NCBI GenBank assembly: GCA_964624415.1
Contig: CAZUWR010000002.1
Location: forward strand, 76,454-140,453
Length of the DNA: 64,000 nucleotides
Source of the DNA: an uncultured Bdellovibrionales bacterium
GTDB lineage: Bacteria; Patescibacteriota; Minisyncoccia; Moranbacterales; UBA1568
Direction: 5' to 3'
The notes beneath the pieces were generated by a model that was given only the letters and a program-made list of their open reading frames with translations, was not told the origin of the DNA and ran no database searches. Position 1 is the first letter of the stretch. Every line of letters begins with the position of its first letter. Below, one piece after another: positions 1 to 64,000 of the stretch. The position numbers and the translations under genes are program-made.

Positions 1-1125
1 GTAGAAACTTTGTGCCCGGTTTTTTGTATACAAGGCGATGATAGAAGTGGCGATGAGTATGATGAATATAAAGGCATTGATAATTCCTGTTTCTGCAGCG
101 ATATCAAGGAAAAGATTGTGGGCATAGATCGGGTCGCGGTAGGTGGCGCTTGGTTTGACAGCGAGGGAGTAGTTGCCGAGGCCGACACCGAGAAGCGGAT
201 GCTCAATGATGATATCCGTTGCAGCTTGCCACATCGCGATACGCCCTTGGTTGGAGCCTTCATCGGTATTGAAGCTCGAAAGGAATCGCGTACCGATCGG
301 ACTGGCGAAAACTATAAAAGCGCATCCGAGAATCGATGCGAAGAAGAGTTTTTTAGTGCGAGTTGTCCAGTGACGAAAGCGGAGAGCAAAGAGGAAAAGT
401 AATCCACTAACTATACCGAGATATCCACCGCGCGAAAATGTCAAGAGGTTTGCGAGGAGAATGGTGGCGGCGATACTGAAAAACAGAGTCTTTTTTTGTT
501 GGAATACGAAAGCAAGTCCGATCGCGAGCGGCGCCGTCATCCCGAGATAAAACGAGAGCATATGCGGATCGGGGAAGATAGCGACGGCGCGCATCAGAGT
601 GTGTCCACCGATATTGACGAAGATGCTCGGATAATTGGCAACGGATTGTGCGAAGGCGTCCCCGAGAAATAGGGGGAGTATATTGCGGGTGAGGATTTGA
701 AAGAGGGCGTTGAGTGGGATGACGAATTGTAAGAGGAATTGAATGATGCTCACGATGGCGAGCGCGAAAGATCCGAAAACGATACATTTCGTCAGATGGA
801 CAACTTTTTCATGTGTATCAAGAAGTACCGTGAGCACGAAGTAGAGCGGGAAAAAGGAAATCAGGAAAAGCAGTTTGCGCAGTCCCCAAGACACTTCGGA
901 TGCTCCTACAAGGGAGAATGTGCAGAGAAAAAGAAAGGAAAGAAGTAGAGGCGTTTGTATGCGCCAAGCAATCCAGAGTTTTCGTGTGATAAGGCTGTGA
1001 ACGAGCCACATAATGACGATAAGCGGAATAATAACTCGTACCGAAGCCACATCGAAACCACCGCCTGGATTGAGCGCAATTTGGAATGGGAGAAAAAGAT
1101 AGAGAAGGGAAATGAGGGTAAGCAT
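1..1125 (-). CDS. O-antigen ligase family membrane protein (Wzy_C/WaaL-like), C-terminal part runs off window start
   Basis: Manual translation of minus strand from ATG at 1125 gives an uninterrupted polytopic membrane protein (MLTLISLLYLFLPFQIALNPGGGFDVASV...), including the 'TFSRGGYLG' and 'HNLFLDIAAETG' motifs characteristic of O-antigen ligase/polymerase family. Not in supplied ORF track because no stop inside the window. Confidence 0.7.
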   Translation of the reverse strand, partial: MLTLISLLYLFLPFQIALNPGGGFDVASVRVIIPLIVIMWLVHSLITRKLWIAWRIQTPLLLSFLFLCTFSLVGASEVSWGLRKLLFLISFFPLYFVLTVLLDTHEKVVHLTKCIVFGSFALAIVSIIQFLLQFVIPLNALFQILTRNILPLFLGDAFAQSVANYPSIFVNIGGHTLMRAVAIFPDPHMLSFYLGMTAPLAIGLAFVFQQKKTLFFSIAATILLANLLTFSRGGYLGIVSGLLFLFALRFRHWTTRTKKLFFASILGCAFIVFASPIGTRFLSSFNTDEGSNQGRIAMWQAATDIIIEHPLLGVGLGNYSLAVKPSATYRDPIYAHNLFLDIAAETGIINAFIFIILIATSIIALYTKNRAQSFY

Positions 1126-1127
1126 AC

Positions 1128-1919
1128 TCAGTGAGAGAATAATGTCCGTAGTATTTTTAAGCACCGACTTTCCCATCTTGGTCGGTGTTTAGCGAAGTAG
1201 CGGTCTTGTGAGGCGTAGTAGTATTGTTTTTGCTGCTTGTGTGACGGTGCGCTGTGGCCGGAGATATGCATCAATGCCATATCGGGGAAATAGAGTACGG
1301 ATTTTCCTTGTGCCAAGACTCGATCGCACAGGTCGATATCTTCGAAGTAGAGGAAAAAAGTTTCATCAAAACCTTTGATTTTACGGAAAAAATCGCGCGG
1401 GATGAAAAGCGAGGCGCCACTGACCCAATCGACCGCGATTGGTATTTGACTTTGCCAGAGTTTTTTACTCGCAGGAAAACCAAAATTATTGCGAAGGACA
1501 TCCCAAAGGGTCCCTCGCGTGCCCGCGCTCCATTTTTGTATGCTACCAGATTGCGTGAGCAGTTTGAGGCCGATTATACCTATTGATGATTCGCTTTGAA
1601 ATCGATCGCGTATAGAGCGCAGATCACCGGAGACGAATTGCGTATCGGGATTGATGAAACCTAGTATCTCTCCGGAAGCGTTTGCGGCACCGATATTGCA
1701 GGCTGCGCCGAAACCGAGATTGTTTTTTGTGTGGATGATTGTGAAAGGGAGTTGCTGCGCAAGCGCGTCAAGGATCTCTTTTTCAGTGATATCGTTATTG
1801 ACAATGATGACCTCGTATTCATCGGGAGTAAGGCTGGTTGTTTCAAGAGAGGCGAACCACCCAGGAAGAAGGGCGGCGCTTTGGAAATTGACTATAATGA
1901 AGGAAAAAATTGGATGCAT
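1128..1919 (-). CDS. Glycosyltransferase family 2
   Basis: 263 aa ORF. N-terminal GT-A fold signature (IIVNFQSA..., EVIIVNND, DxD-like 'NPDTQF'). Immediately upstream of ligase-like gene, stop/start 2 nt apart. Confidence 0.7.
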   Translation of the reverse strand: MHPIFSFIIVNFQSAALLPGWFASLETTSLTPDEYEVIIVNNDITEKEILDALAQQLPFTIIHTKNNLGFGAACNIGAANASGEILGFINPDTQFVSGDLRSIRDRFQSESSIGIIGLKLLTQSGSIQKWSAGTRGTLWDVLRNNFGFPASKKLWQSQIPIAVDWVSGASLFIPRDFFRKIKGFDETFFLYFEDIDLCDRVLAQGKSVLYFPDMALMHISGHSAPSHKQQKQYYYASQDRYFAKHRPRWESRCLKILRTLFSH

Positions 1920-1955
1920 AGCTGAGGAACGTTCATTTTAGAGTAAGCAGCGTAA

Positions 1956-2070
1956 GCGCATAGCAAGAAGATGTTTCTTTTGGAGGCTTGCGAGACTGTC
2001 GAGGTGAGCACGAGGAATTTTTCAGCAGAAAAATATCCGTACTCCAAAAAAACATCTTCTTGCTATGCGC
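1956..2070. repeat. Structured intergenic repeat family A, copy A1 (27 bp perfect inverted-repeat arms flanking conserved ~65 nt core)
   Basis: Arms gcgcatagcaagaagatgtttcttttgg / ccaaaaaaacatcttcttgctatgcgc. Core ggaggcttgcgagactgtcgaggtgagcacgaggaatttttcagcagaaaaatatccgtactcc is shared with copies at 4903, 8674, 9967, 23113. Confidence 0.8.
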
Positions 2071-2092
2071 GGTATAGGAGAAATCAGCTAGA

Positions 2093-2947
2093 TTACCTTG
2101 CATCAAGATAATCCCGATAAGCGCGGGCGACTTCTTTGGCAACAAGGTTTGTGCCTGAAGCGCAGTTAAAGTAATTTTTGATGCGGCGCCCAAGAAAATA
2201 GAGCATCACCCATGGCCTCAGAGAGGCTGGCGTATTTTCATGGAAAAATTGTAATCCGGATACAACCAGCCAGTACATTTTTTCAGGGTTATCCTCAGAG
2301 TTTTCCGCATGAAATATGTGCGTAGTGGGGACAACGAGGAGTCCGAATCCGGCACGCGATGCCTTAACACTAAAGTCAGCATCTTCATAGTAGAGAAAGT
2401 ATTTTTCATCGAGCAGCCCGACTATTTTGAAGACGTCTTTTTTGATCAGCATCGCGCAGCCGCAGATGTATTCTGAGGGAAATGATTGCAAGAGCGTGGG
2501 CGGACTGACATGCAGTGTTCGCATATGTATCCAGTCGATAACACCCTTTCCAAACCAGATATTTTTGGTGCGGGTATGCAGAATGAGCGGACTGAGAATG
2601 CCGGTTTTTGGCTGCTGTTCACCGACCTCGACAAGTTTGGTAAGTGAATCCTTTTCCACAGTGGCGTCGTTGTTGACGAGCCAGACATAATCGGCACCTT
2701 TTTCAAGAGCGAAACGGATACCGACATTATTGCCGGCAGCAAAACCGAGATTGACGTCATTTTTGATGAAGTGCGCGCGTGAAAACAGGCGCTTCGCTTC
2801 TTCGATCGATCCGTCTTTGGAATCGTTATCGATCACCACTACCTCGAAATTCTGGTAGCCGAGTTGATACACAGATTGAAGACACGCCTTAATCGTCGCC
2901 TTGCCGTTGTAGTTGAGGATGAGGATGAAAACTTTCGGATGGGTCAT
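2093..2947 (-). CDS. Glycosyltransferase family 2
   Basis: ORF 2093..3037; start chosen at internal Met (MTHPKVFILILNYNGKA...) typical of GT2 beta1. Motifs VVVIDNDSKDGS, DADF-type DxD. Longer start at 3037 possible. Confidence 0.65.
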   Translation of the reverse strand: MTHPKVFILILNYNGKATIKACLQSVYQLGYQNFEVVVIDNDSKDGSIEEAKRLFSRAHFIKNDVNLGFAAGNNVGIRFALEKGADYVWLVNNDATVEKDSLTKLVEVGEQQPKTGILSPLILHTRTKNIWFGKGVIDWIHMRTLHVSPPTLLQSFPSEYICGCAMLIKKDVFKIVGLLDEKYFLYYEDADFSVKASRAGFGLLVVPTTHIFHAENSEDNPEKMYWLVVSGLQFFHENTPASLRPWVMLYFLGRRIKNYFNCASGTNLVAKEVARAYRDYLDAR

Positions 2948-2960
2948 AGTAAACAGTATA

Positions 2961-3416
2961 TCACCTAGGAAGTGTTCCATGAAACCCATGGGCTTTGTCA
3001 CCGAGTCGTATGCCATAGGCATATGCCCACACGTCAACGTCGATCCATTCGGTGCCGACTTTCGCTTGCAGGTATTGATGAGGGGAGATATACCAGATAT
3101 GCGTCCATCTCAAACGAATATCGCTCTCGGTGAAAAATCCGCTTTTGACAAGAAGAACCCTGAGGAGGTAATTGATGTTGGTGCAGTGAAGAAAGCCGTT
3201 TTTGTGCCAGAGTACTGCAATGTCACGCAAAAATATATCCGATAAACAGGTATAGGTTTTAAGTCGTTCCCCGTGATATTTCTCAGTAAGTATTGTGTAT
3301 GCATTAAACAAGCATATTTTTTGAGAAACTGATTGCTTGAGTTGTTCCGCTACTATCCGCATATCCTCGGGCAGTGATTCAGGAAGAGGCGTTCTTGAAA
3401 AGAAATCTAAAGGCAT
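2961..3416 (-). CDS. Hypothetical protein, possible transglutaminase-like (Cys-His-Asp) fold
   Basis: 151 aa ORF between GT2 and flippase genes on same strand. Pattern LHCTNINYLLRVLLVKSGF ... THIWYISP ... EWIDVDVW resembles Cys/His/Asp core of transglutaminase-like superfamily. Weak, by eye only. Confidence 0.35.
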   Translation of the reverse strand: MPLDFFSRTPLPESLPEDMRIVAEQLKQSVSQKICLFNAYTILTEKYHGERLKTYTCLSDIFLRDIAVLWHKNGFLHCTNINYLLRVLLVKSGFFTESDIRLRWTHIWYISPHQYLQAKVGTEWIDVDVWAYAYGIRLGDKAHGFHGTLPR

Positions 3417-3427
3417 ACGGTACGCAG

Positions 3428-4876
3428 TTATTCAATGACTACACCTTTCCCGCGGGCGAATTTGGAACCGGCAAGGACCTGGAGAATCTCCTCTTTTTCG
3501 ATGGCATCGGTCATCCAGAGCGAAACAAGATAGATGGCGATGCTACCGAGAATAAGCAACGCCAGGTGAAGATGCGGGAAGAAAAAAAGATACAGACCCA
3601 TAAGTGCCCCGGAAAAAGCGACTCTTCCGAAGTGGGTGGAGCTTGGTCGGTAGTGGGTGTGCTTATACACAAGAGTGAATGAGAGAAGAACAACGAACAT
3701 TTCCGTCAGTACGGATGTGAATGCTGCCCCCGTATAGGAATAGCGGGGAATGAGGATCAGGTTGATCAGTATATTGATGGTGGCGACGACGATAAGGGCT
3801 TTCATAAGTTTGCCCTGGAGATTGCTGACGACCAGTATGGTATTGAAAAACTGTCCGAAAAAGATGAAGGCGAGGGCGAAGACGAGGATGCGGAGTACGG
3901 TTGCCGATTCGGGAAATCCGGCACCGCCGATGATACTGACGATTTGCGGTGCGAGGAAAAAGACGCCGATGACGAGCGGCACGACGAGCACGAGAAAAAC
4001 CTTGAAGGTTTTGTTGGCAATAAGATCAAACATATTCCGGTCGGTAAAGACATAGCGTGAAAGCAGAGGAAGCACGAGACCGGCAACCATAGCGGGGAAG
4101 AAGATGAGATTCTCAATCACTTTGTAGGCGACATTGTAGATGCCAACATCGGCAGATGTTTTCAGAAATGACAGCAGGATGGTATCGGCTTTGAAGTAAG
4201 CGAAAGTCACGACGGAGGCGATACCGAGCGGAAGAGCTTGTACTAGAAAGCTTTTCCAATAGACCCGATCATACTGGAAGGAGAAGGTGAAATAGCGCCG
4301 GCTGATCCAAAAAACAACGATGGCATTGAACATCATATACCCGAGTAGGGCGAGTGCGATAGTGATGAATCCGAGGTGTTGCTGTACTGCTAAAAGAATG
4401 ATGCCGAGCTGGACGAGTTTGCCGAGGAGCTCGATGGTGGCTACCTTGTCCATAGCCAGGTGTTTTTGGAAAATGCCGTTGAGTGTCATGGAAACGGAGG
4501 AGAAGATGAAGGCGACCGCCGCGATAATGATGGCGAATTTGAGATCGAATGAATAAGGGAGGAAATAGACCAGTATCGGTGTGAGAAGAAGAATCACTAA
4601 AGAAATGAGTAGGCGCAAGGTGAGTACATTGCTCATGATATGGCTTTCCTTGGCACCTTCGCGGGATATTTCGCGAGCCGTGACCGATTGGAGGCCCAGG
4701 TCGCCGATGGCATTGAAAAAACTGAAAAAAGCGAGCATAGTGGCGTAGTCTCCGAAGCCATCCTTGCCCAAATAGCGCGTAACAAAACCGATGGCGACCA
4801 ATGCCAAGGCGGTCGAAATGATTTTCGCCACGGCGTTGAAGACGACATTGTAAGCTATTCTTCCGGCTAATGCCAT
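3428..4876 (-). CDS. Polysaccharide biosynthesis protein / oligosaccharide flippase (MOP superfamily, Wzx-like)
   Basis: 482 aa, ~12-14 predicted TM helices, N-terminal motif typical of Wzx/MOP flippases (AKIISTALALVAIGFVTRYLGKDGFGDY). Confidence 0.7.
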   Translation of the reverse strand: MALAGRIAYNVVFNAVAKIISTALALVAIGFVTRYLGKDGFGDYATMLAFFSFFNAIGDLGLQSVTAREISREGAKESHIMSNVLTLRLLISLVILLLTPILVYFLPYSFDLKFAIIIAAVAFIFSSVSMTLNGIFQKHLAMDKVATIELLGKLVQLGIILLAVQQHLGFITIALALLGYMMFNAIVVFWISRRYFTFSFQYDRVYWKSFLVQALPLGIASVVTFAYFKADTILLSFLKTSADVGIYNVAYKVIENLIFFPAMVAGLVLPLLSRYVFTDRNMFDLIANKTFKVFLVLVVPLVIGVFFLAPQIVSIIGGAGFPESATVLRILVFALAFIFFGQFFNTILVVSNLQGKLMKALIVVATINILINLILIPRYSYTGAAFTSVLTEMFVVLLSFTLVYKHTHYRPSSTHFGRVAFSGALMGLYLFFFPHLHLALLILGSIAIYLVSLWMTDAIEKEEILQVLAGSKFARGKGVVIE

Positions 4877-4902
4877 AAAAATCTGTGAAATTATTGGGGG
4901 GA

Positions 4903-5014
4903 GAATGATATGAAGATACTATTTTTGGAGTACGTGCATTTTTCTGCTGAAAAATTTCTCGTGCTCGCCCCGTCGGGCTTCGCAAGCCTCCTAAAATAGT
5001 ATCTTCATACCATT
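4903..5014. repeat. Structured intergenic repeat family A, copy A2 (inverted orientation)
   Basis: Arms gaatgatatgaagatactatttttgg / cctaaaatagtatcttcataccattc (2 mismatches) flank core ggagtacgtgcatttttctgctgaaaaatttctcgtgctcgccccgtcgggcttcgcaagcctcc. Confidence 0.8.
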
Positions 5015-5119
5015 CTCGCGACCTATGCAACGAATTCCTAAATTCTGGAAGTTTAGTGTGATACAAAAAATCCTTGATACAACCAGTATATCAAGGATAG
5101 CTTTACAAAGAAAGGTTAC

Positions 5120-5596
5120 TTAGAGTATCGGGGCGGGCTTGACCGTTACTTTCCGGTTTTCATTGACACCGGTGCTCTCCGTCACCACCTCTTTATTGAG
5201 CGCCAGCTCCGCGTGAATGATCTTGCGTTCGTATCCGGCCATAGGTCGCAAAACAACCGGCATGCGCGTCTGAAGCGCTTGTTGCGCGGCACCGTGTGCC
5301 TCTTTGACCAGCGCCTGGCTTTTTTGTTCCCAATAAGAATTGACATCCAAAGAGAAAACCACGTTTTGCTGGAATTCTTTTTTGGCTAAAAGTCGAATGA
5401 TATGCTGGAGAGCCTGAAGATTGACACCGTGCTGACCGATCAGGAGATTGGAATCTCCTTCGACGCGGATATTGCAGATGAAATCGCCCTGACCTTCACA
5501 GACCGGTTCGCGGAGGCTGACCTGCGCCTCAAATCCCATATGCTCGACGATGGTTTGTGTGATGGCTTGTATGCGGGTGGCTTGAGTGATATCCAT
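5120..5596 (-). CDS. jag: Jag/SpoIIIJ-associated RNA-binding protein (KH + R3H domains)
   Basis: 158 aa; conserved position downstream of yidC; sequence resembles KH/R3H Jag family (IGQHGVNLQALQHIIRLL...). Confidence 0.65.
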   Translation of the reverse strand: MDITQATRIQAITQTIVEHMGFEAQVSLREPVCEGQGDFICNIRVEGDSNLLIGQHGVNLQALQHIIRLLAKKEFQQNVVFSLDVNSYWEQKSQALVKEAHGAAQQALQTRMPVVLRPMAGYERKIIHAELALNKEVVTESTGVNENRKVTVKPAPIL

Positions 5597-5607
5597 ACGG
5601 GTGTTTT

Positions 5608-6339
5608 TTATTCCTTAACGGGTTGAGCGGTTTTGAGGATGTATTCTTGTTGGGCGATCATAAAGAGTGTTGATACGAGCCAGTATAAAGAAAGTCCGGC
5701 CGGAAAAGTGAATCCGATAAACAGTGTGAGCAATGGCCCGATAATGAGCATCTGCTTGGTCATGATGGTGGCGAAATCAGGCTCACTGTCATCTTTCGGT
5801 GCGGTTTTTGGCTGGCGCGCTATCATGATTTTGGTCTGATAGTACTGGGCGGCTGCTGCCAGCACAGCAAAGACATAGTTCGGATGAGTAAGATCAACGA
5901 TGCTTAAAAAGAGGTGATGAATTTGCCCTGGGTTGGCGATAAAGGTGTAAAGATTTTCTCCCTGCACCTGCAGTCCGGATTGAGAAATATTGATAAGAAC
6001 GCGGTAGATGGCGATGAAGAAGGTGAGTTGCACGATAAGTGGGAGGCACCCTGCCGCGAGATTAACCTCTTTTTCCTTATAAAGCTCTGCGAGAGCAAGG
6101 TTTAATTTCACCTTATCTTTTTTATGCTTATCTTTTAATTGTTTGATAAGTGGTTGCAGTTCCTGCATTTTCTTCTGTGATTCAATCTGTTTGTGCGCAA
6201 GAGGAAAAAGAGCGAACTTCAAAATCAATGTCGTGAGAATGATAGCGATACCGAAATCATGCCCTGGAACCGTATTGTAGAGGAAAATAAGGACATTGTA
6301 GATTGGGTTATAGACCAAAGTGTCAAAGAGAGCCATCAT
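5608..6339 (-). CDS. yidC: Membrane protein insertase YidC (short form)
   Basis: 243 aa, 5 TM helices, conserved synteny rnpA-yidC-jag. Confidence 0.8.
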   Translation of the reverse strand: MMALFDTLVYNPIYNVLIFLYNTVPGHDFGIAIILTTLILKFALFPLAHKQIESQKKMQELQPLIKQLKDKHKKDKVKLNLALAELYKEKEVNLAAGCLPLIVQLTFFIAIYRVLINISQSGLQVQGENLYTFIANPGQIHHLFLSIVDLTHPNYVFAVLAAAAQYYQTKIMIARQPKTAPKDDSEPDFATIMTKQMLIIGPLLTLFIGFTFPAGLSLYWLVSTLFMIAQQEYILKTAQPVKE

Positions 6340-6686
6340 GAAATTGTATGTAAGAGATTATTTTTTTTCAAAAGCAGGCGCAGATCACGCTCAATAGCAT
6401 CGTATGTCAGAGTTTCCGGTTTGTAGCGATACAAGACAATGATAGCAAAACCAGGCCGTAATGCAAAGAGCTGCGAGCGCATCGCTTCCCGTAAAACTCT
6501 TTTGGCGCGGTTCCGGTTGACGGCTTTGGGGAAGTTTTTTTTGCTCGCAATAAAACCCACCGCGGATCGCGAGAGGTGGGTCGGGCGCCATTTGAGGGAG
6601 AGTGCACCCAGTGATGCGTAAGAACCCTCTTTGAATATGAGCGCGAAAGCCTTCTTATGAGACAGACGAAAGTTTACGGGCAACAT
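6336..6686 (-). CDS. rnpA: Ribonuclease P protein component
   Basis: 116 aa basic protein. RnpA-like motif (KAVNRNRAKRVLREAMRSQ). Overlaps yidC start by 4 nt. Follows rpmH. Confidence 0.8.
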   Translation of the reverse strand: MLPVNFRLSHKKAFALIFKEGSYASLGALSLKWRPTHLSRSAVGFIASKKNFPKAVNRNRAKRVLREAMRSQLFALRPGFAIIVLYRYKPETLTYDAIERDLRLLLKKNNLLHTIS

Positions 6687-6708
6687 TTCAGCATTATCAC
6701 GGCTTAGT

Positions 6709-6850
6709 TTATGCGGTGAGCTTCTTGCGTCCTTGTGCGCGGCGGCTTTTTACGATGTTTTGGCCGTTTTTCGTGGACATACGCTCACGGAAACCATGCT
6801 GCTTCTTCCTCTTAAGGCTCTTTGGCTGAAACGTTCTTTTCGGCATACAA
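6709..6850 (-). CDS. rpmH: 50S ribosomal protein L34
   Basis: Manual translation of minus strand: [45 protein letters not shown]. Classic L34. Below the 60 aa ORF-track cutoff. Confidence 0.9.
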
Positions 6851-6945
6851 TTAAACTTATACGTGGGTTAGACAATGTACTATCCAGTATACCAATAAAG
6901 CCAAAAAAGTCAAATAAAAAAGAACTACGCTCAAACGCGGAAGTC

Positions 6946-7086
6946 TTAGTAACTGTCTAAAATCTTTCCGTTTTTTGCTTTTGCATAGTGTTTTTTCGAA
7001 CTGCCGGGTCAAAGACGAAAGGCGAGAAAAAATACTATGCAAAAGCCAAAAAACAAGAAGGGAAAGATTTTAGACAGTTACTTAGT
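6946..7086. repeat. Structured repeat family B, copy B1 (~140 bp near-perfect hairpin), located in rpmH-dnaA spacer
   Basis: ttagtaactgtctaaaatctttccgttttttgcttttgcatagtgttttttcg [loop aactgccgggtcaaagacgaaagg] cgagaaaaaatactatgcaaaagccaaaaaacaagaagggaaagattttagacagttactaa. Copies at 25098 and 35730. Confidence 0.85.
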
Positions 7087-7103
7087 AAAAGAGAGGTATC
7101 TTC

Positions 7104-7112
7104 TTATCCACA
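7104..7112 (+). promoter_or_regulatory. DnaA box (TTATCCACA, perfect consensus)
   Basis: Exact 9-mer in rpmH-dnaA intergenic region, ~100 bp upstream of dnaA start. Confidence 0.6.
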
Positions 7113-7135
7113 CAAGGAGCTCACTTGTGCACAAG

Positions 7136-7144
7136 TTATCCACA
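7136..7144 (+). promoter_or_regulatory. DnaA box (TTATCCACA, perfect consensus); with AT-rich stretch 7150..7210 = candidate oriC/DUE
   Basis: Second exact 9-mer 32 bp downstream of first, same orientation, followed by AT-rich segment before dnaA ATG at 7212. Confidence 0.6.
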
Positions 7145-7211
7145 ATACCCTCTATTCCTCCTTTTTCGCCTATGCTATACTTTTGATACTGACCATAAAT
7201 AAGACAGTCAT

Positions 7212-8663
7212 ATGAGCAACGAAGAGCTTTGGAAAGCGGTTTTAGGGGAGTTAGAGCTTTCCATATCCAAAGGCGAATTCAATACATGGTTCAAAAACAC
7301 TTCCATCGTCTCGCACGAAAATGGGCGTGTGGTTATTAGTGTTCCGAGCGGTTTTGCGCGTGAGTGGCTTGAGAATAAGGTGAATATGCATATTCTGCAG
7401 TCCCTGAAGCATTTGCAGAGCGATATTACCGAGTTTTCATGCGTTATCAATGCGCCTGAACAAAAATTGACGCAGACACAGTCATTTACCCAGACACAGA
7501 CCGGATTCGTGTCTTCGCATGGGGCTTCTGCAAACTCGCCATCACAACCGCAAGCGACGCCGTCGTATCCTGCCGGCGCTGCCGTGCCGTATTATCCGCC
7601 TCAAGCGCATCCCGTTCAAACCGCAACCAAAGCCAAACAAGAGCACGCCCTCAATCCGCGCTATACATTTGAGAATTTTATTGTCGGTGAGAATAATGAG
7701 TTGGCGAGAGCTGCTTGCTATGCGGTATCGCAGAATCTCGGACAGTTGTACAATCCGATTTTTATCTACGGTGGCGTGGGACTGGGTAAAACACACTTGT
7801 TGCAGTCTGTTGGCAATGAGGTGTTGAAACATCACCCCGATATACGCATCAAGTATACGACGGCCGATTGGTTTACGGGAGAATTAGTGGAATCCATTCG
7901 CAATCAGAAAGTGGCGGAATTTAAAGAAGCCTATCAGAAAGCCGACCTTCTCATTATCGATGATATCCAATTTCTTTCGGGACGAGAGAAGACGCAGGAT
8001 GAATTTTTCCATATTTTCAATACGCTTTACCAAGCCAATAAGCAGATTGTACTGAGTAGTGACAGACCGCCGCAGGCCATCCCGACACTTGAGGATCGTC
8101 TACGTTCGCGTTTCCAAGGCGGAATGATCGCGGATATTGGCAGACCCGACCTTGAGACTCGTATGGCTATTTTAAAAATCAAGACCGCTGAGAGACATTT
8201 TTACCTCGATGATGAGGCGGTGCGTTTTATTGCTGAAAATGTAACTAATAACATCCGTGAACTCGAGGGAGCGCTTAATCGCATTATTGCTTCCTGTGAG
8301 TTCCATAAGATCGTGCCGACCATCGCATATATCAAAAAAACGCTCGGCTCTATTATCGCCAATACCAAACGCGTCGTTAGTCCGGAGCGCATTATGAAGA
8401 TGACAGCTGAGTTCTATAATATCGAAGAGGATGATCTGACACGCAAGGGGCGCAAGAAGGAAGTGGTACACCCGAGACAAGTGGGAATGTATCTGATGCG
8501 TATGGAGCTTCAAACCTCATTCGCGGCTATCGGAAAGTATTTCGGGGGTCGAGATCATACCACGGTGCTGCATGCCTGCGAGAAGATCAAGGATGATTTG
8601 GATGAGAACTTGCGGCTCAAAGAAGAGGTCACGAGTTTGCGGGAGAAGTTGTATCGGGAGTAG
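7212..8663 (+). CDS. dnaA: Chromosomal replication initiator protein DnaA
   Basis: 483 aa. AAA+ Walker A (GGVGLGKTHL). C-terminal DNA-binding domain. Q/T/P-rich linker. Confidence 0.95.
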   Translation: MSNEELWKAVLGELELSISKGEFNTWFKNTSIVSHENGRVVISVPSGFAREWLENKVNMHILQSLKHLQSDITEFSCVINAPEQKLTQTQSFTQTQTGFVSSHGASANSPSQPQATPSYPAGAAVPYYPPQAHPVQTATKAKQEHALNPRYTFENFIVGENNELARAACYAVSQNLGQLYNPIFIYGGVGLGKTHLLQSVGNEVLKHHPDIRIKYTTADWFTGELVESIRNQKVAEFKEAYQKADLLIIDDIQFLSGREKTQDEFFHIFNTLYQANKQIVLSSDRPPQAIPTLEDRLRSRFQGGMIADIGRPDLETRMAILKIKTAERHFYLDDEAVRFIAENVTNNIRELEGALNRIIASCEFHKIVPTIAYIKKTLGSIIANTKRVVSPERIMKMTAEFYNIEEDDLTRKGRKKEVVHPRQVGMYLMRMELQTSFAAIGKYFGGRDHTTVLHACEKIKDDLDENLRLKEEVTSLREKLYRE

Positions 8664-8673
8664 GCAGACGAAA

Positions 8674-8785
8674 GGATAGGAATGAAGACTCTTTTTTGGA
8701 GGCTTGCGAGACTGTCGAGGTGAGCACGAGGAATTTTTCAGCAGAAAAATATCCGTACTCCGAAAAAGAGTCTTCATTCCTATCC
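8674..8785. repeat. Structured intergenic repeat family A, copy A3 (dnaA-dnaN spacer)
   Basis: 26 bp arms ggataggaatgaagactcttttttgg / ccgaaaaagagtcttcattcctatcc. Core identical to A1. Confidence 0.85.
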
Positions 8786-8812
8786 GATATATCACTCATA
8801 ACATTATTTATT

Positions 8813-9961
8813 ATGAAACTCATTTGCACACAGGAAAATTTACGAAAAGCAATTGCGGCAGCAGAGCGCGCCGTGGGTCGTCAGAGCACACTGCCGATTT
8901 TGGGCAACTTTTTGCTCGAAACCGAAAACGGACGACTCAAACTTTCCGCAACCAATCTTGAGATCGGTGTTATCGCGCGCGTCGGAGCCAAGATCGAATC
9001 CGACGGACGCATCACCATTCCTGCCAAACTGATGAGCAATTTTATCAGCAATCTTCCCTCGGGAGACACCATCGTGTTGGAATCGGAAGGACAGTCCTTG
9101 AAAATATCCAGCGGCGGATACTCGGTCAAGATCAAGGGATTGGACGCCCAAGAATTCCCATTGATACCGCAGCATCATGGGACGCAATTTCTCACTATTC
9201 CGGCGCAGCCACTGCGCATCGCGTTGTCCAAGCTCTTGCCGTGCGTCGCGCTCAATGAAGCTCGTTTGGAATTGACCGGTGTCAATATCATTTTCGCAGA
9301 AAACTCGATGTGTTTGGCCTCGACGGACAGTTTCCGTTTGGCGGAAGAGAGCATCGCTTTGGATGGCAATAACGTCGCCAGTGTCGCCTCCTCATTCCCT
9401 CAAGGATCATGCATTATTCCAGCCGCTACCTTCTCTGAGGTATCCCGAGTGATCAGTCCGGAGAGCAAGGAAGTCAAGCTTGCTTTCGAGGAAAATCAGA
9501 TTTTTTTCGAGGTGGACGGTGTACAAATTCTCTCGCGCCTAGTGAGCGGAAAATTCCCGGATTACAAGCAAATTATTCCCGAGCAATTCGCTTTGCAGGC
9601 CATTGTGTCTCGCGAGGACTTACTTCGCGCGGTCAAAATCGCGACCGTCTTCACCTCGCAGACCTCGCAGGAGCTTGTGTTTCGCGTTGATCCGCAGGCC
9701 GGACAGATCGTCATTGAGTCCCGCTCGCAGGAAATGGGAGAAAATCAAACTATCTTGCAGGCAGATATTGCCAGTGATATCCCGCTTGAGATGGTGTTTA
9801 ATCCAAAATATATCCTCGATGGTATCAATACGATAGCGACGTCCCGTATCGCGCTTTTGGCCAATGAAAGCACCACGCCAGCGGCGCTGAAAACAGTCGA
9901 CGAGGAAACCGGAACCGTATCGGGGGAGTATGTGTATATCATTATGCCGATCCGGAATTAA
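8813..9961 (+). CDS. dnaN: DNA polymerase III beta subunit (sliding clamp)
   Basis: ORF 8696..9961. N-terminal 39 codons overlap repeat A3, so start set at MKLICTQENLRKAI (ATG 8813), the typical DnaN N-terminus. Confidence 0.85.
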   Translation: MKLICTQENLRKAIAAAERAVGRQSTLPILGNFLLETENGRLKLSATNLEIGVIARVGAKIESDGRITIPAKLMSNFISNLPSGDTIVLESEGQSLKISSGGYSVKIKGLDAQEFPLIPQHHGTQFLTIPAQPLRIALSKLLPCVALNEARLELTGVNIIFAENSMCLASTDSFRLAEESIALDGNNVASVASSFPQGSCIIPAATFSEVSRVISPESKEVKLAFEENQIFFEVDGVQILSRLVSGKFPDYKQIIPEQFALQAIVSREDLLRAVKIATVFTSQTSQELVFRVDPQAGQIVIESRSQEMGENQTILQADIASDIPLEMVFNPKYILDGINTIATSRIALLANESTTPAALKTVDEETGTVSGEYVYIIMPIRN

Positions 9962-9966
9962 AATAG

Positions 9967-10089
9967 AGTTCCTTTGAGTATATATCTTCCGCCGGGTACA
10001 GGATATTTTTCTGCTGAAAAATTCCTTGCGCGCTCGCCCCGCCGGGCTGCGCGAGCCCCCTTGCGAAAGACATATACGCAAAGGAACGT
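9967..10089. repeat. Structured intergenic repeat family A, divergent copy A4 (dnaN-DUF721 spacer)
   Basis: Arms agttcctttgagtatatatcttc / aagacatatacgcaaaggaacgt. Core retains ggatatttttctgctgaaaaattcc and GC-rich hairpin cgctcgccccgccgggctgcgcgagc. Confidence 0.7.
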
Positions 10090-10103
10090 CACTCTTTAAG
10101 GCT

Positions 10104-10406
10104 ATGCAAAAAATCGGAAGCCTTCTCATGCAAACCTATCAGGAGCGTGTTGCCAAGATAGTCCTTGACGACCAGACGGTTTTCTTTATCTTCCGAAAGA
10201 TTGTCGCTCAAGAATACGGTGCTCGCGGGGAACGGTATATCGAACCGAGGTATTATAAAAACAAGAAGCTGTTTGTTGCGGCCAAAAATTCGCTCTGGAT
10301 GAGCGAGTTGCAGCTCAGTCGGCAACATTTTATGGATGCTATCAACAAAGAGCTCGGCTCTGAAGCGGTGGTAGAAATAAAAGTAGAGAGCAGTTTTGCT
10401 TCGTAA
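10104..10406 (+). CDS. DUF721 (DciA-like) protein
   Basis: ~100 aa from MQKIGSLL. Pattern F.KIVAQEYGARGERYIEPRYYKNKKLFVAAKNSLWMSELQ...INKELG fits DUF721 consensus. Position right after dnaN is typical. Confidence 0.55.
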   Translation: MQKIGSLLMQTYQERVAKIVLDDQTVFFIFRKIVAQEYGARGERYIEPRYYKNKKLFVAAKNSLWMSELQLSRQHFMDAINKELGSEAVVEIKVESSFAS

Positions 10407-10416
10407 TAAAAAATAT

Positions 10417-10986
10417 ATGGAGAATGTTGAGAATAAGGTCGTTCAAACGCAGGAGACTTTTCTTGAAAGCCTCGCATTTCGCATAGCCAAAGGCCTGGGA
10501 TCGGCCGGATCGCTTATCGTGCACACTTTCTTATTCATCGGTATTTTCAGCTTGCGCTGGGTTGGATTCAATGTGGAGCAGATTCTTTTGATACTAACAA
10601 CCGTCGTGTCGCTCGAAGCGATCTATATGTCCATCTTCATCCAGATGACGGTCAACCGTCATGCGGAAGGACTCTCCGAGGTGCATCAGCATATCGAAGA
10701 AATATCCGATGATGTGGATGAAATTCAAGAGGACATCGAGGATATCCAGACCGAAGTGAAAGAGATCGGTGATGATGTGGAGGGCATTCAGACGGAGGTG
10801 AAAGAGATTGGAGAGGACGTGGATGAGATCTCCGAGGACATCGAGGATATCCAGGAAGACATTTCCGAGGATGCGACGGAAGAGGAAATCGACAAAAAAC
10901 ACCACGACGCTACGAACGAAAAATTGGAAAAAATTGAAGAAACCTTGCATCGACTGCTGGCGGATATCGAGGGGTTGAAGAAGTAG
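10417..10986 (+). CDS. DUF1003-like membrane protein with acidic tandem-repeat C-terminus
   Basis: Two TM helices and conserved LEAIYMSIFIQMTVNRHAE segment. C-terminal 42-nt tandem repeats (10690..10880) encode EEISDDVDEIQEDIEDIQTEVKEIG-type repeats. Confidence 0.55.
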   Translation: MENVENKVVQTQETFLESLAFRIAKGLGSAGSLIVHTFLFIGIFSLRWVGFNVEQILLILTTVVSLEAIYMSIFIQMTVNRHAEGLSEVHQHIEEISDDVDEIQEDIEDIQTEVKEIGDDVEGIQTEVKEIGEDVDEISEDIEDIQEDISEDATEEEIDKKHHDATNEKLEKIEETLHRLLADIEGLKK

Positions 10987-11083
10987 AATTGAAATACAAA
11001 GGTTTTTCAAAATACCTATGCAAGTATAAGCGTAGTATATACAGGTTTATTAACTACCTACATAGATTTAAAATTCTGATACA

Positions 11084-11116
11084 TAAAAAACAGACTTATG
11101 AAAAAGTCTGTTTTTC
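11084..11116. terminator. Bidirectional intrinsic terminator between convergent genes
   Basis: aaaaaacagactt-atgaaaa-agtctgtttttcg. 9 bp stem, A-run and T-run on either side. Confidence 0.65.
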
Positions 11117-11136
11117 GCATTGAAAGCAAGCATTCC

Positions 11137-11382
11137 TTAGATAGGGTTTCCTCCACCATCGTCGCAGCCGGTGGTCGGGCTGGCGACAGTGTCTCCATGT
11201 CCGAGATGGGCATCGAGGCTGTGCCAATTCACTTCGATGTTCACGATAGGATTGGTTTCGGATCCGGTTACGTGGCAGACAGAGACCTTGTCAGAGGAGA
11301 TTTGAATGGAAGCTTGAGCGATGCTTGTGCCTACGCCGCCGCTTACGACTAATGCCAGTATTGCCAATAAAATTTTGCGCAT
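11137..11382 (-). CDS. Small secreted hypothetical protein
   Basis: Start at MRKILLAILALVVSGG (signal peptide). ~81 aa. No recognisable family. Confidence 0.4.
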   Translation of the reverse strand: MRKILLAILALVVSGGVGTSIAQASIQISSDKVSVCHVTGSETNPIVNIEVNWHSLDAHLGHGDTVASPTTGCDDGGGNPI

Positions 11383-11486
11383 ATATTTGTTTTGAAAAAG
11401 GCGGATTATGCGTGCGAATAATCTATCGACCCTTGTGTTTAGTATATCGATAAAAAAACATCGATGCAAAGAAGTGGCGAGCGGCT

Positions 11487-14027
11487 TTAAAAATGCACTG
11501 ATACCGATTTGGAATCGCTGACGGTATTGCCATTGTCGTCGGTGAGGGTGGCTTTGACGCTGAGAGTGGAGTTGTTTTTTTCGGTAGGGATGGTGTAGCT
11601 TATTGAAGGATTACTGCTGCCGCTCGAGCCGATGTCGGTTCCGTCGACCGAGAACACGACGCTCTTGGTGCCGTGCGGCGCGTCGGTGCTGGTTGATAAT
11701 GTTATAGTATTGGATGCAGTGTCACCTGGTACAGAGAGGCTGATACTTGGCAGGTACTTGGAGAAATCACTTTCCTTGCACTCATTGGTTGGAACATCGC
11801 CCACGATGATATGCTTGCTATTATCCTTGTCGTTGTACCATTCCTTGACGCCCTTTTCCCATTGTTTGTATTGCGAATCATTGCTTGGTTTGTCGGGAAT
11901 AGCCCCGCGAGGATCGCTTGGATTGACGTAAAAAAGGATATCGTGGCCGCTGACAAAGGTTTTTTTGTCCGCCTCACTGTCGGGACAGTATTTATTAGCG
12001 AGACAGTAAGTATCTTTTTTCCCCGGTATGGAGCAGACTTTTAGGTCTTTAGCCTCGTCGAGTTTGCCATCAAGCATCGGTTTATTGGTTTTGCCGTCGC
12101 TATCGCCGATCTCATCTTCGGGATTGTATTTCGGGAAGTCTTCGATAGCGGAATTGGCGAGAGCTTTGTCCATAAAGGCGCGCCAAATAGGAGCAGCAAC
12201 GACAGATCCGTCAGCGCCTGTGGACATCTCTTCATTTTTGCTATTGCCCACCCAGACACCGGCCGAGAGCGATGGGGTGTACCCGATAGTCCAGGCATCA
12301 TGAAAACCATTGGTCGTACCGGTTTTGGCAACCAGCGGACGATTGTCGGATCGGAGAGGGTTGTTGTCACCGAATACCCACGCACGGTTGTCGTTGTTGG
12401 AAAGCACTGAGTCGAGCATGGCGACATATTTTTCATCAACGACGCGTTCGCCAGGAGTGTCTTTGTATTCCTCCAGGATAGCGCCCTTACTATCTTCGAT
12501 TTTCATAATGGCGGTTTGCGGGTGCTTCACACCGCCGGTTGCCAATGTTCCGTAAGCGCTGACGTGATCGAGGAGTTTAACCTCACCGCCACCGAGCACG
12601 AGCGAGAGACCGTAACGATCAGGCTCATTGAGCGAAGTGATACCGAGGTTTTTCGCCATAATGATAGCGTCCTTGGCACCGGCCAGATAGAGTGTTTTGA
12701 CGGCGGGAATATTGAGCGATCCGCCGAGCGCTTTAGCTAAGGAAATCGGGCCGTGGAATTTGCCATCGTAGTTATTCGGAGTATAATCCTTGCCGTCTTC
12801 GGTGGAAAAATTGGTAGCAACATCATACAGCATCGTTTCCGGAAGGTATCCTTTGACAAAAGCTGTTAGGTAAACATACGGCTTAAAGGAAGATCCTGGT
12901 TGCCGATCGCGTATAGCCACATTGACCTGACCGTCGATGGAGGCGTCCCAGTAATTTTTGGAACCGACCATAGCGAGAATCTGACCTGTTTTGGGATCGA
13001 TGGCGACGAGTGCTGCATTGTTGGCTTTATAGCGGGTGTTTTTTGCTGCACCGTCAGCGACGGCTTTTTCAGCCGCTTGCTGTTTATCCCAATCGAGCGT
13101 GGTGTAGATCTTCAGACCGCCTTGCTCAATGGATTGATCGCCGTATTTGGAAGCGAGGTATTCTTTGATGAACATTACGAAATGCGGCGCCTGGATGTTT
13201 TCAGCCTGCGGTTTGAGTTTTGCGAGTACGTCGATTTGTTTGGCGGTATCAGCTTGGTCTTGGGTGATATAGCCGAGCGTGGCCATTTTTTGTAAAGCGA
13301 ACTCTTGGCGTCCTTTGAGCGCGTCGGTGTGCGAACCATAGGGCGAATAGTAGGTGGGTGCGTTCGGAAGCGCTGCCAGCAGAGCTGATTCATCCAAAGA
13401 AAGGTCTCTCGCTGATTTACCGAAAAAGGTTTGTGACGCAGCCTCAATACCGTACGCATTGGATCCGTAAGGGATTTCATTGAGGTACATTGCGAGAATC
13501 TCATCTTTGGAGAACTTCGTTTCCATCTCAATCGACAAAATAACCTCCTTTATTTTTCGGGTAATGGTCTTCTCCGGAGAGAGGAGGGAGTTTTTGACGA
13601 ATTGCTGAGTGATGGTGGACCCTCCTTGCCTTGCGCCTCGATGTAACACATCGGCGAGGATGGCCCGGATAATAGAAGTGAATTTGATACCGTGATGCGA
13701 ATAGAAATCCTGATCTTCAAGGGTAATGGTGGCGGTACGCACTACCTCTGGCATATCCGAAAAAGAGATGAGCGTGCGTTTTTCTTCCCCGTGCACCTCA
13801 TAGAGCAGGTGATCACCGGTTCGGTCGTAGATCTTGGTCGATTCGGCGATAAATCGATCATTGACCTTGCCAGGGCTCGGTAGGTCTTTGGCGAAGTAGA
13901 TGAAGAAACCGACAAGCAAAACCAGCGAGCCGATGGCAAGACCGGCGATGCTCATCCAAGTTATTTTCCAGACTTTCTTACGCATGTGGCGGCGTCTCGA
14001 TAACGGTCCCGGGGATGTTGTATCCAT
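11487..14027 (-). CDS. Penicillin-binding protein 1A (class A: GT51 transglycosylase + transpeptidase) with long C-terminal extension
   Basis: EDQDFYSHHGI, GGSTITQQFVKN transglycosylase motifs. SxxK/SxN-type transpeptidase region. N-terminal TM anchor. Start may be internal Met at 13985. Confidence 0.85.
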   Translation of the reverse strand: MDTTSPGPLSRRRHMRKKVWKITWMSIAGLAIGSLVLLVGFFIYFAKDLPSPGKVNDRFIAESTKIYDRTGDHLLYEVHGEEKRTLISFSDMPEVVRTATITLEDQDFYSHHGIKFTSIIRAILADVLHRGARQGGSTITQQFVKNSLLSPEKTITRKIKEVILSIEMETKFSKDEILAMYLNEIPYGSNAYGIEAASQTFFGKSARDLSLDESALLAALPNAPTYYSPYGSHTDALKGRQEFALQKMATLGYITQDQADTAKQIDVLAKLKPQAENIQAPHFVMFIKEYLASKYGDQSIEQGGLKIYTTLDWDKQQAAEKAVADGAAKNTRYKANNAALVAIDPKTGQILAMVGSKNYWDASIDGQVNVAIRDRQPGSSFKPYVYLTAFVKGYLPETMLYDVATNFSTEDGKDYTPNNYDGKFHGPISLAKALGGSLNIPAVKTLYLAGAKDAIIMAKNLGITSLNEPDRYGLSLVLGGGEVKLLDHVSAYGTLATGGVKHPQTAIMKIEDSKGAILEEYKDTPGERVVDEKYVAMLDSVLSNNDNRAWVFGDNNPLRSDNRPLVAKTGTTNGFHDAWTIGYTPSLSAGVWVGNSKNEEMSTGADGSVVAAPIWRAFMDKALANSAIEDFPKYNPEDEIGDSDGKTNKPMLDGKLDEAKDLKVCSIPGKKDTYCLANKYCPDSEADKKTFVSGHDILFYVNPSDPRGAIPDKPSNDSQYKQWEKGVKEWYNDKDNSKHIIVGDVPTNECKESDFSKYLPSISLSVPGDTASNTITLSTSTDAPHGTKSVVFSVDGTDIGSSGSSNPSISYTIPTEKNNSTLSVKATLTDDNGNTVSDSKSVSVHF

Positions 14028-14130
14028 AAAAAAAGAGTTAGTAGAAGTATGTTCATTATATCACAAAGAGGCTTTTTTGAGGAGTAAGTAAGAGAAAAAG
14101 CCGCGATTGAATAATATGTGTCATAATGTA

Positions 14131-14159
14131 TTGACAAAACAGAGAGCATCTGCTATACT
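14131..14159 (+). promoter_or_regulatory. Sigma70-type promoter TTGACA-N17-TATACT
   Basis: Perfect -35 (14131..14136), 17 nt spacer, -10 TATACT (14154..14159). Drives a short transcript ending at terminator 14266..14296. Confidence 0.55.
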
Positions 14160-14165
14160 GGTCTT

Positions 14166-14296
14166 TAAAGTACCTGATATTGTGGGCATTGTGAGGGTTG
14201 CGGAGCGGTCTTCGTACCTCTCGCAGTGCTTGGAATCCAAAATATTTTTTTGATGAATAAAAGACAAAAACCCGCATCATGTATGCGGGTTTTTGT
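14166..14296 (+). ncRNA. Candidate small RNA or 5' leader/attenuator (promoter-to-terminator unit ~130 nt)
   Basis: Bounded by consensus promoter and strong intrinsic terminator cccgcat-catgt-atgcggg+TTTTT (14266..14296). No ORF inside. 120 bp upstream of ATP-grasp gene. Class not recognised. Confidence 0.35.
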
Positions 14297-14419
14297 GTAT
14301 TTGGAGGACGTATTCAAGAAAATATCCAAAAAAACTTGACTTTTATAATAAAATATTGTATTGTTAATAATCAAGCAAAAGGTTTGTTTGTGCCGTAATC
14401 AGGATAAGAAACAGACCCT

Positions 14420-15367
14420 ATGAAAAAAAATCCACCAATTATCAAAAACGCCGTATTGGCTATGGGAGGCACCATTGAAGAGTTTATTCCTGAGAGAGGG
14501 TGTTTTTACATCAATATCGAAGGAAAGCGCATTTTTCTTGAGAGAAAAATTTCATTGACCCGCCAAACCTGTGGTGCGGGGCAGTTGACAAGGTGTAAGG
14601 ATGTGACGTATAAACTGCTTTCCAAGAATAATTTACCAACGCCGAAAACCGAGTGTTTTTATAAGAAAAGCTATACTAAAGAACATGCCGAAAGGCAGCT
14701 AGGTGCGCTCCAGTATCCTATTGTAATAAAGGATGCGAGCGGATCCCAATGTAAAGGCGTATTCTCATTTATTAGAAACCTTTCTGATGCGATGATACTC
14801 ATTGAACGGGAACTCCCTCGTTATCGCAGTATGATCGCCCAAGAAATGGTCTTTGGGAAAGAATATCGTGTACTGGTGTTGGATGAAAAAGTGATTGGTG
14901 CTTTAGAGCTTATATCCCCCTACATCGTTGGGGATGGAGTATCGACTGTGCAAGAAATTATCAAAAGAAAGCAGTATACATCGGAATGGAAAACAGAATT
15001 TTATGATGGACTCGAAGCAATATTAAAGGATCAAGATGTTACGCTGGAAAGTATTGTTCCGAAGAATACAATCATATACATCAAACAAGAATCAGCACGA
15101 ACGGAGGCATGGAAAATGAGGGATGTTACGGGTGATGTGCATAAAGACGTTGAAAAAATATGTGTTGCTGCTTCCAAGGCGGTTGGGAAATATCTCGTCG
15201 GTATCGATGTTATTTGTACCGATATATCTCAAGACCCATTGAAACAGCCCTTTACTATTCTCGAAATAAACGGCAAACCGGATCTGTATATTCACTATAA
15301 CCCTACGCATGGACACACGAGGAATGTAGTGGAGGACATCGTGAAGTTTATGATAAAGACCGCTTAA
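14420..15367 (+). CDS. ATP-grasp family ligase
   Basis: 315 aa. ATP-grasp fold pattern (K-rich ATP-binding strand YPIVIKDASGSQCKGV, EYRVLVLDEKVIGA, ILEINGKPDL). Divergent from a second ATP-grasp gene. Confidence 0.6.
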   Translation: MKKNPPIIKNAVLAMGGTIEEFIPERGCFYINIEGKRIFLERKISLTRQTCGAGQLTRCKDVTYKLLSKNNLPTPKTECFYKKSYTKEHAERQLGALQYPIVIKDASGSQCKGVFSFIRNLSDAMILIERELPRYRSMIAQEMVFGKEYRVLVLDEKVIGALELISPYIVGDGVSTVQEIIKRKQYTSEWKTEFYDGLEAILKDQDVTLESIVPKNTIIYIKQESARTEAWKMRDVTGDVHKDVEKICVAASKAVGKYLVGIDVICTDISQDPLKQPFTILEINGKPDLYIHYNPTHGHTRNVVEDIVKFMIKTA

Positions 15368-15396
15368 GAAGCTTTCGAAAAGCTGTAAGCGCCGTC

Positions 15397-16788
15397 TTAC
15401 TTATTTACATCGATCAAGAATTTCCGCAGATTGCGTTTGCCGATGATGACCGGGTATTCCAGGTGAGCTCGATCAATGATTGTCACCTTGGCGAGTATAT
15501 GAATATCATCTATATCCATTTCAACAGGCACAACGACACGATAGGTGGTACCGTGGGATGATTTGACGGGGACGGTACCGATGACATGCGGAATATGCTC
15601 GAACATTTTCCAGCGTTCTTTTCGGGAAAGTTCTGACAGCTCGCTCCATTCTTTGGCTACGCGAAGATATTCCTTCACGGTTTCTTCGAAGCCGAGCGTT
15701 TTGGCGAGTTCCAGATCGATAGCGGTCGAGTCGGCGCCGGTGTCTATTTTGGCTTCTGCATCAATGATTCTTCCATCGATACCGGTGAGTTTGATTTTTG
15801 CGACGGTACCGATAATTTTTTTACCGGAAATCTCTTCGATTTCTTCTTGGATTTCTCCTCCGAACAAATCCATTCCCATACGGACACCCCGCAAGACGCT
15901 TTTGACCTTCAATCCTTTGACGCGCTCGAGGCGAGTCTTGAGACCATCGTCGTTCGCGGCCTGAATAGAGAGTCCTGGCCTTGCATTGAGCTCGAGGAAA
16001 ACCGGTCCGCGTTCGCGATCGATGGCGATATCAGCGCCCAAAAATCCGAGACCGGAGACTTGTTGAGCCCGGACGGCCATAGTGAGGATATCTTTCCAAT
16101 AGGGAATCTTGATACCGGAAAGCGCGAGCCTGGTCCCGGGGGCGTACTCGATGAATTTCCCTTTACCTAAGACAGCGGTCGTGGTGGTCCCGGAGGCAAG
16201 GTCGATGCCCAGTCCTATAGCGCCCTGTTGAAGGTTGGCTTTTCCGCCGGATTCTTTGGTCGGGAGACGGAGCATAGCCATGACGGGTATATTGTTGAAA
16301 ACGATGACGCGGATATCGGGGATACCCTTGTAGGCATAGGGTTTGAAGAGTTTGAGCAGCGTGAGCCGTTCTTCAAAGAAGGCGGTGTCAGGCGTACCTG
16401 ACAGAGAGAATGAGCCATCGAGGATATTGCGGATATGAGCCTGAATATCGTCGAGTGTAAGAGAAGATCCATTGGCCTTGACCCAGACATCGCCGGTCTT
16501 TTTTTTACCATACACCACAACGATACCTTCGCCTCCGAAGCCTCGATTCGGCTTGAGCGCGAAACTCGATGGGAGCTTACTCCAATCGAACCGTTCCAAT
16601 TCTTCTACGGTAGAGATTTTAGCGATAAGGCGAGGTGTCGGGAGATCATGCTTATTAAGGACCCGTTTGCAGAGAATTTTGTTATCAGAAATCCGCTTGC
16701 CGCGAGCACGGTTATACGGACGTATGTAATCGAGGTTTCGAGCATTCATCCCGAGTATACCCTGACTTTTGACGAAGGCTTCAAACAT
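15397..16788 (-). CDS. RimK-like (alpha-L-glutamate-ligase-related) ATP-grasp fused to C-terminal retropepsin-like aspartic protease domain
   Basis: N-terminus GILGMNARNLDYIRPYNRARGKRISDNKILCKRVL matches RimK-related ATP-grasp N-terminal signature. C-terminal ~140 aa contains KIDTGADSTAID (D-T-G-A aspartyl protease motif, 'putative ATP-dependent zinc protease' family). Confidence 0.6.
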   Translation of the reverse strand: MFEAFVKSQGILGMNARNLDYIRPYNRARGKRISDNKILCKRVLNKHDLPTPRLIAKISTVEELERFDWSKLPSSFALKPNRGFGGEGIVVVYGKKKTGDVWVKANGSSLTLDDIQAHIRNILDGSFSLSGTPDTAFFEERLTLLKLFKPYAYKGIPDIRVIVFNNIPVMAMLRLPTKESGGKANLQQGAIGLGIDLASGTTTTAVLGKGKFIEYAPGTRLALSGIKIPYWKDILTMAVRAQQVSGLGFLGADIAIDRERGPVFLELNARPGLSIQAANDDGLKTRLERVKGLKVKSVLRGVRMGMDLFGGEIQEEIEEISGKKIIGTVAKIKLTGIDGRIIDAEAKIDTGADSTAIDLELAKTLGFEETVKEYLRVAKEWSELSELSRKERWKMFEHIPHVIGTVPVKSSHGTTYRVVVPVEMDIDDIHILAKVTIIDRAHLEYPVIIGKRNLRKFLIDVNK

Positions 16789-16826
16789 AAAAAAGTGTAT
16801 TATATCTCAAAAAGAATCGCGATATT

Positions 16827-17480
16827 TTATTGCGTGAAGATTTTTCGGAAGCGAAGGTATTCCGTGATGCGAAGTCCTGTCCATTTGCCCAACCAAAAAT
16901 TGACCGGGATGGTGAGGAGCACTACCCACGGGTGGGCGATGATGAGTTCGATAAGCACGTGGTAACGGACGATCGAGTAACAGACAAGCGAGATACCCAG
17001 GGTTTCGAGCGCGAGTATGATGGCGGTTTTGTCTCCTTTTTCAATCTGAGTGGCGACGAATTTCTCGACCAACGTGATCATAATCAGGAGTGGGAAAATC
17101 GAGACCGAAGCAAGTCCTGTACGGCTGAAGGAGCCGCCGATAACGAGCACAGTGAGTGTGCTCAAGGCCACAATAGTGAGTGTCAGGGCGACGCGCGGCA
17201 GGTAGAGCAATCTGAATCGTCTCAGCACGATGCGCGAGAGCATGCCGGTGATAATGATAGTGAAAAAAATCGCTATGCCGTATTTGATTCCCTTCGGGTC
17301 GAATGCGAGGAAGGCAAAAGTGACGATAGAGGGCGTGTAGATACCAAAGGCTTTAATCCCGACGATTTGACGAAAGAGCGCTACCAGCGTGGCCACGACC
17401 GGGAGAGCAAGAAGCAAAACGATGGTATCGAGCGGGACGCCCTGCTGAAGGAAGAAATCAATGAGTGGGTGCACGGTCAT
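16827..17480 (-). CDS. 7-TM integral membrane protein (7TM module associated with RimK-like ATP-grasp systems)
   Basis: 217 aa, ~7 hydrophobic helices, immediately downstream of the ATP-grasp/retropepsin gene on the same strand. Confidence 0.5.
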   Translation of the reverse strand: MTVHPLIDFFLQQGVPLDTIVLLLALPVVATLVALFRQIVGIKAFGIYTPSIVTFAFLAFDPKGIKYGIAIFFTIIITGMLSRIVLRRFRLLYLPRVALTLTIVALSTLTVLVIGGSFSRTGLASVSIFPLLIMITLVEKFVATQIEKGDKTAIILALETLGISLVCYSIVRYHVLIELIIAHPWVVLLTIPVNFWLGKWTGLRITEYLRFRKIFTQ

Positions 17481-17521
17481 ACGAATATATGATGATGAAT
17501 TAAGGGAAACATCTCTCTGAA

Positions 17522-18007
17522 TTAGTGTAAAATATTCATTTTTCGGCTATTGATATGACACAGCGCCAGTGCAAGCGCATCGGCGGTGTCATCGGGCTTG
17601 GGAATAGCATCGAGCTTGAGGATGTTTTTGACCATCAGCTGCACCTGTTTCTTTTCGGCTCTACCATACCCCGTAAGAGACTGTTTTACCTGAAGGGGAG
17701 TGTATTCGAACATCCTAACCCGTAATGACTCCAGCGTCAAGAGAATGGCACCTCTCGCCTGACTGACTGACATCACTGTTTTGACGTTTTTGAAAAAGAA
17801 AAGTTCTTCGACGGAAGATTCATCAGGATGATGCGTGTTGATAATATCAGTAAGGTCGCGCGAAATCTCGAGCAGGCGTTCGGAAAGAGAGCGGTCTTTG
17901 GAGGTGCTGATATGGCCGTAAGCCAAGGGTGTCAGCTGACCCTTGATTTCTTCGATAATCGCCCAGCCGACGATAGCTGTGCCGGGGTCTATGCCGAGAA
18001 TTTTCAT
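17522..18007 (-). CDS. ruvC: Holliday junction resolvase RuvC
   Basis: MKILGIDPGTAIVGWAII... canonical RuvC N-terminus and catalytic Asp residues. Confidence 0.85.
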   Translation of the reverse strand: MKILGIDPGTAIVGWAIIEEIKGQLTPLAYGHISTSKDRSLSERLLEISRDLTDIINTHHPDESSVEELFFFKNVKTVMSVSQARGAILLTLESLRVRMFEYTPLQVKQSLTGYGRAEKKQVQLMVKNILKLDAIPKPDDTADALALALCHINSRKMNILH

Positions 18008-18103
18008 ACAACGAGAATCAATGAGCAATTAGCAGTTAACAATTAACGGATACTATATGAGGCGAGAATTTCGTTGATTGTTAATTGTTTTTTGTTGATT
18101 GCC

Positions 18104-18826
18104 TTACAGATTGGCGTAGACGGTTTGCACATCGTCGTGATCCTCGAGTTTTTCAATCAGGAGCTCACACTGCGCCAGCTGCTCCGGCGAAGGAGTTGCT
18201 TTCTGTGTCGGGAGAAAGGTGAGTCCGGCGTCTTTAATAATCAATCCTTGCTGTTCGAGTGCTTCTTTGGTTGTCTGCAGGTCTTCGATTTTCGTATAGA
18301 CCGCGCATATGCCGTCTTCTTCGAAAAAAGCGATATCGTCAGCTCCCGCCTCGATGGCCTGCATCTCGATATCATCCCTGTTTTTTCCTTCGGTATCGAG
18401 GATGATTTCCCCGACCTGACGAAACATAAAACTCACGGATCCGCTGGGCACCATCTTGCCGTTGGTTTTAGTGAGGATAGTTTTGATTTCACTGACGGTT
18501 CGGTTGCGGTTGTCGGTTGCTGTTTTGATAAGGAGTGCAATCTGACCGGGGCCGTACCCTTCGTAGAGATTTTCTTCGATCGTGGTGCCATCCTTGAGTT
18601 CTCCGGTGCCGCGCTTGATGGCGCGCTCGATGTTTTCTTTGGGCATATTCATGCTGCGTGCCTGATCGACTGCCATACGCAGTTTGAAGTTTGTTTCCGG
18701 ATCCCCGCCGCCTTCGCGCGCCGCGATAGTGACGATGCGGCCGTATTTGGTGAAGACATTGGCGCGCTTGGCGTCATTGACCCCTTTACGTTGCTTTATT
18801 CCAGCCCAGTGTGAGTGTCCTGACAT
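18104..18826 (-). CDS. YebC/PmpR family DNA-binding transcriptional regulator
   Basis: MSGHSHWAGIKQRKG... hallmark N-terminus of YebC family, 240 aa. Confidence 0.85.
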   Translation of the reverse strand: MSGHSHWAGIKQRKGVNDAKRANVFTKYGRIVTIAAREGGGDPETNFKLRMAVDQARSMNMPKENIERAIKRGTGELKDGTTIEENLYEGYGPGQIALLIKTATDNRNRTVSEIKTILTKTNGKMVPSGSVSFMFRQVGEIILDTEGKNRDDIEMQAIEAGADDIAFFEEDGICAVYTKIEDLQTTKEALEQQGLIIKDAGLTFLPTQKATPSPEQLAQCELLIEKLEDHDDVQTVYANL

Positions 18827-18989
18827 ACAAAGAAATTCAATTCATTACTGATTTCATCCTATAGGAAAACCGTTTTAAAATCAAGGGAAAAGAGGGAAAT
18901 AAAAATCTCTACCCCGCAGTGTTTTGCGAAGTAGAGAAAGGGTGCGCGATGGCATAGATTATACCTGGTATGTAAATAAATGGTTTTAA

Positions 18990-19238
18990 TTAAACATCTT
19001 GAGTAGGTTCTTTTTCTGTAGAGAATGTTTCAGGAAAGAATTTTTGATAAAAGCGATACACTCCGAAAAACAACAAAGACAGTATAATCACAATACCGAT
19101 AAGCGATAAAATAATTTGTTCTATGCTGATACCATCTTGCACAAGAGCAACCGCATAGGAACCTAAATTATCCACCAAGGGAACCAAAAATGACAATGCG
19201 ATAAAACACACTATCAAGAAAGTGAAATTGATTTTCAT
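18990..19238 (-). CDS. Small membrane protein, hypothetical
   Basis: 82 aa, two TM helices. Confidence 0.35.
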   Translation of the reverse strand: MKINFTFLIVCFIALSFLVPLVDNLGSYAVALVQDGISIEQIILSLIGIVIILSLLFFGVYRFYQKFFPETFSTEKEPTQDV

Positions 19239-19443
19239 TTCATTTGCCTCACTGATTTTTAAAGAAACCTTCGCGAAGTTTCAGCGAAGATGATTATGCT
19301 GCATTAAGCATTTTTATTATAGCGGGTATTTACATTGATGTCAATACTTTATGGCTTTATATGGCTTTAATTAAAACTGTATCCGCAAGTTCATCCATTT
19401 CGTGTATACTTGAGTAAGCAATTAAATTAATTGGATATTTTCT

Positions 19444-20292
19444 ATGCCGGAATTACCCGAGGTGCAAACCGTCGTTTCTCAGCTGGGAGAAAAAATCGTC
19501 GGGAAGAAAGTGAAATCCGTGTGGAGCGACTGGTCCAAAGCCGTGCGCCCGTCTTTGGTGATTTTTAAGAAGGAGATTGTCGGCGCAAAAATTATCGGAA
19601 CGAGACGGAAAGGAAAACACGCTATCCTCGATTTGGACAATGCGCATTCTATCGTCATACACCTCAAGATGACCGGGCATTTGTTGGTCAAAAACGATAT
19701 CAATCGCGAGAATGAGACATTTAAGGATCCGTACAATCAATTTATTCATCACATCCTCGCCTTTGCCGATGGCACGACGCTTGAGTTTTCGGATATGCGC
19801 AAATTCGGCTGGATGGAAGTGATGTCGACTGCGGATGTTGAAACACTCCCAAGTATCGCCTCGCTTGGAATTGATGCGCTTTCAGAAAAGTTCACACCGA
19901 AAGTACTCGATGAAATAGTTGCGAAAAAAGCCAAGTCGAAAATCGGCGCACTGCTTCTTGAGCAAGGAATTATCGCCGGCATCGGCAATATCTATCGCAG
20001 CGAATCTTTGTTTCAAGCAGGTATTCTTCCTGATAGGGTGGCCTCAAGTCTTTCTAAGGATGAACAGCATATCCTTTTGGCGAGTATCAAGAAAGTCCTT
20101 CGTAAGGCGTTGAAACACCGAGGGATGTCGGATGGCGACTTCCGCGATACCGATGGCAGGGAGGGAGAATTTCAAAAAGTTTTGGGCGTGTATGGACGCA
20201 GTGGAAAACCCTGCCCTAAGTGTGGTACAATGATACAACGAATGAAGTTGGGGCAAAGAAGCGCGTTTTTTTGTCCCTCGTGCCAACAATAA
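19444..20292 (+). CDS. mutM: Formamidopyrimidine-DNA glycosylase (Fpg/MutM)
   Basis: MPELPEVQTV N-terminus (catalytic Pro2/Glu3). H2TH region. C-terminal CPKCG...CPSC zinc finger. Confidence 0.9.
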   Translation: MPELPEVQTVVSQLGEKIVGKKVKSVWSDWSKAVRPSLVIFKKEIVGAKIIGTRRKGKHAILDLDNAHSIVIHLKMTGHLLVKNDINRENETFKDPYNQFIHHILAFADGTTLEFSDMRKFGWMEVMSTADVETLPSIASLGIDALSEKFTPKVLDEIVAKKAKSKIGALLLEQGIIAGIGNIYRSESLFQAGILPDRVASSLSKDEQHILLASIKKVLRKALKHRGMSDGDFRDTDGREGEFQKVLGVYGRSGKPCPKCGTMIQRMKLGQRSAFFCPSCQQ

Positions 20293-20308
20293 TTATCTAT
20301 CTCACGAT

Positions 20309-21505
20309 ATGAGCAATAAGCAAAAAATAGTGGTGGCGGTTGTAGTCGTAGCTATCGTTGCGGTGGGCGCATATTTTTTCCGGGATCGTCTCGGTTTAAA
20401 TAAAACACAAGTTAAGCAAATAGAACTTGATAAAAAACCGACAGTAGAAAATACCGGCCCGGTCAATACCGGCCCGGTCAGTCCGATTTCGGGTATCGCG
20501 TGCGAGCATTGGAATCGTCGTCCATTCGCGGTGATGCAACCGGTGGATGTCCAGGCACGTCCGGTCGCCGGATTTTCACAGGCGGATATGGTGTTTGAAA
20601 TGCCCAATCCGGCGGCTGGAATTTTTGTGACGCGGTTGCTCGGTGTTTATTTGTGCGATATGCCCGCCGAAATCGGCGCGATGCGCAGCGCTCGGCACGA
20701 TTATATCAATGTTGCCAAGGGATTGGATGCTATTTTTGTCGGATGGGGTGGATCGGCATTCGCTATCGCGAAGCTGAATGCCGGCGTGATTGACAATATC
20801 GACTGCAACGGTGAGGGTGGAAAGAAGGCTCCGGACTGCTGTTTTCGTAAAGAAAAAACAGGTCTGATGCGCGGAGAGGATACCGGTTTCGCCAAGGGTG
20901 AAAAACTCCTCAGTTGCGCGCAAGATTTCGGTTATCGTATGGAATCGAAGTTCGCAGGTTACGCTCACCAAGATGCACCAGCTACGGATGCACTTCCGAA
21001 TGGCGGGCACCTTTCTATCGGTTTCCCTGGTATTATGAAAGCCGATTACGATTATGATCGCGCCACTAATTCTTACCTGCGAACCTGGGGGAATGCTGAA
21101 GACAAAGATCGCAACAACGGCCAGCGTATCGCGCCGAAAAACATCGTGGTGCTCATTGCGGACAATGAACAGATTTTGGCAGATGTGGATTACAAAGCGC
21201 GAGGCGTGCAGGATCCGTGGGAAGGATTGGAAGCGTGGGAAAAGGAAGGACCGAAGAACATTTCCGGACGCTACAACAATATCCAACTCGGAGACCCATG
21301 GTTCGATACCAATGATAGCGGCGATATTCGTTATTACATGAACGGACAGGAATACAAAGGTACCTGGAAGAAAGACAAGTCGAGTCTCGACAGCAAACTC
21401 TTCTTCTTCGATGAATCGGGAGCCGAGGTGAAATTCGTCCCCGGACAGATCTGGGTGGAAGTGATGACCCCGGCACAGAAATTCACCTGGACCCCGGCAT
21501 CGTAG
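20309..21505 (+). CDS. DUF3048 (YerB-like) membrane-anchored protein
   Basis: N-terminal TM anchor. RRPFAVMQPVDVQARPVAGFSQADMVFEMPNPAAGIFVTRLLGVY fits DUF3048 N-domain consensus. Confidence 0.5.
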   Translation: MSNKQKIVVAVVVVAIVAVGAYFFRDRLGLNKTQVKQIELDKKPTVENTGPVNTGPVSPISGIACEHWNRRPFAVMQPVDVQARPVAGFSQADMVFEMPNPAAGIFVTRLLGVYLCDMPAEIGAMRSARHDYINVAKGLDAIFVGWGGSAFAIAKLNAGVIDNIDCNGEGGKKAPDCCFRKEKTGLMRGEDTGFAKGEKLLSCAQDFGYRMESKFAGYAHQDAPATDALPNGGHLSIGFPGIMKADYDYDRATNSYLRTWGNAEDKDRNNGQRIAPKNIVVLIADNEQILADVDYKARGVQDPWEGLEAWEKEGPKNISGRYNNIQLGDPWFDTNDSGDIRYYMNGQEYKGTWKKDKSSLDSKLFFFDESGAEVKFVPGQIWVEVMTPAQKFTWTPAS

Positions 21506-21544
21506 GTGAGGGCACGAGAGAACGATATCGCATGTTTTATGTAT

Positions 21545-21580
21545 AAAAGAACAGCTTAGAGTGAGCTGTTCTTTTACTTT
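21545..21580 (+). terminator. Intrinsic terminator
   Basis: aagaacagct-tagagtg-agctgttctt followed by T-rich tract. Confidence 0.55.
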
Positions 21581-21612
21581 CAAAAAAAGCCCATATAAGC
21601 TATACTAAGGCT

Positions 21613-22584
21613 ATGATTATCTTTTTATACGGGCAGGACGCGTTCCGTTCCCGGGAAAAAATGACCGAGCTTCGCAATGCCTACCTGGAGAAAAATCCTT
21701 CTTCAGGACTGTTCGAATTTGATGGAGAATCCGCTTCGGAGGAAACGATCAAGACTCTCAAGCAAACGCTCAATGAGTCGGGGCTGTTCGCGACCAAAAA
21801 ACTGGTGATACTGAAGCGTTTTACGGAAGCACCGGAATTTTCACAGAAGAAATTGGCAGAGTTTTTGGAAGAGAAATGCGCGAGTATCGATACTAATAAA
21901 GACAATATTTTGATCGTATGGGAGGCAACACTGCCCAAGAAAACCAATGTGCTCTTCAAGCTGCTCGACAAGCAGGTGGCCAAAAAACAACAGTTTGAAA
22001 TATTGAAAGGTATACGACTGGAACAATGGATCATCCATCGCATACACCTAATCGACGCGCAGACCAACATCGAAAAGAGAGCACTTCCGCTCTTGGTATC
22101 CGAAATGGGCGATGATTTATCAGCACTTGAAAATGAATTGCGAAAACTGACGGATGTCTGTGAGGACAAGCTGATACGCGAGGCCGATGTGGCGCTCTTC
22201 GTATCGCAGTCGGTGCGGAGTTTGGTATTTGAGGCGCTGGAGGCGCTGGCGTCGGGCAATCGTGTAAAAGCTCTAAGTCTCTTTGAGGCGCAGTTGGAAA
22301 AGGGAGAGAACGCGCTCTACCTCCTCTCGATGTGTGCATGGCAAATGCGCAATCTCCTCAAGGTGGCGGACGGCTATGCGGATGGAATGCGACAAGCATC
22401 GCTTCTTGCCAAAGAGCTCAAGCTCCATCCGTTTGTGGTGCAAAAGTTGCTTCGCCAAATCGGCGGATTCCCGATAGAGCGGATCAAAAAAAGTTTCGCA
22501 TTGCTCGCCGATCTGGACACACAATCCAAAAGCGGTCAGATCGATCCGAAGTTGGCGCTTGATATATTTGTGATGAAGGTATAA
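21613..22584 (+). CDS. holA: DNA polymerase III delta subunit
   Basis: MIIFLYGQDAFRSREKMTEL... typical HolA N-terminus, 323 aa. Confidence 0.75.
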   Translation: MIIFLYGQDAFRSREKMTELRNAYLEKNPSSGLFEFDGESASEETIKTLKQTLNESGLFATKKLVILKRFTEAPEFSQKKLAEFLEEKCASIDTNKDNILIVWEATLPKKTNVLFKLLDKQVAKKQQFEILKGIRLEQWIIHRIHLIDAQTNIEKRALPLLVSEMGDDLSALENELRKLTDVCEDKLIREADVALFVSQSVRSLVFEALEALASGNRVKALSLFEAQLEKGENALYLLSMCAWQMRNLLKVADGYADGMRQASLLAKELKLHPFVVQKLLRQIGGFPIERIKKSFALLADLDTQSKSGQIDPKLALDIFVMKV

Positions 22585-22605
22585 GTGAAAATAGTGTGTG
22601 TATGA

Positions 22606-22640
22606 TGAAAAAAACAGACCCATGGAGGGTCTGTTTTTTT
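22606..22640. terminator. Bidirectional intrinsic terminator between holA and rpsT
   Basis: aaaaaaacagaccc-atggag-ggtctgttttttt. Confidence 0.65.
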
Positions 22641-22666
22641 ACCGGTAAATACAAGAAATCGAAAGA

Positions 22667-23053
22667 CTATTTCTTGGCTGCAACTTTTTTCGCAACTTTA
22701 GCTACAACCTTCTTTGCGACTTTCTTTTTCGCAGGCGCTTTCTTTGCGACTACTTTCTTCGCAGGCTTCTTCGCAACGGCTACTACCTTGCCGATGGAAT
22801 TTTTTACGAGCGTGTTGAGACGGGATTTCTTTCGGGCAGCGGTGTTTTTCTTGAGCACTTTCTTCTGAGCAGCTTTATCCAAAGACTTGATAGCTGTCTT
22901 GAGCCACTTCTGTGCATCGTCGGTATTGCCGGCCTTTACCGCTTCACGGGTTTTTTTGATAGCACCTTTGAAGGTTCCTTTGACGATTTTGTTGCGAGCG
23001 GTTTTGCGTTCGGTGACGCGCATGTACTTCTTAGCACTTTCTTTGATAGGCAT
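22667..23053 (-). CDS. rpsT: 30S ribosomal protein S20 with ~40 aa Lys/Ala-rich histone H1-like C-terminal tail
   Basis: N-terminal 88 aa = S20 (MPIKESAKKYMRVTERKTARNKIVK...). C-terminus KKPAKKVVAKKAPAKKKVAKKVVAKVAKKVAAKK encoded by degenerate tandem nucleotide repeats. Confidence 0.85.
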   Translation of the reverse strand: MPIKESAKKYMRVTERKTARNKIVKGTFKGAIKKTREAVKAGNTDDAQKWLKTAIKSLDKAAQKKVLKKNTAARKKSRLNTLVKNSIGKVVAVAKKPAKKVVAKKAPAKKKVAKKVVAKVAKKVAAKK

Positions 23054-23112
23054 AATGTTGTCGTTTGTATCTTTACGAGAGCAACGTAAAGAGATACGTG
23101 AAATTAAAAGGC

Positions 23113-23229
23113 GGGAATGATAAGTGGATATTATTTGCTGAGTACGTGCATTTTTCTGCTGAAAAATTTCTCGTGCTCGACCCGTCGGGCTTCGCAGGCC
23201 TCCGCAAACAATATCCGCTTATCATTAAC
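23113..23229. repeat. Structured intergenic repeat family A, copy A5 (rpsT/ruvA divergent spacer)
   Basis: Arms gggaatgataagtggatattatttgc / gcaaacaatatccgcttatcattaacc. Core tgagtacgtgcatttttctgctgaaaaatttctcgtgctcgacccgtcgggcttcgcaggcctcc. Confidence 0.8.
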
Positions 23230-23454
23230 CGCAATGAGACACAACGGACTTCCTCTTTTGTACCATAACGTTTTCTTTTTGGCAAGTATGGGGGGAAATG
23301 GTAAACTGGATTATATAAACTTTTCCAAGGCTTTTCCGTTTGAGTACAGGGCGAGGCGCAAGTGAGGAGCGTAAATAAGCCGTACATGTGGTACGACGTT
23401 GCGCACCGGAACTTGCAACAAAGCATTGTGCCAAATGGGAAAGCCTACGCCGTT

Positions 23455-24027
23455 ATGATTGCGCAAGTACAAGGCACTATCTCATATATCAAGGAAGGAT
23501 TCGCGGTCATTTTGGTTGGCGGTGTCGGGTACAAAGTCTTCGCTTCGCCCTATACGCTCGGCAATATCGCAGGGGGCGGTATCGTGACACTGCATACCCA
23601 CACCTATGTCCGTGAGGACTCATTGTCACTTTATGGTTTTTTGACACCCGAGGAGCTGGATATGTTCGAACTGCTTATTTCGGTCTCGGGCATCGGGCCT
23701 AAAGCGGGACTCGGGATTCTTTCGATCGCCGATCCCAACACCATCCGCACAGCTATTATCAATCACGACGCTTCCATTCTGACTCGCGTGTCGGGTGTGG
23801 GGAAAAAGACGGCTGAGCGAGTAATCCTTGATCTGGAAAACAAAGTCGGCAGCATTTCGGAAATCCACCGTACCGGCGTGACGCTTGATACGGATGCGAT
23901 GGACGCGCTGGTCGCGATGGGATACGCTATCGCCGAAGCTCGCGAGGCCCTCAAGATGGCGCCATCCGATATGACGGATGTTGGCGAAAAGGTGAAATTC
24001 GCCCTCAAGCATTTAGGAAGAAAATAG
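23455..24027 (+). CDS. ruvA: Holliday junction DNA helicase RuvA
   Basis: Start at MIAQVQGTISYIKEG. Tandem HhH motifs (ISVSGIGPKAGLGIL; VSGVGKKTAERVIL). ORF-track N-extension overlaps repeat A5. Confidence 0.85.
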   Translation: MIAQVQGTISYIKEGFAVILVGGVGYKVFASPYTLGNIAGGGIVTLHTHTYVREDSLSLYGFLTPEELDMFELLISVSGIGPKAGLGILSIADPNTIRTAIINHDASILTRVSGVGKKTAERVILDLENKVGSISEIHRTGVTLDTDAMDALVAMGYAIAEAREALKMAPSDMTDVGEKVKFALKHLGRK

Positions 24028-25101
24028 ATGGAAACTACCACACGAGAGCAGATGCGAGTATTGCAAAGCCATATAGCGGATGGCGGTTTTTTGCAATCCA
24101 ACGAGTGGCTTCACTTTCAGGAATTGCTCGGACATCGCATTTTTCATTTCGAGGCGGACGATTGTTTCGCCAATATCATCGAGTACACACTTCCACCAAT
24201 AGGGAAATACTGGTATATTCCTCGCGGACCGGTCATCATCAATCAACAATTAACAAACAACAATCACCAAACAGCAATCAACAGACAGCAGACGACAAGT
24301 AATCATAAACCATCAGAAGCCTTTTTACACAGCATTGTCGTAAAGGCGAAACAGGAGGGAGTCGGCTGGATCCGCATAGAACCCGCGAAAGAAAGTGATC
24401 TGTCCGTATGGGAACAATTTCCAGAAGTGTCTATCAAAAAAGCCGCACACGATACACAACCGCGCGAAATCCTGGTGATGCCGATCGATGGGACACAAGA
24501 AGAAGTCCTGGCACGGATGAAATCGAAAACCCGTTATAATATCCGCCTCGCCGAAAAGAAAGGCGTCAGAGTCTTTACCTCTCACGAACAAGAACATATC
24601 GATACTTTCTGCGATTTAGTGGCTATCACGGCCAAACGCGATGGTATTGTGCCGCACCCGCGCGAGCACTATCGGAAAATGTTGCAGGCGATTCCGGATG
24701 CTATGCTCAAGCTTTATCTTGCCGAGTATGAGGGGACTATCGTCGCAGCCAACCTCGTTGTGTTTTTCGGAACCTATGCGACTTATCTACATGGCGCATC
24801 GGGCAATATCCATCGTGAGGTGATGGCACCGTATCTTTTGCAGTGGCGGCAGATACAGGATGCCAAAAAAAACGGTTGCGAACAGTACGATTTCGGCGGT
24901 GTTAAAACGAAGGATGCGAAGAATACCTGGGGAGGCATCACTCGCTTCAAACAAGGATTCGCGCCCGCGCAGGATGCGACGCATTTTCCGGGCAGCTACG
25001 ATGTCGTACTCGCTAGCAATCGATACCGGGCCTATATCGCATTGCAAACTCTGAAAAAAGCGTATAGAATGGTGAGAAGAATAGTGCGCAATATGTGCTA
25101 A
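24028..25101 (+). CDS. FemXAB-family aminoacyltransferase (peptidoglycan interpeptide bridge formation), with Q/N/T-rich in-frame insertion
   Basis: 357 aa. FemAB-like region HGASGNIHREVMAPYLLQWRQIQDAKKNGCEQYDFGGV. Insertion QQLTNNNHQTAINRQQTTSNHKP at 24241..24300 encoded by CAATCAACA-type repeat. Confidence 0.55.
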   Translation: METTTREQMRVLQSHIADGGFLQSNEWLHFQELLGHRIFHFEADDCFANIIEYTLPPIGKYWYIPRGPVIINQQLTNNNHQTAINRQQTTSNHKPSEAFLHSIVVKAKQEGVGWIRIEPAKESDLSVWEQFPEVSIKKAAHDTQPREILVMPIDGTQEEVLARMKSKTRYNIRLAEKKGVRVFTSHEQEHIDTFCDLVAITAKRDGIVPHPREHYRKMLQAIPDAMLKLYLAEYEGTIVAANLVVFFGTYATYLHGASGNIHREVMAPYLLQWRQIQDAKKNGCEQYDFGGVKTKDAKNTWGGITRFKQGFAPAQDATHFPGSYDVVLASNRYRAYIALQTLKKAYRMVRRIVRNMC

Positions 25102-25237
25102 GTAACTGTCTAAAATCTTTTCGTTTTTTGCTTTTGTATAGTGTTTTTTCGAACTGCCGGGTCAAAGACGAAAGGCGAGAAAAAATACTATCAAAAGCCA
25201 AAAAAACAAGAGGGGAAAGATTTTAGACAGTTACTAA
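25098..25237. repeat. Structured repeat family B, copy B2
   Basis: Fills entire gap between stop of FemX-like gene and next ORF. Same orientation and loop as B1 with few substitutions. Confidence 0.85.
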
Positions 25238-26038
25238 ATGCTCAAGAGAATGTTTATTCGTCACATTAACTACAACCGTATGATCGACAAGGATTTGCAG
25301 GCTGTCGGCTTGCAGGAAAAGGAAGCTAAAGTCTATTTGGCAGCGCTTGAGCTGGGCAAGGGGACGGCGCAGCAAATCGCGCGAAAGGCGGATCTGAAGC
25401 GTCCGACCACCTATGTAATCGTGGAAGAATTGATGCAGCAGGGATTGGTCTCAAGCTACTATGAGGGCAAGAAGCAATACTTTGTCGCCGAGCACCCGGA
25501 TCGATTGGGGGATTTGCTCAAAAAGGAACAAGAAGAAGTCGAGAAAAAGCAGGCGCACCTGAAGGCTATCTTGCCGCAGCTCCAGTCTATCAACAATCGC
25601 CAGACCGATAAGCCGGTGGTGAAGTACTATGAGGGCAAAGAGGGGATTTTGACGATGGTAGCAGAGCACGCAAAATCAAGCTTTGGGAAAACTGCTTACT
25701 CGGTGCATTCACGTGATATGTTGAATAAAGTACTCTCTGTAAAGGAGACGGAGGGAATTGCTAATGATAGAGTGGAACATCATATCAAGATGAAGTCTTT
25801 GTACACCTGGTCTCAGGGAACATTACCGAATCGTTCAGATACAGAAGGAATACGTTTAAGCGAAACTGACCTAGGTGTGAGTTGCGATATCGCGGTATTT
25901 GGTGATCGTATTCGAATAGCTTCTTTTAAGGATCGTTTGATTGGGGTGGTTATTGAAGATAAGGAAATCGCTAAATCATTTCAGGCTGTTTTTGAACTTG
26001 CATGGAAGTGGGCGCAAGAGCATCAAATAGATAAGTAG
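25238..26038 (+). CDS. TrmB-family (sugar-specific) transcriptional regulator
   Basis: N-terminal wHTH (LGLQEKEAKVYLAALELGKGTAQQIARK) and C-terminal TrmB-like domain. True start probably an internal Met (25250 or 25280), since 25238 abuts repeat B2. Confidence 0.55.
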   Translation: MLKRMFIRHINYNRMIDKDLQAVGLQEKEAKVYLAALELGKGTAQQIARKADLKRPTTYVIVEELMQQGLVSSYYEGKKQYFVAEHPDRLGDLLKKEQEEVEKKQAHLKAILPQLQSINNRQTDKPVVKYYEGKEGILTMVAEHAKSSFGKTAYSVHSRDMLNKVLSVKETEGIANDRVEHHIKMKSLYTWSQGTLPNRSDTEGIRLSETDLGVSCDIAVFGDRIRIASFKDRLIGVVIEDKEIAKSFQAVFELAWKWAQEHQIDK

Positions 26039-26471
26039 TTTATTTGAATGAGAGATTAAAAAGTTAAAACCACGAGCTCTCAAGGTAAAAAGAGAGTCCG
26101 TGGTCGTTTTTTTGAGGAATTTTCCTCACAGTATTTTAATGCCACATAGCCGTATCCTCCGTGGGAGGGGTTCTTTGTTTTGGCGAACGACCCATATTCC
26201 TCATGGAATCGTCAGCGCACTAACTGTATATAAGCATACCCTTGATATTCTGTCAAGAGGATTAGTTTGTAGGGCTGTTTGGAAGCCAATATTCTTAGGT
26301 CTGATGCCAGGTGGACGAAATATGCCAGCTCCGTGACATACTGTACTCGTAGTGCGCTAAAATCAGATTACTTCAGCAACCAAACAGCTTCGATTATCAT
26401 AGAGCTTTACTTCCCCTTTGTCAAGATTTCTGTATACTAGGATAAAGACCTCATTTTTTATCCCGAATCGT

Positions 26472-27737
26472 ATGCATACCTTCAAGTCCCTCATCCCGCA
26501 ATCCGTCAAGAACCTCTATCACCTCGCGCAGGCTGTGTTGGCGAATCTTTGGTACGGCTTTCCGTCACGCAGACTCACCATTATCGGGGTGACGGGGACG
26601 GATGGCAAGACGACGACCGTGCAATTGCTCAGCAGGATTTTCGAGGAAGCTGGCAAAAAAGTGGCTATGGCCTCGACCATCAATTTCAAGCTCGGTGACA
26701 AGGAATGGGTCAATACCTCCAAGCACACGACGCTCGGGAGCTTCGCGACACAGAAGTTCTTGAGGCAAGCGTCGGATGAGCAGTGCGATATCGTGATTAT
26801 CGAGACCGCTTCGCATGCGTTGGATCAGTATCGGGTCTGGGGTGTACGATATGCGGTCGCCGTCATTACCAATGTGACACGCGAGCATCTGGATTACCAC
26901 AAGACGATGGCACGCTACCGTCGTGCGAAAAAACGGCTTTTCGATAAAGCGAAAGTAGCAGTAGTCAATCTGGATATGGACAGTCCCGAGGAATTTTTGC
27001 AAGGGAAGTATGAGAAAACCATCACCTACAGCACACAAGAATCATCTGCACAGGCATTGGCGCATGACATACGACTTCGTTTGGATGGCTCGACCTTCGC
27101 TGTTGATGACCAAACATTTGACCTGGCGCTTCCCGGAATGTTCAATATCGAAAACGCCCTGGCAGCTATCAGTGTCGGTATCACTCAGGGCGTGAGTTTG
27201 GAAGTGATGGCATGTGCTTTGGCGAAAGTGACCGGCGTTCCGGGCCGTATGGAAAAAATTACCAATACTCGAGGTATCGAAATACTTATCGACTATGCTG
27301 TGACCCCCAATGCGCTTGAAAAGTTGTATGCCCTCGTGTCCGAGATGAAGCCATACAAAACATCGAGAATCATCGCGGTATTTGGGGCGTGCGGAGATCG
27401 TGATCGCGGCAAGCGGCCGATGATGGGCGCTATTGTATCATCCTACGCGGATGTGATTATCCTGACCAATGAAGATCCGTATTTCGAAAATCCGGAACGT
27501 ATCGTCAATGAAATATCCAAGGGAATTACGGGTAAAAAACGTGGCAAGACGTATTTTCACGTTATGAACCGTCGCAAAGCCATCCAGAAGGCCCTTAAAT
27601 TGGCCCAGGAGGGGGATATCGTTGTGATTACGGGTAAAGGTGCCGAAGAGACTATGGCTATCGGCAGAGAGCGAATTTCGTGGAATGATAAGCGAACGGT
27701 GCAAGAGATTTTACAAAAAGAGAATGTGCGCGTTTGA
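26472..27737 (+). CDS. murE: Mur ligase family protein (MurE-like UDP-N-acetylmuramoyl-tripeptide synthetase)
   Basis: GVTGTDGKTTT P-loop, Mur ligase central and C-terminal domains. Start at MHTFKSL (26472). Confidence 0.7.
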   Translation: MHTFKSLIPQSVKNLYHLAQAVLANLWYGFPSRRLTIIGVTGTDGKTTTVQLLSRIFEEAGKKVAMASTINFKLGDKEWVNTSKHTTLGSFATQKFLRQASDEQCDIVIIETASHALDQYRVWGVRYAVAVITNVTREHLDYHKTMARYRRAKKRLFDKAKVAVVNLDMDSPEEFLQGKYEKTITYSTQESSAQALAHDIRLRLDGSTFAVDDQTFDLALPGMFNIENALAAISVGITQGVSLEVMACALAKVTGVPGRMEKITNTRGIEILIDYAVTPNALEKLYALVSEMKPYKTSRIIAVFGACGDRDRGKRPMMGAIVSSYADVIILTNEDPYFENPERIVNEISKGITGKKRGKTYFHVMNRRKAIQKALKLAQEGDIVVITGKGAEETMAIGRERISWNDKRTVQEILQKENVRV

Positions 27738-27856
27738 GTACAGTTCTAGGCGCAATCGAGGAGCGCAAGTAAGCCGTACAAAAAGTACGGTGTCGCGCAC
27801 CTCCGATTGGAACGACGAAATGTGCCAAACGAGTACATTCTAAGACGATGAAATAA

Positions 27857-28297
27857 TCAGATAAGAAAGGTAGTAATAACGAGCGTAAGGAGGATGCCGC
27901 AGATGGCGCCGACCACCACTTCCGCAGGCTTGTGACCGACGCGCTCCTTGAGTGCCGGGAATTCTTTTTCGTCGAGGTTGAGGTGCTTGATAATACTGTT
28001 GACGTACTGGGCATTTTGCCCGATATAGACACGCAGACGGAGCGCATCCATAATTACGATGATGGCCATGATGAGGGCGATGGCGAAAACGGGCGAACGG
28101 TACCCTTCGAAAACCCACATGGTCGTCACGAGCGAAGCGACATAGGCGGTGTGCGCGGATGGCATATGCCCGTAGGCGATGGAGTAATTGATATCCCAGC
28201 CGTATTTGCGGATGTAGTTGACGAACTTGATGAGCTCAGTGAGAAGTCCGACGGCGATAGGAACAAGAAACAAAGCTGCCGATTGCGTGAATTCCAT
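27857..28297 (-). CDS. Divergent PAP2 family membrane phosphatase-like protein
   Basis: 4 TM helices. GHMPSAHTAYVASL phosphatase motif 2/3 region. Start at MEFTQS. Confidence 0.55.
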   Translation of the reverse strand: MEFTQSAALFLVPIAVGLLTELIKFVNYIRKYGWDINYSIAYGHMPSAHTAYVASLVTTMWVFEGYRSPVFAIALIMAIIVIMDALRLRVYIGQNAQYVNSIIKHLNLDEKEFPALKERVGHKPAEVVVGAICGILLTLVITTFLI

Positions 28298-28423
28298 AAG
28301 GAAAAAGTATGAAGAAATTAGCATTTTGAGTATAGCATATTTTGTCTAAGCTTCCCTAAGTATGCTATACTGATGGAAGAAAAAAAGAACATTGTATCAT
28401 TTATTTTTTTTAAGATCAAATAT

Positions 28424-28975
28424 ATGGGAGCAGGAATTATCGTATTGATTGTTATCGCCGTTATCGCGCTGTGGCTTATCGCGACGTACAATGGTTTGAT
28501 TCGCCTCAAGAACCGTGTCGATGAAGCCTGGAGTGATATCGATGTGCAGCTTAAGCGTCGCTATGATCTGATTCCGAATCTGGTAAGTACGGTCAAAGGA
28601 TATGCCGAGCACGAAAAGGAATTGTTCGAGAAAGTGACCGAGGCGAGGACGCGCGCGATGAACGCTGGCACCACTGCCGACAAAGCCGAGGCGGAGAATG
28701 CGCTTTCCGGGACACTCAAAACACTCTTCGCGGTCTCGGAAAATTATCCGGATCTCAAAGCCAATACGAACTTTTTGGAATTGCAGCGCGAACTTTCCGA
28801 CACGGAAAACAAGATTCAGGCATCTCGCCGCTTTTTCAATGGCAATGTCATGGAATACAATACCAAGATTCAGGTCTTCCCGACCAATATGTTCGCTGGT
28901 ATGCTTAATTTCGTGAAGCGCGATTTCTTCGAGATTGAAGGTGCTGAGCGCGAGCCGGTCAAGGTGGCTTTTTAA
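28424..28975 (+). CDS. lemA: LemA family protein
   Basis: N-terminal TM then conserved LemA core (NGLIRLKNRVDEAWSDIDVQLKRRYDLIPNLV). Confidence 0.8.
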   Translation: MGAGIIVLIVIAVIALWLIATYNGLIRLKNRVDEAWSDIDVQLKRRYDLIPNLVSTVKGYAEHEKELFEKVTEARTRAMNAGTTADKAEAENALSGTLKTLFAVSENYPDLKANTNFLELQRELSDTENKIQASRRFFNGNVMEYNTKIQVFPTNMFAGMLNFVKRDFFEIEGAEREPVKVAF

Positions 28976-28981
28976 GTTCCT

Positions 28982-29194
28982 TTGCATAATCAAATAATCG
29001 AAATCGATATGGTTAATTTTATCCGTATTATGGCTGTGCTGGCTTTGGTGGGCATTGTCATTATCGCGTCTTTGTTCGTATTCGATATCGCATCTTTCGC
29101 GGAATCGAAGGAAGCTTTACAAAAGATACTGCTGGTACTGGGAATCGTAGCTTTGGGCGGTATGGCGACTTCTTTTATCGTAAAAACTAAGTAG
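28982..29194 (+). CDS. Small membrane protein, hypothetical
   Basis: 70 aa, 2 TM helices, between lemA and htpX. Confidence 0.35.
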   Translation: MHNQIIEIDMVNFIRIMAVLALVGIVIIASLFVFDIASFAESKEALQKILLVLGIVALGGMATSFIVKTK

Positions 29195-29202
29195 CTTCGC
29201 GT

Positions 29203-30093
29203 ATGCCGACACTGTATAACCAATACGACAGCAATACCCGCCTGACGTGGGTGTATATGACTCTTTTTCTGGCATTCGTTATCGGGGTCGGTTTCGTGTT
29301 TTCACAGGCGATGAATTCCAGCGGTATCCTCTACGGGTGCGTCATTTTTTCGCTCGTGATGAGCTTCGGATCGTATTGGTGGAGTGACAAGATCGTGCTT
29401 TCGATGAGCAATGCGACGCTCGTGGAATTCGAAACCAATAAAGAAATTTACCGATTGGTCGAAAATCTTTGCATCACGGCCGGACTTCCGACACCGAAAA
29501 TCTATGTGATCCAAGACACGGCTATGAATGCCTTCGCGACGGGGCGTGACCCGCAGCACGGCGTGATATGTCTCACGACCGGTATTATCGATCGTCTCAA
29601 TAAAACCGAGCTTGAGGGCGTGATTGCACACGAATTGTCGCATATCGGCAATCGCGATATCCTCTTATCTACCGTCGTGGTGGTGATGGTCGGCTTCATC
29701 GCTTTGCTGGCCGATTGGTTTCGTCACTGGGTGTTTTTTGGAGGGTCTTCGGATGATGATCGACCGGCGCAAATCAAAATCGCCTTTATGATAGCGGCAG
29801 TCATCCTCTCCATTCTCGCTCCTCTGGCGGCGATGATGATGCAGTTGGCGATTTCTCGTAAGCGCGAATTCCTCGCCGATGCTTCCGGTGCCTTGCTGAC
29901 CCGCTACCCGGAAGGACTGGCAAGCGCTTTGGAAAAAATATCGACCGATACTGAGCCGCTCGAAGCTGCCAATCGGGCGACCGCGCATTTGTATATCGCC
30001 AATCCTTTCAAAGGCGCTAGTGTGTCGAAACTGTTTATGACTCATCCGCCTATCGAAGAGCGCATCGCTATTCTCCGAGGTATGAAGATGTAA
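29203..30093 (+). CDS. htpX: Zinc metalloprotease HtpX (peptidase M48)
   Basis: HELSHIGNRD (HExxH) and downstream Glu. 4 TM helices. lemA-htpX synteny. Confidence 0.85.
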   Translation: MPTLYNQYDSNTRLTWVYMTLFLAFVIGVGFVFSQAMNSSGILYGCVIFSLVMSFGSYWWSDKIVLSMSNATLVEFETNKEIYRLVENLCITAGLPTPKIYVIQDTAMNAFATGRDPQHGVICLTTGIIDRLNKTELEGVIAHELSHIGNRDILLSTVVVVMVGFIALLADWFRHWVFFGGSSDDDRPAQIKIAFMIAAVILSILAPLAAMMMQLAISRKREFLADASGALLTRYPEGLASALEKISTDTEPLEAANRATAHLYIANPFKGASVSKLFMTHPPIEERIAILRGMKM

Positions 30094-30095
30094 AT

Positions 30096-30596
30096 ATGGA
30101 TACGTATGTCTGGACGAGCCACGCGCAGTGGAAAATGAAGTATTATGGCCTCAGCAAGCAAAAAGTGACAGGAATTATCCGCCGTCCGGATCGGGTGGAA
30201 AAAGGCATCGCCGGCAACGGTACGATAGCGGTGATGCAGGCCGTCTCGCCGAAAATGATTGATGGGAAAAAGGTCTGGAAGCAGGAGGTGTGGACGATGT
30301 ATCAACGGACAAAGAACAATAAACAAAAAACAATAAACGAAGAACAAAAAACAGCGAACAATAACCGGCAGTATAATGATGGTCATCTTGAAGATGAAGG
30401 CAGATTGCTCTGCTTCGGTGGCGATCGAGGAATACCAACATCGATTGAACATTTCAAAGAGGTTTTGCGAAAGAAATCGTGCACACAAGGAAGTATCAAA
30501 ATCATCAGTGCCTGGCGCTACCCGGGAGTGAGCCCGAAGAATAGTCCTTTACTGGAGGCGATGTTTGAAGAGGCGATGGAGCCTTTGGGGGCTTGA
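30096..30596 (+). CDS. Hypothetical protein with internal Q/N/K low-complexity insertion
   Basis: 166 aa. Segment RTKNNKQKTINEEQKTANNNRQYN (30300..30375) is encoded by the CAATAAACGAAGAA-type repeat shared with tgt. Confidence 0.4.
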   Translation: MDTYVWTSHAQWKMKYYGLSKQKVTGIIRRPDRVEKGIAGNGTIAVMQAVSPKMIDGKKVWKQEVWTMYQRTKNNKQKTINEEQKTANNNRQYNDGHLEDEGRLLCFGGDRGIPTSIEHFKEVLRKKSCTQGSIKIISAWRYPGVSPKNSPLLEAMFEEAMEPLGA

Positions 30597-30950
30597 CAAA
30601 AATCTTCACATCTGCTAGAAAGAAGGTACAAGACAAAAATAAATAGACAAGGACAAAAAGACTAACCTTTGTTTCCATATCCTATAAGGGACATGGCAGC
30701 GTAAAGGCTAGTTTTTTTGACAATTGAATATTGAGTCGAAAAAACTCTGGAATGTATGGGTCACGGTGTTGTGTTGTATTTGTATACAATATAAACAGCG
30801 TTGATGCATAGATCGCTCTCTTTTTCACGATGATTATGAGAAAGAGGGTGTAAAGCAAGGCTTCAATCGTAGTATGGTTGAAGAGATTCACAAAACGACC
30901 GAATACGGTGTTCGTATGAGGCGTTTCAACTTTACCGAGAGGAAAAGACC

Positions 30951-31544
30951 ATGAAAAAAGTAATAAAATTGGCGATGTTTCTGGCAGCGATGTTTCTGGC
31001 AGGGTCGGCTTCGGCTGATACCACGACCACGTACAGCGCGAATGGATCGGCAATAACCAATGGCATGGGGGATATAAGCGGTAGCGCAAGTGTTTCCTAT
31101 AACGCTGTCGATATGTTGTCGGGCAATCCGGCAGCGCATATCGAAGTGTGGAACTCCTATGATGTCGCCGGACTGAACGTTGCAGGTGGTGCGCATTCAA
31201 GCGCGACCATTGCAGACGTATCGACGTATAGCCCTTCAGGCTCTACGAGCTTGAAAACCTATACCGGTGACGGCTCATCGACGACTACGGGTCTAGATGG
31301 ATCAGTAAGCGGCGGCGCAAGCATTTATGTTCCTGTTTTGGCGGGTTTTGGTGGAGGCGGTGATCCTACAGCAGTCATTCAAAGCTTGCAAAATTATAGC
31401 GCAACAGGACCAAATGCCGGCGGTGGAGCGAATGTACACGCAGTGATTGATACTTCATCTTCATTTACGATTACTCCGCCGCCAATCGTAACTCCGCCAA
31501 TCATCCCGGTCATCCCGCCAATCGGTGGCATTCCACTGATCTAA
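30951..31544 (+). CDS. Secreted Gly/Ser/Thr-rich hypothetical protein
   Basis: Signal peptide MKKVIKLAMFLAAMFLAGSASA. Low-complexity G/S/T. C-terminal PPIVTPPIIPVIPPIGG. Confidence 0.45.
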   Translation: MKKVIKLAMFLAAMFLAGSASADTTTTYSANGSAITNGMGDISGSASVSYNAVDMLSGNPAAHIEVWNSYDVAGLNVAGGAHSSATIADVSTYSPSGSTSLKTYTGDGSSTTTGLDGSVSGGASIYVPVLAGFGGGGDPTAVIQSLQNYSATGPNAGGGANVHAVIDTSSSFTITPPPIVTPPIIPVIPPIGGIPLI

Positions 31545-31711
31545 TGATGATTGAAATATTTCTTCGATCACACACTGGAGTCGAGGAACAATGCAGCAAC
31601 TTGGGGAAAGAACAATACAAAAATGTATCGTGTCGGTATCTATGATATCGACATTATGTACCTTGTAGCTGTTCTTCCCCGTTTTTTTATTCTCAATTCG
31701 AGGAAGCAAAA

Positions 31712-32737
31712 ATGAAACAACAAAGTATTAAAACCTTATTAGGCGCCATTTTTTTCCTGGCACTTTTCTCAATCCCTTGCCTGTCATGGGCAGTGGGTGA
31801 CACCAATAACGCTCTCATTGCGACATCGACGGCCAATGGAGGAAATCCAACGGCTTACGGTGTCGGATATGCTGATGGAGGGAAGGTCAATTTCCAATAT
31901 GCCCCAACGTCTATCAACACACCAGTTCAACAGAGAACACAGGCGGCAACAAATGCAGGTTCATTTGTTCCGGTTCCTGGGGTTATGAATGAATTTGTGA
32001 TAAATAGTGATGCGGCGGAAAAAGCCAAATTGCTTAAGCTATGGGCAAATCGCGCATGCGGTCCAAAGGCTTATACGGGGGGAAAATTCAACACAAGAAC
32101 AGTTGAACTTTCCAATACCGAAGGTGATGAAGATGTTGATGTTTTGGTGAATTTCTCACCTCTTCCCGGTTTTATTGTAAATGAAACAGAAACGATGCCA
32201 GGAAGCGCATTTGTTATGCATCATCAGGATGTGAATTGGAATGATAAATTCACTTGTCTTGCAGTCGTCAATATCGATCCAAAAGATAATCATCAACAAT
32301 TGGATCATGCTGTATTGGAAAATGCCGCAGGTGCTTTTGGATCATCAGCGGTCTTCGGCCATTACAGCAAGATCGTCATGGTTTACACAACAGGATCAGC
32401 TCGGTTAAGATCGGGTTCGACCAGCGATGTCGAAACGCTCGGACTTACCGTTTCCAGTTCCGGCGCACCGGGAACAAGCAGTTTTGTTCAGGGCGCGATC
32501 GGTTATGGTGACACGGATGGTACGGTAGCTCATACGGATATTCCATCGTTAGGACTCGTCGTATTGGCGGTTGATAATGTCAATGGTAAGCGTTTGCAAA
32601 GTTATGCCCAATTCGAGCAACAACTAACGAATGCGTATATTGGTCAACAGGTTGAAATAAAAAAACAAATGAGTGGCGTTACTACATCTGCAGAGCCAGT
32701 TGCCACACAGGCTGCCGGTTCAAGTCAGGTTAAGTAA
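31712..32737 (+). CDS. Secreted hypothetical protein
   Basis: Signal peptide, 341 aa, no recognisable family. Confidence 0.45.
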   Translation: MKQQSIKTLLGAIFFLALFSIPCLSWAVGDTNNALIATSTANGGNPTAYGVGYADGGKVNFQYAPTSINTPVQQRTQAATNAGSFVPVPGVMNEFVINSDAAEKAKLLKLWANRACGPKAYTGGKFNTRTVELSNTEGDEDVDVLVNFSPLPGFIVNETETMPGSAFVMHHQDVNWNDKFTCLAVVNIDPKDNHQQLDHAVLENAAGAFGSSAVFGHYSKIVMVYTTGSARLRSGSTSDVETLGLTVSSSGAPGTSSFVQGAIGYGDTDGTVAHTDIPSLGLVVLAVDNVNGKRLQSYAQFEQQLTNAYIGQQVEIKKQMSGVTTSAEPVATQAAGSSQVK

Positions 32738-32859
32738 CTCGCATTTATTTTGTGAACAGGGAGCTTTGCGGTCAGTGAATATCATTTTCACTGACCGCTA
32801 TTTTTTTTGTCTTTTTTAGGCTATACTGGGAACATAATCGGCTTTTCAAATACATTCCT

Positions 32860-34296
32860 ATGAAACATACTAAAATCGTCGCCACTATCGGGCCGGCTTC
32901 GGAGAGCAAAGACGTCTTGCGGCAGATGGTGCAGGCGGGGATGAATGTCGTCCGTCTCAATTTTTCCCACGGCGAATACGATTGGCATGGGGGCATCATC
33001 AAGATTGTCCGCGAACTGTCCGAGGAATTGGAGCGGCCGATCGGTATCTTGGCGGACATCCAGGGGCCTCGCATCCGCTTGCAGGCGGCGCAGGAAATGA
33101 CGGTCAAACAAGACGATGAGCTTATCGTGAGCGATATCGCCTACCGCGAGACAATGGCGATGGAGGTTTCCACGAAAGCTATCTTTCTCGATCAGCCGAA
33201 AATGAGCGATGATATCGCAGTGGGGCATTTGCTTTTGATCGAAGACGGGCTTTTGCAGCTTCAAGTCGTGTCCAAAGAAGCGGGCATACTACATACACAA
33301 GTGCTCAATGACGGCATGATCAAGAACCGCAAGGGCGTCAATTTGCCGGATTCGAAAATCAATCTGCCGGTGCTGACGGAGAAGGACAAAAAGGATCTGC
33401 GGTTCGTCGTCGAGCAGGGCGTGGACTATATCGGCCTCTCGTTTGTGGGATCGGCGGAAGATATCGCCTGGGTGCGTGAGGAAATGCGCAAAGCGAAGCC
33501 CTCTGCATCCGATGCGGAGCTTCCGAAAATCGTGTCCAAAATAGAGCGCAAAGAAGCGATGAAGAATCTGCAGGAAATCGTCGAAGCTACCGATGCGGTG
33601 ATGGTGGCTCGCGGGGATTTGGGTATCGAGATGCCCGAAAGCGAAGTGGTGTTGTTGCAGAAAGAAATCATCGCCGCCAGTATGAGGCGTGCCAAACCGG
33701 TCATCGTGGCGACGCAGATGATGAAAAGTATGACAGATAATCCTCGCCCGACGCGTGCCGAGGTGTCTGATGTGACCAATGCGGTCATCGACCATGCCGA
33801 TGCCGTGATGCTCTCAGAGGAATCCGCGATGGGGAAGTATCCGGTGGAAACGATCGCGATGATGACGGAAATCCTCGAAAAGACCGAAAGCTCGCCTTTC
33901 GACGATGTCCGCGAGGCGATGCCGGTCACCACGTCGTATTCGGCCTATGCAGCCTTAGTACGCAGTATTTACGAGCTGACGATGAGCTTTGAGGCAAAAG
34001 CCGTCCTGATGCTCAGTATGAGTGGTCTGACAGCGCGCCTGATGTCACATTTTCGTCCTGATGCGCATCTCTTCGCCGCGACCAATGTCCGCAAGACCTA
34101 TAATCAGCTCGCGCTGGTCTGGGGGGTTGACGCTTATCTTTTTGAGGGGGATAATGATTTGGACAGCTTTACGGACAAATTGGCCGACGGAGCCAAGGCA
34201 GACGGACGCCTGATAGCCGGGGATAAGATCGTGATCTGCCGTGGAAAAAGCGCCGATGACGAGCTGCAGCTGGTCGGGATGAAAGAGGTTGTATAG
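32860..34296 (+). CDS. pyk: Pyruvate kinase
   Basis: MKHTKIVATIGPASES... MVARGDLGIE... canonical PK motifs, 478 aa. Confidence 0.95.
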   Translation: MKHTKIVATIGPASESKDVLRQMVQAGMNVVRLNFSHGEYDWHGGIIKIVRELSEELERPIGILADIQGPRIRLQAAQEMTVKQDDELIVSDIAYRETMAMEVSTKAIFLDQPKMSDDIAVGHLLLIEDGLLQLQVVSKEAGILHTQVLNDGMIKNRKGVNLPDSKINLPVLTEKDKKDLRFVVEQGVDYIGLSFVGSAEDIAWVREEMRKAKPSASDAELPKIVSKIERKEAMKNLQEIVEATDAVMVARGDLGIEMPESEVVLLQKEIIAASMRRAKPVIVATQMMKSMTDNPRPTRAEVSDVTNAVIDHADAVMLSEESAMGKYPVETIAMMTEILEKTESSPFDDVREAMPVTTSYSAYAALVRSIYELTMSFEAKAVLMLSMSGLTARLMSHFRPDAHLFAATNVRKTYNQLALVWGVDAYLFEGDNDLDSFTDKLADGAKADGRLIAGDKIVICRGKSADDELQLVGMKEVV

Positions 34297-34457
34297 TCAA
34301 ATATCAATCAACAAAAAGCAGTCAACAGGGAACAAATATCAATCAACAGTCAACAGAAAACAAGAAGCAATTAACAATAAGCAAACAACGGATGCTCATG
34401 AGTATTCACGCGCCGTTGCTACCTGTTAATTGTTTATTGTTAGCTGTTAACTGATAA

Positions 34458-34542
34458 GGAGGGGTCGCATAGTGGCCTAGTGCGCTTGCTTGGAAAGCAA
34501 GTGTGGGGCAACCCACCGGGAGTTCGAATCTCCCCCTCTCCG
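34458..34542 (+). tRNA. tRNA-Ser (anticodon GGA)
   Basis: Cloverleaf by eye: acceptor GGAGGGG/CCTCTCC (one G-U), anticodon arm CTTGC-TTGGAAA-GCAAG (anticodon GGA), long variable arm, T-arm GGGAG-TTCGAAT-CTCCC. CCA not encoded. Confidence 0.85.
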
Positions 34543-34558
34543 CATTTTTAAAACAACT

Positions 34559-35116
34559 ATGTCCATAACCGAAATATTCCTGACAGGATTTAGTCTTTCT
34601 TTGGATGCGGTGGCCATCGCTCTGGCGGCGGGCGCCCTGCACCGTATCACGCCCAGCCAGGCGCTCAAGATAGCGCTTTTTTTCGGTGCTTTTCAAGCCC
34701 TGATGCCGCTTTTGGGGTGGGCGGTCGGGCTGGGATTCAAGCATATTGCGGACGCGTACGGACACGTCATCGGTTTTTTGCTCCTTTTCGGTGTCGGGGT
34801 GAATATGCTGCACGAGACGTTTACTAAGGAGACACAAGAGGATATCGAGAATGAAAAGCATCTGGCGGAAACCAAAATACTGACGGTCATGGCGGTGGCG
34901 ACCAGTATCGATGCTTTGGTGGTGGGTATCACTTTCAACTTCGTTGCCGTGAATATTCCGATGGCGGTGGGGATTATCGGCGCGGTCACGTTTGTCCTCT
35001 CGCTTGTCGCGGTCTATGCTGGAGGAAGCGTCAAACAAGGTGCGGGAAAAAAGATGGAGATTTTTGGCGGGCTTATCCTCATAGCACTCGCTTGCAAAAT
35101 ACTTTTCGGTGGGTAA
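34559..35116 (+). CDS. mntP: Manganese efflux pump MntP (DUF204)
   Basis: Start at MSITEIFLTGFSLSLDA. Two DUF204 repeats. ORF-track N-extension overlaps tRNA-Ser. Confidence 0.75.
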   Translation: MSITEIFLTGFSLSLDAVAIALAAGALHRITPSQALKIALFFGAFQALMPLLGWAVGLGFKHIADAYGHVIGFLLLFGVGVNMLHETFTKETQEDIENEKHLAETKILTVMAVATSIDALVVGITFNFVAVNIPMAVGIIGAVTFVLSLVAVYAGGSVKQGAGKKMEIFGGLILIALACKILFGG

Positions 35117-35222
35117 TAAGCGCGATCAGAACGGGGTTTGAGTGTGTACATGAGAGCTGGTATAGACAGTTGCAAAACGCATGATAGAATACAAGTACTC
35201 CTAATATTTTTACAATACATCT

Positions 35223-35720
35223 ATGCAATCGGCACCCATCCCCCCGTTCGAGCAAGAACGCGTGTATGCTTTGCATAAATTGCATCTTTTGGATACGGAT
35301 CCGGAGGAGCGCTTTGATACGTTTACTGCAGAAGCGGTCAAAAGATTCTCTGTAGCCATTTCCACTATCTCGCTTCTCGATGAGGATAGGGAATGGTTCA
35401 AGTCGGTGTGCGGCACCGATGCCAAAGAAGGTGCGCGCGATATTTCTTTTTGCGGGCATGCGCTCGTGTCGGAGGTGGTGACCATTATCGAGGACACGCT
35501 CGAAGACGAACGCTTCGCCGATAATCCGATGGTGATAGGGGAGCCCTTTATTCGTTTCTATGCTGGAAAATCCCTCTATAATAACAAGAGCCGCTTGCCG
35601 GTTGGCGTGTTTTGTATCAAGGACACGAAGCCCAGGAAAATGAGCGCGCAGGATATGGAGGATTTTCTCGATCTGGCACATCGGGTGGAAGTAGAGTTGA
35701 ACAAGCCGTCCGGTGAGTAG
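35223..35720 (+). CDS. GAF domain protein
   Basis: 165 aa. GAF-like pattern (ISLLDEDREWFKSVCG...HALVSEVVTIIED). Confidence 0.6.
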   Translation: MQSAPIPPFEQERVYALHKLHLLDTDPEERFDTFTAEAVKRFSVAISTISLLDEDREWFKSVCGTDAKEGARDISFCGHALVSEVVTIIEDTLEDERFADNPMVIGEPFIRFYAGKSLYNNKSRLPVGVFCIKDTKPRKMSAQDMEDFLDLAHRVEVELNKPSGE

Positions 35721-35729
35721 CGCAAACAG

Positions 35730-35868
35730 CAAGCGACCGTCTGAAATATTTCCGTTTTTTGCTTTTGTATAGTGTTTTTTCGAACTGCCGGGTCAAAGAC
35801 GAAAGGCGAGAAAAAATGCTATCAAAAGCCAAAAAACAAGAGGAAAAAGATTTCAGACAGTTGCTAAA
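35730..35868. repeat. Structured repeat family B, copy B3
   Basis: Same hairpin. Arm substitutions are compensatory (gtctGaaat / atttCagac versus gtctAaaat / atttTagac in B1/B2). Confidence 0.85.
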
Positions 35869-35930
35869 AAAGGAGAAACCAAAAAAGCCCCGATCATTCG
35901 GGACTTTTTTGGTGGTGTTGGAAGAAAAAT

Positions 35931-36275
35931 CTATTTGATCTTTTCAGCGAGAAGCTTGAAGGTCTCCGGGTTTTCCATAGCGAGCTGCGAAAGCACTTTG
36001 CGGTCGATCTCGATATTCTTGGCTTTTTCCAAGGCGATGAAAGAGCTGTACTTCATACCGATCAAACGCAGGGCGTTGTTGAGGCGAGTAATCCACAATG
36101 CGCGGAAAGTTCGCTTCTTGGCTCGACGGTCGCGGTGAGCGTATTTGCCGGCCTTGATCATAGCTTCCTTGGCAGCGGCATAATGGCTCTTGCGGCGCCA
36201 CATAAATCCCTTGGTGAGGGCTAAGACATTCTTCCTTCTCTTTGATGCGGCGACACCGCGCTTGACTCGAGTCAT
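35931..36275 (-). CDS. rplT: 50S ribosomal protein L20
   Basis: MTRVKRGVAASKRRKNVL... canonical L20. Confidence 0.95.
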   Translation of the reverse strand: MTRVKRGVAASKRRKNVLALTKGFMWRRKSHYAAAKEAMIKAGKYAHRDRRAKKRTFRALWITRLNNALRLIGMKYSSFIALEKAKNIEIDRKVLSQLAMENPETFKLLAEKIK

Positions 36276-36301
36276 ATCAATTCATCTAAAAATTATATAA
36301 T

Positions 36302-36496
36302 CTATGCGTTTGGCAAAGCCTTGGCGATATTGGCCTCATCAGCTTTGAAAAATCCTCTATCACGCTTCTTACCACGATTGGCGGCTCCGGTAGCGCGGCT
36401 ATTGTAATGGTTTTGCTTGGTGGAGCGTCTCGTTATTTTGCCCGATCCGGTCACTTTGACTTTCTTGCTGAGGGACTTATTGGTTTTCTGCTTCAT
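36302..36496 (-). CDS. rpmI: 50S ribosomal protein L35
   Basis: 64 aa basic protein. infC-rpmI-rplT operon order. Confidence 0.85.
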   Translation of the reverse strand: MKQKTNKSLSKKVKVTGSGKITRRSTKQNHYNSRATGAANRGKKRDRGFFKADEANIAKALPNA

Positions 36497-36544
36497 GGTA
36501 ATGCCTTAATAGTGGGTTAGTATCGTATGGAAAGCCATTCTCGG

Positions 36545-37111
36545 CTACTGCGGAGTGATAATCACATGGAATCCGGCAGGGAACCGTTTTATCTCTTCTT
36601 CGATGGTATAAGGGATAGTAATGGTTTTTAAGAAATTTTGCAAGGCCACGCGGGCTTTTTCGGGTGCAGCCTTCTCTCGACCGCGCAGGAGAATCTCGGT
36701 TTTTACCTTGTTTCCCTTGGTCAAAAACTTCTCGGCCTGGGTGCGTTTGAATTCCAAGTCGTGCGTGTCGGTACGCAAACCGATGCGGATGCCTTTGGTT
36801 TCGACTTTCTTTTGCTTTGCTTTGGCCTGCTGCACCTGCTTGGTCTGTTGATACTGCAGTTTGCCGTAATCGAGGATGCGGCAGACAGGAGGTGTGGCCT
36901 TTGGGGAAACCTCTACCAGGTCGAGCTCTTGCTCTTTGGCGAGTGCGAGCGCGTCGGCGATGGCAATGGACGCATAGTTCTCATTATTGGCGTCGATAAG
37001 GCGCACAAAAGGACTACGAATCTGTTCATTGGTTCGCAATCGGGGGATAATTTCGATTTTTGGTCGCGCTCGGCGAAATTTACGTCGTCTGATATGATTG
37101 GACTTAAAAAT
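36545..37111 (-). CDS. infC: Translation initiation factor IF-3, probable non-AUG (AUU/AUC) start
   Basis: IF3 N- and C-domains (ARPKIEIIPRLRTNEQIRSPFVRLID...). The AUG at 37162 would overlap the tmRNA 3' end, and infC classically uses AUU. In-frame ATT at 37111 and ATC at 37114/37093 are candidates. Confidence 0.7.
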   Translation of the reverse strand: MFKSNHIRRRKFRRARPKIEIIPRLRTNEQIRSPFVRLIDANNENYASIAIADALALAKEQELDLVEVSPKATPPVCRILDYGKLQYQQTKQVQQAKAKQKKVETKGIRIGLRTDTHDLEFKRTQAEKFLTKGNKVKTEILLRGREKAAPEKARVALQNFLKTITIPYTIEEEIKRFPAGFHVIITPQ

Positions 37112-37115
37112 GATG

Positions 37116-37508
37116 TGGAGCTGATGGGAATTGCACCCATGTCCAGTAATGTTTTCCTGCAATACTCTACAAGCTTAGTTTGCTTTTTGTAAGCCTCAAA
37201 AGTACAAAACAAACCAAGTCTTTTGAGTCTAGACGCTTTGTGCAAGGGGTCTCATCGAAAAAGCGGCTGAAATGATGAGTCCTTCCCGATGTATGACACC
37301 AAGATCTCCGTACCGGGAATCGGGAGCTTGATGAATTTGGAATTTAAGCCAAATTGAAGGCGAAAGTAGGTGTAAAAGCTTGCGCTAATGCCTGCTTGGC
37401 CTTTGAAAAGACGTTTGCAATTGTCATGATGAGAGATGGTTTACGATAATACCCTCATAATCGGCTTGCGTATTGTAAAAGGACACCCTGTCGAGTCTAA
37501 ACAACCCC
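37116..37508 (-). ncRNA. ssrA: tmRNA (SsrA)
   Basis: Minus-strand 5' end GGGGUUGUUUAGACUCGACAGGG matches tmRNA 5' consensus (GGGGnUGnUUnnGAUUCGACGGG). 3' end ...AUGGG-UGCAAUU-CCCAU-CAGCUCCA gives T-arm plus acceptor 3' strand pairing with 5' GGGGUUG, including the G3:U70 pair. Candidate tag frame GCA AAC GUC ... UUU GCC UUC AAU UUG GCU UAA (…AFNLA*). Starts 8 nt after smpB stop. Confidence 0.65.
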
Positions 37509-37515
37509 ATTGTTT

Positions 37516-37965
37516 TCACCCTGCTTCGCGCAGCGTGCGCTGCATTCGGCGGGTATCGTCTTTTTTGGCTATGGAGTGGCGTTTGTCAAAGGATTTCTTG
37601 CCTTTTCCGACCGCGAACTCAAGCTTGAGAAGACGTCTTCTAGTATACACTCGAAGGGGCACAAGTGTCAAGCCTTGAACGCGGATTTTACCTATAAGAG
37701 AGCGGATTTCAGATTTCTTGAGCAGAAGCTTCCGGGATCGGGTCGGATCGTAGTGGACAAGCTTGCCTGCGAAGGGATAGGGCGGGATAAAGGCGTTGGT
37801 AAGGCATAGTTCAGAGCCCTTGATGGTGACATAGCTTCCTTTGAGGCTCAAATGGCCCGTTTTGACGGACTTAACCTCGTGTCCGAGCAGCACCAAACCA
37901 GCCTCATAGCGATCCAGAAGCTCATAATCGAAACCGGCCCGTTTGTTGACAGCGAGTGTTTTCAT
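37516..37965 (-). CDS. smpB: SsrA-binding protein SmpB
   Basis: MKTLAVNKRAGFDYELLDRYEAGLVLLGHEVKSVK... canonical SmpB. Confidence 0.9.
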   Translation of the reverse strand: MKTLAVNKRAGFDYELLDRYEAGLVLLGHEVKSVKTGHLSLKGSYVTIKGSELCLTNAFIPPYPFAGKLVHYDPTRSRKLLLKKSEIRSLIGKIRVQGLTLVPLRVYTRRRLLKLEFAVGKGKKSFDKRHSIAKKDDTRRMQRTLREAG

Positions 37966-38049
37966 GGCCTTATGGTAGCACAAACAAGGGAAAAATGGAA
38001 GGGCGCCTCATATGGACTTTTTGGCGGGTTTGTTTTAGAATGGGTCTAT

Positions 38050-39675
38050 ATGAAGCATCAAATTGAACAATTGATCGGGAAGAGCATCGAAGCTCTTCAG
38101 CAGAGTGGTGTCTGGCCTGAGTTTGCTGTGCCTTCAATCGAGGTGACGCGGCCGAAAAGCGAGGCTTTCGGGGACTATACGACCAATATCGCTTTGGTAT
38201 TGGCGAAAGTGGTCGGAAAAAGCCCGATGGAAATCGCGACTGTTTTGAGGGATGAGATTGTGAAAAGTGCTCAAAATGATTCTGAGAGCATGATTGCGAC
38301 CGTTGAGGTGGCAGCGCCCGGATATATCAACTTCTCCTTTTCGCAGGGATATTTCGAGACTGTCATGACACGGATCATACAGGAGAAACACGCGTACGGT
38401 GACACTCAGGCCGGTGCCGGCATGAAAGTGAATAATGAGTTCATTTCCGCCAATCCGACCGGGCCGCTCACGGTAGGGAATGGTCGCGGAGGATTCTTTG
38501 GCGATTCTTTGGCGCGTATTTTGCGTAAGTCCGGATTTGATGTGACCAATGAATACTATGTCAATGATGCGGGTGAACAGGTGATGAAGCTTGGTCACAG
38601 CGTCCTGAAAGATGCCGAGGCGGTCTATGGCGGGGAGTATATTGAAAGTATCAATAAACAATTAACAAAAAACAATCAACACAAGACAGTGCGGGAAGCG
38701 GGCGAATGGGCGGCGCGGTTTGTACTGGAAGAATATATCCAAAAAACCGTTGCCGAAAAAATGCAGGTGAGCTTTGATGTCTGGATGTCTGAGAAAAAGC
38801 TCTTTGAAGAAGGCAATGTCGATAAGGCGATCGAGACATTGAAAGCGAAAGAACTGACGTTTGAGGTGGATGGTGCGCTGTGGTTTCGCTCGACGCAATT
38901 TGGTGATGACAAGGATCGTGTGCTGGTTAAAAGCGATGGGAATAAGACCTATTTTGCTTCCGACTGCGGGTATACCCTCTCTAAGATGGAGCGCGGGTTC
39001 ACACGCTTGATCGAAATCTGGGGAGCGGATCATCATGGATACATCAACCGTTTCAAGGCGGCTGCGCAGGCACTGGGGCTTCCTGATGATACGGTGCAGT
39101 TTCTGATCGTGCAGCTTGTGAAGGTGATGAAGGATGGCAAGGAGGTACGTATGAGCAAGCGCGCCGGCAATGTCGTCTTGATCGATGATCTGATCGAAGC
39201 GGTCGGTCACGATGTGACACGCTTCTTTTTCCTGATGTATGCGCCTGATACGCATATGAACTTCGACCTCGGTTTGGCGCAGGAACACTCGCAGAAAAAC
39301 CCGGTGTTTTATGTGCAGTACGCCCACGCGCGTATCGCGAGCATTTTGCGTAAGGCGGATGAAGCGGGAGCAATACTTGAGAATACAAGCACTGCTCAAG
39401 CATCCTGGCATGAGAAGGAGCTTTCGCTCGGCCGTCAGCTCGCGCTCTTTCCGGAGCTTGTTAGCAGTGTTTCACAGAGTTATGAAGTGCATAAGATCCC
39501 GCATTATGCTATCGGATTGGCAGATGCATTTCATTCGTTTTACAATGATTGCAAAGTGATCGATGAAGAACACCCGGACGTGACCGCGAGGCGTTTGCGG
39601 ATAGTTTCAGCGACCAAAATCGTGCTGGCGGAGACTTTGCGCCTCATCGGTGTCGACGCCCCAGAGAAAATGTAA
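38050..39675 (+). CDS. argS: Arginyl-tRNA synthetase, with in-frame Q/N/K insertion
   Basis: Start at MKHQIEQLIG (ATG 38050). HIGH-like and KMSK motifs (MSKRAGN). Insertion INKQLTKNNQHKT at ~38650..38690 encoded by CAATCAACA-type repeat. Confidence 0.9.
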   Translation: MKHQIEQLIGKSIEALQQSGVWPEFAVPSIEVTRPKSEAFGDYTTNIALVLAKVVGKSPMEIATVLRDEIVKSAQNDSESMIATVEVAAPGYINFSFSQGYFETVMTRIIQEKHAYGDTQAGAGMKVNNEFISANPTGPLTVGNGRGGFFGDSLARILRKSGFDVTNEYYVNDAGEQVMKLGHSVLKDAEAVYGGEYIESINKQLTKNNQHKTVREAGEWAARFVLEEYIQKTVAEKMQVSFDVWMSEKKLFEEGNVDKAIETLKAKELTFEVDGALWFRSTQFGDDKDRVLVKSDGNKTYFASDCGYTLSKMERGFTRLIEIWGADHHGYINRFKAAAQALGLPDDTVQFLIVQLVKVMKDGKEVRMSKRAGNVVLIDDLIEAVGHDVTRFFFLMYAPDTHMNFDLGLAQEHSQKNPVFYVQYAHARIASILRKADEAGAILENTSTAQASWHEKELSLGRQLALFPELVSSVSQSYEVHKIPHYAIGLADAFHSFYNDCKVIDEEHPDVTARRLRIVSATKIVLAETLRLIGVDAPEKM

Positions 39676-39949
39676 TCATTTTAACGTCTCTTTGTATGCT
39701 CAATGACCCAAAAACTGATCTTTTCCCTTTTGCTCTTATCATCACGATAGTGACCGTATTGTTTTTTGCGGGAGCGCTTCTTTTGGATATGACAAAGTAG
39801 TGACGTGGTTTCCACAATAGACAGCTTTGAAACCGAGCTGTTTTTTTGTACGCCTCGATGAGTGATAAAAAACTTCGGAGAGATGGACAAAACCCGCTGA
39901 AAGTGTTAGCCTAAAGAGAATCCTTTATGACCCATAATCCTCCATCCGT

Positions 39950-41041
39950 ATGAAACGAAACCTCATTATCGCCGCCATTCTCGTAGTTGGTAGTATAGTC
40001 CTTTACCGCGTGATGCATACTGCTCCGTCGGATACAGCGACGCCATCGGAAGTACCAGCAATAACGCATGTCTCGGTTGTGCCAGTCGCTTCCGGCAATG
40101 CCGCATCTCGCGATACGAGCTATCAGGCATCCGTGGAGAGCATACAGAACACGGCCGTCAAAGCGTTTTCTTCCGGAACACTGACCAGCCTGCGCGTGCG
40201 TTTGGGCGATCGCGTCTCCGTCGGGCAGGTCTTGGCGACTGTCGAGAATCCGGCAAGCAGCGTAGATGTGTCCGATGCTTCTGTGCGCAATGCGGATATC
40301 AATCAAGCGCAGATCACAGTCGATTTGATGAAGAAAGCATATCAGGAGGCGCGGCGTGTCTATGATAATGATCACACGCATGCCAACGAACTGGCAAAAA
40401 AATCCGCGCAATTGCGATACGAGAGCGCGCAGGTGGCGTTGCAATCTTTGCTCGACGGACACATCGTCAAAAGCCCTGTAGCAGGCACGGTGACTTCTTT
40501 GCCGGGAAGCGTCAATAGCACGGTTTCAGTAGGACAAGATATCGCGACTATCGGTTTGCCGGAGAATGCCAAAGTGATTTTCTTTGTGAGTCAGTCGCAG
40601 TTGTCCGATATCGCGCTCGGGAAAAAAGTGATGATACAGGGAAATGATCAAACGGTGAATGGTACGATCACACGTATCGCTCCGCAGGCCGATGCTTCGA
40701 CGGGAAAGTTCTTCATTGAAGTGCATCCAGAGACTTTGAAGGGGAAAGGATTGCTTCCGGGGACAAGCGCTAAGGTTTCCGTACCGACACAGGTGACGGC
40801 CAATGACGCATCGATGGTGCTTCCGCTCGAAGCATTGCTTATCGGGCAAAACACCAATGCGATCTTTGTTATTCATACGGGCGAGACCGTCGTGCACAAG
40901 GTCACGGCGGATATTGTGAGCATTAAGGGCGGCGTGGCGGAAATACGCACGCGCGATATGGATGCTGCCGATAGCATTGTCACCTCGAATGTACACAGTC
41001 TTGATGACGGCGAAACAGTGGTTATTGAAGGTAATAAATAA
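39950..41041 (+). CDS. Efflux RND transporter periplasmic adaptor subunit (membrane fusion protein)
   Basis: N-terminal anchor, biotinyl/lipoyl-like hairpin domain (VRLGDRVSVGQVLATVE), beta-barrel domain. Immediately upstream of RND permease. Confidence 0.75.
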   Translation: MKRNLIIAAILVVGSIVLYRVMHTAPSDTATPSEVPAITHVSVVPVASGNAASRDTSYQASVESIQNTAVKAFSSGTLTSLRVRLGDRVSVGQVLATVENPASSVDVSDASVRNADINQAQITVDLMKKAYQEARRVYDNDHTHANELAKKSAQLRYESAQVALQSLLDGHIVKSPVAGTVTSLPGSVNSTVSVGQDIATIGLPENAKVIFFVSQSQLSDIALGKKVMIQGNDQTVNGTITRIAPQADASTGKFFIEVHPETLKGKGLLPGTSAKVSVPTQVTANDASMVLPLEALLIGQNTNAIFVIHTGETVVHKVTADIVSIKGGVAEIRTRDMDAADSIVTSNVHSLDDGETVVIEGNK

Positions 41042-41047
41042 ACAGTT

Positions 41048-44000
41048 ATGCATAAACAACCGCAAGAACAACTTTCCTCCGATCAATCCTATTTGGCCCG
41101 ATTGCAATTCAATCCGCGTCTTCGTAAAAGCATCTTCAATTTCTTTGTAGTCAATTTCCGCGTGGTGTTGCTTATGATCGCCGCCTTGACCGCATGGGGT
41201 ATGTATTCATATCAGCAGTTGCCGCGCGAGTCCAATCCGGAAATCAAGATACCGGTGGCTATCGTGAACACCTCGTACCCGGGAGCATCTCCCACCGATG
41301 TGGAGGATCTTGTGACTAAGAAACTGGAAACAGCTATCTCCGGATTGCGCGGTATCAAAAAAATTACTTCTTCTTCGGCCACATCCGTCTCCACTATCAG
41401 TGTTGAATTTGAAGCAGGGGAAGATGTGAAGGATTCTATCCGGACGCTTCGTGACAAAGTCATCGATGTGAAAAGCACATTGCCAAGTGAAGCTAAAGAC
41501 CCGGTCGTACAGGAAGTTTCTTTTGATGATCAGCCGATACTTACGATGGCATTGACGGGTCCGTATGACGGCCTGACCATGCGGCACTATGCGGATGATA
41601 TCAAGAAGGAACTCGAAAAAGTATCCGGTGTCCGGGAGGTGCGGGTATCCGGCGGTGATGAGATAGAATTCTCCATCGCGTATGATCAGAACAAACTTTT
41701 GGCCTATGGTATTTCACTGGCGCAAGCCAATCAAGCGGTCGCAAGTGCCAATATGACGCTCCCGAGCGGTACGATTGATAACAACGGTTTCACGTATTCG
41801 GTGCGTACGGATGCAAGGATATTCGATGCGCAGGCTTTGGGCGACACGCCGCTGGTTAGTCACGGCAATGGCAATACTTTGTATCTGAAGGATGTCGCTA
41901 CCGTCGAGGAAAAGGCTATCAAAAGAACGGTATTGTCACGCATTTCCTCGCACGGTTCGCAGCCTCAGGATGCGGTGACGATCAGCATTATCAAACGCTC
42001 AGGAGGATCGATCATCAATACCGTCGATCAATCCAAGTCCATTGTGGAAGCAGCTATCACCAAACTGCCATCGGGCATTTCGTATGACACGACCACCAAT
42101 TTGGGCACGCGCATCCGTAAGGACTTCACCCAGCTCGGGCATGATTTCTTGGTGACCGTGATACTGGTGATGATCACGCTTTTTGCGTTGGTTGGTTTTA
42201 AGGAGGCTTTGATCGCGGGGCTGGCAATACCGTTGGTATTTTTCTCGACTTTCGGAGTGATGCTTATGACCGGTGTGAGCCTCAACTTTCTCTCGCTTTT
42301 TTCATTGCTCTTGGCGCTTGGACTCTTGGTGGACGATGCTATCGTGGTGGTATCGGCGACGAAGCAGTACCTGCGTACGGGAAAATTCACGCCGGAAGAA
42401 GCCGTGCTCCTCGTACTTAATGATTTTAAAATAGTCCTCACCACGACGACGCTGGCGACGGTGTGGGCGTTTTTACCATTGCTTTTGGCATCGGGTATGA
42501 TGGGAGAGTTTCTTAAGTCGATCCCGATCACGGTTTCGGTGGTACTGACCGCGTCGCTATTGGTCGCGCTTTTTATCAATCATCCACTGGCCGCATTGCT
42601 CGAGCGCATACGATTGACGAAAGGCATCTTTTGGTCGATGGTAGCGATTTTGGTTGGACTCGGTATATTTTTGATACAGCAGCACACTCTATGGGGATAT
42701 GCGAGCGCGGTCGTAATCGCGATCGGCGTCCTGGCGATACTCGTGTGGTATCGAAGGTATAGGGATGTCTTGCTCAATAACACACGATTGGTCGCGCTCG
42801 AGTGGCGAAGCGACGAGGCTATCAAAGAAAAATTGCGCGCCGCCGGTGCTCACGAGGATACGTCTTTGGGCAGTCGATTGATGCATGGCATCGTGCGTTT
42901 TGAGCGTATCGTGCCGGTCTATGAAAAGTACCTGCGCGCGGTTGTGTTTCAGAAAGCGAATCGTATTAAGATGCTTGTTTTTACGGCGATAGTCTTCGTG
43001 CTTGCGGTATTGTTGCCTGTGAGCGGTATCGTGCGCACGGAGTTTTTTCCTGTGTCCGATCAGGAGTATATCTTTATCAATATCACTGCGCCGACCGGTC
43101 TGCAGCTCAATCAAACCGATTACATCGTCGAAAAAGTCGAGCAGGATTTGCGTCAGTATCCGGAGATTGTGAATTTCTCGACGACCGTGGGTCAGGCGGG
43201 AGCATCGCAGAATCGAGCGGGTTCGATAAGTCGGCCGTCATCCAATCTCGCTTCATTCGTCGTGACACTTTCCGATCCGAAAGAACGAACCGTGCCTTCA
43301 TACACTTTAGCCGAAACAATGCGCGAGCACCTCAAGGACATTACGGAAGCGCAGGTTTCCGTCGAGTCACAGCAAAGCGGACCGCCGTCTGGAGCTTCGT
43401 TTGAGGCGCGTGTCACGGGGGATGATTTGCAAAAACTCGATAGCATCACCAAGGATCTGCAAGTATTCCTGCACGATATTCCTGGTGTCATCAATATCGA
43501 CTCGTCGCTGCGTGAGGCACCGGCAGATTATACTTTTACGCTCGATCCGCAAAAACTCTCCGCGTACGGACTGAGTGCTGCACAGGTGGGATCGGTACTT
43601 CGTACAGCGCTCTTTGGTACCGAGGTGAGTACCGTGCTCAAGAATAACGACGAGTACAAAATTATCGCGCGCTTCGACGATGCGCAGGTCGCCAATCTTG
43701 ACGCGCTCAGCGATGTGCAAATCATGAACGCGCAGGGCAAGGCGATAGCCCTTCGGGATGTGGCAACCATCGAACTTAAACCGTCCATCAATGCTATCTC
43801 GCGTATCGATCAGAAACGCGCGGTGCTGCTCACGGCGGGCGTCGACACGACTACCAAGCCAGCCGATGTCCTGGCAGCATTCCAGAAGCGAGTCGCGAAA
43901 GAGTATCCGCTCCCAACCGGGTACGACATCATCTATGGCGGAGAGAATGAACAGAATCAGGAATCAGTATTTTCGATCCTGCGCGCTTTGGTCATTGCTA

Positions 44001-44455
44001 TCATCCTGATCATCGTGACGATGGTGGTGCAGTTCAATTCGTTTCGACAGTCGGCCATCGTGCTCGTGACACTACCATTGGCGCTTATCGGTGTGTTCGT
44101 CGGTATGGCGATATTCCGCGTCCCGCTCAGTTTCCCCGGGCTCATCGGTATCCTCGCGCTCTTCGGTATCGTGGTGAAAAACGCTATCATCCTGATCGAC
44201 AAGATGAATCTCAATCTCAAGAGTGGCATCGCCTTCGATGAGGCGATCGTGGATGCGGGCAAGTCACGTATCGAAGCGATTATCATCACGTCGTTGTGTA
44301 CTATCCTCGGCATCATCCCTATCACCCTTTCCAACGCGCTCTGGCAGGCGCTTGGCTCTGCGGTCATCTTCGGTCTCATCTTCTCCTCGTTCCTCACGCT
44401 TTTCATCGTCCCGATACTGTTTTATATGTCGATGAGGAAAAAGGCATCGAATTGA
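41048..44455 (+). CDS. Efflux RND transporter permease (AcrB/HAE family)
   Basis: 1135 aa, 12 TM helices in two 6-TM bundles with large periplasmic loops; typical AcrB-family organisation. Confidence 0.85.
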   Translation: MHKQPQEQLSSDQSYLARLQFNPRLRKSIFNFFVVNFRVVLLMIAALTAWGMYSYQQLPRESNPEIKIPVAIVNTSYPGASPTDVEDLVTKKLETAISGLRGIKKITSSSATSVSTISVEFEAGEDVKDSIRTLRDKVIDVKSTLPSEAKDPVVQEVSFDDQPILTMALTGPYDGLTMRHYADDIKKELEKVSGVREVRVSGGDEIEFSIAYDQNKLLAYGISLAQANQAVASANMTLPSGTIDNNGFTYSVRTDARIFDAQALGDTPLVSHGNGNTLYLKDVATVEEKAIKRTVLSRISSHGSQPQDAVTISIIKRSGGSIINTVDQSKSIVEAAITKLPSGISYDTTTNLGTRIRKDFTQLGHDFLVTVILVMITLFALVGFKEALIAGLAIPLVFFSTFGVMLMTGVSLNFLSLFSLLLALGLLVDDAIVVVSATKQYLRTGKFTPEEAVLLVLNDFKIVLTTTTLATVWAFLPLLLASGMMGEFLKSIPITVSVVLTASLLVALFINHPLAALLERIRLTKGIFWSMVAILVGLGIFLIQQHTLWGYASAVVIAIGVLAILVWYRRYRDVLLNNTRLVALEWRSDEAIKEKLRAAGAHEDTSLGSRLMHGIVRFERIVPVYEKYLRAVVFQKANRIKMLVFTAIVFVLAVLLPVSGIVRTEFFPVSDQEYIFINITAPTGLQLNQTDYIVEKVEQDLRQYPEIVNFSTTVGQAGASQNRAGSISRPSSNLASFVVTLSDPKERTVPSYTLAETMREHLKDITEAQVSVESQQSGPPSGASFEARVTGDDLQKLDSITKDLQVFLHDIPGVINIDSSLREAPADYTFTLDPQKLSAYGLSAAQVGSVLRTALFGTEVSTVLKNNDEYKIIARFDDAQVANLDALSDVQIMNAQGKAIALRDVATIELKPSINAISRIDQKRAVLLTAGVDTTTKPADVLAAFQKRVAKEYPLPTGYDIIYGGENEQNQESVFSILRALVIAIILIIVTMVVQFNSFRQSAIVLVTLPLALIGVFVGMAIFRVPLSFPGLIGILALFGIVVKNAIILIDKMNLNLKSGIAFDEAIVDAGKSRIEAIIITSLCTILGIIPITLSNALWQALGSAVIFGLIFSSFLTLFIVPILFYMSMRKKASN

Positions 44456-44545
44456 TTTTTTTCGGTTCGGGTGCTATGGTAGAAGTACAATCACAGAAGC
44501 TATGATGGAGGTATCGCTCCGGAGCTATGGAAAGAAAACTTAATT

Positions 44546-44614
44546 TGTCATCCTGAGCGTAGTCGAAGGATCTGGCGTATAGAGGTAAAGATTCCTCGAC
44601 TACGCTCGGAATGA
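44546..44614. repeat. 23 bp near-perfect inverted repeat (gtcatcctgagcgtagtcgaagga ... tcctcgactacgctcggaatgac) with 22 nt spacer
   Basis: Seen directly; downstream of RND permease gene. Not followed by a T-tract, so not a classic terminator. Confidence 0.6.
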
Positions 44615-44842
44615 CACTCAAGTGAGTAGACTCCATCGGGTAGGCCCGTAACAGCCGTCAATGAAGGATAGTTTCCTCTCAAAAATTCTTGATTATTGGA
44701 ATTTGATGATTGGTTATTATCGAAAAAAGGTGGTACCACGATTTATTCGTCCTTAATGCGTTTTCGCATTGAGGATTTTTTGTTTTGTGACGATGCGCCA
44801 CGTTAGCGTTATTTTGAAGAAGTTAATAAATAGAATATTTTT

Positions 44843-45286
44843 ATGGAAGGAATAAAACCGACAACTATTTCTGTCGCGCTTGTTATGTACAATGAGGATC
44901 GGTCAAAATTTCTTGTCGTGAAACGTCCGGAGGACGATCCTGCTATGGCTGGTCACTGGGGTTTTCCTGCGGCATCAAAAAAGAATCCGGATGAAGCGTG
45001 GGAAGATGTAATCGCGCGAGCAGCACAAACGAAGCTTGGTGTGGAAGTAGAGATAACTAAGATGCTCGGAGAGGATACGATCGATAGGGGCGCATACATT
45101 TTGATTCTAAGGGATTATGAAGTCAAAATAACCAAAGGACAACCGCACGTGCCTCAAAAGAGTGAAGGAACAACTCAGTATATTGAGCAGAAATGGACGG
45201 ATGATGTCGCTGATCTGCAGAAATCGGCCAGGGAGGGGCCGCTGTGTTCCAGGGTTTTCCTGCGAACGAAGGGCATTACATGGTAA
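44843..45286 (+). CDS. NUDIX hydrolase-like protein (degenerate Nudix box)
   Basis: 147 aa. GHWGFPAASKKNPDEAWEDVIARAAQTKLGVEV approximates Gx5Ex7REUxEExGU with substitutions. Confidence 0.4.
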   Translation: MEGIKPTTISVALVMYNEDRSKFLVVKRPEDDPAMAGHWGFPAASKKNPDEAWEDVIARAAQTKLGVEVEITKMLGEDTIDRGAYILILRDYEVKITKGQPHVPQKSEGTTQYIEQKWTDDVADLQKSAREGPLCSRVFLRTKGITW

Positions 45287-45305
45287 ATAGTGTATAAGCA
45301 AACCT

Positions 45306-48300
45306 ATGAAAAAAGTGGATGTTCGGCAGTCGCTGCCCAAGATGGAAGAGGAAGTCTTGAAGTACTGGTCGGAAGAAAAAATATTTGAGAAGTCAATCAA
45401 TAATCGTGCCGACGCTCCCGTGTACAGCTTCTACGACGGGCCGCCTTTCGCGACCGGGACGCCGCACTACGGGCACTTGGTAGCAAGTGCGCTCAAGGAC
45501 GCCGTGCCACGCTATTGGACGATGCGCGGGTTTTCGGTGGAGCGCAAGTGGGGCTGGGATTGCCATGGACTGCCGATCGAAAACATCGCCGAGAAAGCGC
45601 TGGGCGTGAAGCATAAGAAAGATATCGAAGAGATGGGTGTGGAGAAGTTCAACGAATTTTGTCGATCGACAGTATTGGAATATGTGGATGATTGGAAGAA
45701 AGTCATCACCCGCTTCGGACGATGGGCGGATATGGAGCACGCCTACAAGACGATGGACAAGGACTATATGGAATCGGTCTGGTGGGTGTTCAAGCAGCTT
45801 TGGGACAAGGGGCTTATCTATGAGAGCTATCGGATCATGCATGTCTGCACCCGCTGCGAGACGACGCTGTCGCAGTCCGAGGTGAGCGAAGGATATACGG
45901 ACGTGAAGGATCTGTCGGCGACGGTGAAATTTGAACTGGTCGACGAACCGGGTACATTTGTCTTGGCTTGGACGACAACCCCTTGGACGTTGCCGGGGAA
46001 TGTGGCTTTGGCGGTGGGGGAGGATATTGAGTATGTAAAAGTAAAAGATACTTGGTTTGAATTGTTCAAAGAAGAAGGGAAAGAGGGTAAGTTTTTCACG
46101 GAATATATTATTCTCTCCAAAACCGCCTTTCATAACGGACTTTATAATAAGGCGCTCGAAAATGGAAAACATGTTCGAGGGTTTCATAATACACAACCAG
46201 AGGTTATTGAAACATTTAGAGGATCAGAATTAGTTGGTAAAAAATACACCCCGCCATTTGATTCATATTACACAGATGAGACATTGAAAGACCGTGAGAA
46301 TGGGTGGAAAATTGTCCATGCGGATTTTGTGACGACCGATATGGGAACGGGCATTGCACACGAAGCACCGGCCTTTGGTGATGATGATTGGGAATTACTC
46401 AAGAAAGAACACTTGCCATTCGTGCAGCATGTCAATCTCGATGGGACGATTAAGGCTGAAGTGAAAGAATTGGCAGGACTTTCTGTGAAATCCAAAGAAA
46501 ACCCGCAAGCGACGGATATCGAAGTCATCAAATACCTTGCCGGTAAAGGACTGCTTTTTGCGAAAGAAAAATACGAGCACAGCTATCCGCACTGCTGGCG
46601 CTGCGATACCCCGCTTATTAATTATGCGACGAGCTCGTGGTTCGTGAAGGTGACGGACGTGAAAGAAAAAGCCCTAAAGACGGCGAAGGAAATCGAATGG
46701 TCACCCGAGCATGTGAAGGCGGGGCGCTTCGGCAAGTGGCTCGAAGGCGCGCGCGACTGGTCTATCAGCCGGCAGCGGTTTTGGGCGAGCGTGATGCCGG
46801 TGTGGAAATGTGACGGCAATCAACAATCAACACAGAACAATCAACAGGGATGCGGCTGGGTAAAAGTTTTTGAGTCGACAAAAGATTTGTGGGCGGTTAG
46901 CGGTGTTGAGATTAATGACTTGCATAAACACATCGTTGATAAAATAACATTTCCGTGTGAGCAATGTAATGGCACCATGAAGCGCATTCCCGATGTGCTC
47001 GACACCTGGTTTGATAGTGGTTCGATGCCGTATGCGCAGATGCACTATATGGGTGAAGGAAGCGAGAATGCGGAAAAATTCGAGAAGAGTTTCCCGGCAC
47101 AGTTTATCGCCGAAGGTATCGATCAGACCCGTGCCTGGTTTTACTACCTGCACATCCTGAGTGCAGCCTTGATGGAAAAGCCTGCCTTCAAACACGTAAT
47201 CGTCAACGGCATCGTCCAGGCGGAGGATGGCAAGAAAATGTCCAAGCGTCTCAACAATTATCCCGATCCAATGCTGATGTTTGAGAAACACGGCGCGGAC
47301 GCGATGCGGCTCTACCTGCTTTCTTCGCCGATCGTTTCGGCCGAAAACCTCAATTTTTCTGAAAAGGATATGTCGGAAATCTCGCGCAATGTTTTCCGTA
47401 TGCTGTGGAATTCATATTCGTTTTTTGTGATGTATGCGGAAATTGATGGATGGGCTCCTTCGCAATCAACAATCAACAATCAGCAATCAACAAAGAATAT
47501 ACTCGATAGGTGGATGTTGTCCGAACTGCAGTTGCTGATCAAGGAAGTGAACGGGTATATGGAAGGGTATGATATGATGCGGTCGACACGCGCTTTTGCA
47601 CCGTTTATCGACCACCTATCCAACTGGTATATCCGTCGTTCCCGCAAGCGCTTCTGGAAGTCCGAAGATGACAGTGACAAGAATGCGGCCTATCAGACTT
47701 TGCATACCGTGCTGGTGACGCTCGCCAAGCTGATGGCGCCGTTCACGCCGTTCATCGCCGAAGAAATCTACCGCAACCTGACGGGCGAGGAGTCCGTACA
47801 CCTGACTGATTATCCTGTGGCGGATGAGGGGTTGATTGATGAGCAGTTGAATGAGAATATGCAACACGCACGTTTTATCGTGACGGTTGGATTGAAATTT
47901 CGCGCTGATCAAAAAGTAAAAGTAAGGCAACCGCTTTTGTCGGTTACGGCGCGTCCAATTGAAAAAGAGTTGCAAGATATCGTGACAGATGAGTTAAACG
48001 TGAAACAATACATCAGTCAGGAAGGTATGGATGGACTTGTCCAACTTGATCTCACCATCACCCCCGAACTCAAAAAAGAAGGACAGGCGAGGGAAATCAT
48101 CCGCTTTATCCAAGAGACACGCAAGGAAGCGGGATTTGAGGTGGATGACCGTATCGAGGTGGGGTATGAGGGATTCGAGACCATCTTTGATACCGCCGAG
48201 CTCAGAGACCTTATCGCCAAGGAAGTCCTCGCGGAAAAAGGTCTGCGCGCAGGCGAGATAGCCCAGACGGATATTGCCAAAGAAACTACTATCGATGGCG

Positions 48301-48329
48301 TGAAGCTGATGGTATGGCTCAAAAGGTAA
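45306..48329 (+). CDS. valS: Valyl-tRNA synthetase, with two in-frame Q/N/S/T insertions
   Basis: HIGH (PHYGHLVAS) and KMSKS (KMSKRL) motifs, 1007 aa. Insertions GNQQSTQNNQQG (46818..46852) and SQSTINNQQSTKN (47462..47500) encoded by tandem caatcaaca repeats. Confidence 0.95.
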   Translation: MKKVDVRQSLPKMEEEVLKYWSEEKIFEKSINNRADAPVYSFYDGPPFATGTPHYGHLVASALKDAVPRYWTMRGFSVERKWGWDCHGLPIENIAEKALGVKHKKDIEEMGVEKFNEFCRSTVLEYVDDWKKVITRFGRWADMEHAYKTMDKDYMESVWWVFKQLWDKGLIYESYRIMHVCTRCETTLSQSEVSEGYTDVKDLSATVKFELVDEPGTFVLAWTTTPWTLPGNVALAVGEDIEYVKVKDTWFELFKEEGKEGKFFTEYIILSKTAFHNGLYNKALENGKHVRGFHNTQPEVIETFRGSELVGKKYTPPFDSYYTDETLKDRENGWKIVHADFVTTDMGTGIAHEAPAFGDDDWELLKKEHLPFVQHVNLDGTIKAEVKELAGLSVKSKENPQATDIEVIKYLAGKGLLFAKEKYEHSYPHCWRCDTPLINYATSSWFVKVTDVKEKALKTAKEIEWSPEHVKAGRFGKWLEGARDWSISRQRFWASVMPVWKCDGNQQSTQNNQQGCGWVKVFESTKDLWAVSGVEINDLHKHIVDKITFPCEQCNGTMKRIPDVLDTWFDSGSMPYAQMHYMGEGSENAEKFEKSFPAQFIAEGIDQTRAWFYYLHILSAALMEKPAFKHVIVNGIVQAEDGKKMSKRLNNYPDPMLMFEKHGADAMRLYLLSSPIVSAENLNFSEKDMSEISRNVFRMLWNSYSFFVMYAEIDGWAPSQSTINNQQSTKNILDRWMLSELQLLIKEVNGYMEGYDMMRSTRAFAPFIDHLSNWYIRRSRKRFWKSEDDSDKNAAYQTLHTVLVTLAKLMAPFTPFIAEEIYRNLTGEESVHLTDYPVADEGLIDEQLNENMQHARFIVTVGLKFRADQKVKVRQPLLSVTARPIEKELQDIVTDELNVKQYISQEGMDGLVQLDLTITPELKKEGQAREIIRFIQETRKEAGFEVDDRIEVGYEGFETIFDTAELRDLIAKEVLAEKGLRAGEIAQTDIAKETTIDGVKLMVWLKR

Positions 48330-48407
48330 AAAGAGGAGAGAGATATGATACGAGCCCGCTACGAATATTTTTCGCAGCGGGCTCGGTTGGTAGTGATTGC
48401 GATTATT

Positions 48408-48770
48408 TCATCCATTACCAGCGTACGCTAGATGATTCTTGGTAGTCAATGAATCGAAGTAATTGGTGATAAAAGTGAAAAGACTACCAATAGCTGCTGT
48501 ACGTAGCGCTCGCGTGGCAGCGTTTTGAGAAGAGAGATAATGTTCTGCAAGCAAATCGTTTACGGCTCCCAGGAGCTTTTCTTGAAGACCTTTTAATACG
48601 CGGATTTCCCATTCGTAGCGTTTTGGTGATAATTTATAGATTGTCAAAAACATCTCTAAATCGTCTTTAAGCCCGATGAATTCCTGGACGTTTTCAGGAG
48701 TAAAACATTGCTTTACTGCAAGATTTGCTATGAATTCATTTATTTCAGCTTCTCTTTCGGTATCGTTCAT
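48408..48770 (-). CDS. Hypothetical protein (AT-rich island)
   Basis: 120 aa, no recognisable family; region visibly AT-richer than flanks. Confidence 0.35.
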   Translation of the reverse strand: MNDTEREAEINEFIANLAVKQCFTPENVQEFIGLKDDLEMFLTIYKLSPKRYEWEIRVLKGLQEKLLGAVNDLLAEHYLSSQNAATRALRTAAIGSLFTFITNYFDSLTTKNHLAYAGNG

Positions 48771-48854
48771 GGTGCTGTCCTCGTTGGATTTTGTGTGTTT
48801 TAAAAAAAACGTGCCTGCCAGGAATTGTCCGGGCAGGCGTTTTCGTTTGGTTGT

Positions 48855-49220
48855 TTATGACGTTACTGATGCTGACAACGTTAGTACAGTGCCGGACATT
48901 ATTTTATCGGCCCTCCAATTGCAAAGGATTATGGATAGATCGCTGCCAGACTTTTTGATTGTTGTAATCAAACAATCCAATAAATAACATATAGGAGTTC
49001 TTTCTTCAGGTACTTTTCCGAGCTCGGCGGCTTTTTTGCAAAAACGTTGCTGCGTGTAGTGGATATCACCCTCTGCACTACCGATAACAGTGAGACACTC
49101 AGTTTTTATCGTATAATCTTCAAGAGTTTCGATAAGATAGCCAATTTCGCCATCACTGAGGATAAGGAGGCTGTTTTTCGGAATTTCTATTCTTTTGAGT
49201 CGGGCTGATTTTTTTTTCAT
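48855..49220 (-). CDS. Hypothetical protein (AT-rich island)
   Basis: 121 aa, no recognisable family. Confidence 0.35.
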   Translation of the reverse strand: MKKKSARLKRIEIPKNSLLILSDGEIGYLIETLEDYTIKTECLTVIGSAEGDIHYTQQRFCKKAAELGKVPEERTPICYLLDCLITTIKKSGSDLSIILCNWRADKIMSGTVLTLSASVTS

Positions 49221-49256
49221 GATTATTCCTCTTGCTTTTCTGTGAAGGGTTTGTTT

Positions 49257-49550
49257 TTAACTTTCTTGAATTGGATAACAAGGGAGTGTGTTTATGTCCA
49301 CATCTTCCCATGCACTATTGATGAAATTTAATTGAGCCTGTTGTTGTCTGTGGTATGTTTTGATATCTGATGTAGATTCACCAAGTTCATTGAACCACAC
49401 TCGATTGCCGAGAGTAAGACCATTATGTGGATGGACATTTTGATGGCGCATAATAACCCCTATTTCTTGATATTTTTTTGGGAAGGTTCTTGTTGTATTC
49501 CCCGCAATGTTCAGCAGGAAATATACCAGGAGTGTAGTATAAATTCATAA
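49257..49550 (-). pseudogene. Frameshifted small gene (two adjacent reading frames)
   Basis: Minus-strand frame from 49550 reads MNLYYTPGIFPAEHCGEYNKNLPKKISRNRGYYA... then stops. A +1 frame continues as MRHQNVHPHNGLTLGNRVWFNELGES... (ORF 49257..49451). A single indel near 49452 would join them. Confidence 0.3.
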
Positions 49551-49712
49551 TTATGTCAAGAGCGCATGACTTTTGTGTGACTTTTGGCGGAGAGAAGGTG
49601 TGAAAAAACCACTTGAGTACAAGCGATTAGAAATAGAGTTAGGGGTAAAAAATAAGTGTAGCATGGAATTCCATGCTACACCCTGTGAAAGAAATATCTC
49701 TTGAATAGAGTG

Positions 49713-50924
49713 TTACTCGAACACGTATCCAGTTGGTACGGTTACGATACCGCTTTCTGGATTCTTTTGGTCGAAATACAGTCCACGAGCCACATCATCT
49801 TCTCGATTATAGCCAATGACAGTATCTGGTGGAATAACAACCCCCTCACAGATAATAGCCTTCTGAATTTTGCAGCCTTTATGAATAACTACATTATCAA
49901 ATACAACCGTATTTCTGATAATTGATTCATAAAGAAGGCTACTTCGTCCGATAAGCGCTCCATCCACATCGCATCTTTCGACGATAGCCCCACCAGCCAA
50001 GGCAAAGATCCCGTGAGAATAATTGTTTTTCCCCATTGGTAGGTTATCTGTCCCGGTTCGCATAGGCCAGTCTTTATTGTAAAGATTGATAGATGGTTTC
50101 ATTGAAACCAAATCCATACAAGCATTCCAATAAGATTCTACGGTACCGACATCTTGCCAGTAGTGCTCAGTTTGTCCAGGGATAACATTATCTTGATAAT
50201 TGTATGCGAACATAGGTATGTTATCATCCAACATCTTTGGAATAATATCGTTGCCAAAATCATGACCAACAGTATCGTCATTGAGAATGGTTTCTAAATC
50301 AAGCAGATTGAAAAAATAGTGACCCATCGAAACCAGAGAACGCCCTGGACGCCCTGGAATTTCAGCTGGGCATTCAGGTTTTTCAGTGAATTTTTCTATA
50401 CGGCCAGCGTAATTAACGGTAAGCACGCCAAACCTCGACGCATCTTTCGTATTTATTTCCATAGCACATATAGTGCATGAGGATTTCGTCTGTAGATGGT
50501 ATTCATACATTTGTTTGAAATCAATAGCTACAACATGGTCTCCAGAGAGAACCGCGATATGTTGAGGATTTCCACAATTTTTAATAATACCAAGGTTTTG
50601 AAGGATAGCGTCAGCAGTCCCCCGATACCAATCATCGATTCCATTTGCTTGTTGCGGATGGATAGTATAGATGGAAAACCCAAGAAGTGGTGCTGATGGC
50701 CAATTTTCATTCACATGAATATTGAGCGGGTGCGCCAAGTATTGTGTTGCTAGAAGTATTCTTCTGAATCCTGAATTGACAGAATTTGATAACATAAAGT
50801 CAATGATTTTATGTTTACCAAAAGGAACAGCTGGTTTTGGTAAGACGTTTGTAATAGGACCTAAACGACCGCCTCTGCCGCCAGCCAAGATAATTACAGG
50901 TACACTATCGATATATTCTGACAT
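49713..50924 (-). CDS. glgC: Glucose-1-phosphate adenylyltransferase (GlgC-like: NTP-transferase + left-handed beta-helix)
   Basis: VPVIILAGGRGGRLGPITNVLPKPAVPFGKHKIIDFMLSNSVNSGFRRILLATQY closely follows GlgC N-terminal consensus. C-terminal LbH repeats. Confidence 0.7.
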   Translation of the reverse strand: MSEYIDSVPVIILAGGRGGRLGPITNVLPKPAVPFGKHKIIDFMLSNSVNSGFRRILLATQYLAHPLNIHVNENWPSAPLLGFSIYTIHPQQANGIDDWYRGTADAILQNLGIIKNCGNPQHIAVLSGDHVVAIDFKQMYEYHLQTKSSCTICAMEINTKDASRFGVLTVNYAGRIEKFTEKPECPAEIPGRPGRSLVSMGHYFFNLLDLETILNDDTVGHDFGNDIIPKMLDDNIPMFAYNYQDNVIPGQTEHYWQDVGTVESYWNACMDLVSMKPSINLYNKDWPMRTGTDNLPMGKNNYSHGIFALAGGAIVERCDVDGALIGRSSLLYESIIRNTVVFDNVVIHKGCKIQKAIICEGVVIPPDTVIGYNREDDVARGLYFDQKNPESGIVTVPTGYVFE

Positions 50925-51195
50925 AATTTTATCCTCGATCTAAATTTGTAATGTGCAAAGGTTGAGAGTAAATGCATAGATTTCTCTAGCGACAATCAAC
51001 ATTGTTTGAATGTTTATCAAAAATTGATAAACATAGGATGTATCCTCAATCTCGGTAAAATAACCAAGATGAAGATACTGAAGGATACCATAGGGATTAT
51101 ATTTTGTCAATACTTTCGGACAGATGCAGTGAAAAATGCCCTCAAAGAAGGGATGAACCTTACTGTGAGGCGAAAAAGAGGGTATACTGAAGGCT

Positions 51196-51918
51196 ATGGA
51201 ATACAACTACACCGCTATTATTCTGCGGAAAAAAAAGATCGGCGAGACGGATCGTCTGTACACTTTCTATACCCTCGAAGCGGGGAAACTGCAGTCGATC
51301 GGGCGCGGTATCCGCAAGCCCCAGGCCAAGTTGGCCGGTCATCTGGAGACGCTGAGCCAGTCGGATGTCATCGTGGCGCGCCGGCACGGCTTGGGTAATA
51401 TCGCGAGCGCCATCACGGAGCGGTATTTTCTCGCGCTCAAATCGGACGAGGCGACACTTGCGCTCGTGTTCGAATCCATCGCTTCATTTGAAAAACTGGT
51501 TGATTTTGAGGAAAAGGACGAAGCTTTGTTTGATTTGTTGCAGATCTATCTGACGACCGCCAACGCTCTCGTATCGGAGGGTAAGTCGGACAAGGTCAAA
51601 ATCGTGACGCAGGGGTTTTTGTTTCAGCTCCTCAGTCACCTCGGGTATCATTTGGAGATGCGCGCTTGTGCTGTTTCCGGTGAACCATTGGCCTCGGTCA
51701 ATCGCTACTACTTCAGTCCCGATGCCGGAGGGGTTATCGAAGCGCGATTTGTGGGTCAGGCTCAGCGAGCGGTCGCTATCAATGAAAACGCTATCAAGCT
51801 CATCCGGCTGTTTTTTCAGAATAAACTCTCTTCGCTTTCGCGGGTACAAGTGGCACAGGAAGATCTGGTATGCGTCGAGTCGGTGTCGCGGGCGTTTTTG
51901 CAGTGGATCGGACAGTAA
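51196..51918 (+). CDS. recO: DNA repair protein RecO
   Basis: 240 aa. N-terminal OB fold (AIILRKKKIGETDRLYTFYT) and RecO C-terminal helical domain. Confidence 0.7.
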   Translation: MEYNYTAIILRKKKIGETDRLYTFYTLEAGKLQSIGRGIRKPQAKLAGHLETLSQSDVIVARRHGLGNIASAITERYFLALKSDEATLALVFESIASFEKLVDFEEKDEALFDLLQIYLTTANALVSEGKSDKVKIVTQGFLFQLLSHLGYHLEMRACAVSGEPLASVNRYYFSPDAGGVIEARFVGQAQRAVAINENAIKLIRLFFQNKLSSLSRVQVAQEDLVCVESVSRAFLQWIGQ

Positions 51919-52095
51919 AGAAGACAATCGTATTTGAGATGAATTTCTATGGAAAAGATTTTTTCAAAAGCCATTGGCGTACTCGCCTCGGCTGTGAAAA
52001 AATACTTTTGCGTAGAAATCCGCTTGAAAGAATGTCTTATACGGCAATAAAGTATGCTATACTGGACGCAGAATAAAGTACTAAAAGTTATCGTT

Positions 52096-53964
52096 ATGGG
52101 ACTTCAAGACTTGAATGAGGAATTGTATAAACGCGAAGGCGCTAATCGGCAAAATGCCCGATCGGGTGCTTTCGAGGTGCGACAGAACTTCCAAGAAAAC
52201 ACCGCTCGCGATGCCTTCCAAGCGCAGAATGGTTGGAGCAGCGTGCAAGAATCTTTCGCGAGTAAGCACCGGGATGCTATAAAAAGAGGGCTGATCGCTG
52301 CGGGAAGTATCATCATCATCGCCTTGTGCTATTTTGTCTTCACGCTTTTTCGGCAGTCGGCATTCAGTAGCGACCATGTGGCGCTCAAGGTGGATGGGCC
52401 TTCGGATGTGAGCGGCTCGGAGGCATCGCTGTTTGTTTTCACCTATACTAATACCAATCGTGCCAATTTGACGGATGCGGAGCTATCACTGACCTACCCG
52501 GAGAATTTCAAGCCGGATGCATTGGAAAATATGACTATCAGCGGATCATCGAGCAATCTGCATATCGGCACGATAGCGGGACACTCGGAAGGAAGGATCA
52601 GTATTCACGGGAAGTTTTACGGTTCCAAGGGTTCCATTGCGTATATCAAGGGCGTGCTTCGTTACAAGCCGGACGGGGTGGGAAGTTCGTTTCAAGCGGA
52701 TTCGCAGATCGGCGTGACGATTCAGTCGCCTTCCATCAGGATTTCTATGGAAGCGCCGCTGGAGGTGTCTTCGGGAGGTGTGGTGGAATATCGTGCGGAC
52801 TATACCAATATGAGTGATGTATCGTTCAGTAACCTTCGTTTAAAAATGGACTATCCGGATGGGTTTCATTTGCAGAGCGCCGATCCGAAGACTTCGGAAG
52901 GGGATGCGATTTGGTATGTGGGTAATCTTGCACCCGGCCAATCGGGTAGTATCCGCGTAACCGGTACGCTTGATGGTTCTAAAAATGAAGTTAAAACGCT
53001 CCGCGCGCATATCGGGATGATGCAGGGCAACGGGGAATTGCTTTCGTATAGCGATGGTGACAGACTGACTAAAATCGTCGCTTCGCCGCTGTTGGTACAG
53101 CAAACGGTCAATGGTTTGGATAAACTCAATGCCAATGCGGGAGGTGTACTTAATTATGTCGTTCGCTATCGCAATGACAGCGATCTTGGTTTGCGCAATA
53201 TCATTATCACACTGGAGATTCAGGGAGCCGCGGTTGATTTTTCAAGACTACAGTCTTCGGGCGGCGCTTTTGATAGCGCGCGCAAGGTGGTCACCTGGAA
53301 GGCCTCGGATATCAAGGATCTGGCTAACTTAGGGCCTGGCAAAGAAGGATCTGTCTCGGTAACTGTTCCCGTTTTCGCAAGCATTCCTGTAAAGGCAGTA
53401 TCGGATACGAATTTCGTCGTAACCAGCATCGCCAAGATCGACAGTCCGGATATCGCTACGCCAAGCGGCGCAAACAAGGTGATTGGCAGCAATACTTTGC
53501 AGGTTAAGATCAATTCCGGCGTCAGCATACAATCAGCGGCGCTGTATCAAGACACTGCACTGCCAAATACCGGTCCTATGCCTATGCAGATTGGCCAAGA
53601 AACGACCTATACCATACACTGGACGGTTTCCAATACGACCAATGCTGTCGACAATGCGGTTGCGACGGCCTATCTGCCAACAGGTATCCGTTGGACAGGA
53701 AAAATCTCTCCGACATCGGAAAACATCACCTATGATGCTCGAACCAATCAGATCACCTGGAATCTGGGAACAATCAAAAACGGTGTTGGTTCTCTGTTAC
53801 CAGTACGCGAAGTCTTGTTTCAGGTAGGTGTGACACCGCAGGTCAATCAGGTAGAACAAAACGTTATGCTTGTGGATGAGGCTGCACTGACCGCTCACGA
53901 CACCTTTACGGGTGAAACCCTGCAATCGAAAATAGAAGGGCAACGATTAGCTATCCCTCAGTAA
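52096..53964 (+). CDS. Membrane-anchored cell-surface protein with DUF11/CARDB-like Ig-fold repeats
   Basis: Start at MGLQDLNEEL. One N-terminal TM helix then ~5 repeated beta-rich modules (…GQSGSIRVTGTLDG…, …GKEGSVSVTVPV…). Confidence 0.5.
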   Translation: MGLQDLNEELYKREGANRQNARSGAFEVRQNFQENTARDAFQAQNGWSSVQESFASKHRDAIKRGLIAAGSIIIIALCYFVFTLFRQSAFSSDHVALKVDGPSDVSGSEASLFVFTYTNTNRANLTDAELSLTYPENFKPDALENMTISGSSSNLHIGTIAGHSEGRISIHGKFYGSKGSIAYIKGVLRYKPDGVGSSFQADSQIGVTIQSPSIRISMEAPLEVSSGGVVEYRADYTNMSDVSFSNLRLKMDYPDGFHLQSADPKTSEGDAIWYVGNLAPGQSGSIRVTGTLDGSKNEVKTLRAHIGMMQGNGELLSYSDGDRLTKIVASPLLVQQTVNGLDKLNANAGGVLNYVVRYRNDSDLGLRNIIITLEIQGAAVDFSRLQSSGGAFDSARKVVTWKASDIKDLANLGPGKEGSVSVTVPVFASIPVKAVSDTNFVVTSIAKIDSPDIATPSGANKVIGSNTLQVKINSGVSIQSAALYQDTALPNTGPMPMQIGQETTYTIHWTVSNTTNAVDNAVATAYLPTGIRWTGKISPTSENITYDARTNQITWNLGTIKNGVGSLLPVREVLFQVGVTPQVNQVEQNVMLVDEAALTAHDTFTGETLQSKIEGQRLAIPQ

Positions 53965-53974
53965 CTGTTCGATT

Positions 53975-55135
53975 ATGTTTGAAATAACCCAACAAGAAGG
54001 CGCGAGCCGTCACGGTACGCTGACCACGAGAGCCGGCGCCCTACAGACACCGTTTTTTATGCCGGATGCTACCCGTGCATCCGTGCGCGGTCTGACGTCC
54101 GATGAAATTGCCGATACTGGCGTGGGCGCACTTGTGGTAAATACCTATCATTTGCTTTTGCAGCCTGGCGAAGAGCTCATTGGGCATGCTGGCGGAATAC
54201 ATCGCTTTATGCGCTGGGATCGGCCCATACTTTCCGACTCGGGCGGATATCAGGTTTATTCGCTTATACATAAACATCCCGGGACGGGTAAAATTACCGA
54301 AGAGGGTGCACAGTTTCGTTCGACTCGCGACGGCTCAAAACACCTGCTCACTCCCGAGCGAGCGATACAGGTGCAGTTTGATCTTGGAGTGGACATGATG
54401 GTATGTCTGGATGATCCGCGTCCCAATGATGTCAGTGAAGAAGAAGCATCCGCAGCAGTGGATCGGACGCTGCGATGGGCGAAACGATGTCGGGAGGAGT
54501 ATGATGGACAGATAGCGGCGAGGGCAATGACCGATGCGAATCGTCCGCTTTTGTTCGGTGTCGTGCAAGGCGGACTCTTTGTTCCATTACGGGAGCGATG
54601 CGCCCAAGGACTGGCAGCTCTCGGGTTTGATGGGTACGGTTTCGGCGGGCGGCACATCGGTGAAGATGGGCAGTTTCTGACGGATATACTTGCGAAGACG
54701 GCAGCGTTTATTCCGGAGAAGAGTATTCGTTTCGCGCTCGGTATCGGAACACCTGCGGATATCGTGCGTTGTTTTGCACTCGGGTGGGATATGTTTGACT
54801 GTGTTATCCCGACGCGTGAAGGGCGGCACGGACGATTGTTTGTGTGGAAAGACTTGTCAAAGAACGATGAGCATAGAACAATAAACGAAGAAAAGGCGAT
54901 AAGCAACGACACTGTATTGCCAGATGATTTCTATGAAACTATTAATATCAACAATGAACGGTTCAGAGAAGACTTCACCCCTATCGATTCGACATGTGAT
55001 TGCACAGCTTGCAAGCAGTATTCAAGGGCGTATATAAGGCACTTGTTTTCCGTCAGTGAACCTTTGGCACAGCATCTCACTTCTATTCACAACCTGCGTT
55101 TTTATGCGAGGCTGATGGAACGCTTGCGAAAATGA
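53975..55135 (+). CDS. tgt: Queuine tRNA-ribosyltransferase (tRNA-guanine transglycosylase), with in-frame low-complexity insertion
   Basis: Tgt signatures (LSDSGGYQV, zinc site CDCTACKQYSRAYIRHL). Insertion NDEHRTINEEKAISND (54858..54910) shares the 16-mer aacaataaacgaagaa with 30327..30343. Confidence 0.9.
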   Translation: MFEITQQEGASRHGTLTTRAGALQTPFFMPDATRASVRGLTSDEIADTGVGALVVNTYHLLLQPGEELIGHAGGIHRFMRWDRPILSDSGGYQVYSLIHKHPGTGKITEEGAQFRSTRDGSKHLLTPERAIQVQFDLGVDMMVCLDDPRPNDVSEEEASAAVDRTLRWAKRCREEYDGQIAARAMTDANRPLLFGVVQGGLFVPLRERCAQGLAALGFDGYGFGGRHIGEDGQFLTDILAKTAAFIPEKSIRFALGIGTPADIVRCFALGWDMFDCVIPTREGRHGRLFVWKDLSKNDEHRTINEEKAISNDTVLPDDFYETININNERFREDFTPIDSTCDCTACKQYSRAYIRHLFSVSEPLAQHLTSIHNLRFYARLMERLRK

Positions 55136-55169
55136 GGCTTTTTTGCTAGAGTAAATGCGTAGTTCAGAT

Positions 55170-55192
55170 GACTGGGAAATCCCAGTTTTTCT
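55170..55192 (+). terminator. Small intrinsic terminator after tgt
   Basis: gactgggaaatcccagtttttc. Confidence 0.45.
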
Positions 55193-55218
55193 TTTAACAA
55201 AAGAGAGTAGGTGGAAAG

Positions 55219-55959
55219 ATGAAAAATATATCAGTAGGGGCGAGCGGCATTATTGTTGCCGCCGATGTCGCAAATCATGAGGACTTGCGTTTGTTGTTAA
55301 CTGCATTGAAAGATATCCGCGGGATAGTGGGAGTGAAGGTTGGTTTTTTGCTCGCGATGCAAGGTCTTGAGAAAACGGTGAACATAATTCGCGATATACT
55401 TCATGATGATGTCGATATCATTTATGATCATCAGAAGGCTGGAAATGATATTCCGGATATGGGCATACCCTTTGCAGGGGCTCTCAAGCATGCCGGTGTC
55501 AATGGAGCTATTTTGTTTCCTTTCGCCGGACCGGAAACGCAGACAGTGTGGACACAAGCATGCTTTGACGAAGGTCTTGAAGTATTGACCGGAGGCATTA
55601 TGACGCATGCGAGGTTTCTTGTCAGCGAAGACGGGTATATCGATGATGCCGCTGCGTTTGAAATATATGAGCGGGCTGCAGATTTGGGTTGCCGACACTT
55701 CGTGGTTCCCGGAACAAAAATCGATTGGGTTATCAAGATTCGTACTTATTTGGACGAGTCGCTCGGTGTGGGCGAGTTTTCTTTGCATGCCCCGGGATTT
55801 ATCACTCAAGGCGGCGATATATCCGAATGCGGTAAAGCAGCCGGAGTGAGTTTCTTTCCGATTGTGGGAAGGGCTATTTACGGAAAAATTGGAGTTGCGG
55901 CGCAAAAAGCCGCAGCGACAGACATTGCTGAAAAATTCCTTGTTTATATGAGTGATTAG
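55219..55959 (+). CDS. Orotidine 5'-phosphate decarboxylase family protein (PyrF/KGPDC-like)
   Basis: 246 aa. VKVGFLL…IIYDHQKAGNDIPDMG (DxKxxDIP-type) and C-terminal IVGRAIYG resemble ODCase-family signatures. Sits between tgt and a 68 bp copy of the tgt 3' end. Confidence 0.5.
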   Translation: MKNISVGASGIIVAADVANHEDLRLLLTALKDIRGIVGVKVGFLLAMQGLEKTVNIIRDILHDDVDIIYDHQKAGNDIPDMGIPFAGALKHAGVNGAILFPFAGPETQTVWTQACFDEGLEVLTGGIMTHARFLVSEDGYIDDAAAFEIYERAADLGCRHFVVPGTKIDWVIKIRTYLDESLGVGEFSLHAPGFITQGGDISECGKAAGVSFFPIVGRAIYGKIGVAAQKAAATDIAEKFLVYMSD

Positions 55960-56025
55960 TCAATGTTTCAAAGAGTTATGGTAGAGCACAATATGTTCTG
56001 AACGTGCTGAGTAAAATTTTAGAGG

Positions 56026-56066
56026 TGGTGATGAAAACTGCAGTAGTTTTCATCACCTTTTTTGAA
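56026..56066 (+). terminator. Intrinsic terminator
   Basis: ggtgatgaaaact-gcagt-agttttcatcacc + TTTTTT. Confidence 0.7.
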
Positions 56067-56166
56067 CCATATTTTAATTTTTTTTAAAAATGTAAGGCAT
56101 TTCGGGGTTGAAAAATACCACCTGGTTTTGTATTTGAGATTAATGCTGCCCACTCTTCGTCGCAGA

Positions 56167-56234
56167 ACCTTTGGCGCAGCATCTACCTCTATTCACAACC
56201 TGCGTTTTTATGCGAGGCTGATGGAGCGTTTGCG
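56167..56234 (+). repeat. Duplicated 3' end of tgt (68 bp, ~90% identical to 55061..55128)
   Basis: cctttggcgcagcatctacctctattcacaacctgcgtttttatgcgaggctgatggagcgtttgcg versus tgt cctttggcacagcatctcacttctattcacaacctgcgtttttatgcgaggctgatggaacgcttgcg. Encodes the …SIHNLRFYARLMERLR C-terminal peptide. Confidence 0.85.
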
Positions 56235-56327
56235 GGGAGAATAAGTATATGGAAAGAATAGAGTAGTAGGAATAGAAAAACCCGCGGTAACCTTTTGGTC
56301 GCGGGTTTTTTTGTCTTTTTTGTTCTC

Positions 56328-56726
56328 TTAGAATGAGAGTTGAAAAAGCTTCTTATTGTTATTGTTTGTGAACATAATTTTGCCAGAAGCTGTTTCTGCA
56401 GTAATATGTCGTATCTGAGCATTGTCGGTAGTTTCATCTTTAAGATGCTCGTATATCGCGACATCCTCAGGATAGACTGAAAAAGATATTTTTTTATTAC
56501 CTAACCTGACAAGAATATAGTAACGAACAAGAAATGGGCGTTGTGTAGATTTGTAAGGCGTAATTCCAACAACAACTGCATTTCTTTCCGATTTCCGGAG
56601 CTTTTTTAGAAACTCTTGGGTGGTGATGGGCGTTCCATCAGAGGACTGTTTTCCTGCGCGACGACCCAATACATATGCGGCAACAAGGAGTATGCCTATT
56701 AGAACTACAAGTGTCGGTGTGCTCAT
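56328..56726 (-). CDS. Membrane-anchored hypothetical protein
   Basis: 132 aa, N-terminal TM helix. Confidence 0.4.
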   Translation of the reverse strand: MSTPTLVVLIGILLVAAYVLGRRAGKQSSDGTPITTQEFLKKLRKSERNAVVVGITPYKSTQRPFLVRYYILVRLGNKKISFSVYPEDVAIYEHLKDETTDNAQIRHITAETASGKIMFTNNNNKKLFQLSF

Positions 56727-56937
56727 GATGTTTCTCCGGTCATCGAGAGGGAATCGGATTGCCCCATTCCTCGTGACCTACCTTTCTATAGAAGCACGGA
56801 GGAGTAATTTTGTCAATGATTTCGGACATATACGGTATTCGCGATGGGATGATCAAAAAGAAAACGCACCACCCCGGTTCTTTACGATTGTGTAAAGAGG
56901 GTGATGCGTTGTGAGGGTTAAGAGAAGCGGCGGATAA

Positions 56938-57717
56938 TCAAATGGGAGGTGACTTTTCCGGAAGGAGCCCTTCGATATACGCTTCCGTATCCGACATATC
57001 GCCGTTATGGGCATTATCGATTGCCTTTTTGATGTTTTCGATACAGGCGGTTTCTACAGAAGCTTCTTTCACCAATTGACTCAGCTTACCGCTATGATTA
57101 TCAAGAAATTCCTCAAGAAAGGATATATCCGTTTCTGGTGGAAGGTTTTGCTTCGCTAACTCAATAACGGATCGAGTCGTGGTAGTTGTAGCATATTCCA
57201 CATCCCGTTGTTTCACGCGTTCTTCTAATGACTCCGCTTTGGATTGAAGAAGACTTTCCAAAACATTCAACACTGCATTCCGATTGTCAGGTCGCACGCG
57301 AAGCATATCCAGAAGATGATTGATAGTAAAGGTATCGTGAGTGGCTGCGTACAGTGCTTCCTCGTAGTACTTGTTGAAGAGGTTTCGTTGATACTTATCC
57401 ATGAACTTCTGATAGAATTTCGGCCGCCAGTAGCGAAACAGTATATCCAAGCAAGGAACAAGTTCCGGTTCAGGCAGTGCTGATGCTTGCGGCGCATAGG
57501 TTAAAAGCTTTTTTGGTCTGAAATAGATGTCGCTTGCCACAAAACAAATCGGCACACATAAAGCTAGAAGACTACCGGCAAGCATGTTAGTGGATACTAC
57601 GAAAGCAGACCAGATCATTCCGAAGATGATGAAAAATAATATCAACACGAGAAAACTTCGTATGAAGTAGCCCATATCGAACGGTGGGCGTGTTGCGGGG
57701 TGAGCGTATGTATTCAT
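56938..57717 (-). CDS. Membrane hypothetical protein (2 N-terminal TM helices + cytoplasmic domain)
   Basis: 259 aa, no recognisable family. Confidence 0.4.
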   Translation of the reverse strand: MNTYAHPATRPPFDMGYFIRSFLVLILFFIIFGMIWSAFVVSTNMLAGSLLALCVPICFVASDIYFRPKKLLTYAPQASALPEPELVPCLDILFRYWRPKFYQKFMDKYQRNLFNKYYEEALYAATHDTFTINHLLDMLRVRPDNRNAVLNVLESLLQSKAESLEERVKQRDVEYATTTTTRSVIELAKQNLPPETDISFLEEFLDNHSGKLSQLVKEASVETACIENIKKAIDNAHNGDMSDTEAYIEGLLPEKSPPI

Positions 57718-57862
57718 GAGAGATACCTCGTGGGAGTAGTTGAGATTGAGACGAAGTTGTTAAGTTACCGCATTGGCCGGCCTGGAAAAAATATGACGTT
57801 TCCGAGAGCTTTATGCCAATACGCCACTGTATCGCAGTGAATGAGTTTTGTCAATGAAATCT

Positions 57863-57892
57863 TTGACATATCGGGAAAAAACCCGCTATAAT
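57863..57892 (+). promoter_or_regulatory. Sigma70-type promoter TTGACA-N18-TATAAT upstream of glyQS
   Basis: Consensus hexamers seen directly ~30 nt upstream of ORF start. Confidence 0.5.
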
Positions 57893-57921
57893 AGGGTATA
57901 AGCTATTCTATATACATCCCT

Positions 57922-59340
57922 ATGAAAGAGACCGTAACCGTAACCGTAACCGAAACCGCCATGGAAAAAATCGTCTCTTTGTGCAAGCGGCGCGGGTTCG
58001 TGTTTCCTTCTTCGGAAATCTACGGGGGACTCGGCGGAATCTACGATTACGGGCACTACGGCACGCTTCTGAAAAACAATATCCGCGATGCTTGGTGGAA
58101 GGCTATGGTGCAGTTGCGCGATGATGTGATCGGTCTGGACAGCGCTATCTTTATGCATCCGAAAGCATGGGTGGCATCGGGACATGTCGAGACATTCAAT
58201 GATCCGCAGGTGGACTGCCGAAAATGTAAGAATCGCTTCCGTGCCGACCATCTCTTGGAGGAGTTCGGTATTGAAGCGGATAAACAGCCGCTCGAGTTCA
58301 TCAATGCACAATTGGATGTATTGAAAAAAGAGAGAAAGCTCAAGTGCCCTCACTGCGGCGCGGAGGATTTCACTCCGGCCAAAGTCTTTTCGCTGATGGT
58401 TAAGTCTAATATCGGTTCCCCGACGGACGCCTTGTCCGAAGACACAGTAGTGTATCTGCGACCGGAAACCTGCGGGGGCATTTATTTGGAATACAAAAAC
58501 ACCGTAGACTCGACGCGCGTCAAAATCCCGTTCGGTATCGCGCAGGTCGGCAAAGCTTTCCGCAATGAAATCGTGGCGAAGCAATTCGTCTTCCGTACAC
58601 GCGAATTTGAGCAATTGGAGATGCAGTACTTTCATCACTCTTCGCAAACGAAAGAGAAGTATGAAGAGTGGAAAGAAGCGCGGTGGCGGTGGTATGCCGA
58701 TATGGGGGTGGATATGAGCCGCTTGCGATGGTTCAAACACCTCAAATTGGCGCACTATGCCAGCGAGGCGTACGATATCGAATTCGATTTCAAATCCTTG
58801 GGAGGCTTCAAGGAAGTGGAGGGTATCCATGCGCGCGGGGATTGGGATCTGTCCCAGCACGCGAAGTTTTCCGGCAAAGATCTCTCGTATTTCGACGACA
58901 AAACCGGCGAGCGATACATCCCGCATATTATGGAAACATCCGCGGGACTTTCGAGACTATTTCTGCTGTTTATTGATCAGGCCTATATCGAAGAGACTCT
59001 GGCAAACGGCGATGTCCGCACTGTCATGAAATTCCCGAAAAAGCTGGCGCCGGTCAAAGTGGCCGTCTTTCCTTTACTGAAAAACAAGCCGGAATTGGTG
59101 GGGAAAGCGCGCGAGATTTTCGATACGCTCAAAGCGGACTTTCAGTGTGAGTTCGACGACAATGGCAATGTGGGCAAGCGCTATCGAAGGCAGGACGAGA
59201 TCGGCACACCATACTGTGTGACCGTGGATTTTGAGAGTCTCGAAGACGGAGCGGTGACCGTCCGCGACCGGGATACGATGGCACAGGAGCGAGTGAAGAT
59301 TGATGAACTTCCGGGATATTTTAGCGCTAAGTTGAAATAG
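57922..59340 (+). CDS. glyQS: Glycyl-tRNA synthetase (class II, dimeric GlyQS type) with N-terminal TVTVTVTET microsatellite-encoded extension
   Basis: Class II motifs and anticodon-binding domain. 472 aa. (ACCGTA)x4 hexanucleotide repeat at 57925..57950. Alternative start MEKIVSL at 57961. Confidence 0.9.
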   Translation: MKETVTVTVTETAMEKIVSLCKRRGFVFPSSEIYGGLGGIYDYGHYGTLLKNNIRDAWWKAMVQLRDDVIGLDSAIFMHPKAWVASGHVETFNDPQVDCRKCKNRFRADHLLEEFGIEADKQPLEFINAQLDVLKKERKLKCPHCGAEDFTPAKVFSLMVKSNIGSPTDALSEDTVVYLRPETCGGIYLEYKNTVDSTRVKIPFGIAQVGKAFRNEIVAKQFVFRTREFEQLEMQYFHHSSQTKEKYEEWKEARWRWYADMGVDMSRLRWFKHLKLAHYASEAYDIEFDFKSLGGFKEVEGIHARGDWDLSQHAKFSGKDLSYFDDKTGERYIPHIMETSAGLSRLFLLFIDQAYIEETLANGDVRTVMKFPKKLAPVKVAVFPLLKNKPELVGKAREIFDTLKADFQCEFDDNGNVGKRYRRQDEIGTPYCVTVDFESLEDGAVTVRDRDTMAQERVKIDELPGYFSAKLK

Positions 59341-59422
59341 CGGATTGGGGATTGTGAGATCAGGACGGATAATTAAGATACAGGAAACGCCAAGCAGTAT
59401 TGATTGATAACTGAAGTATTTT

Positions 59423-60691
59423 ATGCACTACGAAAAAATAACGCTGAAAAACGGATTGCGGGTGATACTGGCTCCGATGAAGGAAACACAGACGATGACG
59501 GTGCTTATGATGATCGGCACCGGTTCGCGCTATGAGACACGCAAACAAAACGGCCTCTCTCATTTTCTCGAGCATATGTTCTTCAAGGGCACAAAAAAGC
59601 GCCCGACCTCACTGTCTATTTCCGAGGAGCTCGACGCTGTCGGTGGGGATTACAATGCTTACACCGCCAAGGATCGCACCGGGTACTATGCTAAAGTAGA
59701 TGCCAAACACGGCGATATTGCGCTGGATGTGGTGAGTGATATTTTCCTTCACTCAAAAATCGATCAAGAGGAGATTGATCGCGAGCGCGGTGCGATACTG
59801 CAGGAACTGGCAATGTATGAGGATACGCCCCGGCGCAAGGTAGGAGATGTATTTGAGGAGCTTTTGTACGGGGATACGCCGCTGGGGTGGGATATTATCG
59901 GTACCAAAGAAAATATCCGCACTTTCAAGCGCGCTGATTTCATAAAGTACCTCGATCAGCATTATATTGCTTCCAATGTCGTCATTGGCGTGGCGGGAAA
60001 ATTCAACGCGGAAAAAATGAAACAAGATATCACGAAGGCATTTAAAGATATTCGTGTCGGCAAAAAATATGAAGCTAAGCTGATGAAGGAAAAGCAAATC
60101 AAGCCGGCACTTTTGGTGAAACATAAAAAAACCGATCAGACGCAGCTCATACTCGGGGTGCGCGCATTTGATTTTCATCATCCGGATCGCTATGCTTTAT
60201 CGGTATTGGCTACCATTTTGGGCGGTAATATGTCGAGCCGACTGTTTATCGCGGTGCGCGAGCGCAAGGGCTTGGCCTACAATGTGAGCACCTTTTCGGA
60301 CACGATGTCGGATGTAGGGTATCTGGCGACGCAGTGCGGGGTGGAACACAAGAATCTGGAGGAAACCATCACCACGGTACTCGAAGAATATAAGTTGATT
60401 AGTCAAGTATTGGTGCCGGACAAGGAACTTTCGAAAGCGAAGGAATATATCAAAGGAAGCGCGGTGATGCACCTGGAGTCTTCTGATGAGGTGGTGTCGT
60501 ATCTGGTGGATCAGGAGTTGACCAAGGGAAAAATACGGCTTCCTGAAGAGGTATTCGCTGCTATCGACGCTGTGACGGCGCAGGATGTGCAGCGCGTCGC
60601 GCAGGCCATCTTCACCGAGAAGAAACTCAACCTCGCCATCATAGGACCGCACAAGCAGACAAAAAAACTCGAGGGGTTATTGAAATTGTAA
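59423..60691 (+). CDS. M16 family zinc peptidase (insulinase-like)
   Basis: Inverted zinc motif HFLEHMFFKGT (HxxEH). 422 aa. Confidence 0.8.
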   Translation: MHYEKITLKNGLRVILAPMKETQTMTVLMMIGTGSRYETRKQNGLSHFLEHMFFKGTKKRPTSLSISEELDAVGGDYNAYTAKDRTGYYAKVDAKHGDIALDVVSDIFLHSKIDQEEIDRERGAILQELAMYEDTPRRKVGDVFEELLYGDTPLGWDIIGTKENIRTFKRADFIKYLDQHYIASNVVIGVAGKFNAEKMKQDITKAFKDIRVGKKYEAKLMKEKQIKPALLVKHKKTDQTQLILGVRAFDFHHPDRYALSVLATILGGNMSSRLFIAVRERKGLAYNVSTFSDTMSDVGYLATQCGVEHKNLEETITTVLEEYKLISQVLVPDKELSKAKEYIKGSAVMHLESSDEVVSYLVDQELTKGKIRLPEEVFAAIDAVTAQDVQRVAQAIFTEKKLNLAIIGPHKQTKKLEGLLKL

Positions 60692-60742
60692 GCGAAGAGT
60701 AAGGATAGAAACCTGATTCAAAATTCTTGATTCTTAAAATAT

Positions 60743-61756
60743 ATGAACACCAATCAGCAGATTGAAGTCGGTACCAAATTGCTCCTGCGAGCAGCCCTTA
60801 TTTTTTTGGGCCTCGCGTTTCTGTATATGATTCGGGACATCATTGTCCTGACCTTCCTCGCTATCGTGGTGTCGGCTTCGCTTTCGCCGATCGTCAGATG
60901 GCTCCATCAGCGGAAAATACCCAGAGCCAGCGCGGTGGTATCGGTCTATGTGGCGGTCTTGGTCGTTATCGGACTCTTGATCGCGTTGATTGTTCCGCCG
61001 TTTGTCGCCCAAATCGGTGAGTTTGTGGATAACATTCCGGGTTATGTGGATAAAGTATCGCAGATGCTGTGGTATTTTGACACCCATTACTTCAGTTTCG
61101 ATCGAGCGGCCTTTATCAAGAATGTCGAAGGCGGTTTCACCGGTTCTGTTTCCGGTATTTTTTCTACCACCATTGGCTTATTCTCAGGACTCATCTCCTT
61201 TATCGTTTTTTTCTTCCTCTCCCTGTATATGTCTTTGGAGGAAAATGGCATCGAGAAGTTCCTCGTCTCCCTGACACCGCAGCAGTACAAAGAATATGTA
61301 AAGACGCTGGCCACGCGCACGCAGAAAAAAATAAGTCACTGGCTGCTCGGGCAATTCGTGTTGATGCTGACGGTTTTCGTGATGTATTTCATCGGGCTTT
61401 CGATCCTGCATGTGCCGTATGCTTTGCTCCTGGCCACGCTGGGCGGGGCGTTTGAAATTATCCCTTATGTCGGGCCGATTATCGCGGCGATTCCAGCAGT
61501 TGTGATGGGCTTTCTTGTGTCGCCGATACTGGGTCTTTCGACTCTGATATTCTATACCGTAGCTCATCAGGTAGAGAGTCATATCATCACCCCACAGGTG
61601 ATGAAGCGTGCTGTCGGGGTCAATCCTGTCGCTATCATCCTCTCGATTCTTATTGGGGCGAAGCTCGGGGGATTGCTTGGCATCATCCTCGCCGTGCCCG
61701 CCGCCGCCGTCATCGGGATTTTCGTGGAGGATTTTTTGGAGAAGCGGAAAAATTGA
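60743..61756 (+). CDS. AI-2E family transporter (UPF0118/PerM)
   Basis: 337 aa, 8 TM helices; typical AI-2E family topology and conserved C-terminal region. Confidence 0.65.
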   Translation: MNTNQQIEVGTKLLLRAALIFLGLAFLYMIRDIIVLTFLAIVVSASLSPIVRWLHQRKIPRASAVVSVYVAVLVVIGLLIALIVPPFVAQIGEFVDNIPGYVDKVSQMLWYFDTHYFSFDRAAFIKNVEGGFTGSVSGIFSTTIGLFSGLISFIVFFFLSLYMSLEENGIEKFLVSLTPQQYKEYVKTLATRTQKKISHWLLGQFVLMLTVFVMYFIGLSILHVPYALLLATLGGAFEIIPYVGPIIAAIPAVVMGFLVSPILGLSTLIFYTVAHQVESHIITPQVMKRAVGVNPVAIILSILIGAKLGGLLGIILAVPAAAVIGIFVEDFLEKRKN

Positions 61757-61862
61757 TGCTAAAGAATAACCAATCACCAAAATCCAATAACCAATTTTTA
61801 AAATCTTGACGGTAGGATGTTTTGATGATTGGATTTTGGTTATTGGTGATTATGAAATAGGT

Positions 61863-62546
61863 ATGTCTAATAATGAAAAACAAGGTATTTTGTATATCGT
61901 AGCGACCCCCATCGGCAATATGGAGGACTTGACCCTGCGCGCTCTGCGGGTACTTCAGGAGGCAGATATGATTGTGTGCGAGGATACGCGCGTGGCGAAA
62001 AAATTGCTGTTTCGCTATGAAATCCACAAGACGCTCTTGGCCATTCCGCAACACAGCGCGACGGACAAAATCGCGCGCGTAATCGAGAAATTGAAACAAG
62101 GATTGGATGTGGCGCTCATCACCGATGCCGGTACCCCAGGGATGTCCGACCCGGGCAACGAGGTGGTGGCGCAGGTGACGGCTGCCGGATGCATCGTCTC
62201 GCCCGTTCCGGGAGCCTCGGCGCTTGGCGCGATTGTGTCGGTAGCGGGCATCAATCTACAGGAATTTCTTTTCAAGGGATTTCCGCCACACAAAAAAGGC
62301 CGGCAGACGTATTTTACGGAAGTGGCGGCCTCGAGTGTGCCGGTCATTTACTATGAGTCGCCGTACCGCGTGCTGAAGAGTTTTGAGATGCTGCGGGAAA
62401 TGGCGCCGGAGAAAAAGCTGATCGTCGGGCGCGAACTGACGAAGATGTTTGAGGAAATCGTGCGCGGCACAGCCTCGGAAGTGCTAGCACATTACGCGGC
62501 TCATCCCGGTAAGGTGAAAGGGGAGTTTGTGGTTATTGTATATTGA
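61863..62546 (+). CDS. rsmI: 16S rRNA (cytidine1402-2'-O)-methyltransferase RsmI
   Basis: Start at MSNNEKQGILYIVATPIGN. Tetrapyrrole-methylase fold motifs (EDTRVAKKLL; ITDAGTPGMSDPG). Confidence 0.8.
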   Translation: MSNNEKQGILYIVATPIGNMEDLTLRALRVLQEADMIVCEDTRVAKKLLFRYEIHKTLLAIPQHSATDKIARVIEKLKQGLDVALITDAGTPGMSDPGNEVVAQVTAAGCIVSPVPGASALGAIVSVAGINLQEFLFKGFPPHKKGRQTYFTEVAASSVPVIYYESPYRVLKSFEMLREMAPEKKLIVGRELTKMFEEIVRGTASEVLAHYAAHPGKVKGEFVVIVY

Positions 62547-62633
62547 GGAGTATATAATTTCCTTACGAAAAAGATTTTTGAAAATAAAAACAGAGCCCGG
62601 GGTTTTCCCAAGGCTCGTTTGAAGCGGATGTCT

Positions 62634-63056
62634 TTATAGTGGAATAGAAGCATTTTGCATTGTTTCAAAAAATAAAAGGACTTCTTCGGGAGTTTCTTCC
62701 CATTTTTTTATGGCGCGACCTCCTTGGGGACATCCTGGACAAAGACGCGTAATAAACGGAGTGTCTTTTAAACAGAAGAATACTGGGTATATCATTCCTC
62801 CTGAATCTAAAGCTACAATGCGAGTTCCTTTTGGAATAAGGAAACCAAGGTATTCTGATGAATAAAAATCACGCGGAGCGTAAATATCCATCGTTACGAA
62901 TCGTTTCATGCCTGGGTTGTTGATATGAGGACTGTCAGGCTCTTTAAGTTCTTGCACCTCTTCACTTGAAGGAGTCTGCAAAATCGCTTGCAAGAAAGGA
63001 AGTTCTGACCGACTTAATTCGTTAGGCTTTGAGGGGCGGGTATCTGTGTATAGCAT
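62634..63056 (-). CDS. Hypothetical protein (AT-rich)
   Basis: 140 aa, no recognisable family; AT-rich composition. Confidence 0.35.
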   Translation of the reverse strand: MLYTDTRPSKPNELSRSELPFLQAILQTPSSEEVQELKEPDSPHINNPGMKRFVTMDIYAPRDFYSSEYLGFLIPKGTRIVALDSGGMIYPVFFCLKDTPFITRLCPGCPQGGRAIKKWEETPEEVLLFFETMQNASIPL

Positions 63057-63132
63057 GGTTCTATCCTCGAGTTGTTAATTTGCAAAATTGCCTCATTTGA
63101 GGCTATACTCTATATATACCTAATTTTACCTT

Positions 63133-64000
63133 ATGTCAAGATTCTACATCACCACCACCCTGCCGTATGTCAATGCCAAGCCCCATATCGGTTTCGCTTT
63201 GGAAATCGTCGAGGCGGACGCTATCGCGCGGTTTCATCGATCTTTGGCTGAGGAAGTCATCTTTAATACCGGGGTGGACGAGCATGGCACCAAAATCTAT
63301 GAAAAGGCCCTGGAGGCCGGAAAAACACCGCAGTCCTACTGTGATGAAATGGCGGCGCATTTTATGGATCCGTGGAAGCAGCTCGGTATCAGCTATACGC
63401 ATTTTATTCGCACGACTGACGCTCATCACATTGCTTCGGCGCAGGAGTTTTGGAAGCGTTGTGAGGCGTCCGGCGATATTTATAAGAAGCAGTATAAGAT
63501 CAAATACTGCGTCGGTTGCGAATTGGAAAAAACCGATTCCGATCTGGTAGACGGCAAGTGTCCGGATCATCCGAAAACGGAGCTTCAGATTATCGAGGAG
63601 GAAAACTACTTTTTTCGTTTTTCAAACTATCAAGAACGGTTGCTGAAACTCTATACTGATCGACCGGATTTCGTATTGCCCAAGAAACGACTGAATGAGA
63701 TTACGGCGTTTGTCGAGCGAGGACTGCAGGATTTCAGTATCTCGCGGCTGAAGGCTAAGATGCCCTGGGGCGTGCCTGTACCAGGGGATGATGAGCATGT
63801 GATGTATGTATGGTTTGATGCGCTCGTGAACTATATTTCCACTTTGGGTTGGGGAAGTAGCGATGAAGGCGCCTTTGAAAAATTTTGGCCGGGAGTGCAG
63901 ATATGCGGCAAAGACAATTTGCGCCAGCAATCGGCGATGTGGCAGGCGATGCTTTTTTCGGCGGGCATCGAGCCTTCGAAACAGATCCTTGTGAATGGGT
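63133..64000 (+). CDS. metG: Methionyl-tRNA synthetase (N-terminal part; runs off window end)
   Basis: Manual translation from ATG 63133: MSRFYITTTLPYVNAKPHIGFALEIVEADAIARFHRSL… (HIGH-type motif PHIG), zinc-knuckle CVGC…CPDH. Absent from ORF track because no stop in window. Confidence 0.9.
   Translation, partial: MSRFYITTTLPYVNAKPHIGFALEIVEADAIARFHRSLAEEVIFNTGVDEHGTKIYEKALEAGKTPQSYCDEMAAHFMDPWKQLGISYTHFIRTTDAHHIASAQEFWKRCEASGDIYKKQYKIKYCVGCELEKTDSDLVDGKCPDHPKTELQIIEEENYFFRFSNYQERLLKLYTDRPDFVLPKKRLNEITAFVERGLQDFSISRLKAKMPWGVPVPGDDEHVMYVWFDALVNYISTLGWGSSDEGAFEKFWPGVQICGKDNLRQQSAMWQAMLFSAGIEPSKQILVNG

Follow-up and report, generated by a model that had tools for sequence, protein, structure and literature searches.

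Five copies of one hairpin in the window

The DNA analysed here raises the question of what kind of element a long hairpin represents if its centre is nearly constant and its arms differ from copy to copy with pairing kept. The window, i.e. the whole stretch of 64 kb that was analysed, is part of a Candidatus Moranbacteria MAG and contains exactly five copies of this element (c1 to c5), which lie where a preliminary description of the sequence had put them and whose limits were refined here. A covariance-model search of the 64 kb matched c1 to c5 and nothing else, and an invariant 20-mer occurs at five loci of the window against 0.02 expected by chance.

We define the "+" orientation as the one reading GGAGGCTTGCG...GTACTCC. 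Copy c1 (1956-2070, +; 83.7 bits with the covariance model) lies in a GT2-GT2 spacer antisense to both genes, with P1 arms at 1956-1985 and 2042-2070 around a core at 1986-2041. Copy c2 (4901-5017, -; 84.1 bits; arms 4901-4930 and 4988-5017, core 4931-4987) is sense to both genes of the flippase-jag spacer and belongs to a subtype B, in which the base of hairpin P3 is disrupted (…AAAAAUGCACGUA). A separate canonical terminator stands beside it, after jag. The dnaA-dnaN spacer holds c3 (8674-8785, +; 91.5 bits), sense to both genes, and the dnaN-dciA spacer holds c4 (9967-10089, -; 58.1 bits), which is antisense to both genes, represents a divergent subtype C with a core at about 9996-10057, and ends 15 nt before the start codon of dciA. 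The spacer between the divergent genes rpsT and ruvA contains c5 (23113-23229, -; 76 bits), again of subtype B, whose arms extend over about 23116-23142 and 23200-23226. Pfam agrees with all of these gene contexts as they had been named before, including Jag and DciA (DUF721).

The elements in the window are 112-123 nt long, with cores of 56-62 nt and P1 arms of 25-30 bp, and the two arms of one copy are 93-96 % complementary in c1, c2 and c3. Copies c1 and c3 agree at 56/56 nt of the core, and their arms are 76-80 % alike; for c2 and c5 the respective values are 96 % and 67-73 %. Folding energies range from -47 to -67 kcal/mol per copy (z -6.5 to -10 versus shuffled sequence). As the preliminary description had held, the copies are members of one true repeat family, in which the core is conserved and the arms covary.

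A Y-shaped fold constrained on one strand

The fold has the shape of a Y, in which a long stem, P1, carries two short hairpins, P2 and P3. In c3, whose parts are all given in + orientation, the variable outer stem P1 is formed by 8674-8701 and 8758-8785. P2 (8703-8728) contains the pairs C8703-G8728, U8705-A8726, G8706-C8725 and C8707-G8724, a tandem G·A (8708-8709 with 8722-8723) and a 4-bp stem (8710-8713 with 8718-8721) closed by the loop GUCG (8714-8717). P3 (8730-8754) reads GGAAUUUUUC - AGCA - GAAAAAU(A)UCC, with the AGCA loop at 8740-8743 and a bulged A at 8751. In P2 the tandem G·A is invariant, with no change at its G and A positions in the alignment, the stem pairs covary and the loop has the form G-N-N-G; P3 occurs with compensatory variants in other copies that mostly retain AGCA.

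Family statistics were based on 119 copies, in which all three stems covary and 29 of the 30 modelled pairs vary on both sides. Paired cells amount to 93 %, compared with 69 % in shuffles and 40-56 % when the partners were slid, and the P3 stems are still compensatory in copies lacking the search word. Additional hairpins are inserted in P2 at four loci (L025, L030, L067 and L114). Across the family the outer stem measures 20-48 bp and its sequence differs from copy to copy with pairing kept; outer arms are 35-80 % alike between copies compared with about 90-100 % for the core, and in one case (L006 and L036) an identical 3' arm is paired with two different 5' arms. The preliminary description had also seen a compensatory exchange in a sub-hairpin of the core, which now corresponds to P2. 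This holds only in part within the window, where GCCC/GGGC is perfect and the GACU/AGGU of c1 and c3 includes G·U as well as an A·G mismatch, but it does hold across the 119 homologues, in which all four pairs of this stem covary.

On the core's own strand, P1 contains 61 G·U as against 11 A·C (p about 1e-9), with ratios of 12:1 in sense and 21:5 in antisense contexts, and the orientation of the copies to their flanking genes is unbiased (26 sense, 33 antisense). The constraint on the fold acts on one strand and is independent of host transcription. Selection on a folded structure, which had been proposed from the five copies, is upheld as a constraint on a single strand. There is a weak bias towards the C-rich strand (73/119 copies overall, 52/80 at loci of strong skew, with loci of the same genome each counted). 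Most copies lie shortly after the upstream stop codon, at a distance of a few nucleotides up to some tens.

A patchy family found across Patescibacteria

The family is not confined to the window. Its core was found, within unrelated arms, at no fewer than 120 loci of Patescibacteria MAGs; it spans this phylum (CPR), to which every host found belongs. The elements are 82-134 nt long across the loci, as judged by detection of the P1 boundary, and lineage "dialects" or subtypes occur within the family. In a scan of the whole window against Rfam 15, only tmRNA and tRNA reached the threshold, and at E<=10 the region 8600-10150 gave chance matches only (Spy392987 with 18 bits, U6 with 14 bits); viral contigs gave no match to the element. 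The impression of novelty gained earlier still stands, as the family has neither a match in Rfam 15 nor a description in the literature searched. The flanks are unrelated between copies, without a promoter or terminator common to them, and P1 is not followed by a U-tract. No gene recurs as a neighbour in the 120 loci (up to 8 kb each) that were compared, the largest cluster comprising 8/120. Nor was a mobilising enzyme found in these loci or among the window ORFs, of which 30 were scanned without detecting a transposase.

Copies are gained, lost, flipped and replaced by another subtype between close relatives. Among the relatives, the GT2-GT2 site is empty in L121 and in L126 is occupied by a copy that is inverted and differs in its arms, and the flippase-jag site is empty in L125, L126 and L135 and occupied by a different hairpin family in L121; these comparisons gave no clean filled/empty pair from near-identical strains. 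The dnaA-dnaN copies orthologous to c3 are oriented the other way and have a core of the other subtype, and the ortholog of c4 in L125/L126 shows at least five double compensatory changes in P1. Among related genomes the copy number is very patchy, and some copies were lost without replacement. Arms can be related between copies at different loci, up to the point that two such copies in one Wildermuthbacteria genome (L009, L114) have near-identical arms over about 40 nt.

The preliminary description had placed four of the five window copies within 6 kb of a presumed oriC. A link with oriC or with dnaA/dnaN is not supported, given that relatives with 60-83 % DnaA identity have short dnaA-dnaN and dnaN-dciA spacers without a match to the covariance model, and that 320 kb of related loci picked independently of the element contain 1 copy as compared with 5 in the 64-kb window. 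The GC skew keeps one sign through the whole window, with no origin-like switch.

Copies in frame inside essential genes

About 17 of the 119 copies (14 %) lie in frame inside real genes and contain no stop codons; cases that seemed to be frame-shifted turned out to be ordinary spacers between genes. The hosts are TsaD (4), PheT (3), UvrD, RecG, PGM and others, and in the five proteins named Pfam domains are recognised on both sides of the insert. The in-gene copies are placed in linkers and loops tolerant of extra peptide. Seven of them are antisense to the mRNA, and among these the ones in pheT, argS and one tsaD are conserved. The element is an uncatalogued repeat family of ultra-small Patescibacteria which resides in spacers as well as in frame inside essential genes.

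In TsaD and PheT the copies occupy the same site across deeply diverged genomes, with a core about 90 % identical, flanking coding DNA at 57-70 % and arms that are saturated and still paired. At the one orthologous TsaD site the fold is retained by compensatory changes, and one copy there is inverted with the ORF kept; a close relative (84 % TsaD identity) has lost the core. This pattern is one of long-term maintenance in place, which would not obviously be expected of a purely selfish element unless gene conversion from other copies or templated repair of the palindrome were frequent; a host-level function suits it at least as well.

Comparison with known repeats

In its behaviour the element is most like the Rickettsia palindromic elements (RPE) and, more loosely, like REPINs. 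As summarised in PMC10969869, RPE are dispersed over spacers and also inserted in frame into unrelated housekeeping genes, whose proteins thereby gain a peptide where the structure permits it (Ogata et al. 2000); the same source describes hairpin repeats of about 100-150 bp without a transposase of their own in the small genomes of host-dependent bacteria, in all of which the Patescibacteria element is alike. It, too, is a palindromic repeat present both in spacers and in frame in coding genes. The likeness is one of behaviour, and descent from RPE is very unlikely, because all hosts found here belong to a different phylum, the Patescibacteria. In RPE families, conservation generally extends over the full length, whereas here it is limited to the core of three stems, with an outer stem that is different in each copy; RNA-like covariation, the tandem G·A and a TsaD site held across a deep clade are further differences.

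REPs and REPINs share with our element the dispersed hairpins, a role of the single-stranded fold, long vertical persistence, and the lack of target-site duplications and of a transposase gene inside the element. In REPINs, however, the two REP arms are conserved and the loop between them varies, contrary to the layout found here. REPs or BIMEs are 20-40 nt long and strictly extragenic, and have a GTAG-type 5' motif and a cognate RAYT, features that were not seen in the loci of up to 8 kb. The MITEs of bacteria (Correia/NEMIS, ERIC, RUP, BOX) are likewise small, non-autonomous, multi-copy and hairpin-forming, sometimes intragenic and with side effects on transcripts, but they have conserved, transposase-bound terminal inverted repeats, target-site duplications and related full-length IS. 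We do not retain the classical MITE that was among the roles first considered, i.e. a derivative of a DDE transposon: the ends of the element vary with its arms, and there is no target-site duplication, no direct repeat being common to 116 copies. No parent IS with shared ends was seen at the 120 loci or in the 30 window ORFs. A GA…GA flank present in 15/116 copies prolongs the structure as tandem G·A.

Further classes were rejected as well. A retron msr/msd or another RT-linked ncRNA would have a reverse-transcriptase gene beside it, but no recurrent family was found among the adjacent genes. Integron attC sites, which have conserved R''/R' core sites at the base of the hairpin, a variable centre and cassette arrays next to intI, are excluded by the variable base and conserved centre found here and by the dispersal of single copies, and intrinsic terminators by the missing U-tract and the unbiased orientation. 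The inverted terminal repeat of the parvovirus AAV is similar in shape only, a T or Y of a long stem with two small hairpins, which is read on ssDNA by an HUH nuclease and exists in "flip" and "flop" orientations. It is a viral origin at genome ends and not a dispersed chromosomal repeat, and neither a Rep-like gene nor a match in viral contigs was found here.

What the element may be

The reading that we favour, at about an even chance, is that of a palindromic element which is mobile or "driven" but not autonomous, and whose Y-shaped fold on one strand is read by a putative factor. Because arms at different loci are related, the unit copied would be the whole hairpin with arms and core, forming the Y on one particular strand. 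A trans-acting factor encoded elsewhere may recognise this folded single strand and either place the element at new sites or bring about conversion among the copies already present, and the core would in this way stay near-identical while the arms drift and then re-pair. Movement would proceed via a single-stranded intermediate, with copies tolerated by the host at harmless places, just past stop codons in spacers or, as translated in-frame parts, in protein linkers and loops. We lean slightly towards ssDNA rather than RNA as the folded strand, since copies inside genes are conserved in antisense as well as in sense orientation. It counts against a mobile element that its AGCA loop, its invariant tandem G·A and the additional P2 hairpins of some members look like those of a functional structured RNA.

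The same features, with the covariation of three stems and P2 insertions of variable length as in bona fide RNAs, would suit a structured RNA serving the host, in which the core acts in trans as a multi-copy small RNA or RNP component and is freed from any containing transcript, for instance by RNase III cutting the P1 duplex. RNA helices typically show such an excess of G·U over A·C, arm variation passes through G·U intermediates (L006, L036), and the fold was kept over deep divergence inside tsaD. We nevertheless regard this explanation as unlikely, since the unrelated flanks offer no shared promoter or terminator, U-tracts after P1 are missing, half of the copies are antisense to the sole obvious source of transcription (including the conserved ones in pheT, argS and one tsaD), copy number is very patchy, and losses without replacement occur; moreover, a 25-30 bp duplex in essential coding regions would be self-destructive if processing by RNase III were its purpose. 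Independence from the direction of transcription, also inside genes in both orientations, would suit a site acting at the DNA level, at which a protein conserved in Patescibacteria would bind an extruded hairpin, a cruciform or a hairpin of transiently single-stranded DNA in nucleoid organisation, replication or repair, or which would be an uptake or recombination signal spread by biased transmission in natural transformation. DUS/USS uptake sequences have taxon-restricted dialects, are orientation-free, lie inside genes and in hairpin pairs, and are kept by biased transmission. The seeming confinement to one phylum, the lineage dialects and the in-gene and orientation-free placement are alike here, a resemblance that is only a lead, and the weak orientation bias to the C-rich strand and the natural competence of Saccharibacteria (PMC10633639) point in the same direction. 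We still think such a site quite improbable. Uptake sequences are double-stranded motifs of 10-30 bp at about one per kb and without stem covariation, which a receptor binding the double strand would not need, and the element is far sparser and patchier; a cruciform would penalise G·T and A·C equally, so that the asymmetry in P1 requires a reader of one strand, and the skew bias is weak, with the loci of one genome each counted.

Two other explanations have far less in their favour. The intercistronic mRNA stabiliser or attenuator first proposed, like a terminator or an oriC-associated structure, would make the element a cis element of its neighbours. Copies mostly stand close behind an upstream stop codon, any long hairpin will probably affect mRNA decay or processing, and 4/5 window copies are near dnaA, but this reading is already contradicted and very improbable: orientation is not preferred, the G·U signature does not differ between sense and antisense contexts and follows the core and not the mRNA, unrelated genes are flanked or interrupted by the same element in 120 loci, part of the copies are in coding genes, the U-tract is missing, relatives have short dnaA-dnaN and dnaN-dciA spacers lacking a match to the covariance model, and the GC skew of the window has no origin-like switch. 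An intron-like intervening sequence, cut from transcripts by RNase III or an endonuclease with subsequent ligation and absent from the protein, would explain a conserved core in essential genes with a paired stem bridging the "exons", and the rRNA genes of CPR bacteria are known for intervening sequences. It is scarcely credible here, as 17/17 in-gene copies are in frame and stop-free in either orientation, of which about two thirds should be out of frame if spliced, seven are antisense to the mRNA, the sites are those that tolerate extra peptide, and the inverted TsaD copy leaves the ORF open.

More tentatively than the mobile or driven element, and mainly because all three stems were long kept in place inside tsaD and pheT, we consider that the element might belong to a new class of structured nucleic acids that function in their own right in Patescibacteria, and not be decaying selfish DNA; it would be either a trans-acting RNA/RNP module or the substrate of a putative single-strand-specific system of copying or recombination. 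This is possible and rather doubtful. If the former were true, the phylum would possess a module that can be embedded anywhere, including essential genes, in either orientation. If the latter were true, it would represent a new form of DNA mobility or molecular drive, whose signal would be the Y-shaped fold and not a terminal sequence.

The element in the window

Family A, a palindromic repeat in which a long and variable outer stem (P1, the arms) encloses a conserved core with the hairpins P2 and P3, occupies the five places given in the preliminary description, with limits refined to c1 (1956-2070), c2 (4901-5017), c3 (8674-8785), c4 (9967-10089) and c5 (23113-23229). Pfam bore out the gene contexts assigned there, namely GT2/GT2, flippase/Jag, dnaA/dnaN, dnaN/DciA and rpsT/ruvA, respectively. 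With the plus orientation defined as GGAGGCTTGCG…GTACTCC, c1 and c3 lie in plus and c2, c4 and c5 in minus orientation, c4 representing a divergent third subtype. Within the window, the invariant 20-mer is confined to these loci (0.02 expected), and the covariance-model search proposed at the time returned c1-c5 and no further copy in the 64 kb. All five copies fold far more stably than shuffled sequence (z -6.5 to -10), and the plus orientation is the more stable fold in four of them. c1 and c3 share one and the same core (56/56), and their arms are 76-80% alike; for c2 and c5, the values are 96% and 67-73%.

All 2-kb bins from 1 to 64000 have a positive GC skew, and the sign does not switch at dnaA (7212-8663). 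Either dnaA does not adjoin the origin, or skew is uncoupled from replication here. A canonical intrinsic terminator of jag is located on the minus strand at 5075-5112, where the hairpin GGATCCTTGATA…TATCAAGGAT is followed by a T-run. Relatives keep this terminator whether or not they have c2; the genome thus has ordinary terminators, and c2 is extra to one of them.

Anatomy and covariation

The structure was drafted from a gap-poor seed alignment, tested and then built into the covariance model R1. Beyond the long variable stem P1, it comprises P2, 5'-C·U-UGC-GA-[4 bp + loop G-N-(N)-N-G]-GA-GCA-C·G-3', and P3, GGAAUUUUUC-AGCA-GAAAAAU(A)UCC with one bulged A. P2 undergoes compensatory exchanges (U-A/A-U, C-G/U-A, C-G/A-U/G-C), and its two GA dinucleotides are invariant in the seed alignment, which indicates a putative tandem sheared G·A. 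Among 119 model-aligned copies, 29 of 30 pairs vary on both sides, and 93.4% of cells pair, versus 69% in shuffles and 40-56% with partners slid. The invariance that P3 seemed to show is due to the search word; copies detected by the model only and orthologous copies fetched via proteins carry compensatory P3 stems (AAAUUUC/GAAAUUU, AUUCGCC/GGUGAAU, AUCCGCC/GGCGGAU, GCAAUUCGCC/GGCGAAUAUGC) and mostly retain the AGCA loop.

Some of the loci compared, which bear L numbers and come essentially all from Patescibacteria MAGs, elaborate on this plan. An additional hairpin of 20-40 nt is inserted within P2 in L025, L030, L067, L114 and L123, and several lineages have a purine-rich internal loop (5'-GUYGA… / …GARWAA-3') outside P1, followed by a further short helix. 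GA flanks the element on both sides in 15 of 116 copies, some 4.5-fold above expectation. Three other readings of the core were dropped: pairing of GAGCACG with CGUGCUC as an extension of P3 (A/U variants without covariation), a hammerhead-like interpretation of CUUGCGA…GAG (the positions are covarying Watson-Crick pairs) and pseudoknot pairing of the P2 loop with CCGU (covariation absent by eye).

One strand is constrained

Non-Watson-Crick positions of P1 were tallied by a rule treating G·U and A·C alike. On the core strand as written, 61 G·U face 11 A·C (p about 1e-9), and the ratio is 12:1 where flanking genes run with the element and 21:5 where they oppose it. Given that the G·U excess is the same in sense and antisense contexts, the folding constraint acts on one strand and is fixed by the core, not by host transcription. 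This rules out both a cis-regulatory role for neighbouring genes, as had been proposed for the hairpins, and a role at oriC.

Under a simple ORF model, co-directional gene pairs hold 26 copies in sense and 33 in antisense, while 19 copies lie between convergent and 13 between divergent genes; the upstream stop codon is close, at median distances of 11-32 nt. The folded strand shows a weak excess on the C-rich strand (73/119 overall, 52/80 at strong-skew loci, loci of the same genome being counted separately). A census of neighbouring genes at the 120 loci listed, aimed at a transposase, RT or HUH partner, revealed no recurrent gene family of any kind, and the window ORFs checked for a partner enzyme are housekeeping genes. 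Neither a target-site duplication nor a common target motif was found at 116 copies, and no rRNA signature motif was matched in loci L001-L130 that would point to rRNA-embedded copies.

Reach of the family

The nearest named match to the window's DnaA is labelled Candidatus Moranbacteria, which makes a Moranbacteria MAG (Patescibacteria/CPR) the most likely source of the window. When 185,579 species genomes were scanned for a 22-nt word of the core, at least 120 loci were recovered. Among the matches listed, essentially all hosts are Patescibacteria MAGs, including Nomura-, Taylor-, Yonath-, Wildermuth-, Zambryski- and Nealsonbacteria, 'Paceibacterota', 'Minisyncoccia' and many labelled Saccharibacteria; one further MAG, labelled Gammaproteobacteria, contributes three contigs. 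Every locus listed has the core of about 60 nt in common; the arms are unrelated between loci and complementary within each, forming a P1 of median about 20 bp and at most 48 bp. A phage-borne element is ruled out by the zero matches in 2.9 million viral contigs. Rfam holds no family for the element, either at the gathering threshold across the window or at a permissive E≤10 over 8600-10150, and the searchable full-text literature on the core sequence, CPR repeats or MITEs and structured RNAs contained nothing relevant to it.

Copies are often paired at 30-80 nt, mostly in opposite orientation (L031 6001-6209, L035 449-644, L041 1224-1462, L065 1532-1731, L017 453-652), an arrangement that may be likened to BIME clustering. 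Genome CAIOTC01 (L006, L040, L071) repeats a unit larger than the hairpin, which extends into conserved sequence on the 5' side (…ACCACTAGCAAATTTTGT) and on the 3' side (TAAGAAATTTGCG); its copies differ solely in the middle 11 bp of P1, chiefly by transitions.

Turnover between relatives

Loci of relatives were fetched around DnaA homologues, and the state of each orthologous site was compared. Sister genomes do have empty sites, a check suggested in the preliminary description. In L121 (DnaA 92%), the GT2 genes overlap and lack c1, whereas dnaA/dnaN is filled and dnaN/dciA carries a copy of another core subtype. L125 and L126 (DnaA 89%) are filled at dnaA/dnaN and dnaN/dciA and have a 71-nt flippase/jag spacer without the element; at GT2/GT2, L126 holds a copy in opposite orientation with arms unrelated to those of c1. 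At dnaA/dnaN, the window copy is flipped relative to L121, L125, L126, L123 and L124 (DnaA of the latter two 90%), has a c1-type core and shares just the outermost and innermost arm bases with the relatives. At dnaN/dciA, the P1 of the window copy differs from that of L125 by five or more double compensatory substitutions, and the spacer of L123 (L123 3090-3320) contains a truncated copy cut within P3. This remnant is followed by a small hairpin repeat, …GTCATTCCCGTGAAAACGGGAATCC…, which resembles an inverted repeat at window 44546-44616 and may represent a further repeat family.

Relatives with DnaA identities of 83, 75, 67 and 60% have no copy in 11-21 kb, and in three of them the dnaA/dnaN spacer measures just 27-66 nt. 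A metagenome scan by flippase homologues, with 56 loci (320 kb) picked independently of the element, found one copy, versus five in the 64-kb window; as to near-identical strains, it returned nothing above 84-85%. Being dense in the window and scarce in relatives' loci, family A has expanded in some lineages and is rare or absent in near neighbours. Arms of different loci can be akin, as in L121 dnaN/dciA and L125 dnaA/dnaN, which share …TTGTGTGCGAG…, in c1 and c3, and in one Wildermuthbacteria genome where they match over about 40 nt; the unit copied is therefore the whole hairpin. An origin of the arms by fold-back or from the target was dropped, as they resemble arms elsewhere and not their own flanks.

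Copies inside genes

Long continuous reading frames enclose about 17 of the 119 copies. Four genomes carry one in the same loop of TsaD, immediately before the PRPM motif, and three in the same linker of PheT ahead of the FDX-ACB domain, with Pfam domains on either side in both cases. Inserts in UvrD, RecG and a phosphoglucomutase are likewise flanked by Pfam domains; ComEC (two copies), ArgS, Dus and a TldD-like protein were identified as hosts by sequence alone. A peptide search with a concatenated insert query, restricted by a word index, gave at least 12 matches and added SpoU, FolD, MnmA and a PRTase. Of the 17 or so copies, ten run with the gene and seven against it, all are in frame and free of stop codons, and the core is open in five of six frames through P3. 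Twelve seemingly frame-shifted cases are ordinary spacers between two complete genes. These reading-frame statistics rule out splicing or excision and argue that the inserts are translated.

In TsaD the insert is clade-wide: the peptide is recognisable in 50 of the 120 closest homologues, a figure from a word-index search that favours carriers, and among the best 60 of these 120 most of the remaining ones have variants of similar length and a few lack an insert. At the DNA level in four homologues, two sense copies differ in P1, P2 and P3 sequence and fold identically, another occupies this site in reverse and leaves the ORF unbroken, and in one close relative (84% identity) the 5' arm and the core are gone and a 3'-arm remnant is all that persists. 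Beside this remnant (L134, about 780-830), a new small perfect hairpin, GAGUGCAGA-AAA-UCUGCACUC, stands at the deleted core. Comparison of orthologous TsaD or PheT copies gives identities of 57-70% for the flanking coding DNA and 35-71% for the arms, while cores reach about 90% at equal core length and 72-76% where P2 has an insertion.

Other repeats and RNAs in the window

Family B comprises three near-perfect hairpins of about 145 nt (6942-7088, 25095-25240, 35726-35869) with arms of about 55 bp and a small core, CGAACUGCCGGGUCAAAGACGAAAGGCGAG (-55 to -72 kcal/mol, z -8 to -13); one of the three occupies the dnaA upstream spacer. Family C (23328-23446, 27721-27841 and L121 about 7790-7900; about 120 nt) shares the design principle of family A, with a conserved structured core and differing outer arms, and folds at -56 kcal/mol on the plus versus -39.5 kcal/mol on the minus strand. 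One of its copies lies about 100 nt from c5, and a member fills the L121 flippase/jag spacer where the window has c2.

Heptamer-periodic tracts (CAATCAA/CAAACAA…) occur at 24238-24316, 30296-30372, 38650-38700, 46815-46851, 47461-47506 and 54856-54906, and further at 18010-18053, 34296-34409 and 61762-61851; a similar tract fills the flippase/jag spacer of L128. Six are predicted to be in frame as Q/N/T-rich inserts (e.g., INQQLTNNNHQTAINRQQ), in FemAB, ArgRS, IleRS (twice), TGT and ORF 30096-30596, and constitute a second sort of repeat-derived protein insert. The sole Rfam matches in the window are a tmRNA (37113-37508, minus strand, 115.7 bits), which has an insertion of about 38 nt in the tag-coding region relative to the consensus, and an 85-nt tRNA with a long variable arm (34458-34542, plus strand).

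Discussion

A dispersed palindromic repeat that can also sit in frame within genes is known as a kind. Rickettsia palindromic elements are described, in outline, as hairpin repeats without their own transposase that populate the spacers of a reduced genome and also interrupt unrelated housekeeping genes in frame (PMC10969869), and family A resembles them in each of these respects. Unlike these elements, REP/REPIN and MITEs, it has variable ends and a conserved structured centre, and the fold of one strand is constrained whatever the host transcription. Absent from searchable catalogues are family A itself, its phylum-wide reach, the three-way-junction core in a free-running stem and the transcription-independent strand constraint.

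We give about an even chance to the reading that family A is mobile or 'driven' but non-autonomous, and that a factor encoded elsewhere recognises the Y-shaped fold of its single strand. Such a factor would make new copies of the element or carry out conversion between existing ones, and the arms may be kept paired through selection for the Y fold, aided by templated palindrome repair. The identical cores of c1 and c3 beside diverged arms, the subtype replacement at dnaA/dnaN and the in-place inversion in TsaD are all consistent with gene conversion between copies. That the fold is deeply maintained inside tsaD and pheT requires frequent conversion under a purely selfish model and speaks for two rivals, a host-functional, trans-acting structured RNA, which we regard as unlikely, and a DNA-level protein-binding or uptake/recombination signal, which we regard as quite unlikely. 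As to the nature of the folded strand, G·U tolerance and transitions running through G·U favour RNA, whereas the absent promoter and terminator argue for ssDNA, as does the fact that copies antisense to essential genes are equally conserved; we lean slightly towards ssDNA. That the element is categorically new, either as a functional RNA or DNA class or as the substrate of a new mobility system, appears rather unlikely on balance.

Annotation pipelines should mask the element, because ORFs are currently extended across it, as illustrated by the 420-aa 'dnaN' call in L127-type records compared with a product of about 382 aa in other relatives; spurious ORFs over c1-c5 are a further artefact. 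Genomes of Patescibacteria measure roughly 1 Mb and have very little spare DNA. Despite this compactness, both their spacers and their essential genes harbour family A as well as at least two similarly designed hairpin families. If family A is mobile, a mobilisation or gene-conversion system that has escaped notice would be acting on a folded single strand, and the family would be a second, independent case of Rickettsia-style palindromes remodelling proteins; if it is functional, it would be a widespread structured RNA or DNA missing from Rfam. Either way, it marks lineage-specific expansions and accounts for many of the inserts of 25-40 residues in CPR proteins such as TsaD, PheT and ArgS.

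Follow-up and report, generated by a model that had tools for sequence, protein, structure and literature searches.

The DNA analysed here, a stretch of 64,000 nucleotides referred to below as the window, contains the same near-perfect hairpin three times, one copy lying in the rpmH-dnaA spacer that is a candidate replication origin. What kind of element is this, and does its position say anything about its role? The original prediction had offered a MITE, a structured small RNA, or a bidirectional terminator or protein-binding cruciform. From the analysis reported here, we consider, with a probability of about 85%, that the three hairpins are copies of a MITE that has recently spread in one landfill Candidatus Moranbacteria lineage. 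The element is small, AT-rich and non-coding; it has inverted ends and flanking direct repeats, its copies are dispersed and are present or absent at orthologous sites, and the mismatches in its stem show no strand bias.

Architecture of the three copies

All three copies are on the + strand, at positions 6949-7081 (B1, 133 bp), 25102-25234 (B2, 133 bp) and 35733-35864 (B3, 132 bp). These limits, set by the inverted repeats together with the flanking duplications, refine the coordinates given at first and reduce the length from about 140 bp to 132-133 bp. B1 (GTAACTGTC...GACAGTTAC) has the rpmH promoter on one side and, on the other, the DnaA boxes that precede dnaA; B2 is located between the FemAB gene and that of a TrmB-family regulator, and B3, the most diverged of the three, between the stop codon of a GAF-domain gene (35718-35720) and the rplT terminator.

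Almost the whole element consists of an inverted repeat, about 51-55 nt in one arm and 58-62 nt in the other, around a unique centre of 24-28 nt. The arms had been described as about 58 nt each; they are in fact unequal, the right one being longer by a conserved segment of about 6 nt (CAAGAGG) that is bulged out. The 24-nt loop AACTGCCGGGTCAAAGACGAAAGG was found exactly three times in the window, only on the + strand, with 0 occurrences expected in shuffles, as predicted for a loop common to all copies in one orientation. It lies at 6999-7022 (+) in B1, with counterparts at 25152-25175 in B2 and 35783-35806 in B3, and two small stems (GCC/GGC and GTC/GAC) are predicted within it. Taken as 28 nt, the centre shows no difference across the three copies.

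Further copies and empty sites

The search for further copies that had been proposed yielded five, with flanks unrelated to the window, on contigs of landfill metagenome 3300029288. Six of the eight copies are co-oriented with an adjacent gene; those in L003 and L005 are antisense between co-directional genes, and the one in L004 is truncated, its outer right arm being lost. No further copy was present in about 90 kb of DNA from relatives, the loop 22-mer gave 0 matches in GTDB representative genomes and 0 in viral contigs, and a blastn search of plasmid and phage records gave no match. Independent assemblies of the window's own strain (L006, L012) break inside the element, as they do at multi-copy repeats.

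Comparison with related genomes lacking the insertion, also proposed at the outset, revealed that the sites of B2 and B3 are empty in sister-lineage contigs (88-92% nucleotide identity). For B2, homology with L015 and L016 (88%) is lost at 25103 and regained at 25252, and in two further sequences (L017 and L018, GCA_028711705.1) FemAB is followed by TrmB after a 38-bp spacer. For B3, the GAF-rplT spacer is empty in L013 and L014, whose L20 protein is identical and whose nucleotide identity is 92% up to window position 35866; there the homology ends, at most 2 nt from the right end of the element. A clean empty site was not obtained for B1: the rpmH-dnaA spacers of four relatives contain, in place of the element, an unrelated, non-repeated segment of 100-150 bp, and the spacer segment holding B1 is unalignable among relatives.

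Terminal inverted repeats and flanking direct repeats

The terminal inverted repeat GTAACTGTCTAAAATC terminates B1 and B2 on either side and recurs, with up to 2-4 changes, at the ends of the other copies; within the window this 16-mer occurs solely as the inverted ends of the copies. B1 is flanked by TTA on the left (6946-6948) and on the right (7082-7084), and B2 by TAA on both sides (25099-25101 and 25235-25237). In B3 the left flank is CAA (35730-35732), which matches the right TAA (35865-35867) at two of three positions. For the six full copies, the flanks read TTA/TTA, TAA/TAA, TAA/TAA, CAA/TAA, TTG/TTA and TCA/TTA, so that the TWA direct repeat matches at 15 of 18 positions, perfectly in three copies and at two of three positions in the rest. 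TWA was the best-scoring 3-bp register among the boundary offsets tried, and the sole comparable score (21/30) came from a 5-bp CTWAG register which contains the same TWA core. A TA duplication of the IS630 type was ruled out, with 5/12 at the element boundary. T..A being self-complementary, a duplication can be told from a longer inverted repeat by the middle base only; this base matches directly, and not in inverted form, in five of the six copies (p about 0.1 taken alone). The flanks thus give moderate support to a target-site duplication of the kind expected for a MITE.

The five terminal nucleotides vary more on the left than on the right (GTAAC, GCGAC, GCAAC, TTAAC, CTAGC). GCGAC, the diverged left end of B3, is also found at the empty B3 site of the relative; should this coincidence be more than chance, B3 has been given a wrong left boundary.

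B2 had been reported to fill exactly the gap between a stop codon and the next open reading frame. On the left this holds, the flanking TAA being the stop codon of FemAB (24028-25101). On the right, TrmB probably does not begin with the ATG at 25238, because homologues start at a conserved ATGATCG (window 25280); an exact look-up of the window TrmB protein returned no record.

Coding capacity and search for a transposase

The element, 132-133 bp long in a window whose GC content is about 47%, has no conserved open reading frame. The minus-strand frames of 60-70 aa had been regarded as by-products of the repeat, and this is what we found: the frame shifts between copies through differences in A-run length (1-nt indels), and among 5.8 billion proteins none shared words with the repeat-encoded peptide, a route that also yielded no further copies.

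No transposase was detected in the 64 kb window, where Pfam searches on 20 open reading frames gave housekeeping families only. Similarly, neither a cognate transposase nor a full-length insertion sequence with these ends was found in the window, in GTDB species representatives, in viral contigs or in plasmid and phage records. The end 19-mer had 0 matches in viral contigs and six in GTDB representatives (a conserved SAR86 locus accounting for four, an FCPU426 bacterium and an Acidobacteria MAG for one each); these were rejected as the parent element and attributed to chance, since the taxa are unrelated and no convincing inverted partner was seen.

As a MITE, the element is ordinary selfish DNA and, at 132-133 bp and with no coding capacity, would derive from a DNA transposon. 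A transposase encoded elsewhere would bind the identical ends GTAACTGTCTAAAATC, excise the element and paste it into a TWA trinucleotide, which would be duplicated on both sides; after insertion, the copies would decay neutrally. Movement would then be of the cut-and-paste type, in trans, and neighbouring genes may be affected. Since a 3-bp TWA duplication is the mark left by DDE transposases of the IS5-family / PIF-Harbinger type, we infer an enzyme of this type; the link is drawn from the duplication, no parent element having been found.

Folding, covariation and conservation of the hairpin

On the + strand, B1, B2 and B3 each fold as RNA into one long hairpin, with energies of -72, -60 and -55 kcal/mol (z = -12.6, -9.8 and -8.5) and 50, 53 and 48 Watson-Crick pairs out of 55, respectively. 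The paired substitution of B3 noted earlier (gtctGaaat with atttCagac) is present in the sequence, as is a second one (agCgac with gttGct). However, the view that such compensatory changes are strong evidence for selection on the hairpin was not supported by the comparison of eight copies: both sides had changed in three pairs, where shuffles gave 2.0±1.1 and 148 of 500 shuffles were as high, and the covariation score was 0.057 against 0.054 after shuffling. In this alignment 94.4% of the cells are paired and 21 are unpaired; the variable mismatches comprise 14 G·U, 12 A·C and 9 others. The balance between G·U and A·C indicates that neither strand is favoured as RNA. The long hairpin very probably results from the inverted repeats and is not an RNA structure kept by selection.

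Variation is nevertheless uneven along the element. Invariant pairs amount to 18 of 27 in the inner stem against 8 of 22 in the outer stem, and variation is greater in the outer arms than in the inner arms and the centre. This is at odds with pure neutral decay, though partly a matter of ascertainment, as the loop sequence served to find the five extra copies. That the inner stem and the invariant apical 24-28 nt are under purifying selection, the element or some copies such as B1 near the DnaA boxes being co-opted in a genome-reduced CPR bacterium as a protein-binding hairpin or a small RNA, appears unlikely; if true, the element would be a mobile carrier of a functional module rather than plain selfish DNA.

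Also unlikely is a structured small RNA or cis-acting RNA, transcribed from the + strand, in which hairpin and apical module are selected and the copies are paralogous RNA genes or UTR elements. The folds are stable, and the + strand is better than the - strand by 7-9 kcal/mol in all three copies; one G·U pair is fixed in 8/8 copies, three pairs are changed on both sides, the apical 24-28 nt are invariant and most copies share the orientation of an adjacent gene. Yet recent common descent, and the use of the loop as search key, account equally well for the fixed G·U pair and the invariance of the loop. The lack of covariation above shuffles, the balanced mismatches with their 21 unpaired cells, the two antisense copies and the truncated one all speak against an RNA, as does the absence of the element from orthologous spacers of close relatives. 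Finally, at the gathering score no Rfam family matched the element, and at a relaxed threshold only generic miRNA-precursor hairpin models were hit, on both strands, with scores of a third to half of their thresholds.

Signals in the neighbourhood of the copies

Two perfect DnaA boxes (7104-7112 and 7136-7144, + strand) follow B1 and lie outside the element. The distance of 18 bp first given was counted from an earlier end coordinate; from the end of the inverted repeat it is 22 nt, and B1 is placed 19-22 nt upstream of the boxes. Of the proposal that B1 sits in an origin spacer, the DnaA boxes stand, whereas the GC skew shows no sign change anywhere in the window. A further possibility is that a MITE copy has been locally co-opted, B1 as a cruciform or protein-binding module that modulates dnaA/oriC function, or the TAGACA that faces outward in the ends as a -35 element for neighbouring genes. 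Besides the boxes, a degenerate DnaA-box-like TTATTCGTC is found beside B2, with a perfect TTATCCACC in L015, a promoter-like TAGACA-16 nt-GAGAAT spans the right end of B2 and its flank, and the centre is more conserved than the ends. However, in the relatives, which lack the element, the DnaA boxes and both promoters (rpmH and dnaA) are retained, so that it is not needed there, and the segment holding B1 cannot be aligned among them. Neither B3 nor the metagenome copies have a DnaA box nearby, the promoter match is 9/12 and seen in one copy only, and the skew gives no sign of an origin in the spacer. We give this co-option little credence. A role of the hairpin as functional RNA or as part of the replication origin is not shown by these data, and the element on its own has no bearing on origin function.

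A palindrome of the IS200/IS605-derived PATE or REP/RAYT type, mobilised in single-stranded form by a Y1 (HUH) and not a DDE transposase, is very improbable. In its favour, the element is almost wholly one hairpin, the substrate form of such enzymes, the greater variability of its left 5 nt may point to a left flank taken from the target, as with IS608, and GCGAC recurs at the empty B3 site. However, insertion without target duplication would be expected whereas a TWA direct repeat flanks the copies, REPs measure 20-40 nt against 133 nt here, the two ends are genuinely inverted copies of each other for more than 50 nt in a single palindrome with a 55-bp stem, where IS200/IS605 elements have subterminal hairpins that differ between left and right, and no Y1 transposase was present among the window open reading frames scanned.

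The suggestion of a bidirectional intrinsic terminator was also dismissed, the stem being AT-rich, with no T-run after the hairpin on either strand and no copy flagged as terminator-like. A separate, canonical bidirectional intrinsic terminator (35878-35913) follows B3, and it stands at the empty site too.

Comparison with known elements

Tourist/PIF elements show a preference for TWA targets. Canonical Harbinger elements are grouped with the IS5 family and duplicate 3 bp on insertion (PMC12730594, PMC2213677). The MITE described here resembles Tourist-like MITEs and the PIF-Harbinger and IS5-family elements (ISL2/IS1031/IS427 groups) in being small, AT-rich and non-coding, in its terminal inverted repeats, in the 3-bp TWA (TTA/TAA) duplication and in insertion in or beside genes. 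It differs from them in that about 80% of its length is inverted repeat, instead of ends of 10-30 nt, and in its host, a CPR bacterium.

Among bacterial MITEs, the Correia elements of Neisseria and RUP of Streptococcus pneumoniae are intergenic, about 105-155 bp long and present in tens of copies. When transcribed they form a long hairpin, their ends may carry promoter-like hexamers, and they are present or absent between close strains. In size, intergenic copies, hairpin, end hexamers and strain polymorphism the present element is similar; it has no sequence similarity to them, and they differ in duplicating TA, in IS630-type transposition and in inverted repeats of about 26 nt.

The Porphyromonas gingivalis MITEs BrickBuilt and MITEPgRS derive from IS5-family ISPg elements (PMC4596501). 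Like our element they are bacterial MITEs; they are defined by IS5-family-like ends and occur in 10-20 copies per genome, many of them degenerate or truncated (PMC4596501). Their ends, however, are identical or nearly so to those of a resident insertion sequence, their duplications vary in length and they contain internal tandem repeats, whereas a simple hairpin is found here. Between the end GTAACTGTCTAA and the ISPg4 end GAGACTGTTGCA (PMC4596501), 7 of 12 positions agree, including a shared ACTGT, which is a weak resemblance.

Enterobacterial ERIC/IRU and REP/BIME sequences are likewise imperfect palindromes, found in intergenic regions that are transcribed, and their presence varies between relatives. 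REP units measure 20-40 nt, are RAYT-mobilised and lack a duplication, while ERIC is about 127 bp with no clear duplication; neither is related in sequence to the element.

Genomes of CPR/Patescibacteria, of about 1 Mb, are usually called streamlined, and in the literature searched no paper describing MITEs in this group was found. A young MITE implies an active transposase somewhere in the community and, being insertion-polymorphic, would provide a marker for strain-level dynamics of landfill Moranbacteria. The element also explains the assembly breaks in L006 and L012 and the spurious calls of 60-70 aa reading frames. The 64 kb window holds at least three small repeat families.

Genomic setting and fold of the family B copies

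The three window copies of the hairpin repeat family B, all on the + strand, are located at 6949-7081 (B1), 25102-25234 (B2) and 35733-35864 (B3) and can be aligned with one another over about 140 nt. As the original prediction had it, each folds into one long hairpin and the loop is shared in the same orientation: a 24-nt centre (AACTGCCGGGTCAAAGACGAAAGG) is present at exactly three places in the window, always on the + strand, with 0 occurrences expected in shuffles. The + strand RNA folding energies of B1, B2 and B3 were -72, -60 and -55 kcal/mol (z-scores of -12.6, -9.8 and -8.5), the - strand fold being weaker by 7-9 kcal/mol. A conserved extra CAAGAGG in the right arm bulges out of the hairpin.

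B1 is situated between rpmH (6709-6846, - strand) and dnaA (7212-8663, + strand), past the rpmH promoter and 22 nt ahead of two perfect DnaA boxes (7104-7112 and 7136-7144), which had already been noticed. B2 has a FemAB-family gene (24028-25101) on its left and a TrmB-family regulator gene on its right, and B3 separates a GAF-domain gene (35223-35720) from the rplT terminator. DnaA homologues place the host in Candidatus Moranbacteria (CPR/Patescibacteria), the nearest relatives of which come from Southern Ontario landfill metagenomes.

The gene order and the DnaA boxes agree with the earlier naming of the rpmH-dnaA spacer as an origin, but the GC skew is positive across the whole window, without a switch at dnaA, so that the spacer is a presumed origin only. 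A second perfect pair of DnaA boxes was observed on the - strand at 61024-61032 and 61045-61053, 12 nt apart, in or at the edge of an AI-2E transporter ORF (60743-61756). Given this second pair and a window without a skew switch, any placement of oriC in this genome is tentative.

Dispersed copies and empty sites

Family B is very probably (about 85%) a MITE, a small non-autonomous mobile element, which was one of the roles first proposed; further copies with unrelated flanks, empty sites at B2 and B3, and flanking TWA (TTA or TAA) repeats all point to it. It is a new MITE family, of a thoroughly known kind; no MITE description for the host phylum (CPR/Patescibacteria) was found in the literature searched.

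The suggested search for further copies was made with a 22-mer of the loop, which had no match in 185,579 GTDB species representatives or in viral contigs and was found on five contigs (L001-L005) of landfill metagenome 3300029288. The flanks of these copies resembled neither each other nor the window, and the element alone matched (88-97%). The L002 copy is cut off by the contig end. That of L004 (2242-2385, - strand) is truncated, its outer right arm being gone; ...AAATAAGAGT runs directly into the start codon (MIIGHQKIRERL...) of the following gene, whose immediate upstream region is the element remnant. Furthermore, where the window's own strain was assembled independently, contigs broke off within the element (L006 and L012), as happens with multi-copy repeats.

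Comparison with relatives, also proposed at the outset, revealed that the B2 and B3 sites are empty. In the relatives' contigs L013/L014, L20 is identical to that of the window and the DNA is 92% identical up to 35866, a homology limit 2 nt from the right end of B3; their GAF-rplT spacer is devoid of the element and keeps the terminator. In L015/L016 (88% identical), the FemAB stop leads straight into the TrmB upstream region with no element, homology ending at 25103 and restarting at 25252; L015 has also undergone a small separate deletion. In the more distant L017/L018 (GCA_028711705.1) the FemAB-TrmB spacer is 38 bp; taking L017 as the outgroup, the spacing left in the window once the element is subtracted is ancestral (16 vs 15 nt). 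B2 had been described as exactly filling the gap between a stop codon and the next ORF. Its left TAA is indeed the ancestral FemAB stop codon, and hence target sequence, not element; however, judging from the alignment, the ATG at 25238 abutting B2 is probably fortuitous, and the likeliest TrmB start is the conserved ATGATCG (25280).

For B1 there is no clean empty site: in four relatives, which lack the element, both the rpmH promoter and the DnaA boxes are conserved, and an unrelated, non-repeated stretch of 100-150 bp separates them. The favoured explanation for the closeness of B1 to the DnaA boxes is that it inserted where the spacer evolves fast and is dispensable. No family B copy turned up in about 90 kb of DNA from relatives.

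The empty B3 site of L013 (~489-510, against window 35721-35737) reads ...CACATGCGAC|AAAAAAAC, with GCGAC exactly where the diverged left terminus of B3 has GCGAC. The match may be fortuitous; alternatively, it may be a footprint of excision, or B3 may owe its left 5 nt to the target. If it is not chance, the left boundary of B3, as well as one of the two 'compensatory' pairs in this copy, would need re-reading. At the B2 site, L015 has a perfect DnaA box (TTATCCACC, 1827-1835) 2 nt past the FemAB stop, upstream of the TrmB-family gene; the same place reads TTATCCATT in L017 and a degenerate TTATTCGTC in the window (25254-25262). The TrmB-family regulator may be under DnaA-dependent control in the relatives.

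Element ends and putative target duplication

Side-by-side comparison of eight copies set the element limits at GTAACTGTCTAAAATC...GATTTTAGACAGTTAC. The three flanking bases on the left and right are TTA/TTA for B1, TAA/TAA for B2 and L001, CAA/TAA for B3, TTG/TTA for L003 and TCA/TTA for L005, that is, 15 matching positions out of 18 over six copies. When seven boundary offsets were scanned with repeat lengths of 2-5 bp, TWA was the best 3-bp register. Because T..A is self-complementary, a direct repeat can be told from a longer palindrome by the middle base alone, which matched directly in five of the six copies and as the complement in none. A 5-bp CTWAG register was nearly as good (21/30) and would account for the odd right terminal A of L001, while a TA duplication fitted poorly (5/12).

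PIF/Harbinger elements prefer TWA targets, and the 3-bp-duplicating groups of the related IS5 family likewise produce a 3-bp TWA duplication. There is an even chance that the mobilising enzyme is of the IS5/Harbinger type. Duplications of 3 bp are made by PIF/Harbinger elements (PMC12730594, PMC2213677), and an IS5-family end, GAGACTGTTGCA (PMC4596501), has ACTGT in common with the element end (7/12), a lead rather than a test. Searches of the window, the GTDB representatives, viral contigs, and plasmid and phage records yielded neither a transposase nor a full-length parent.

The right end bears an outward-facing TAGACA, a 5/6 match to the -35 hexamer, and symmetry puts the same hexamer on the opposite strand at the left end. 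At B2 (25224-25251, + strand), TAGACA is followed 16 nt downstream by GAGAAT, a promoter-like site (9/12). Such hexamers could create hybrid promoters.

Test of selection on the hairpin

A co-opted function of the centre is unlikely, the one hint of it being a weak conservation gradient: never-varying pairs amount to 8/22 in the outer arms vs 18/27 in the inner arms, and a 28-nt centre is identical in the three window copies. A rough count on these copies (the metagenome ones were found via the loop) gave 0/28 differences in the centre vs 14/103 elsewhere, p ~0.04.

Selection on the hairpin itself had been deduced from a paired substitution in B3. This substitution is present, together with a second pair (agCgac / gttGct), but the deduction is not supported. 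In the eight-copy alignment, 94.4% of cells were paired and 21 unpaired; 3 pairs had changed on both sides, a number that 148 of 500 column shuffles equalled or passed (mean 2.0±1.1), and the covariation score was 0.057 vs 0.054. Once a G·U fixed in all copies was set aside, mismatches were wobbles on the + strand in 14 cases, on the - strand in 12 and on neither in 9; this balance indicates that the better + strand energy is due largely to the one inherited G·U. These data are consistent with a young DNA palindrome that is decaying neutrally. RNA selection is not required for two compensated positions within a single copy, as B3 might descend from a variant master copy or have undergone mismatch correction in an extruded hairpin.

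At the gathering score, Rfam gave no family for family B; a relaxed threshold returned solely miRNA-precursor models, on both strands and with scores that reached only a fraction of the respective cut-offs. The L003 and L005 copies lie antisense between co-directional genes. An intrinsic terminator, another of the initial options, is rejected, no copy resembling one and a separate, genuine terminator adjoining B3.

Other repeats

Family A is another hairpin repeat, built around a conserved ~70-nt core (GGAGGCTTGCG.AGCCCGACGGGGCGAGCACGAGGAATTTTTCAGCAGAAAAATATCCGTACTCC). Its copies are at 1956-2070 (+), 8674-8785 (+), 4901-5017 (-), ~23096-23240 (-) and ~9960-10093 (-) in the window, at 11452-11571 and 12795-12859 in L007, at 10185-10276 and 11475-11583 in L009, and at 1715-1806 in L010. 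The outer arms (25-30 nt) pair within each copy but vary from one copy to the next; among only five copies, pairing survives two-sided changes at 17 of the 46 predicted pairs, a covariation far above that of family B. In contrast to family B, this repeat is shared with relatives, which carry it in the dnaA-dnaN and dnaN-dciA spacers. Rfam gave no match for it.

CAA-rich repeats of 7/14-nt periodicity (CAATCAACAATTAACAA...) occur within housekeeping genes (FemAB, 24238-24316; argS, ~38652-38700; ileS, 46817-46851 and 47463-47497; tgt, 54858-54906) and in spacers (30296-30372 and 34298-34409), and code for Q/N/T-rich inserts. The FemAB insert (INQQLTNNNHQTAINRQQTTSNHKP) is absent from the closest homologue (336 aa), and window 24250-24343 is skipped in the DNA alignment with L015. 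A third repeat of ~100 nt is found at 23337-23435 and 27731-27829 (76% mutual identity) and, at 77-78%, in the relatives' contigs L015 (125-221) and L009 (11922-12016).

What the first reader, a model, noticed from the sequence alone, without database searches (positions are those of the whole stretch)
14131..17480. Divergent ATP-grasp / (RimK-like ATP-grasp + retropepsin-like protease fusion) / 7TM cluster with its own promoter–terminator leader
Three genes are involved: 14420..15367 (ATP-grasp, + strand), 15397..16788 (– strand), and 16827..17480 (– strand, 7TM membrane protein).

The 15397..16788 protein has an N-terminus carrying the RimK-related 'ilGMNxRN…N…DdK' signature. Its C-terminus has the D-T-G-A aspartyl-protease motif.

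From established knowledge, this trio matches the predicted peptide amidoligase systems described only computationally: RimK-like ATP-grasp + 'ATP-dependent Zn protease'/retropepsin + 7TM module. No substrate is known.

Here the ligase and protease are fused and a second ATP-grasp is encoded divergently. In this lineage it may synthesise or process a peptide (poly-amino-acid tail or envelope modification).
Basis: partly seen in the sequence, partly recalled or inferred. Interest (0 to 1): 0.7.

Follow-up and report, generated by a model that had tools for sequence, protein, structure and literature searches.

The report
Fused Rlo-type peptide ligase–protease cassette
A Candidatus Moranbacteria genome carries a compact version of the recently described bacterial Rlo/Rim systems, with the peptide-adding enzyme and the HIV-protease-like trimming enzyme fused into one cytoplasmic protein next to a seven-helix membrane partner and a swappable extra ligase; it is a widespread uncharacterised variant of a known kind, not a new kind of system.

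Summary
All three ORFs and both motifs are at the stated coordinates. The 463-aa protein is an RloC-type ATP-grasp ligase (PF14397, 1.5e-68) fused to a RimB/RloA-type retropepsin (PF05618; the domain model matches only retropepsins). The 217-aa protein is the 7TM half of RloB without its transglutaminase-like domain. The 315-aa protein is a stand-alone ligase resembling the cyanophycin-synthetase G domain.

Three corrections:
- The extra ligase is convergent with the fusion gene, not divergent.
- The system is no longer purely computational. rloABC and RimB/RimK were studied experimentally in 2025, and a reverse-order RimBK fusion is published.
- The promoter–terminator "leader" is a conserved structured RNA. 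It also occurs in relatives with a different ligase or none, so it is probably a separate small RNA.

The fusion occurs in at least 579 Patescibacteria species genomes. The 7TM gene sits directly upstream in 75 of 76 loci, followed by 0–3 low-GC, interchangeable ATP-grasp ligases. PBP1A adjacency is inherited synteny, not independent evidence.

Most likely mechanism (inferred): the 7TM protein holds the ligase at the membrane, the ligase builds an acidic, polyglutamate-like peptide, and the fused protease trims it. The substrate is unknown.

Verdict: new variant of a known kind; moderate interest.

The parts
16827..17480 (-). 7TM membrane protein (217 aa), homologous to the C-terminal 7TM half of RloB. 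It has no inactive-transglutaminase domain. Predicted topology is N-terminus outside, C-terminus in the cytoplasm.
   Evidence: PF14402 at 4.9e-27, covering profile positions 58-247 of 248. NF052267 RloB at 2.3e-19, covering only positions 309-505 of 508. 31% identity over 195 aa to residues 310-501 of the Legionella RloB-like protein. About 7 hydrophobic peaks, with K/R concentrated in alternate loops and the C-terminal tail. Immediately upstream of the fusion gene in 75 of 76 species-level loci.
15913..16788 (-). N-terminal RloC-type ATP-grasp ligase domain of the fusion protein (residues about 1-292).
   Evidence: PF14397 ATPgrasp_ST at 1.5e-68, residues 17-291. TIGR02291 at 1.4e-84, 283.8 bits against a cut-off of 314.2. 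42% identity over 278 aa to the Legionella TIGR02291 protein. K79, E139/E140, D253, E266, N268 and R270 are invariant. Best fold matches are ArgX/LysX, RimK, PsnB and CphA1. No signal peptide or TM segment.
15811..15912 (-). Inter-domain linker (residues about 293-326) with the conserved Glu-rich motif LFGGEIQEEIEEISGKK.
   Evidence: Low pLDDT over residues 271-326. F309, G310, G311, E312, E316, E318, S321 and G322 are invariant in close homologues and largely kept at 40-50% identity. Stand-alone RloC-like proteins end just after the '...LF' helix.
15400..15810 (-). C-terminal RimB/RloA-type retropepsin domain (residues 327-463). The catalytic DTGA is at 15733-15744.
   Evidence: PF05618 at 4.2e-10, 40.1 bits against a cut-off of 27. 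RloA3, RloA2 and RloA1 models at 1e-7 to 3e-4. A profile of the domain hits PDB sequences 9g58 (6.5e-9), 9g59 and 2pma. hhalign probability 94.5% to the Legionella RloA-like protein. The domain model has pLDDT 87 and pTM 0.81, and all top 50 Foldseek hits are retropepsins. K347, D349, R417 and R440 are invariant and match the RloA polyGlu-binding positions by spacing (PMC12239564).
14420..15367 (+). Accessory stand-alone ATP-grasp ligase (315 aa) resembling the G domain of cyanophycin synthetase and the ATP-grasp of GshAB. It is convergent with the fusion gene and occupies the variable 'ligase slot'.
   Evidence: Cyanophycin synthetase models at 3e-44 but 151 bits against a cut-off of 877, matching only positions 207-473. 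PDB CphA1 7lg5 residues 216-478 at 3.7e-23. The family is 56-72% identical across Moranbacteria. Found in the same layout (L094/L095), co-directional and overlapping the fusion stop codon (L090/L091), or unlinked (L092/L093). GC 0.407 against about 0.50 in the flanking genes. Relatives with equally similar flanks carry a ligase only 17-21% identical in this slot.
14336..14364 (+). Promoter-like site (TTGACT-17-TATTGT) between the terminator and the ligase start codon. It is the likely promoter of whichever ligase occupies the slot.
   Evidence: 9 of 12 matches. The 38-nt stretch is 92% conserved in L006/L007, upstream of a non-orthologous ligase.
14126..14309 (+). Promoter 14131-14159, extended hairpin 14179-14236 with an invariant 32-nt core at 14191-14222, bidirectional terminator 14264-14296.
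   Evidence: Promoter 11 of 12 with a TG extension. RNA fold MFE -54.9 kcal/mol, z = -6.85. 26 pairs, 7 with compensatory changes, and invariant G-U pairs that work only on the + strand. nhmmer finds it only in the nearest clade, including L008/L009, which have no accessory ligase. No Rfam family reaches its threshold.

Best explanation
This is the Patescibacteria version of the Rlo/Rim class of 'peptide-tail ligase plus retropepsin' systems.

What is shown by homology and structure prediction:
- Gene 1 (16827-17480) encodes the 7TM module of RloB without its extracytoplasmic transglutaminase-like domain.
- Gene 2 (15397-16788) encodes a cytoplasmic fusion of an RloC-type ATP-grasp ligase and a RimB/RloA-type retropepsin, with both catalytic sites intact.
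- These two genes form an almost invariant pair across the phylum.
- They are followed by a variable slot holding 0-3 additional ATP-grasp ligases. Here the slot holds one ligase resembling the cyanophycin-synthetase G domain, on the opposite strand.

How it most likely works (inferred):
1. The 7TM protein holds the fusion enzyme at the cytoplasmic face of the membrane.
2. The ligase uses ATP to add acidic residues stepwise, most likely alpha-linked glutamate as RimK does, to the C-terminus of a peptide or protein acceptor, or to a free growing chain.
3. The retropepsin domains pair into an active dimer inside the ligase oligomer. They cut the acidic chain, limiting or releasing it, and possibly stimulate the ligase as RimB stimulates RimK.
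4. The accessory ligases add further residues or prime the chain.
5. The 7TM protein passes the product, or a signal from it, to the cell envelope.

The promoter-hairpin-terminator unit upstream of the ligase gene is a separate, lineage-specific small RNA, not a leader of this system.
For: Homology of all three parts to a canonical rloABC operon.

Catalytic residues of both domains are invariant in 38 homologues and largely kept at 40-50% identity.

The retropepsin fold is confirmed. K347, R417 and R440 align by spacing with the residues that coordinate polyGlu in RloA (K46, R114, R137) (PMC12239564 section 8).

The ligase domain is structurally closest to enzymes that extend the C-termini of proteins or peptides: ArgX/LysX, RimK and CphA1.

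No signal peptide, TM segment or Cys pair is present, so the protease is cytoplasmic like RimB.

The 7TM gene is adjacent in 75 of 76 loci, and 7TM-ATP-grasp fusion proteins exist (P0234, P0257). These place the ligase at the cytoplasmic C-terminal side of the 7TM module.

In sister lineages the same ligase is also fused to a MATCAP-type carboxypeptidase (L053 and L064). This is a second, unrelated peptidase type, which again points to a peptide C-terminus as the chemistry.

Published genetics show that deleting rloB or rloC suppresses the protease-less mutant, so the ligase and 7TM protein make something the protease must remove (PMC12239564). RimB removes Glu tails and stimulates RimK about four-fold, and a RimBK fusion is active (PMC11957791).

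Evidence that the RNA unit is independent.
Against: - No substrate or product is known for any RloC-type ligase. Glutamate specificity is extrapolated from RimK and from the in-vitro preference of RloA and RimB.
- TIGR02291 scores 283.8 bits, below its 314.2 cut-off.
- In Pseudomonas the protease acts in the periplasm. Here it is cytoplasmic, so the logic of the pathway may differ.
- Retropepsin dimerisation within the fusion could not be modelled.
- No polyGlu or acidic-tailed ORF, and no rpsF, is present in the window.
- In 2 of 20 divergent fusions the catalytic Asp is Asn, so the protease is not always active.
- Pfam's own name for the ligase family ('sugar-transfer associated') suggests a different acceptor class.
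Confidence: 0.6

Rival explanations
1. RimK/RimBK-like ribosome modifier. [quoted passage not shown]
For: The ATP-grasp plus retropepsin combination is the same as in RimK-RimB, and an active RimBK hybrid is published (PMC11957791). Both enzyme domains here are cytoplasmic. RimK is among the best fold matches.
Against: The ligase belongs to the PF14397/TIGR02291 (RloC) family, not to RimK: TIGR00768 scores 46.8 bits against a cut-off of 143.4. The NCBIfam RimB model does not hit the protease domain at E <= 0.1, while the RloA models do. The domain order is the reverse of RimBK. The 7TM gene is adjacent in 75 of 76 loci and is sometimes fused to the ligase, which a ribosomal role does not explain.
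Confidence: 0.08
2. Small-peptide metabolite pathway. The set of ATP-grasp ligases, plus a GNAT in some relatives, makes a defined di-, tri- or oligopeptide such as an osmolyte or thiol peptide (like NAGGN or glutathione). The protease handles turnover and the 7TM protein handles export or import.
For: The accessory ligases resemble GshB, the ATP-grasp of GshAB, the CphA G domain and N-acetylglutaminylglutamine synthetase. L090/L091 carry a GNAT next to the W315-type ligase. The Rlo phenotype in Pseudomonas is osmotic (PMC12239564).
Against: 13 of 54 loci have no accessory ligase at all, so the core function needs only the 7TM protein and the fusion. The accessory ligases are non-orthologous between close relatives, which does not fit a fixed metabolite. 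All matches to characterised enzymes are far below their cut-offs. A retropepsin with a polyGlu-type basic channel suits polymers of at least 6-8 residues, not di- or tripeptides (PMC11957791, PMC12239564).
Confidence: 0.12
3. Envelope glycan or peptidoglycan amino-acid modification. The ligase attaches amino acids to a sugar-linked or lipid-linked cell-wall precursor, and the 7TM protein is the flippase or acceptor-binding partner.
For: Pfam names the family 'sugar-transfer associated ATP-grasp'. PBP1A lies within 8 kb downstream in 26 of 45 loci. One representative is fused to a YdjC-like sugar deacetylase (P0121). Rlo mutants show defects in cell shape and beta-lactam sensitivity (PMC12239564). 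The accessory ligase genes are low in GC and rapidly exchanged, like loci for surface structures.
Against: PBP1A adjacency co-varies almost perfectly with RuvC adjacency (23 with both, 15 with neither, 2 discordant), so it is inherited gene order and not independent evidence. No glycosyltransferase or Mur-ligase genes are in the cassette. The fused peptidases (retropepsin, MATCAP) point to peptide chains.
Confidence: 0.15
4. The promoter-hairpin-terminator unit at 14131-14300 is a cis-acting attenuator or riboswitch controlling the downstream ligase gene.
For: The order promoter, structured RNA, intrinsic terminator, gene is the classic attenuator layout. The RNA structure is real.
Against: The same element is present, with its promoter, in L008/L009. 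These have no gene downstream in that direction, only the 3' end of the opposing fusion gene. It is also present in L005-L007, upstream of a non-orthologous ligase. A separate promoter-like site lies between the terminator and the start codon. No alternative anti-terminator fold was evident, and the MFE structure keeps the terminator intact. No Rfam riboswitch or leader reaches its threshold.
Confidence: 0.12

Closest known systems
RloABC (retropepsin-like osmotic stress tolerance) operon of Pseudomonas aeruginosa and other Gammaproteobacteria (Lormand et al., mBio 2025, PMC12239564)
   Same: All three protein modules are homologous. The ligase is RloC-type (PF14397/TIGR02291, 42% identical to a canonical member). 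The protease is an RloA-type retropepsin with DTGA and the basic substrate-channel residues. The membrane protein matches the RloB 7TM module (31% identity). Linkage of the 7TM protein with the ligase is tight, and the substrate is unknown in both cases.
   Different: The protease is fused to the C-terminus of the ligase and is cytoplasmic, with no signal peptide and no disulfide pair, instead of being a secreted stand-alone protein. The 7TM protein lacks the roughly 300-aa inactive-transglutaminase domain; some CPR lineages have an N-terminal PKD domain instead. The gene order is 7TM then ligase-protease, not A-B-C. There are extra accessory ATP-grasp ligases. The host is Patescibacteria, whereas 96% of RloB hits were reported from Proteobacteria.
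RimK-RimB and the RimBK hybrid (Little et al., JBC 2025, PMC11957791)
   Same: An ATP-grasp alpha-L-glutamate ligase is paired with, or fused to, a cytoplasmic retropepsin that trims polyGlu and stimulates the ligase. This sets the precedent that such a fusion is enzymatically active.
   Different: The ligase family differs (RimK TIGR00768 against RloC-type). In RimBK the protease is N-terminal, here it is C-terminal, so this is an independent fusion. Rim systems have no 7TM partner. The Rim target, ribosomal protein S6, is not indicated here.
Cyanophycin synthetase CphA1 G domain, and the ATP-grasp of GshAB (comparators for the 315-aa accessory ligase)
   Same: The ATP-grasp core is homologous over about 260 residues (7lg5 residues 216-478, E = 3.7e-23). 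The CphA1 G domain extends a peptide backbone at its C-terminus.
   Different: The protein is only 315 aa, with no N domain and no Mur-ligase-like M domain. Scores are far below the family cut-offs (151 against 877). It is not a cyanophycin synthetase, despite automatic annotations in relatives.
Tubulin tyrosine ligase (TTL) with MATCAP, and LysX/ArgX with LysW (functional analogies)
   Same: The logic of adding residues to, and removing them from, a protein C-terminus. CPR relatives fuse the same ligase to a MATCAP-family carboxypeptidase. ArgX/LysX are the best structural matches.
   Different: No carrier protein or tubulin-like acceptor was identified. The similarity lies in fold and logic only.

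Membership tests
Rlo system (RloABC) | RloC: a cytoplasmic ATP-grasp of the PF14397/TIGR02291 family | tested here: met
   PF14397 scores 231.4 bits against a cut-off of 31.4. 42% identity over 278 aa to a TIGR02291 member that scores 436 bits. The window protein itself scores 283.8 bits, below the TIGR02291 hypothetical-equivalog cut-off of 314.2. Family membership holds, but equivalog status does not.
Rlo system (RloABC) | RloA: retropepsin fold with a catalytic DTG(A) motif and a positively charged substrate channel | tested here: met
   DTGA is invariant. The domain model (pLDDT 87) matches 2pma, 9g59 (RloA2), Ddi1 and HIV protease. K347, R417 and R440 are conserved at the positions of RloA K46, R114 and R137, mapped by spacing through 9g58.
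Rlo system (RloABC) | RloA is a separate, secreted protein with an N-terminal signal peptide and a conserved disulfide pair | tested here: not met
   The protease is the C-terminal domain of a 463-aa protein that has no hydrophobic segment. There are 0 Cys in the domain.
Rlo system (RloABC) | [quoted passage not shown] | tested here: not met
   Only the 7TM half is present. NF052267 is matched at positions 309-505 of 508, with 69.5 bits against a cut-off of 900. BLASTP aligns the protein to residues 310-501 of a 508-aa RloB-like protein. The protein is 217 aa long.
Rlo system (RloABC) | Role in hypo-osmotic tolerance, cell shape and beta-lactam tolerance; ligase or 7TM loss suppresses protease loss | not testable with these tools
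   This is genetics in an uncultured CPR bacterium. It could be approached only by heterologous complementation.
RimK/RimB/RimBK | Ligase belongs to the RimK family (TIGR00768 / PRK10446) | tested here: not met
   TIGR00768 scores 46.8 bits against a cut-off of 143.4. PRK10446 scores 13.8 bits against 331.
RimK/RimB/RimBK | Protease matches RimB, and in the hybrid it lies N-terminal to the ligase | tested here: not met
   NF052261 (RimB) gives no hit at E <= 0.1 for the window protein, although it does hit the Legionella RloA-like protein. The domain order here is ligase then protease.
RimK/RimB/RimBK | The substrate is the Glu-Glu C-terminus of ribosomal protein S6 | not testable with these tools
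   rpsF is not in the window, and the rest of the genome is not available.
Cyanophycin synthetase (for the 315-aa ligase) | Multi-domain N-G-M architecture of about 870 aa, scoring above the TIGR02068 cut-off | tested here: not met
   Only the G-domain region aligns (residues 51-313 to positions 205-472 of 862), with 148.9 bits against a cut-off of 850.
Known cis-regulatory RNA or sRNA families (Rfam 15) for 14126-14309 | Score at or above a family's gathering threshold | tested here: not met
   The best match is Thr_leader at 28.7 bits against 55, and it is driven only by the terminator hairpin. The window-wide gathering scan finds only a tmRNA and a tRNA.

The most novel reading that the evidence does not exclude
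The 7TM protein, the ligase-protease fusion and up to three or four interchangeable ATP-grasp ligases form a ribosome-independent, membrane-coupled peptide assembly line that is widespread in CPR bacteria. It builds a strain-variable acidic hetero-oligopeptide. That peptide is trimmed in the cytoplasm and then delivered through or onto the 7TM protein to decorate the cell envelope. It would be a diversifying surface structure of these episymbiotic bacteria, and its minimal two-gene core would reveal the still-unknown chemistry of the Rlo system of pathogens.
Probability: 0.15. Interest if true: 0.75.

Novelty: new variant of a known kind. Interest (0 to 1): 0.45.

Why it matters
The product of the Rlo system is unknown, although the system controls osmotic tolerance, cell shape, biofilm formation and beta-lactam sensitivity in P. 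aeruginosa.

The Patescibacteria form is a natural minimal version, and it constrains any mechanism in four ways:
- The transglutaminase-like domain is dispensable.
- The protease can act on the cytoplasmic side.
- Ligase and protease work at fixed 1:1 stoichiometry.
- The 7TM module is the one indispensable partner.

A soluble 463-aa fusion with both active sites is also a convenient single protein for biochemistry, for example ATP plus amino acids followed by mass spectrometry.

For CPR biology, it identifies a phylum-wide conserved cassette with a hypervariable ligase slot. That pattern is typical of surface-structure loci.

Separately, the spacer holds a covariation-supported, lineage-specific small RNA. 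Very few regulatory RNAs are known in this group.

Tried and rejected
1. **Rfam.** A permissive scan of the spacer and a gathering-threshold scan of the whole window gave only terminator-driven sub-threshold hits.
2. **First DNA pattern for the RNA core.** It had one N too many and found nothing. The corrected pattern worked.
3. **PBP1A adjacency as evidence for a peptidoglycan role.** Rejected as independent evidence, because it co-varies with RuvC adjacency (23 with both, 15 with neither, 2 discordant).
4. **The Glu-rich linker as an autoprocessing or pseudo-substrate site for the fused protease.** This is not supported by the known rules. RimB needs at least 5-6 and RloA at least 8 contiguous Glu (PMC11957791 section 7, PMC12239564 section 8), and the linker's Glu run is interrupted. 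It is kept only as a note.
5. **Search for an acceptor in the window.** There is no rpsF and no ORF with a polyGlu run or an acidic C-terminal tail.
6. **N-terminal truncation of the 315-aa ligase relative to the 365-370-aa neighbours in L005-L007.** Rejected. Those proteins are only about 25% identical and non-orthologous, and the window's own family is uniformly about 315 aa.
7. **The long 7TM forms (518-591 aa) as transglutaminase-bearing RloB orthologues.** Rejected. Their N-terminal domain is PKD.
8. **Iyer et al. 2009 (PMC3268129).** The paper could not be read because it is not held. Statements about it rest on Pfam descriptions and my own recollection.
9. **Cluster look-up for taxon names of the stand-alone RloC-like representatives.** It gave no organism names. 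A Legionella plasmid operon was used as the canonical comparator instead.
10. **Graspetide or RiPP reading.** Rejected. There is no precursor gene, and the ligase family differs.

Full report
**Observation**

The 463-aa protein begins ...ILGMNARNLDYIRPYNRARGKRISDNK... and contains D349-T350-G351-A352. Both motifs are invariant in 38 homologues.

One point of geometry is wrong. The 315-aa gene and the fusion gene are convergent, with stop codons 29 bp apart. The 315-aa gene is divergent only from the PBP1A gene at 11487..14027 (-).

The 392-bp spacer does contain a near-consensus promoter (TTGACA-17-TATACT at 14131-14159) and a strong hairpin flanked by A and T runs at 14264-14296.

**What the proteins are**

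Pfam places residues 17-291 of the fusion in PF14397 (ATPgrasp_ST, 1.5e-68) and residues 337-462 in PF05618 (Zn_protease, now called RimB-like; 4.2e-10, above its cut-off).

NCBIfam gives TIGR02291 'alpha-L-glutamate ligase-like protein' at 1.4e-84 (283.8 bits, just under the 314.2 cut-off), plus weak hits to the RloA1, RloA2 and RloA3 retropepsin models. RimK proper scores only 46.8 bits against a cut-off of 143.4.

The 217-aa protein hits PF14402 (7TM_transglut) and the RloB model, but only over positions 309-505 of 508. That is the membrane half alone.

The 315-aa protein matches the ATP-grasp (G) domain of cyanophycin synthetase and the ATP-grasp of GshAB, far below their cut-offs.

**Direct comparison with a canonical operon**

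A Legionella adelaidensis plasmid carries an operon encoding an RloA-like protein (152 aa), an RloB-like protein (508 aa, 472 bits) and a TIGR02291 protein (436 bits). Against these:
- the window's ligase domain is 42% identical over 278 aa;
- the protease domain aligns at 94.5% hhalign probability;
- the 7TM protein is 31% identical to residues 310-501 of the RloB-like protein.

**Structure**

AlphaFold2 on a 38-sequence alignment gives two confident domains (about residues 30-270 and 327-457) joined by a low-confidence linker of about 55 residues.

The full model matches ArgX/LysX, RimK, PsnB, CphA1 and Ddl.

Modelled alone, the C-terminal domain reaches pLDDT 87 and pTM 0.81. All 50 top Foldseek hits are retropepsins: Legionella 2pma, Ddi1, the HIV, FIV and HTLV proteases, P. 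aeruginosa RloA2 (9g59) and Rickettsia APRc.

The ATP-grasp catalytic set (K79, E139/E140, D253, E266, N268, R270) is invariant.

K347, R417 and R440 are also invariant. They have the same spacing from the catalytic Asp as K46, R114 and R137 of RloA, which coordinate polyglutamate (PMC12239564 section 8).

The fusion has no signal peptide, no TM segment and no cysteines in the protease domain. The protease is therefore cytoplasmic like RimB, unlike secreted RloA.

**Organism and distribution**

Named hits are Candidatus Moranbacteria and other Patescibacteria.

- The fusion is 64-86% identical across the top 120 of more than 6000 hits.
- An exhaustive search found 1960 clusters at 50% identity with E <= 1e-3.
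The 80 best loci kept carry names from Moran-, Pacei-, Kerfeld-, Falkow-, Dojka-, Woese- and Kaiserbacteria, plus bins labelled Saccharibacteria.

Related architectures also exist:
- the fusion plus a MATCAP-type carboxypeptidase;
- the fusion plus YdjC;
- the fusion plus another ATP-grasp;
- 7TM fused to the ATP-grasp.

**Neighbourhood**

I called ORFs in the 80 best loci and screened them with phmmer.

- The 7TM gene lies directly upstream on the same strand in 75 of 76 loci with enough flank.
- Downstream there are 0 (13 loci), 1 (16), 2 (22) or 3 (3) further ATP-grasp ligase genes.
- Most 7TM ORFs are 216-254 codons. Ten are 518-591 codons, and these carry an N-terminal PKD domain, not a transglutaminase domain.
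- RuvC/YebC upstream and PBP1A downstream are common. They co-occur almost perfectly (23 loci with both, 15 with neither, 2 discordant). PBP1A adjacency is therefore inherited gene order and cannot be counted as functional evidence.

**The accessory ligase slot**

Four genomes have fusion, 7TM and PBP1A proteins that are all 81-87% identical to the window's. Even so, the slot holds the W315-type ligase in the window and L094 (72% identical to each other), and an unrelated ligase of 365-370 aa (17-21% identity) in L005 and L006.

In L090/L091 a W315-type ligase is co-directional and overlaps the fusion's stop codon. It is followed by a GNAT, an unknown 627-aa protein and another ligase. In L092/L093 it is unlinked to the cassette.

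In every locus examined the accessory ligase gene has 5-10 points lower GC than its flanks; in the window it is 0.407 against about 0.50.

The ligases fall into CphA-G-like, RimK-family-like and divergent GshB/RimK-like types.

**The 'leader'**

The promoter, a hairpin of about 58 nt with an invariant 32-nt core (14191-14222), and the terminator are conserved in the window's nearest clade only: L005-L009 and L094/L095.

L008 and L009 have no accessory ligase. There the element points at the 3' end of the opposing fusion gene.

- The RNA folds at -54.9 kcal/mol, z = -6.85.
- Across five sequences, 7 of 26 pairs show compensatory double changes. Several invariant G-U pairs exist only on the + strand.
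- A second promoter-like site (14336-14364) lies between the terminator and the ligase start codon. It is 92% conserved upstream of a non-orthologous ligase in L006/L007.
- No Rfam family reaches its threshold.

I read this as an independent, lineage-specific small RNA of about 135 nt, transcribed divergently from PBP1A. An attenuator role is a minority alternative.

**Literature**

The system is no longer purely computational.

- Lormand et al. 2025 (PMC12239564) named rloABC. They solved RloA structures (C2 dimers with DTG at the interface and a basic channel) and showed cleavage of at least 8 contiguous Glu. Loss of all three RloA paralogues is lethal in low-salt medium, and deleting rloB or rloC rescues it.
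- Little et al. 2025 (PMC11957791) showed that RimB is a retropepsin endopeptidase that removes Glu tails from S6 and stimulates RimK about four-fold. They also showed that a RimBK hybrid, with the protease N-terminal, is active.
- Disruption of the RloB homologue in Shewanella alters membrane-vesicle production (PMC12096838).
- Full-text searches found no paper describing the Patescibacteria variant.

**Mechanism**

Shown here by computation:
- homology of all parts to the Rlo system;
- intact active sites in both enzyme domains;
- cytoplasmic location of both enzyme domains;
- obligate pairing with the 7TM gene;
- a variable ligase slot.

Inferred:
1. The 7TM protein has its N-terminus outside and its C-terminus inside. 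This follows from the positive-inside distribution of K/R, from the 7TM-ligase fusions, and from the extracytoplasmic N-terminal domains in relatives.
2. It tethers the fusion enzyme at the membrane.
3. The ligase extends a peptide C-terminus with acidic residues.
4. The retropepsin domains dimerise and trim or release the chain.
5. The accessory ligases diversify it.
6. The 7TM module links the product to the envelope.

The independent fusion of the same ligase to a MATCAP-family carboxypeptidase in sister lineages supports chemistry at a peptide C-terminus.

Weak points: the substrate, the amino-acid specificity, dimer formation and the role of the 7TM protein are all untested.

**Verdict**

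The finding is real and mostly well interpreted. It is a new variant of a known kind, not a new kind of system. It differs from the known systems in four ways:
- a reversed-order fusion of an RloC-type ligase and a retropepsin;
- a 7TM partner without the transglutaminase-like domain;
- a hypervariable accessory-ligase slot;
- distribution across the whole phylum Patescibacteria.

Interest is moderate (0.45). Its value is as a minimal, tractable model for the unknown Rlo chemistry and as a conserved CPR cassette.

Noticed in passing
window 14126-14309 (+): Candidate lineage-specific small RNA of about 135 nt. It has a conserved promoter, a 26-bp hairpin with 7 compensatory pairs and G-U pairs specific to the + strand, an invariant 32-nt core (GTGAGGGTTGCGGAGCGGTCTTCGTACCTCTC) and a bidirectional terminator. 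It has no Rfam family and was found only in the nearest Moranbacteria clade, always just upstream of PBP1A and divergent from it.
   Followed up: yes
window 15811-15912 (-), residues about 293-326 of the fusion: The linker between ligase and protease carries a conserved Glu-rich motif, LFGGEIxEEIEEISGKK, that is kept even at 40-50% identity. It is interrupted, so it does not meet the published RimB/RloA requirement for contiguous polyGlu. A pseudo-substrate or autoprocessing role is possible but untested.
   Followed up: partly
L053:3414-5873, L064:7980-10382; proteins P0122, P0129, P0138, P0121, P0147: In sister CPR lineages the same ligase, with or without a degenerate retropepsin, is further fused to a MATCAP-family (tubulin tyrosine carboxypeptidase-like) metallopeptidase, a YdjC-like deacetylase or a second ATP-grasp. 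Many representatives of about 790 aa have the ligase-MATCAP architecture.
   Followed up: partly
L043:6392-8020, L053:1843-3417, L073:6186-7958: Ten of the 75 adjacent 7TM ORFs are 518-591 codons long. They carry an N-terminal PKD domain where proteobacterial RloB carries the inactive transglutaminase domain, so a different extracytoplasmic module sits in the same position.
   Followed up: partly
window 14420-15367; L094, L005, L006, L090 ligase genes: The accessory ligase genes have 5-10 points lower GC than the flanking cassette genes in every locus examined. They are replaced by non-homologous ligases between genomes whose flanking proteins are 81-87% identical. This hot-swap pattern is reminiscent of surface-structure loci.
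   Followed up: partly
L090:6971-9364: In one Moranbacteria lineage the cassette also holds a GNAT acetyltransferase (154 aa) and a 627-aa protein with no Pfam or NCBIfam match, between the W315-type ligase and another ATP-grasp.
   Followed up: no
window 37113-37508 (-) and 34458-34542 (+): A tmRNA gene (Rfam 115.7 bits) and a long-arm tRNA (85 nt) are the only RNAs in the window that reach Rfam gathering scores.
   Followed up: no
hit H3 (Halobacterium sp. DL1 plasmid CP007061.1, 106170-107009): An unannotated stretch on an archaeal plasmid encodes a stand-alone RloC-like ligase (38.5% identity over query residues 11-293). The ligase family therefore reaches haloarchaea.
   Followed up: no
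L011, L017, L020, L025, L054, L062 and other loci: Several MAG records carrying the typical Patescibacteria cassette and synteny are titled 'uncultured Bdellovibrionales', 'Gammaproteobacteria' or 'Candidatus Fimivivens'. These are probably mislabels from automated binning or taxonomy, so organism names in that table should be treated with care.
   Followed up: no
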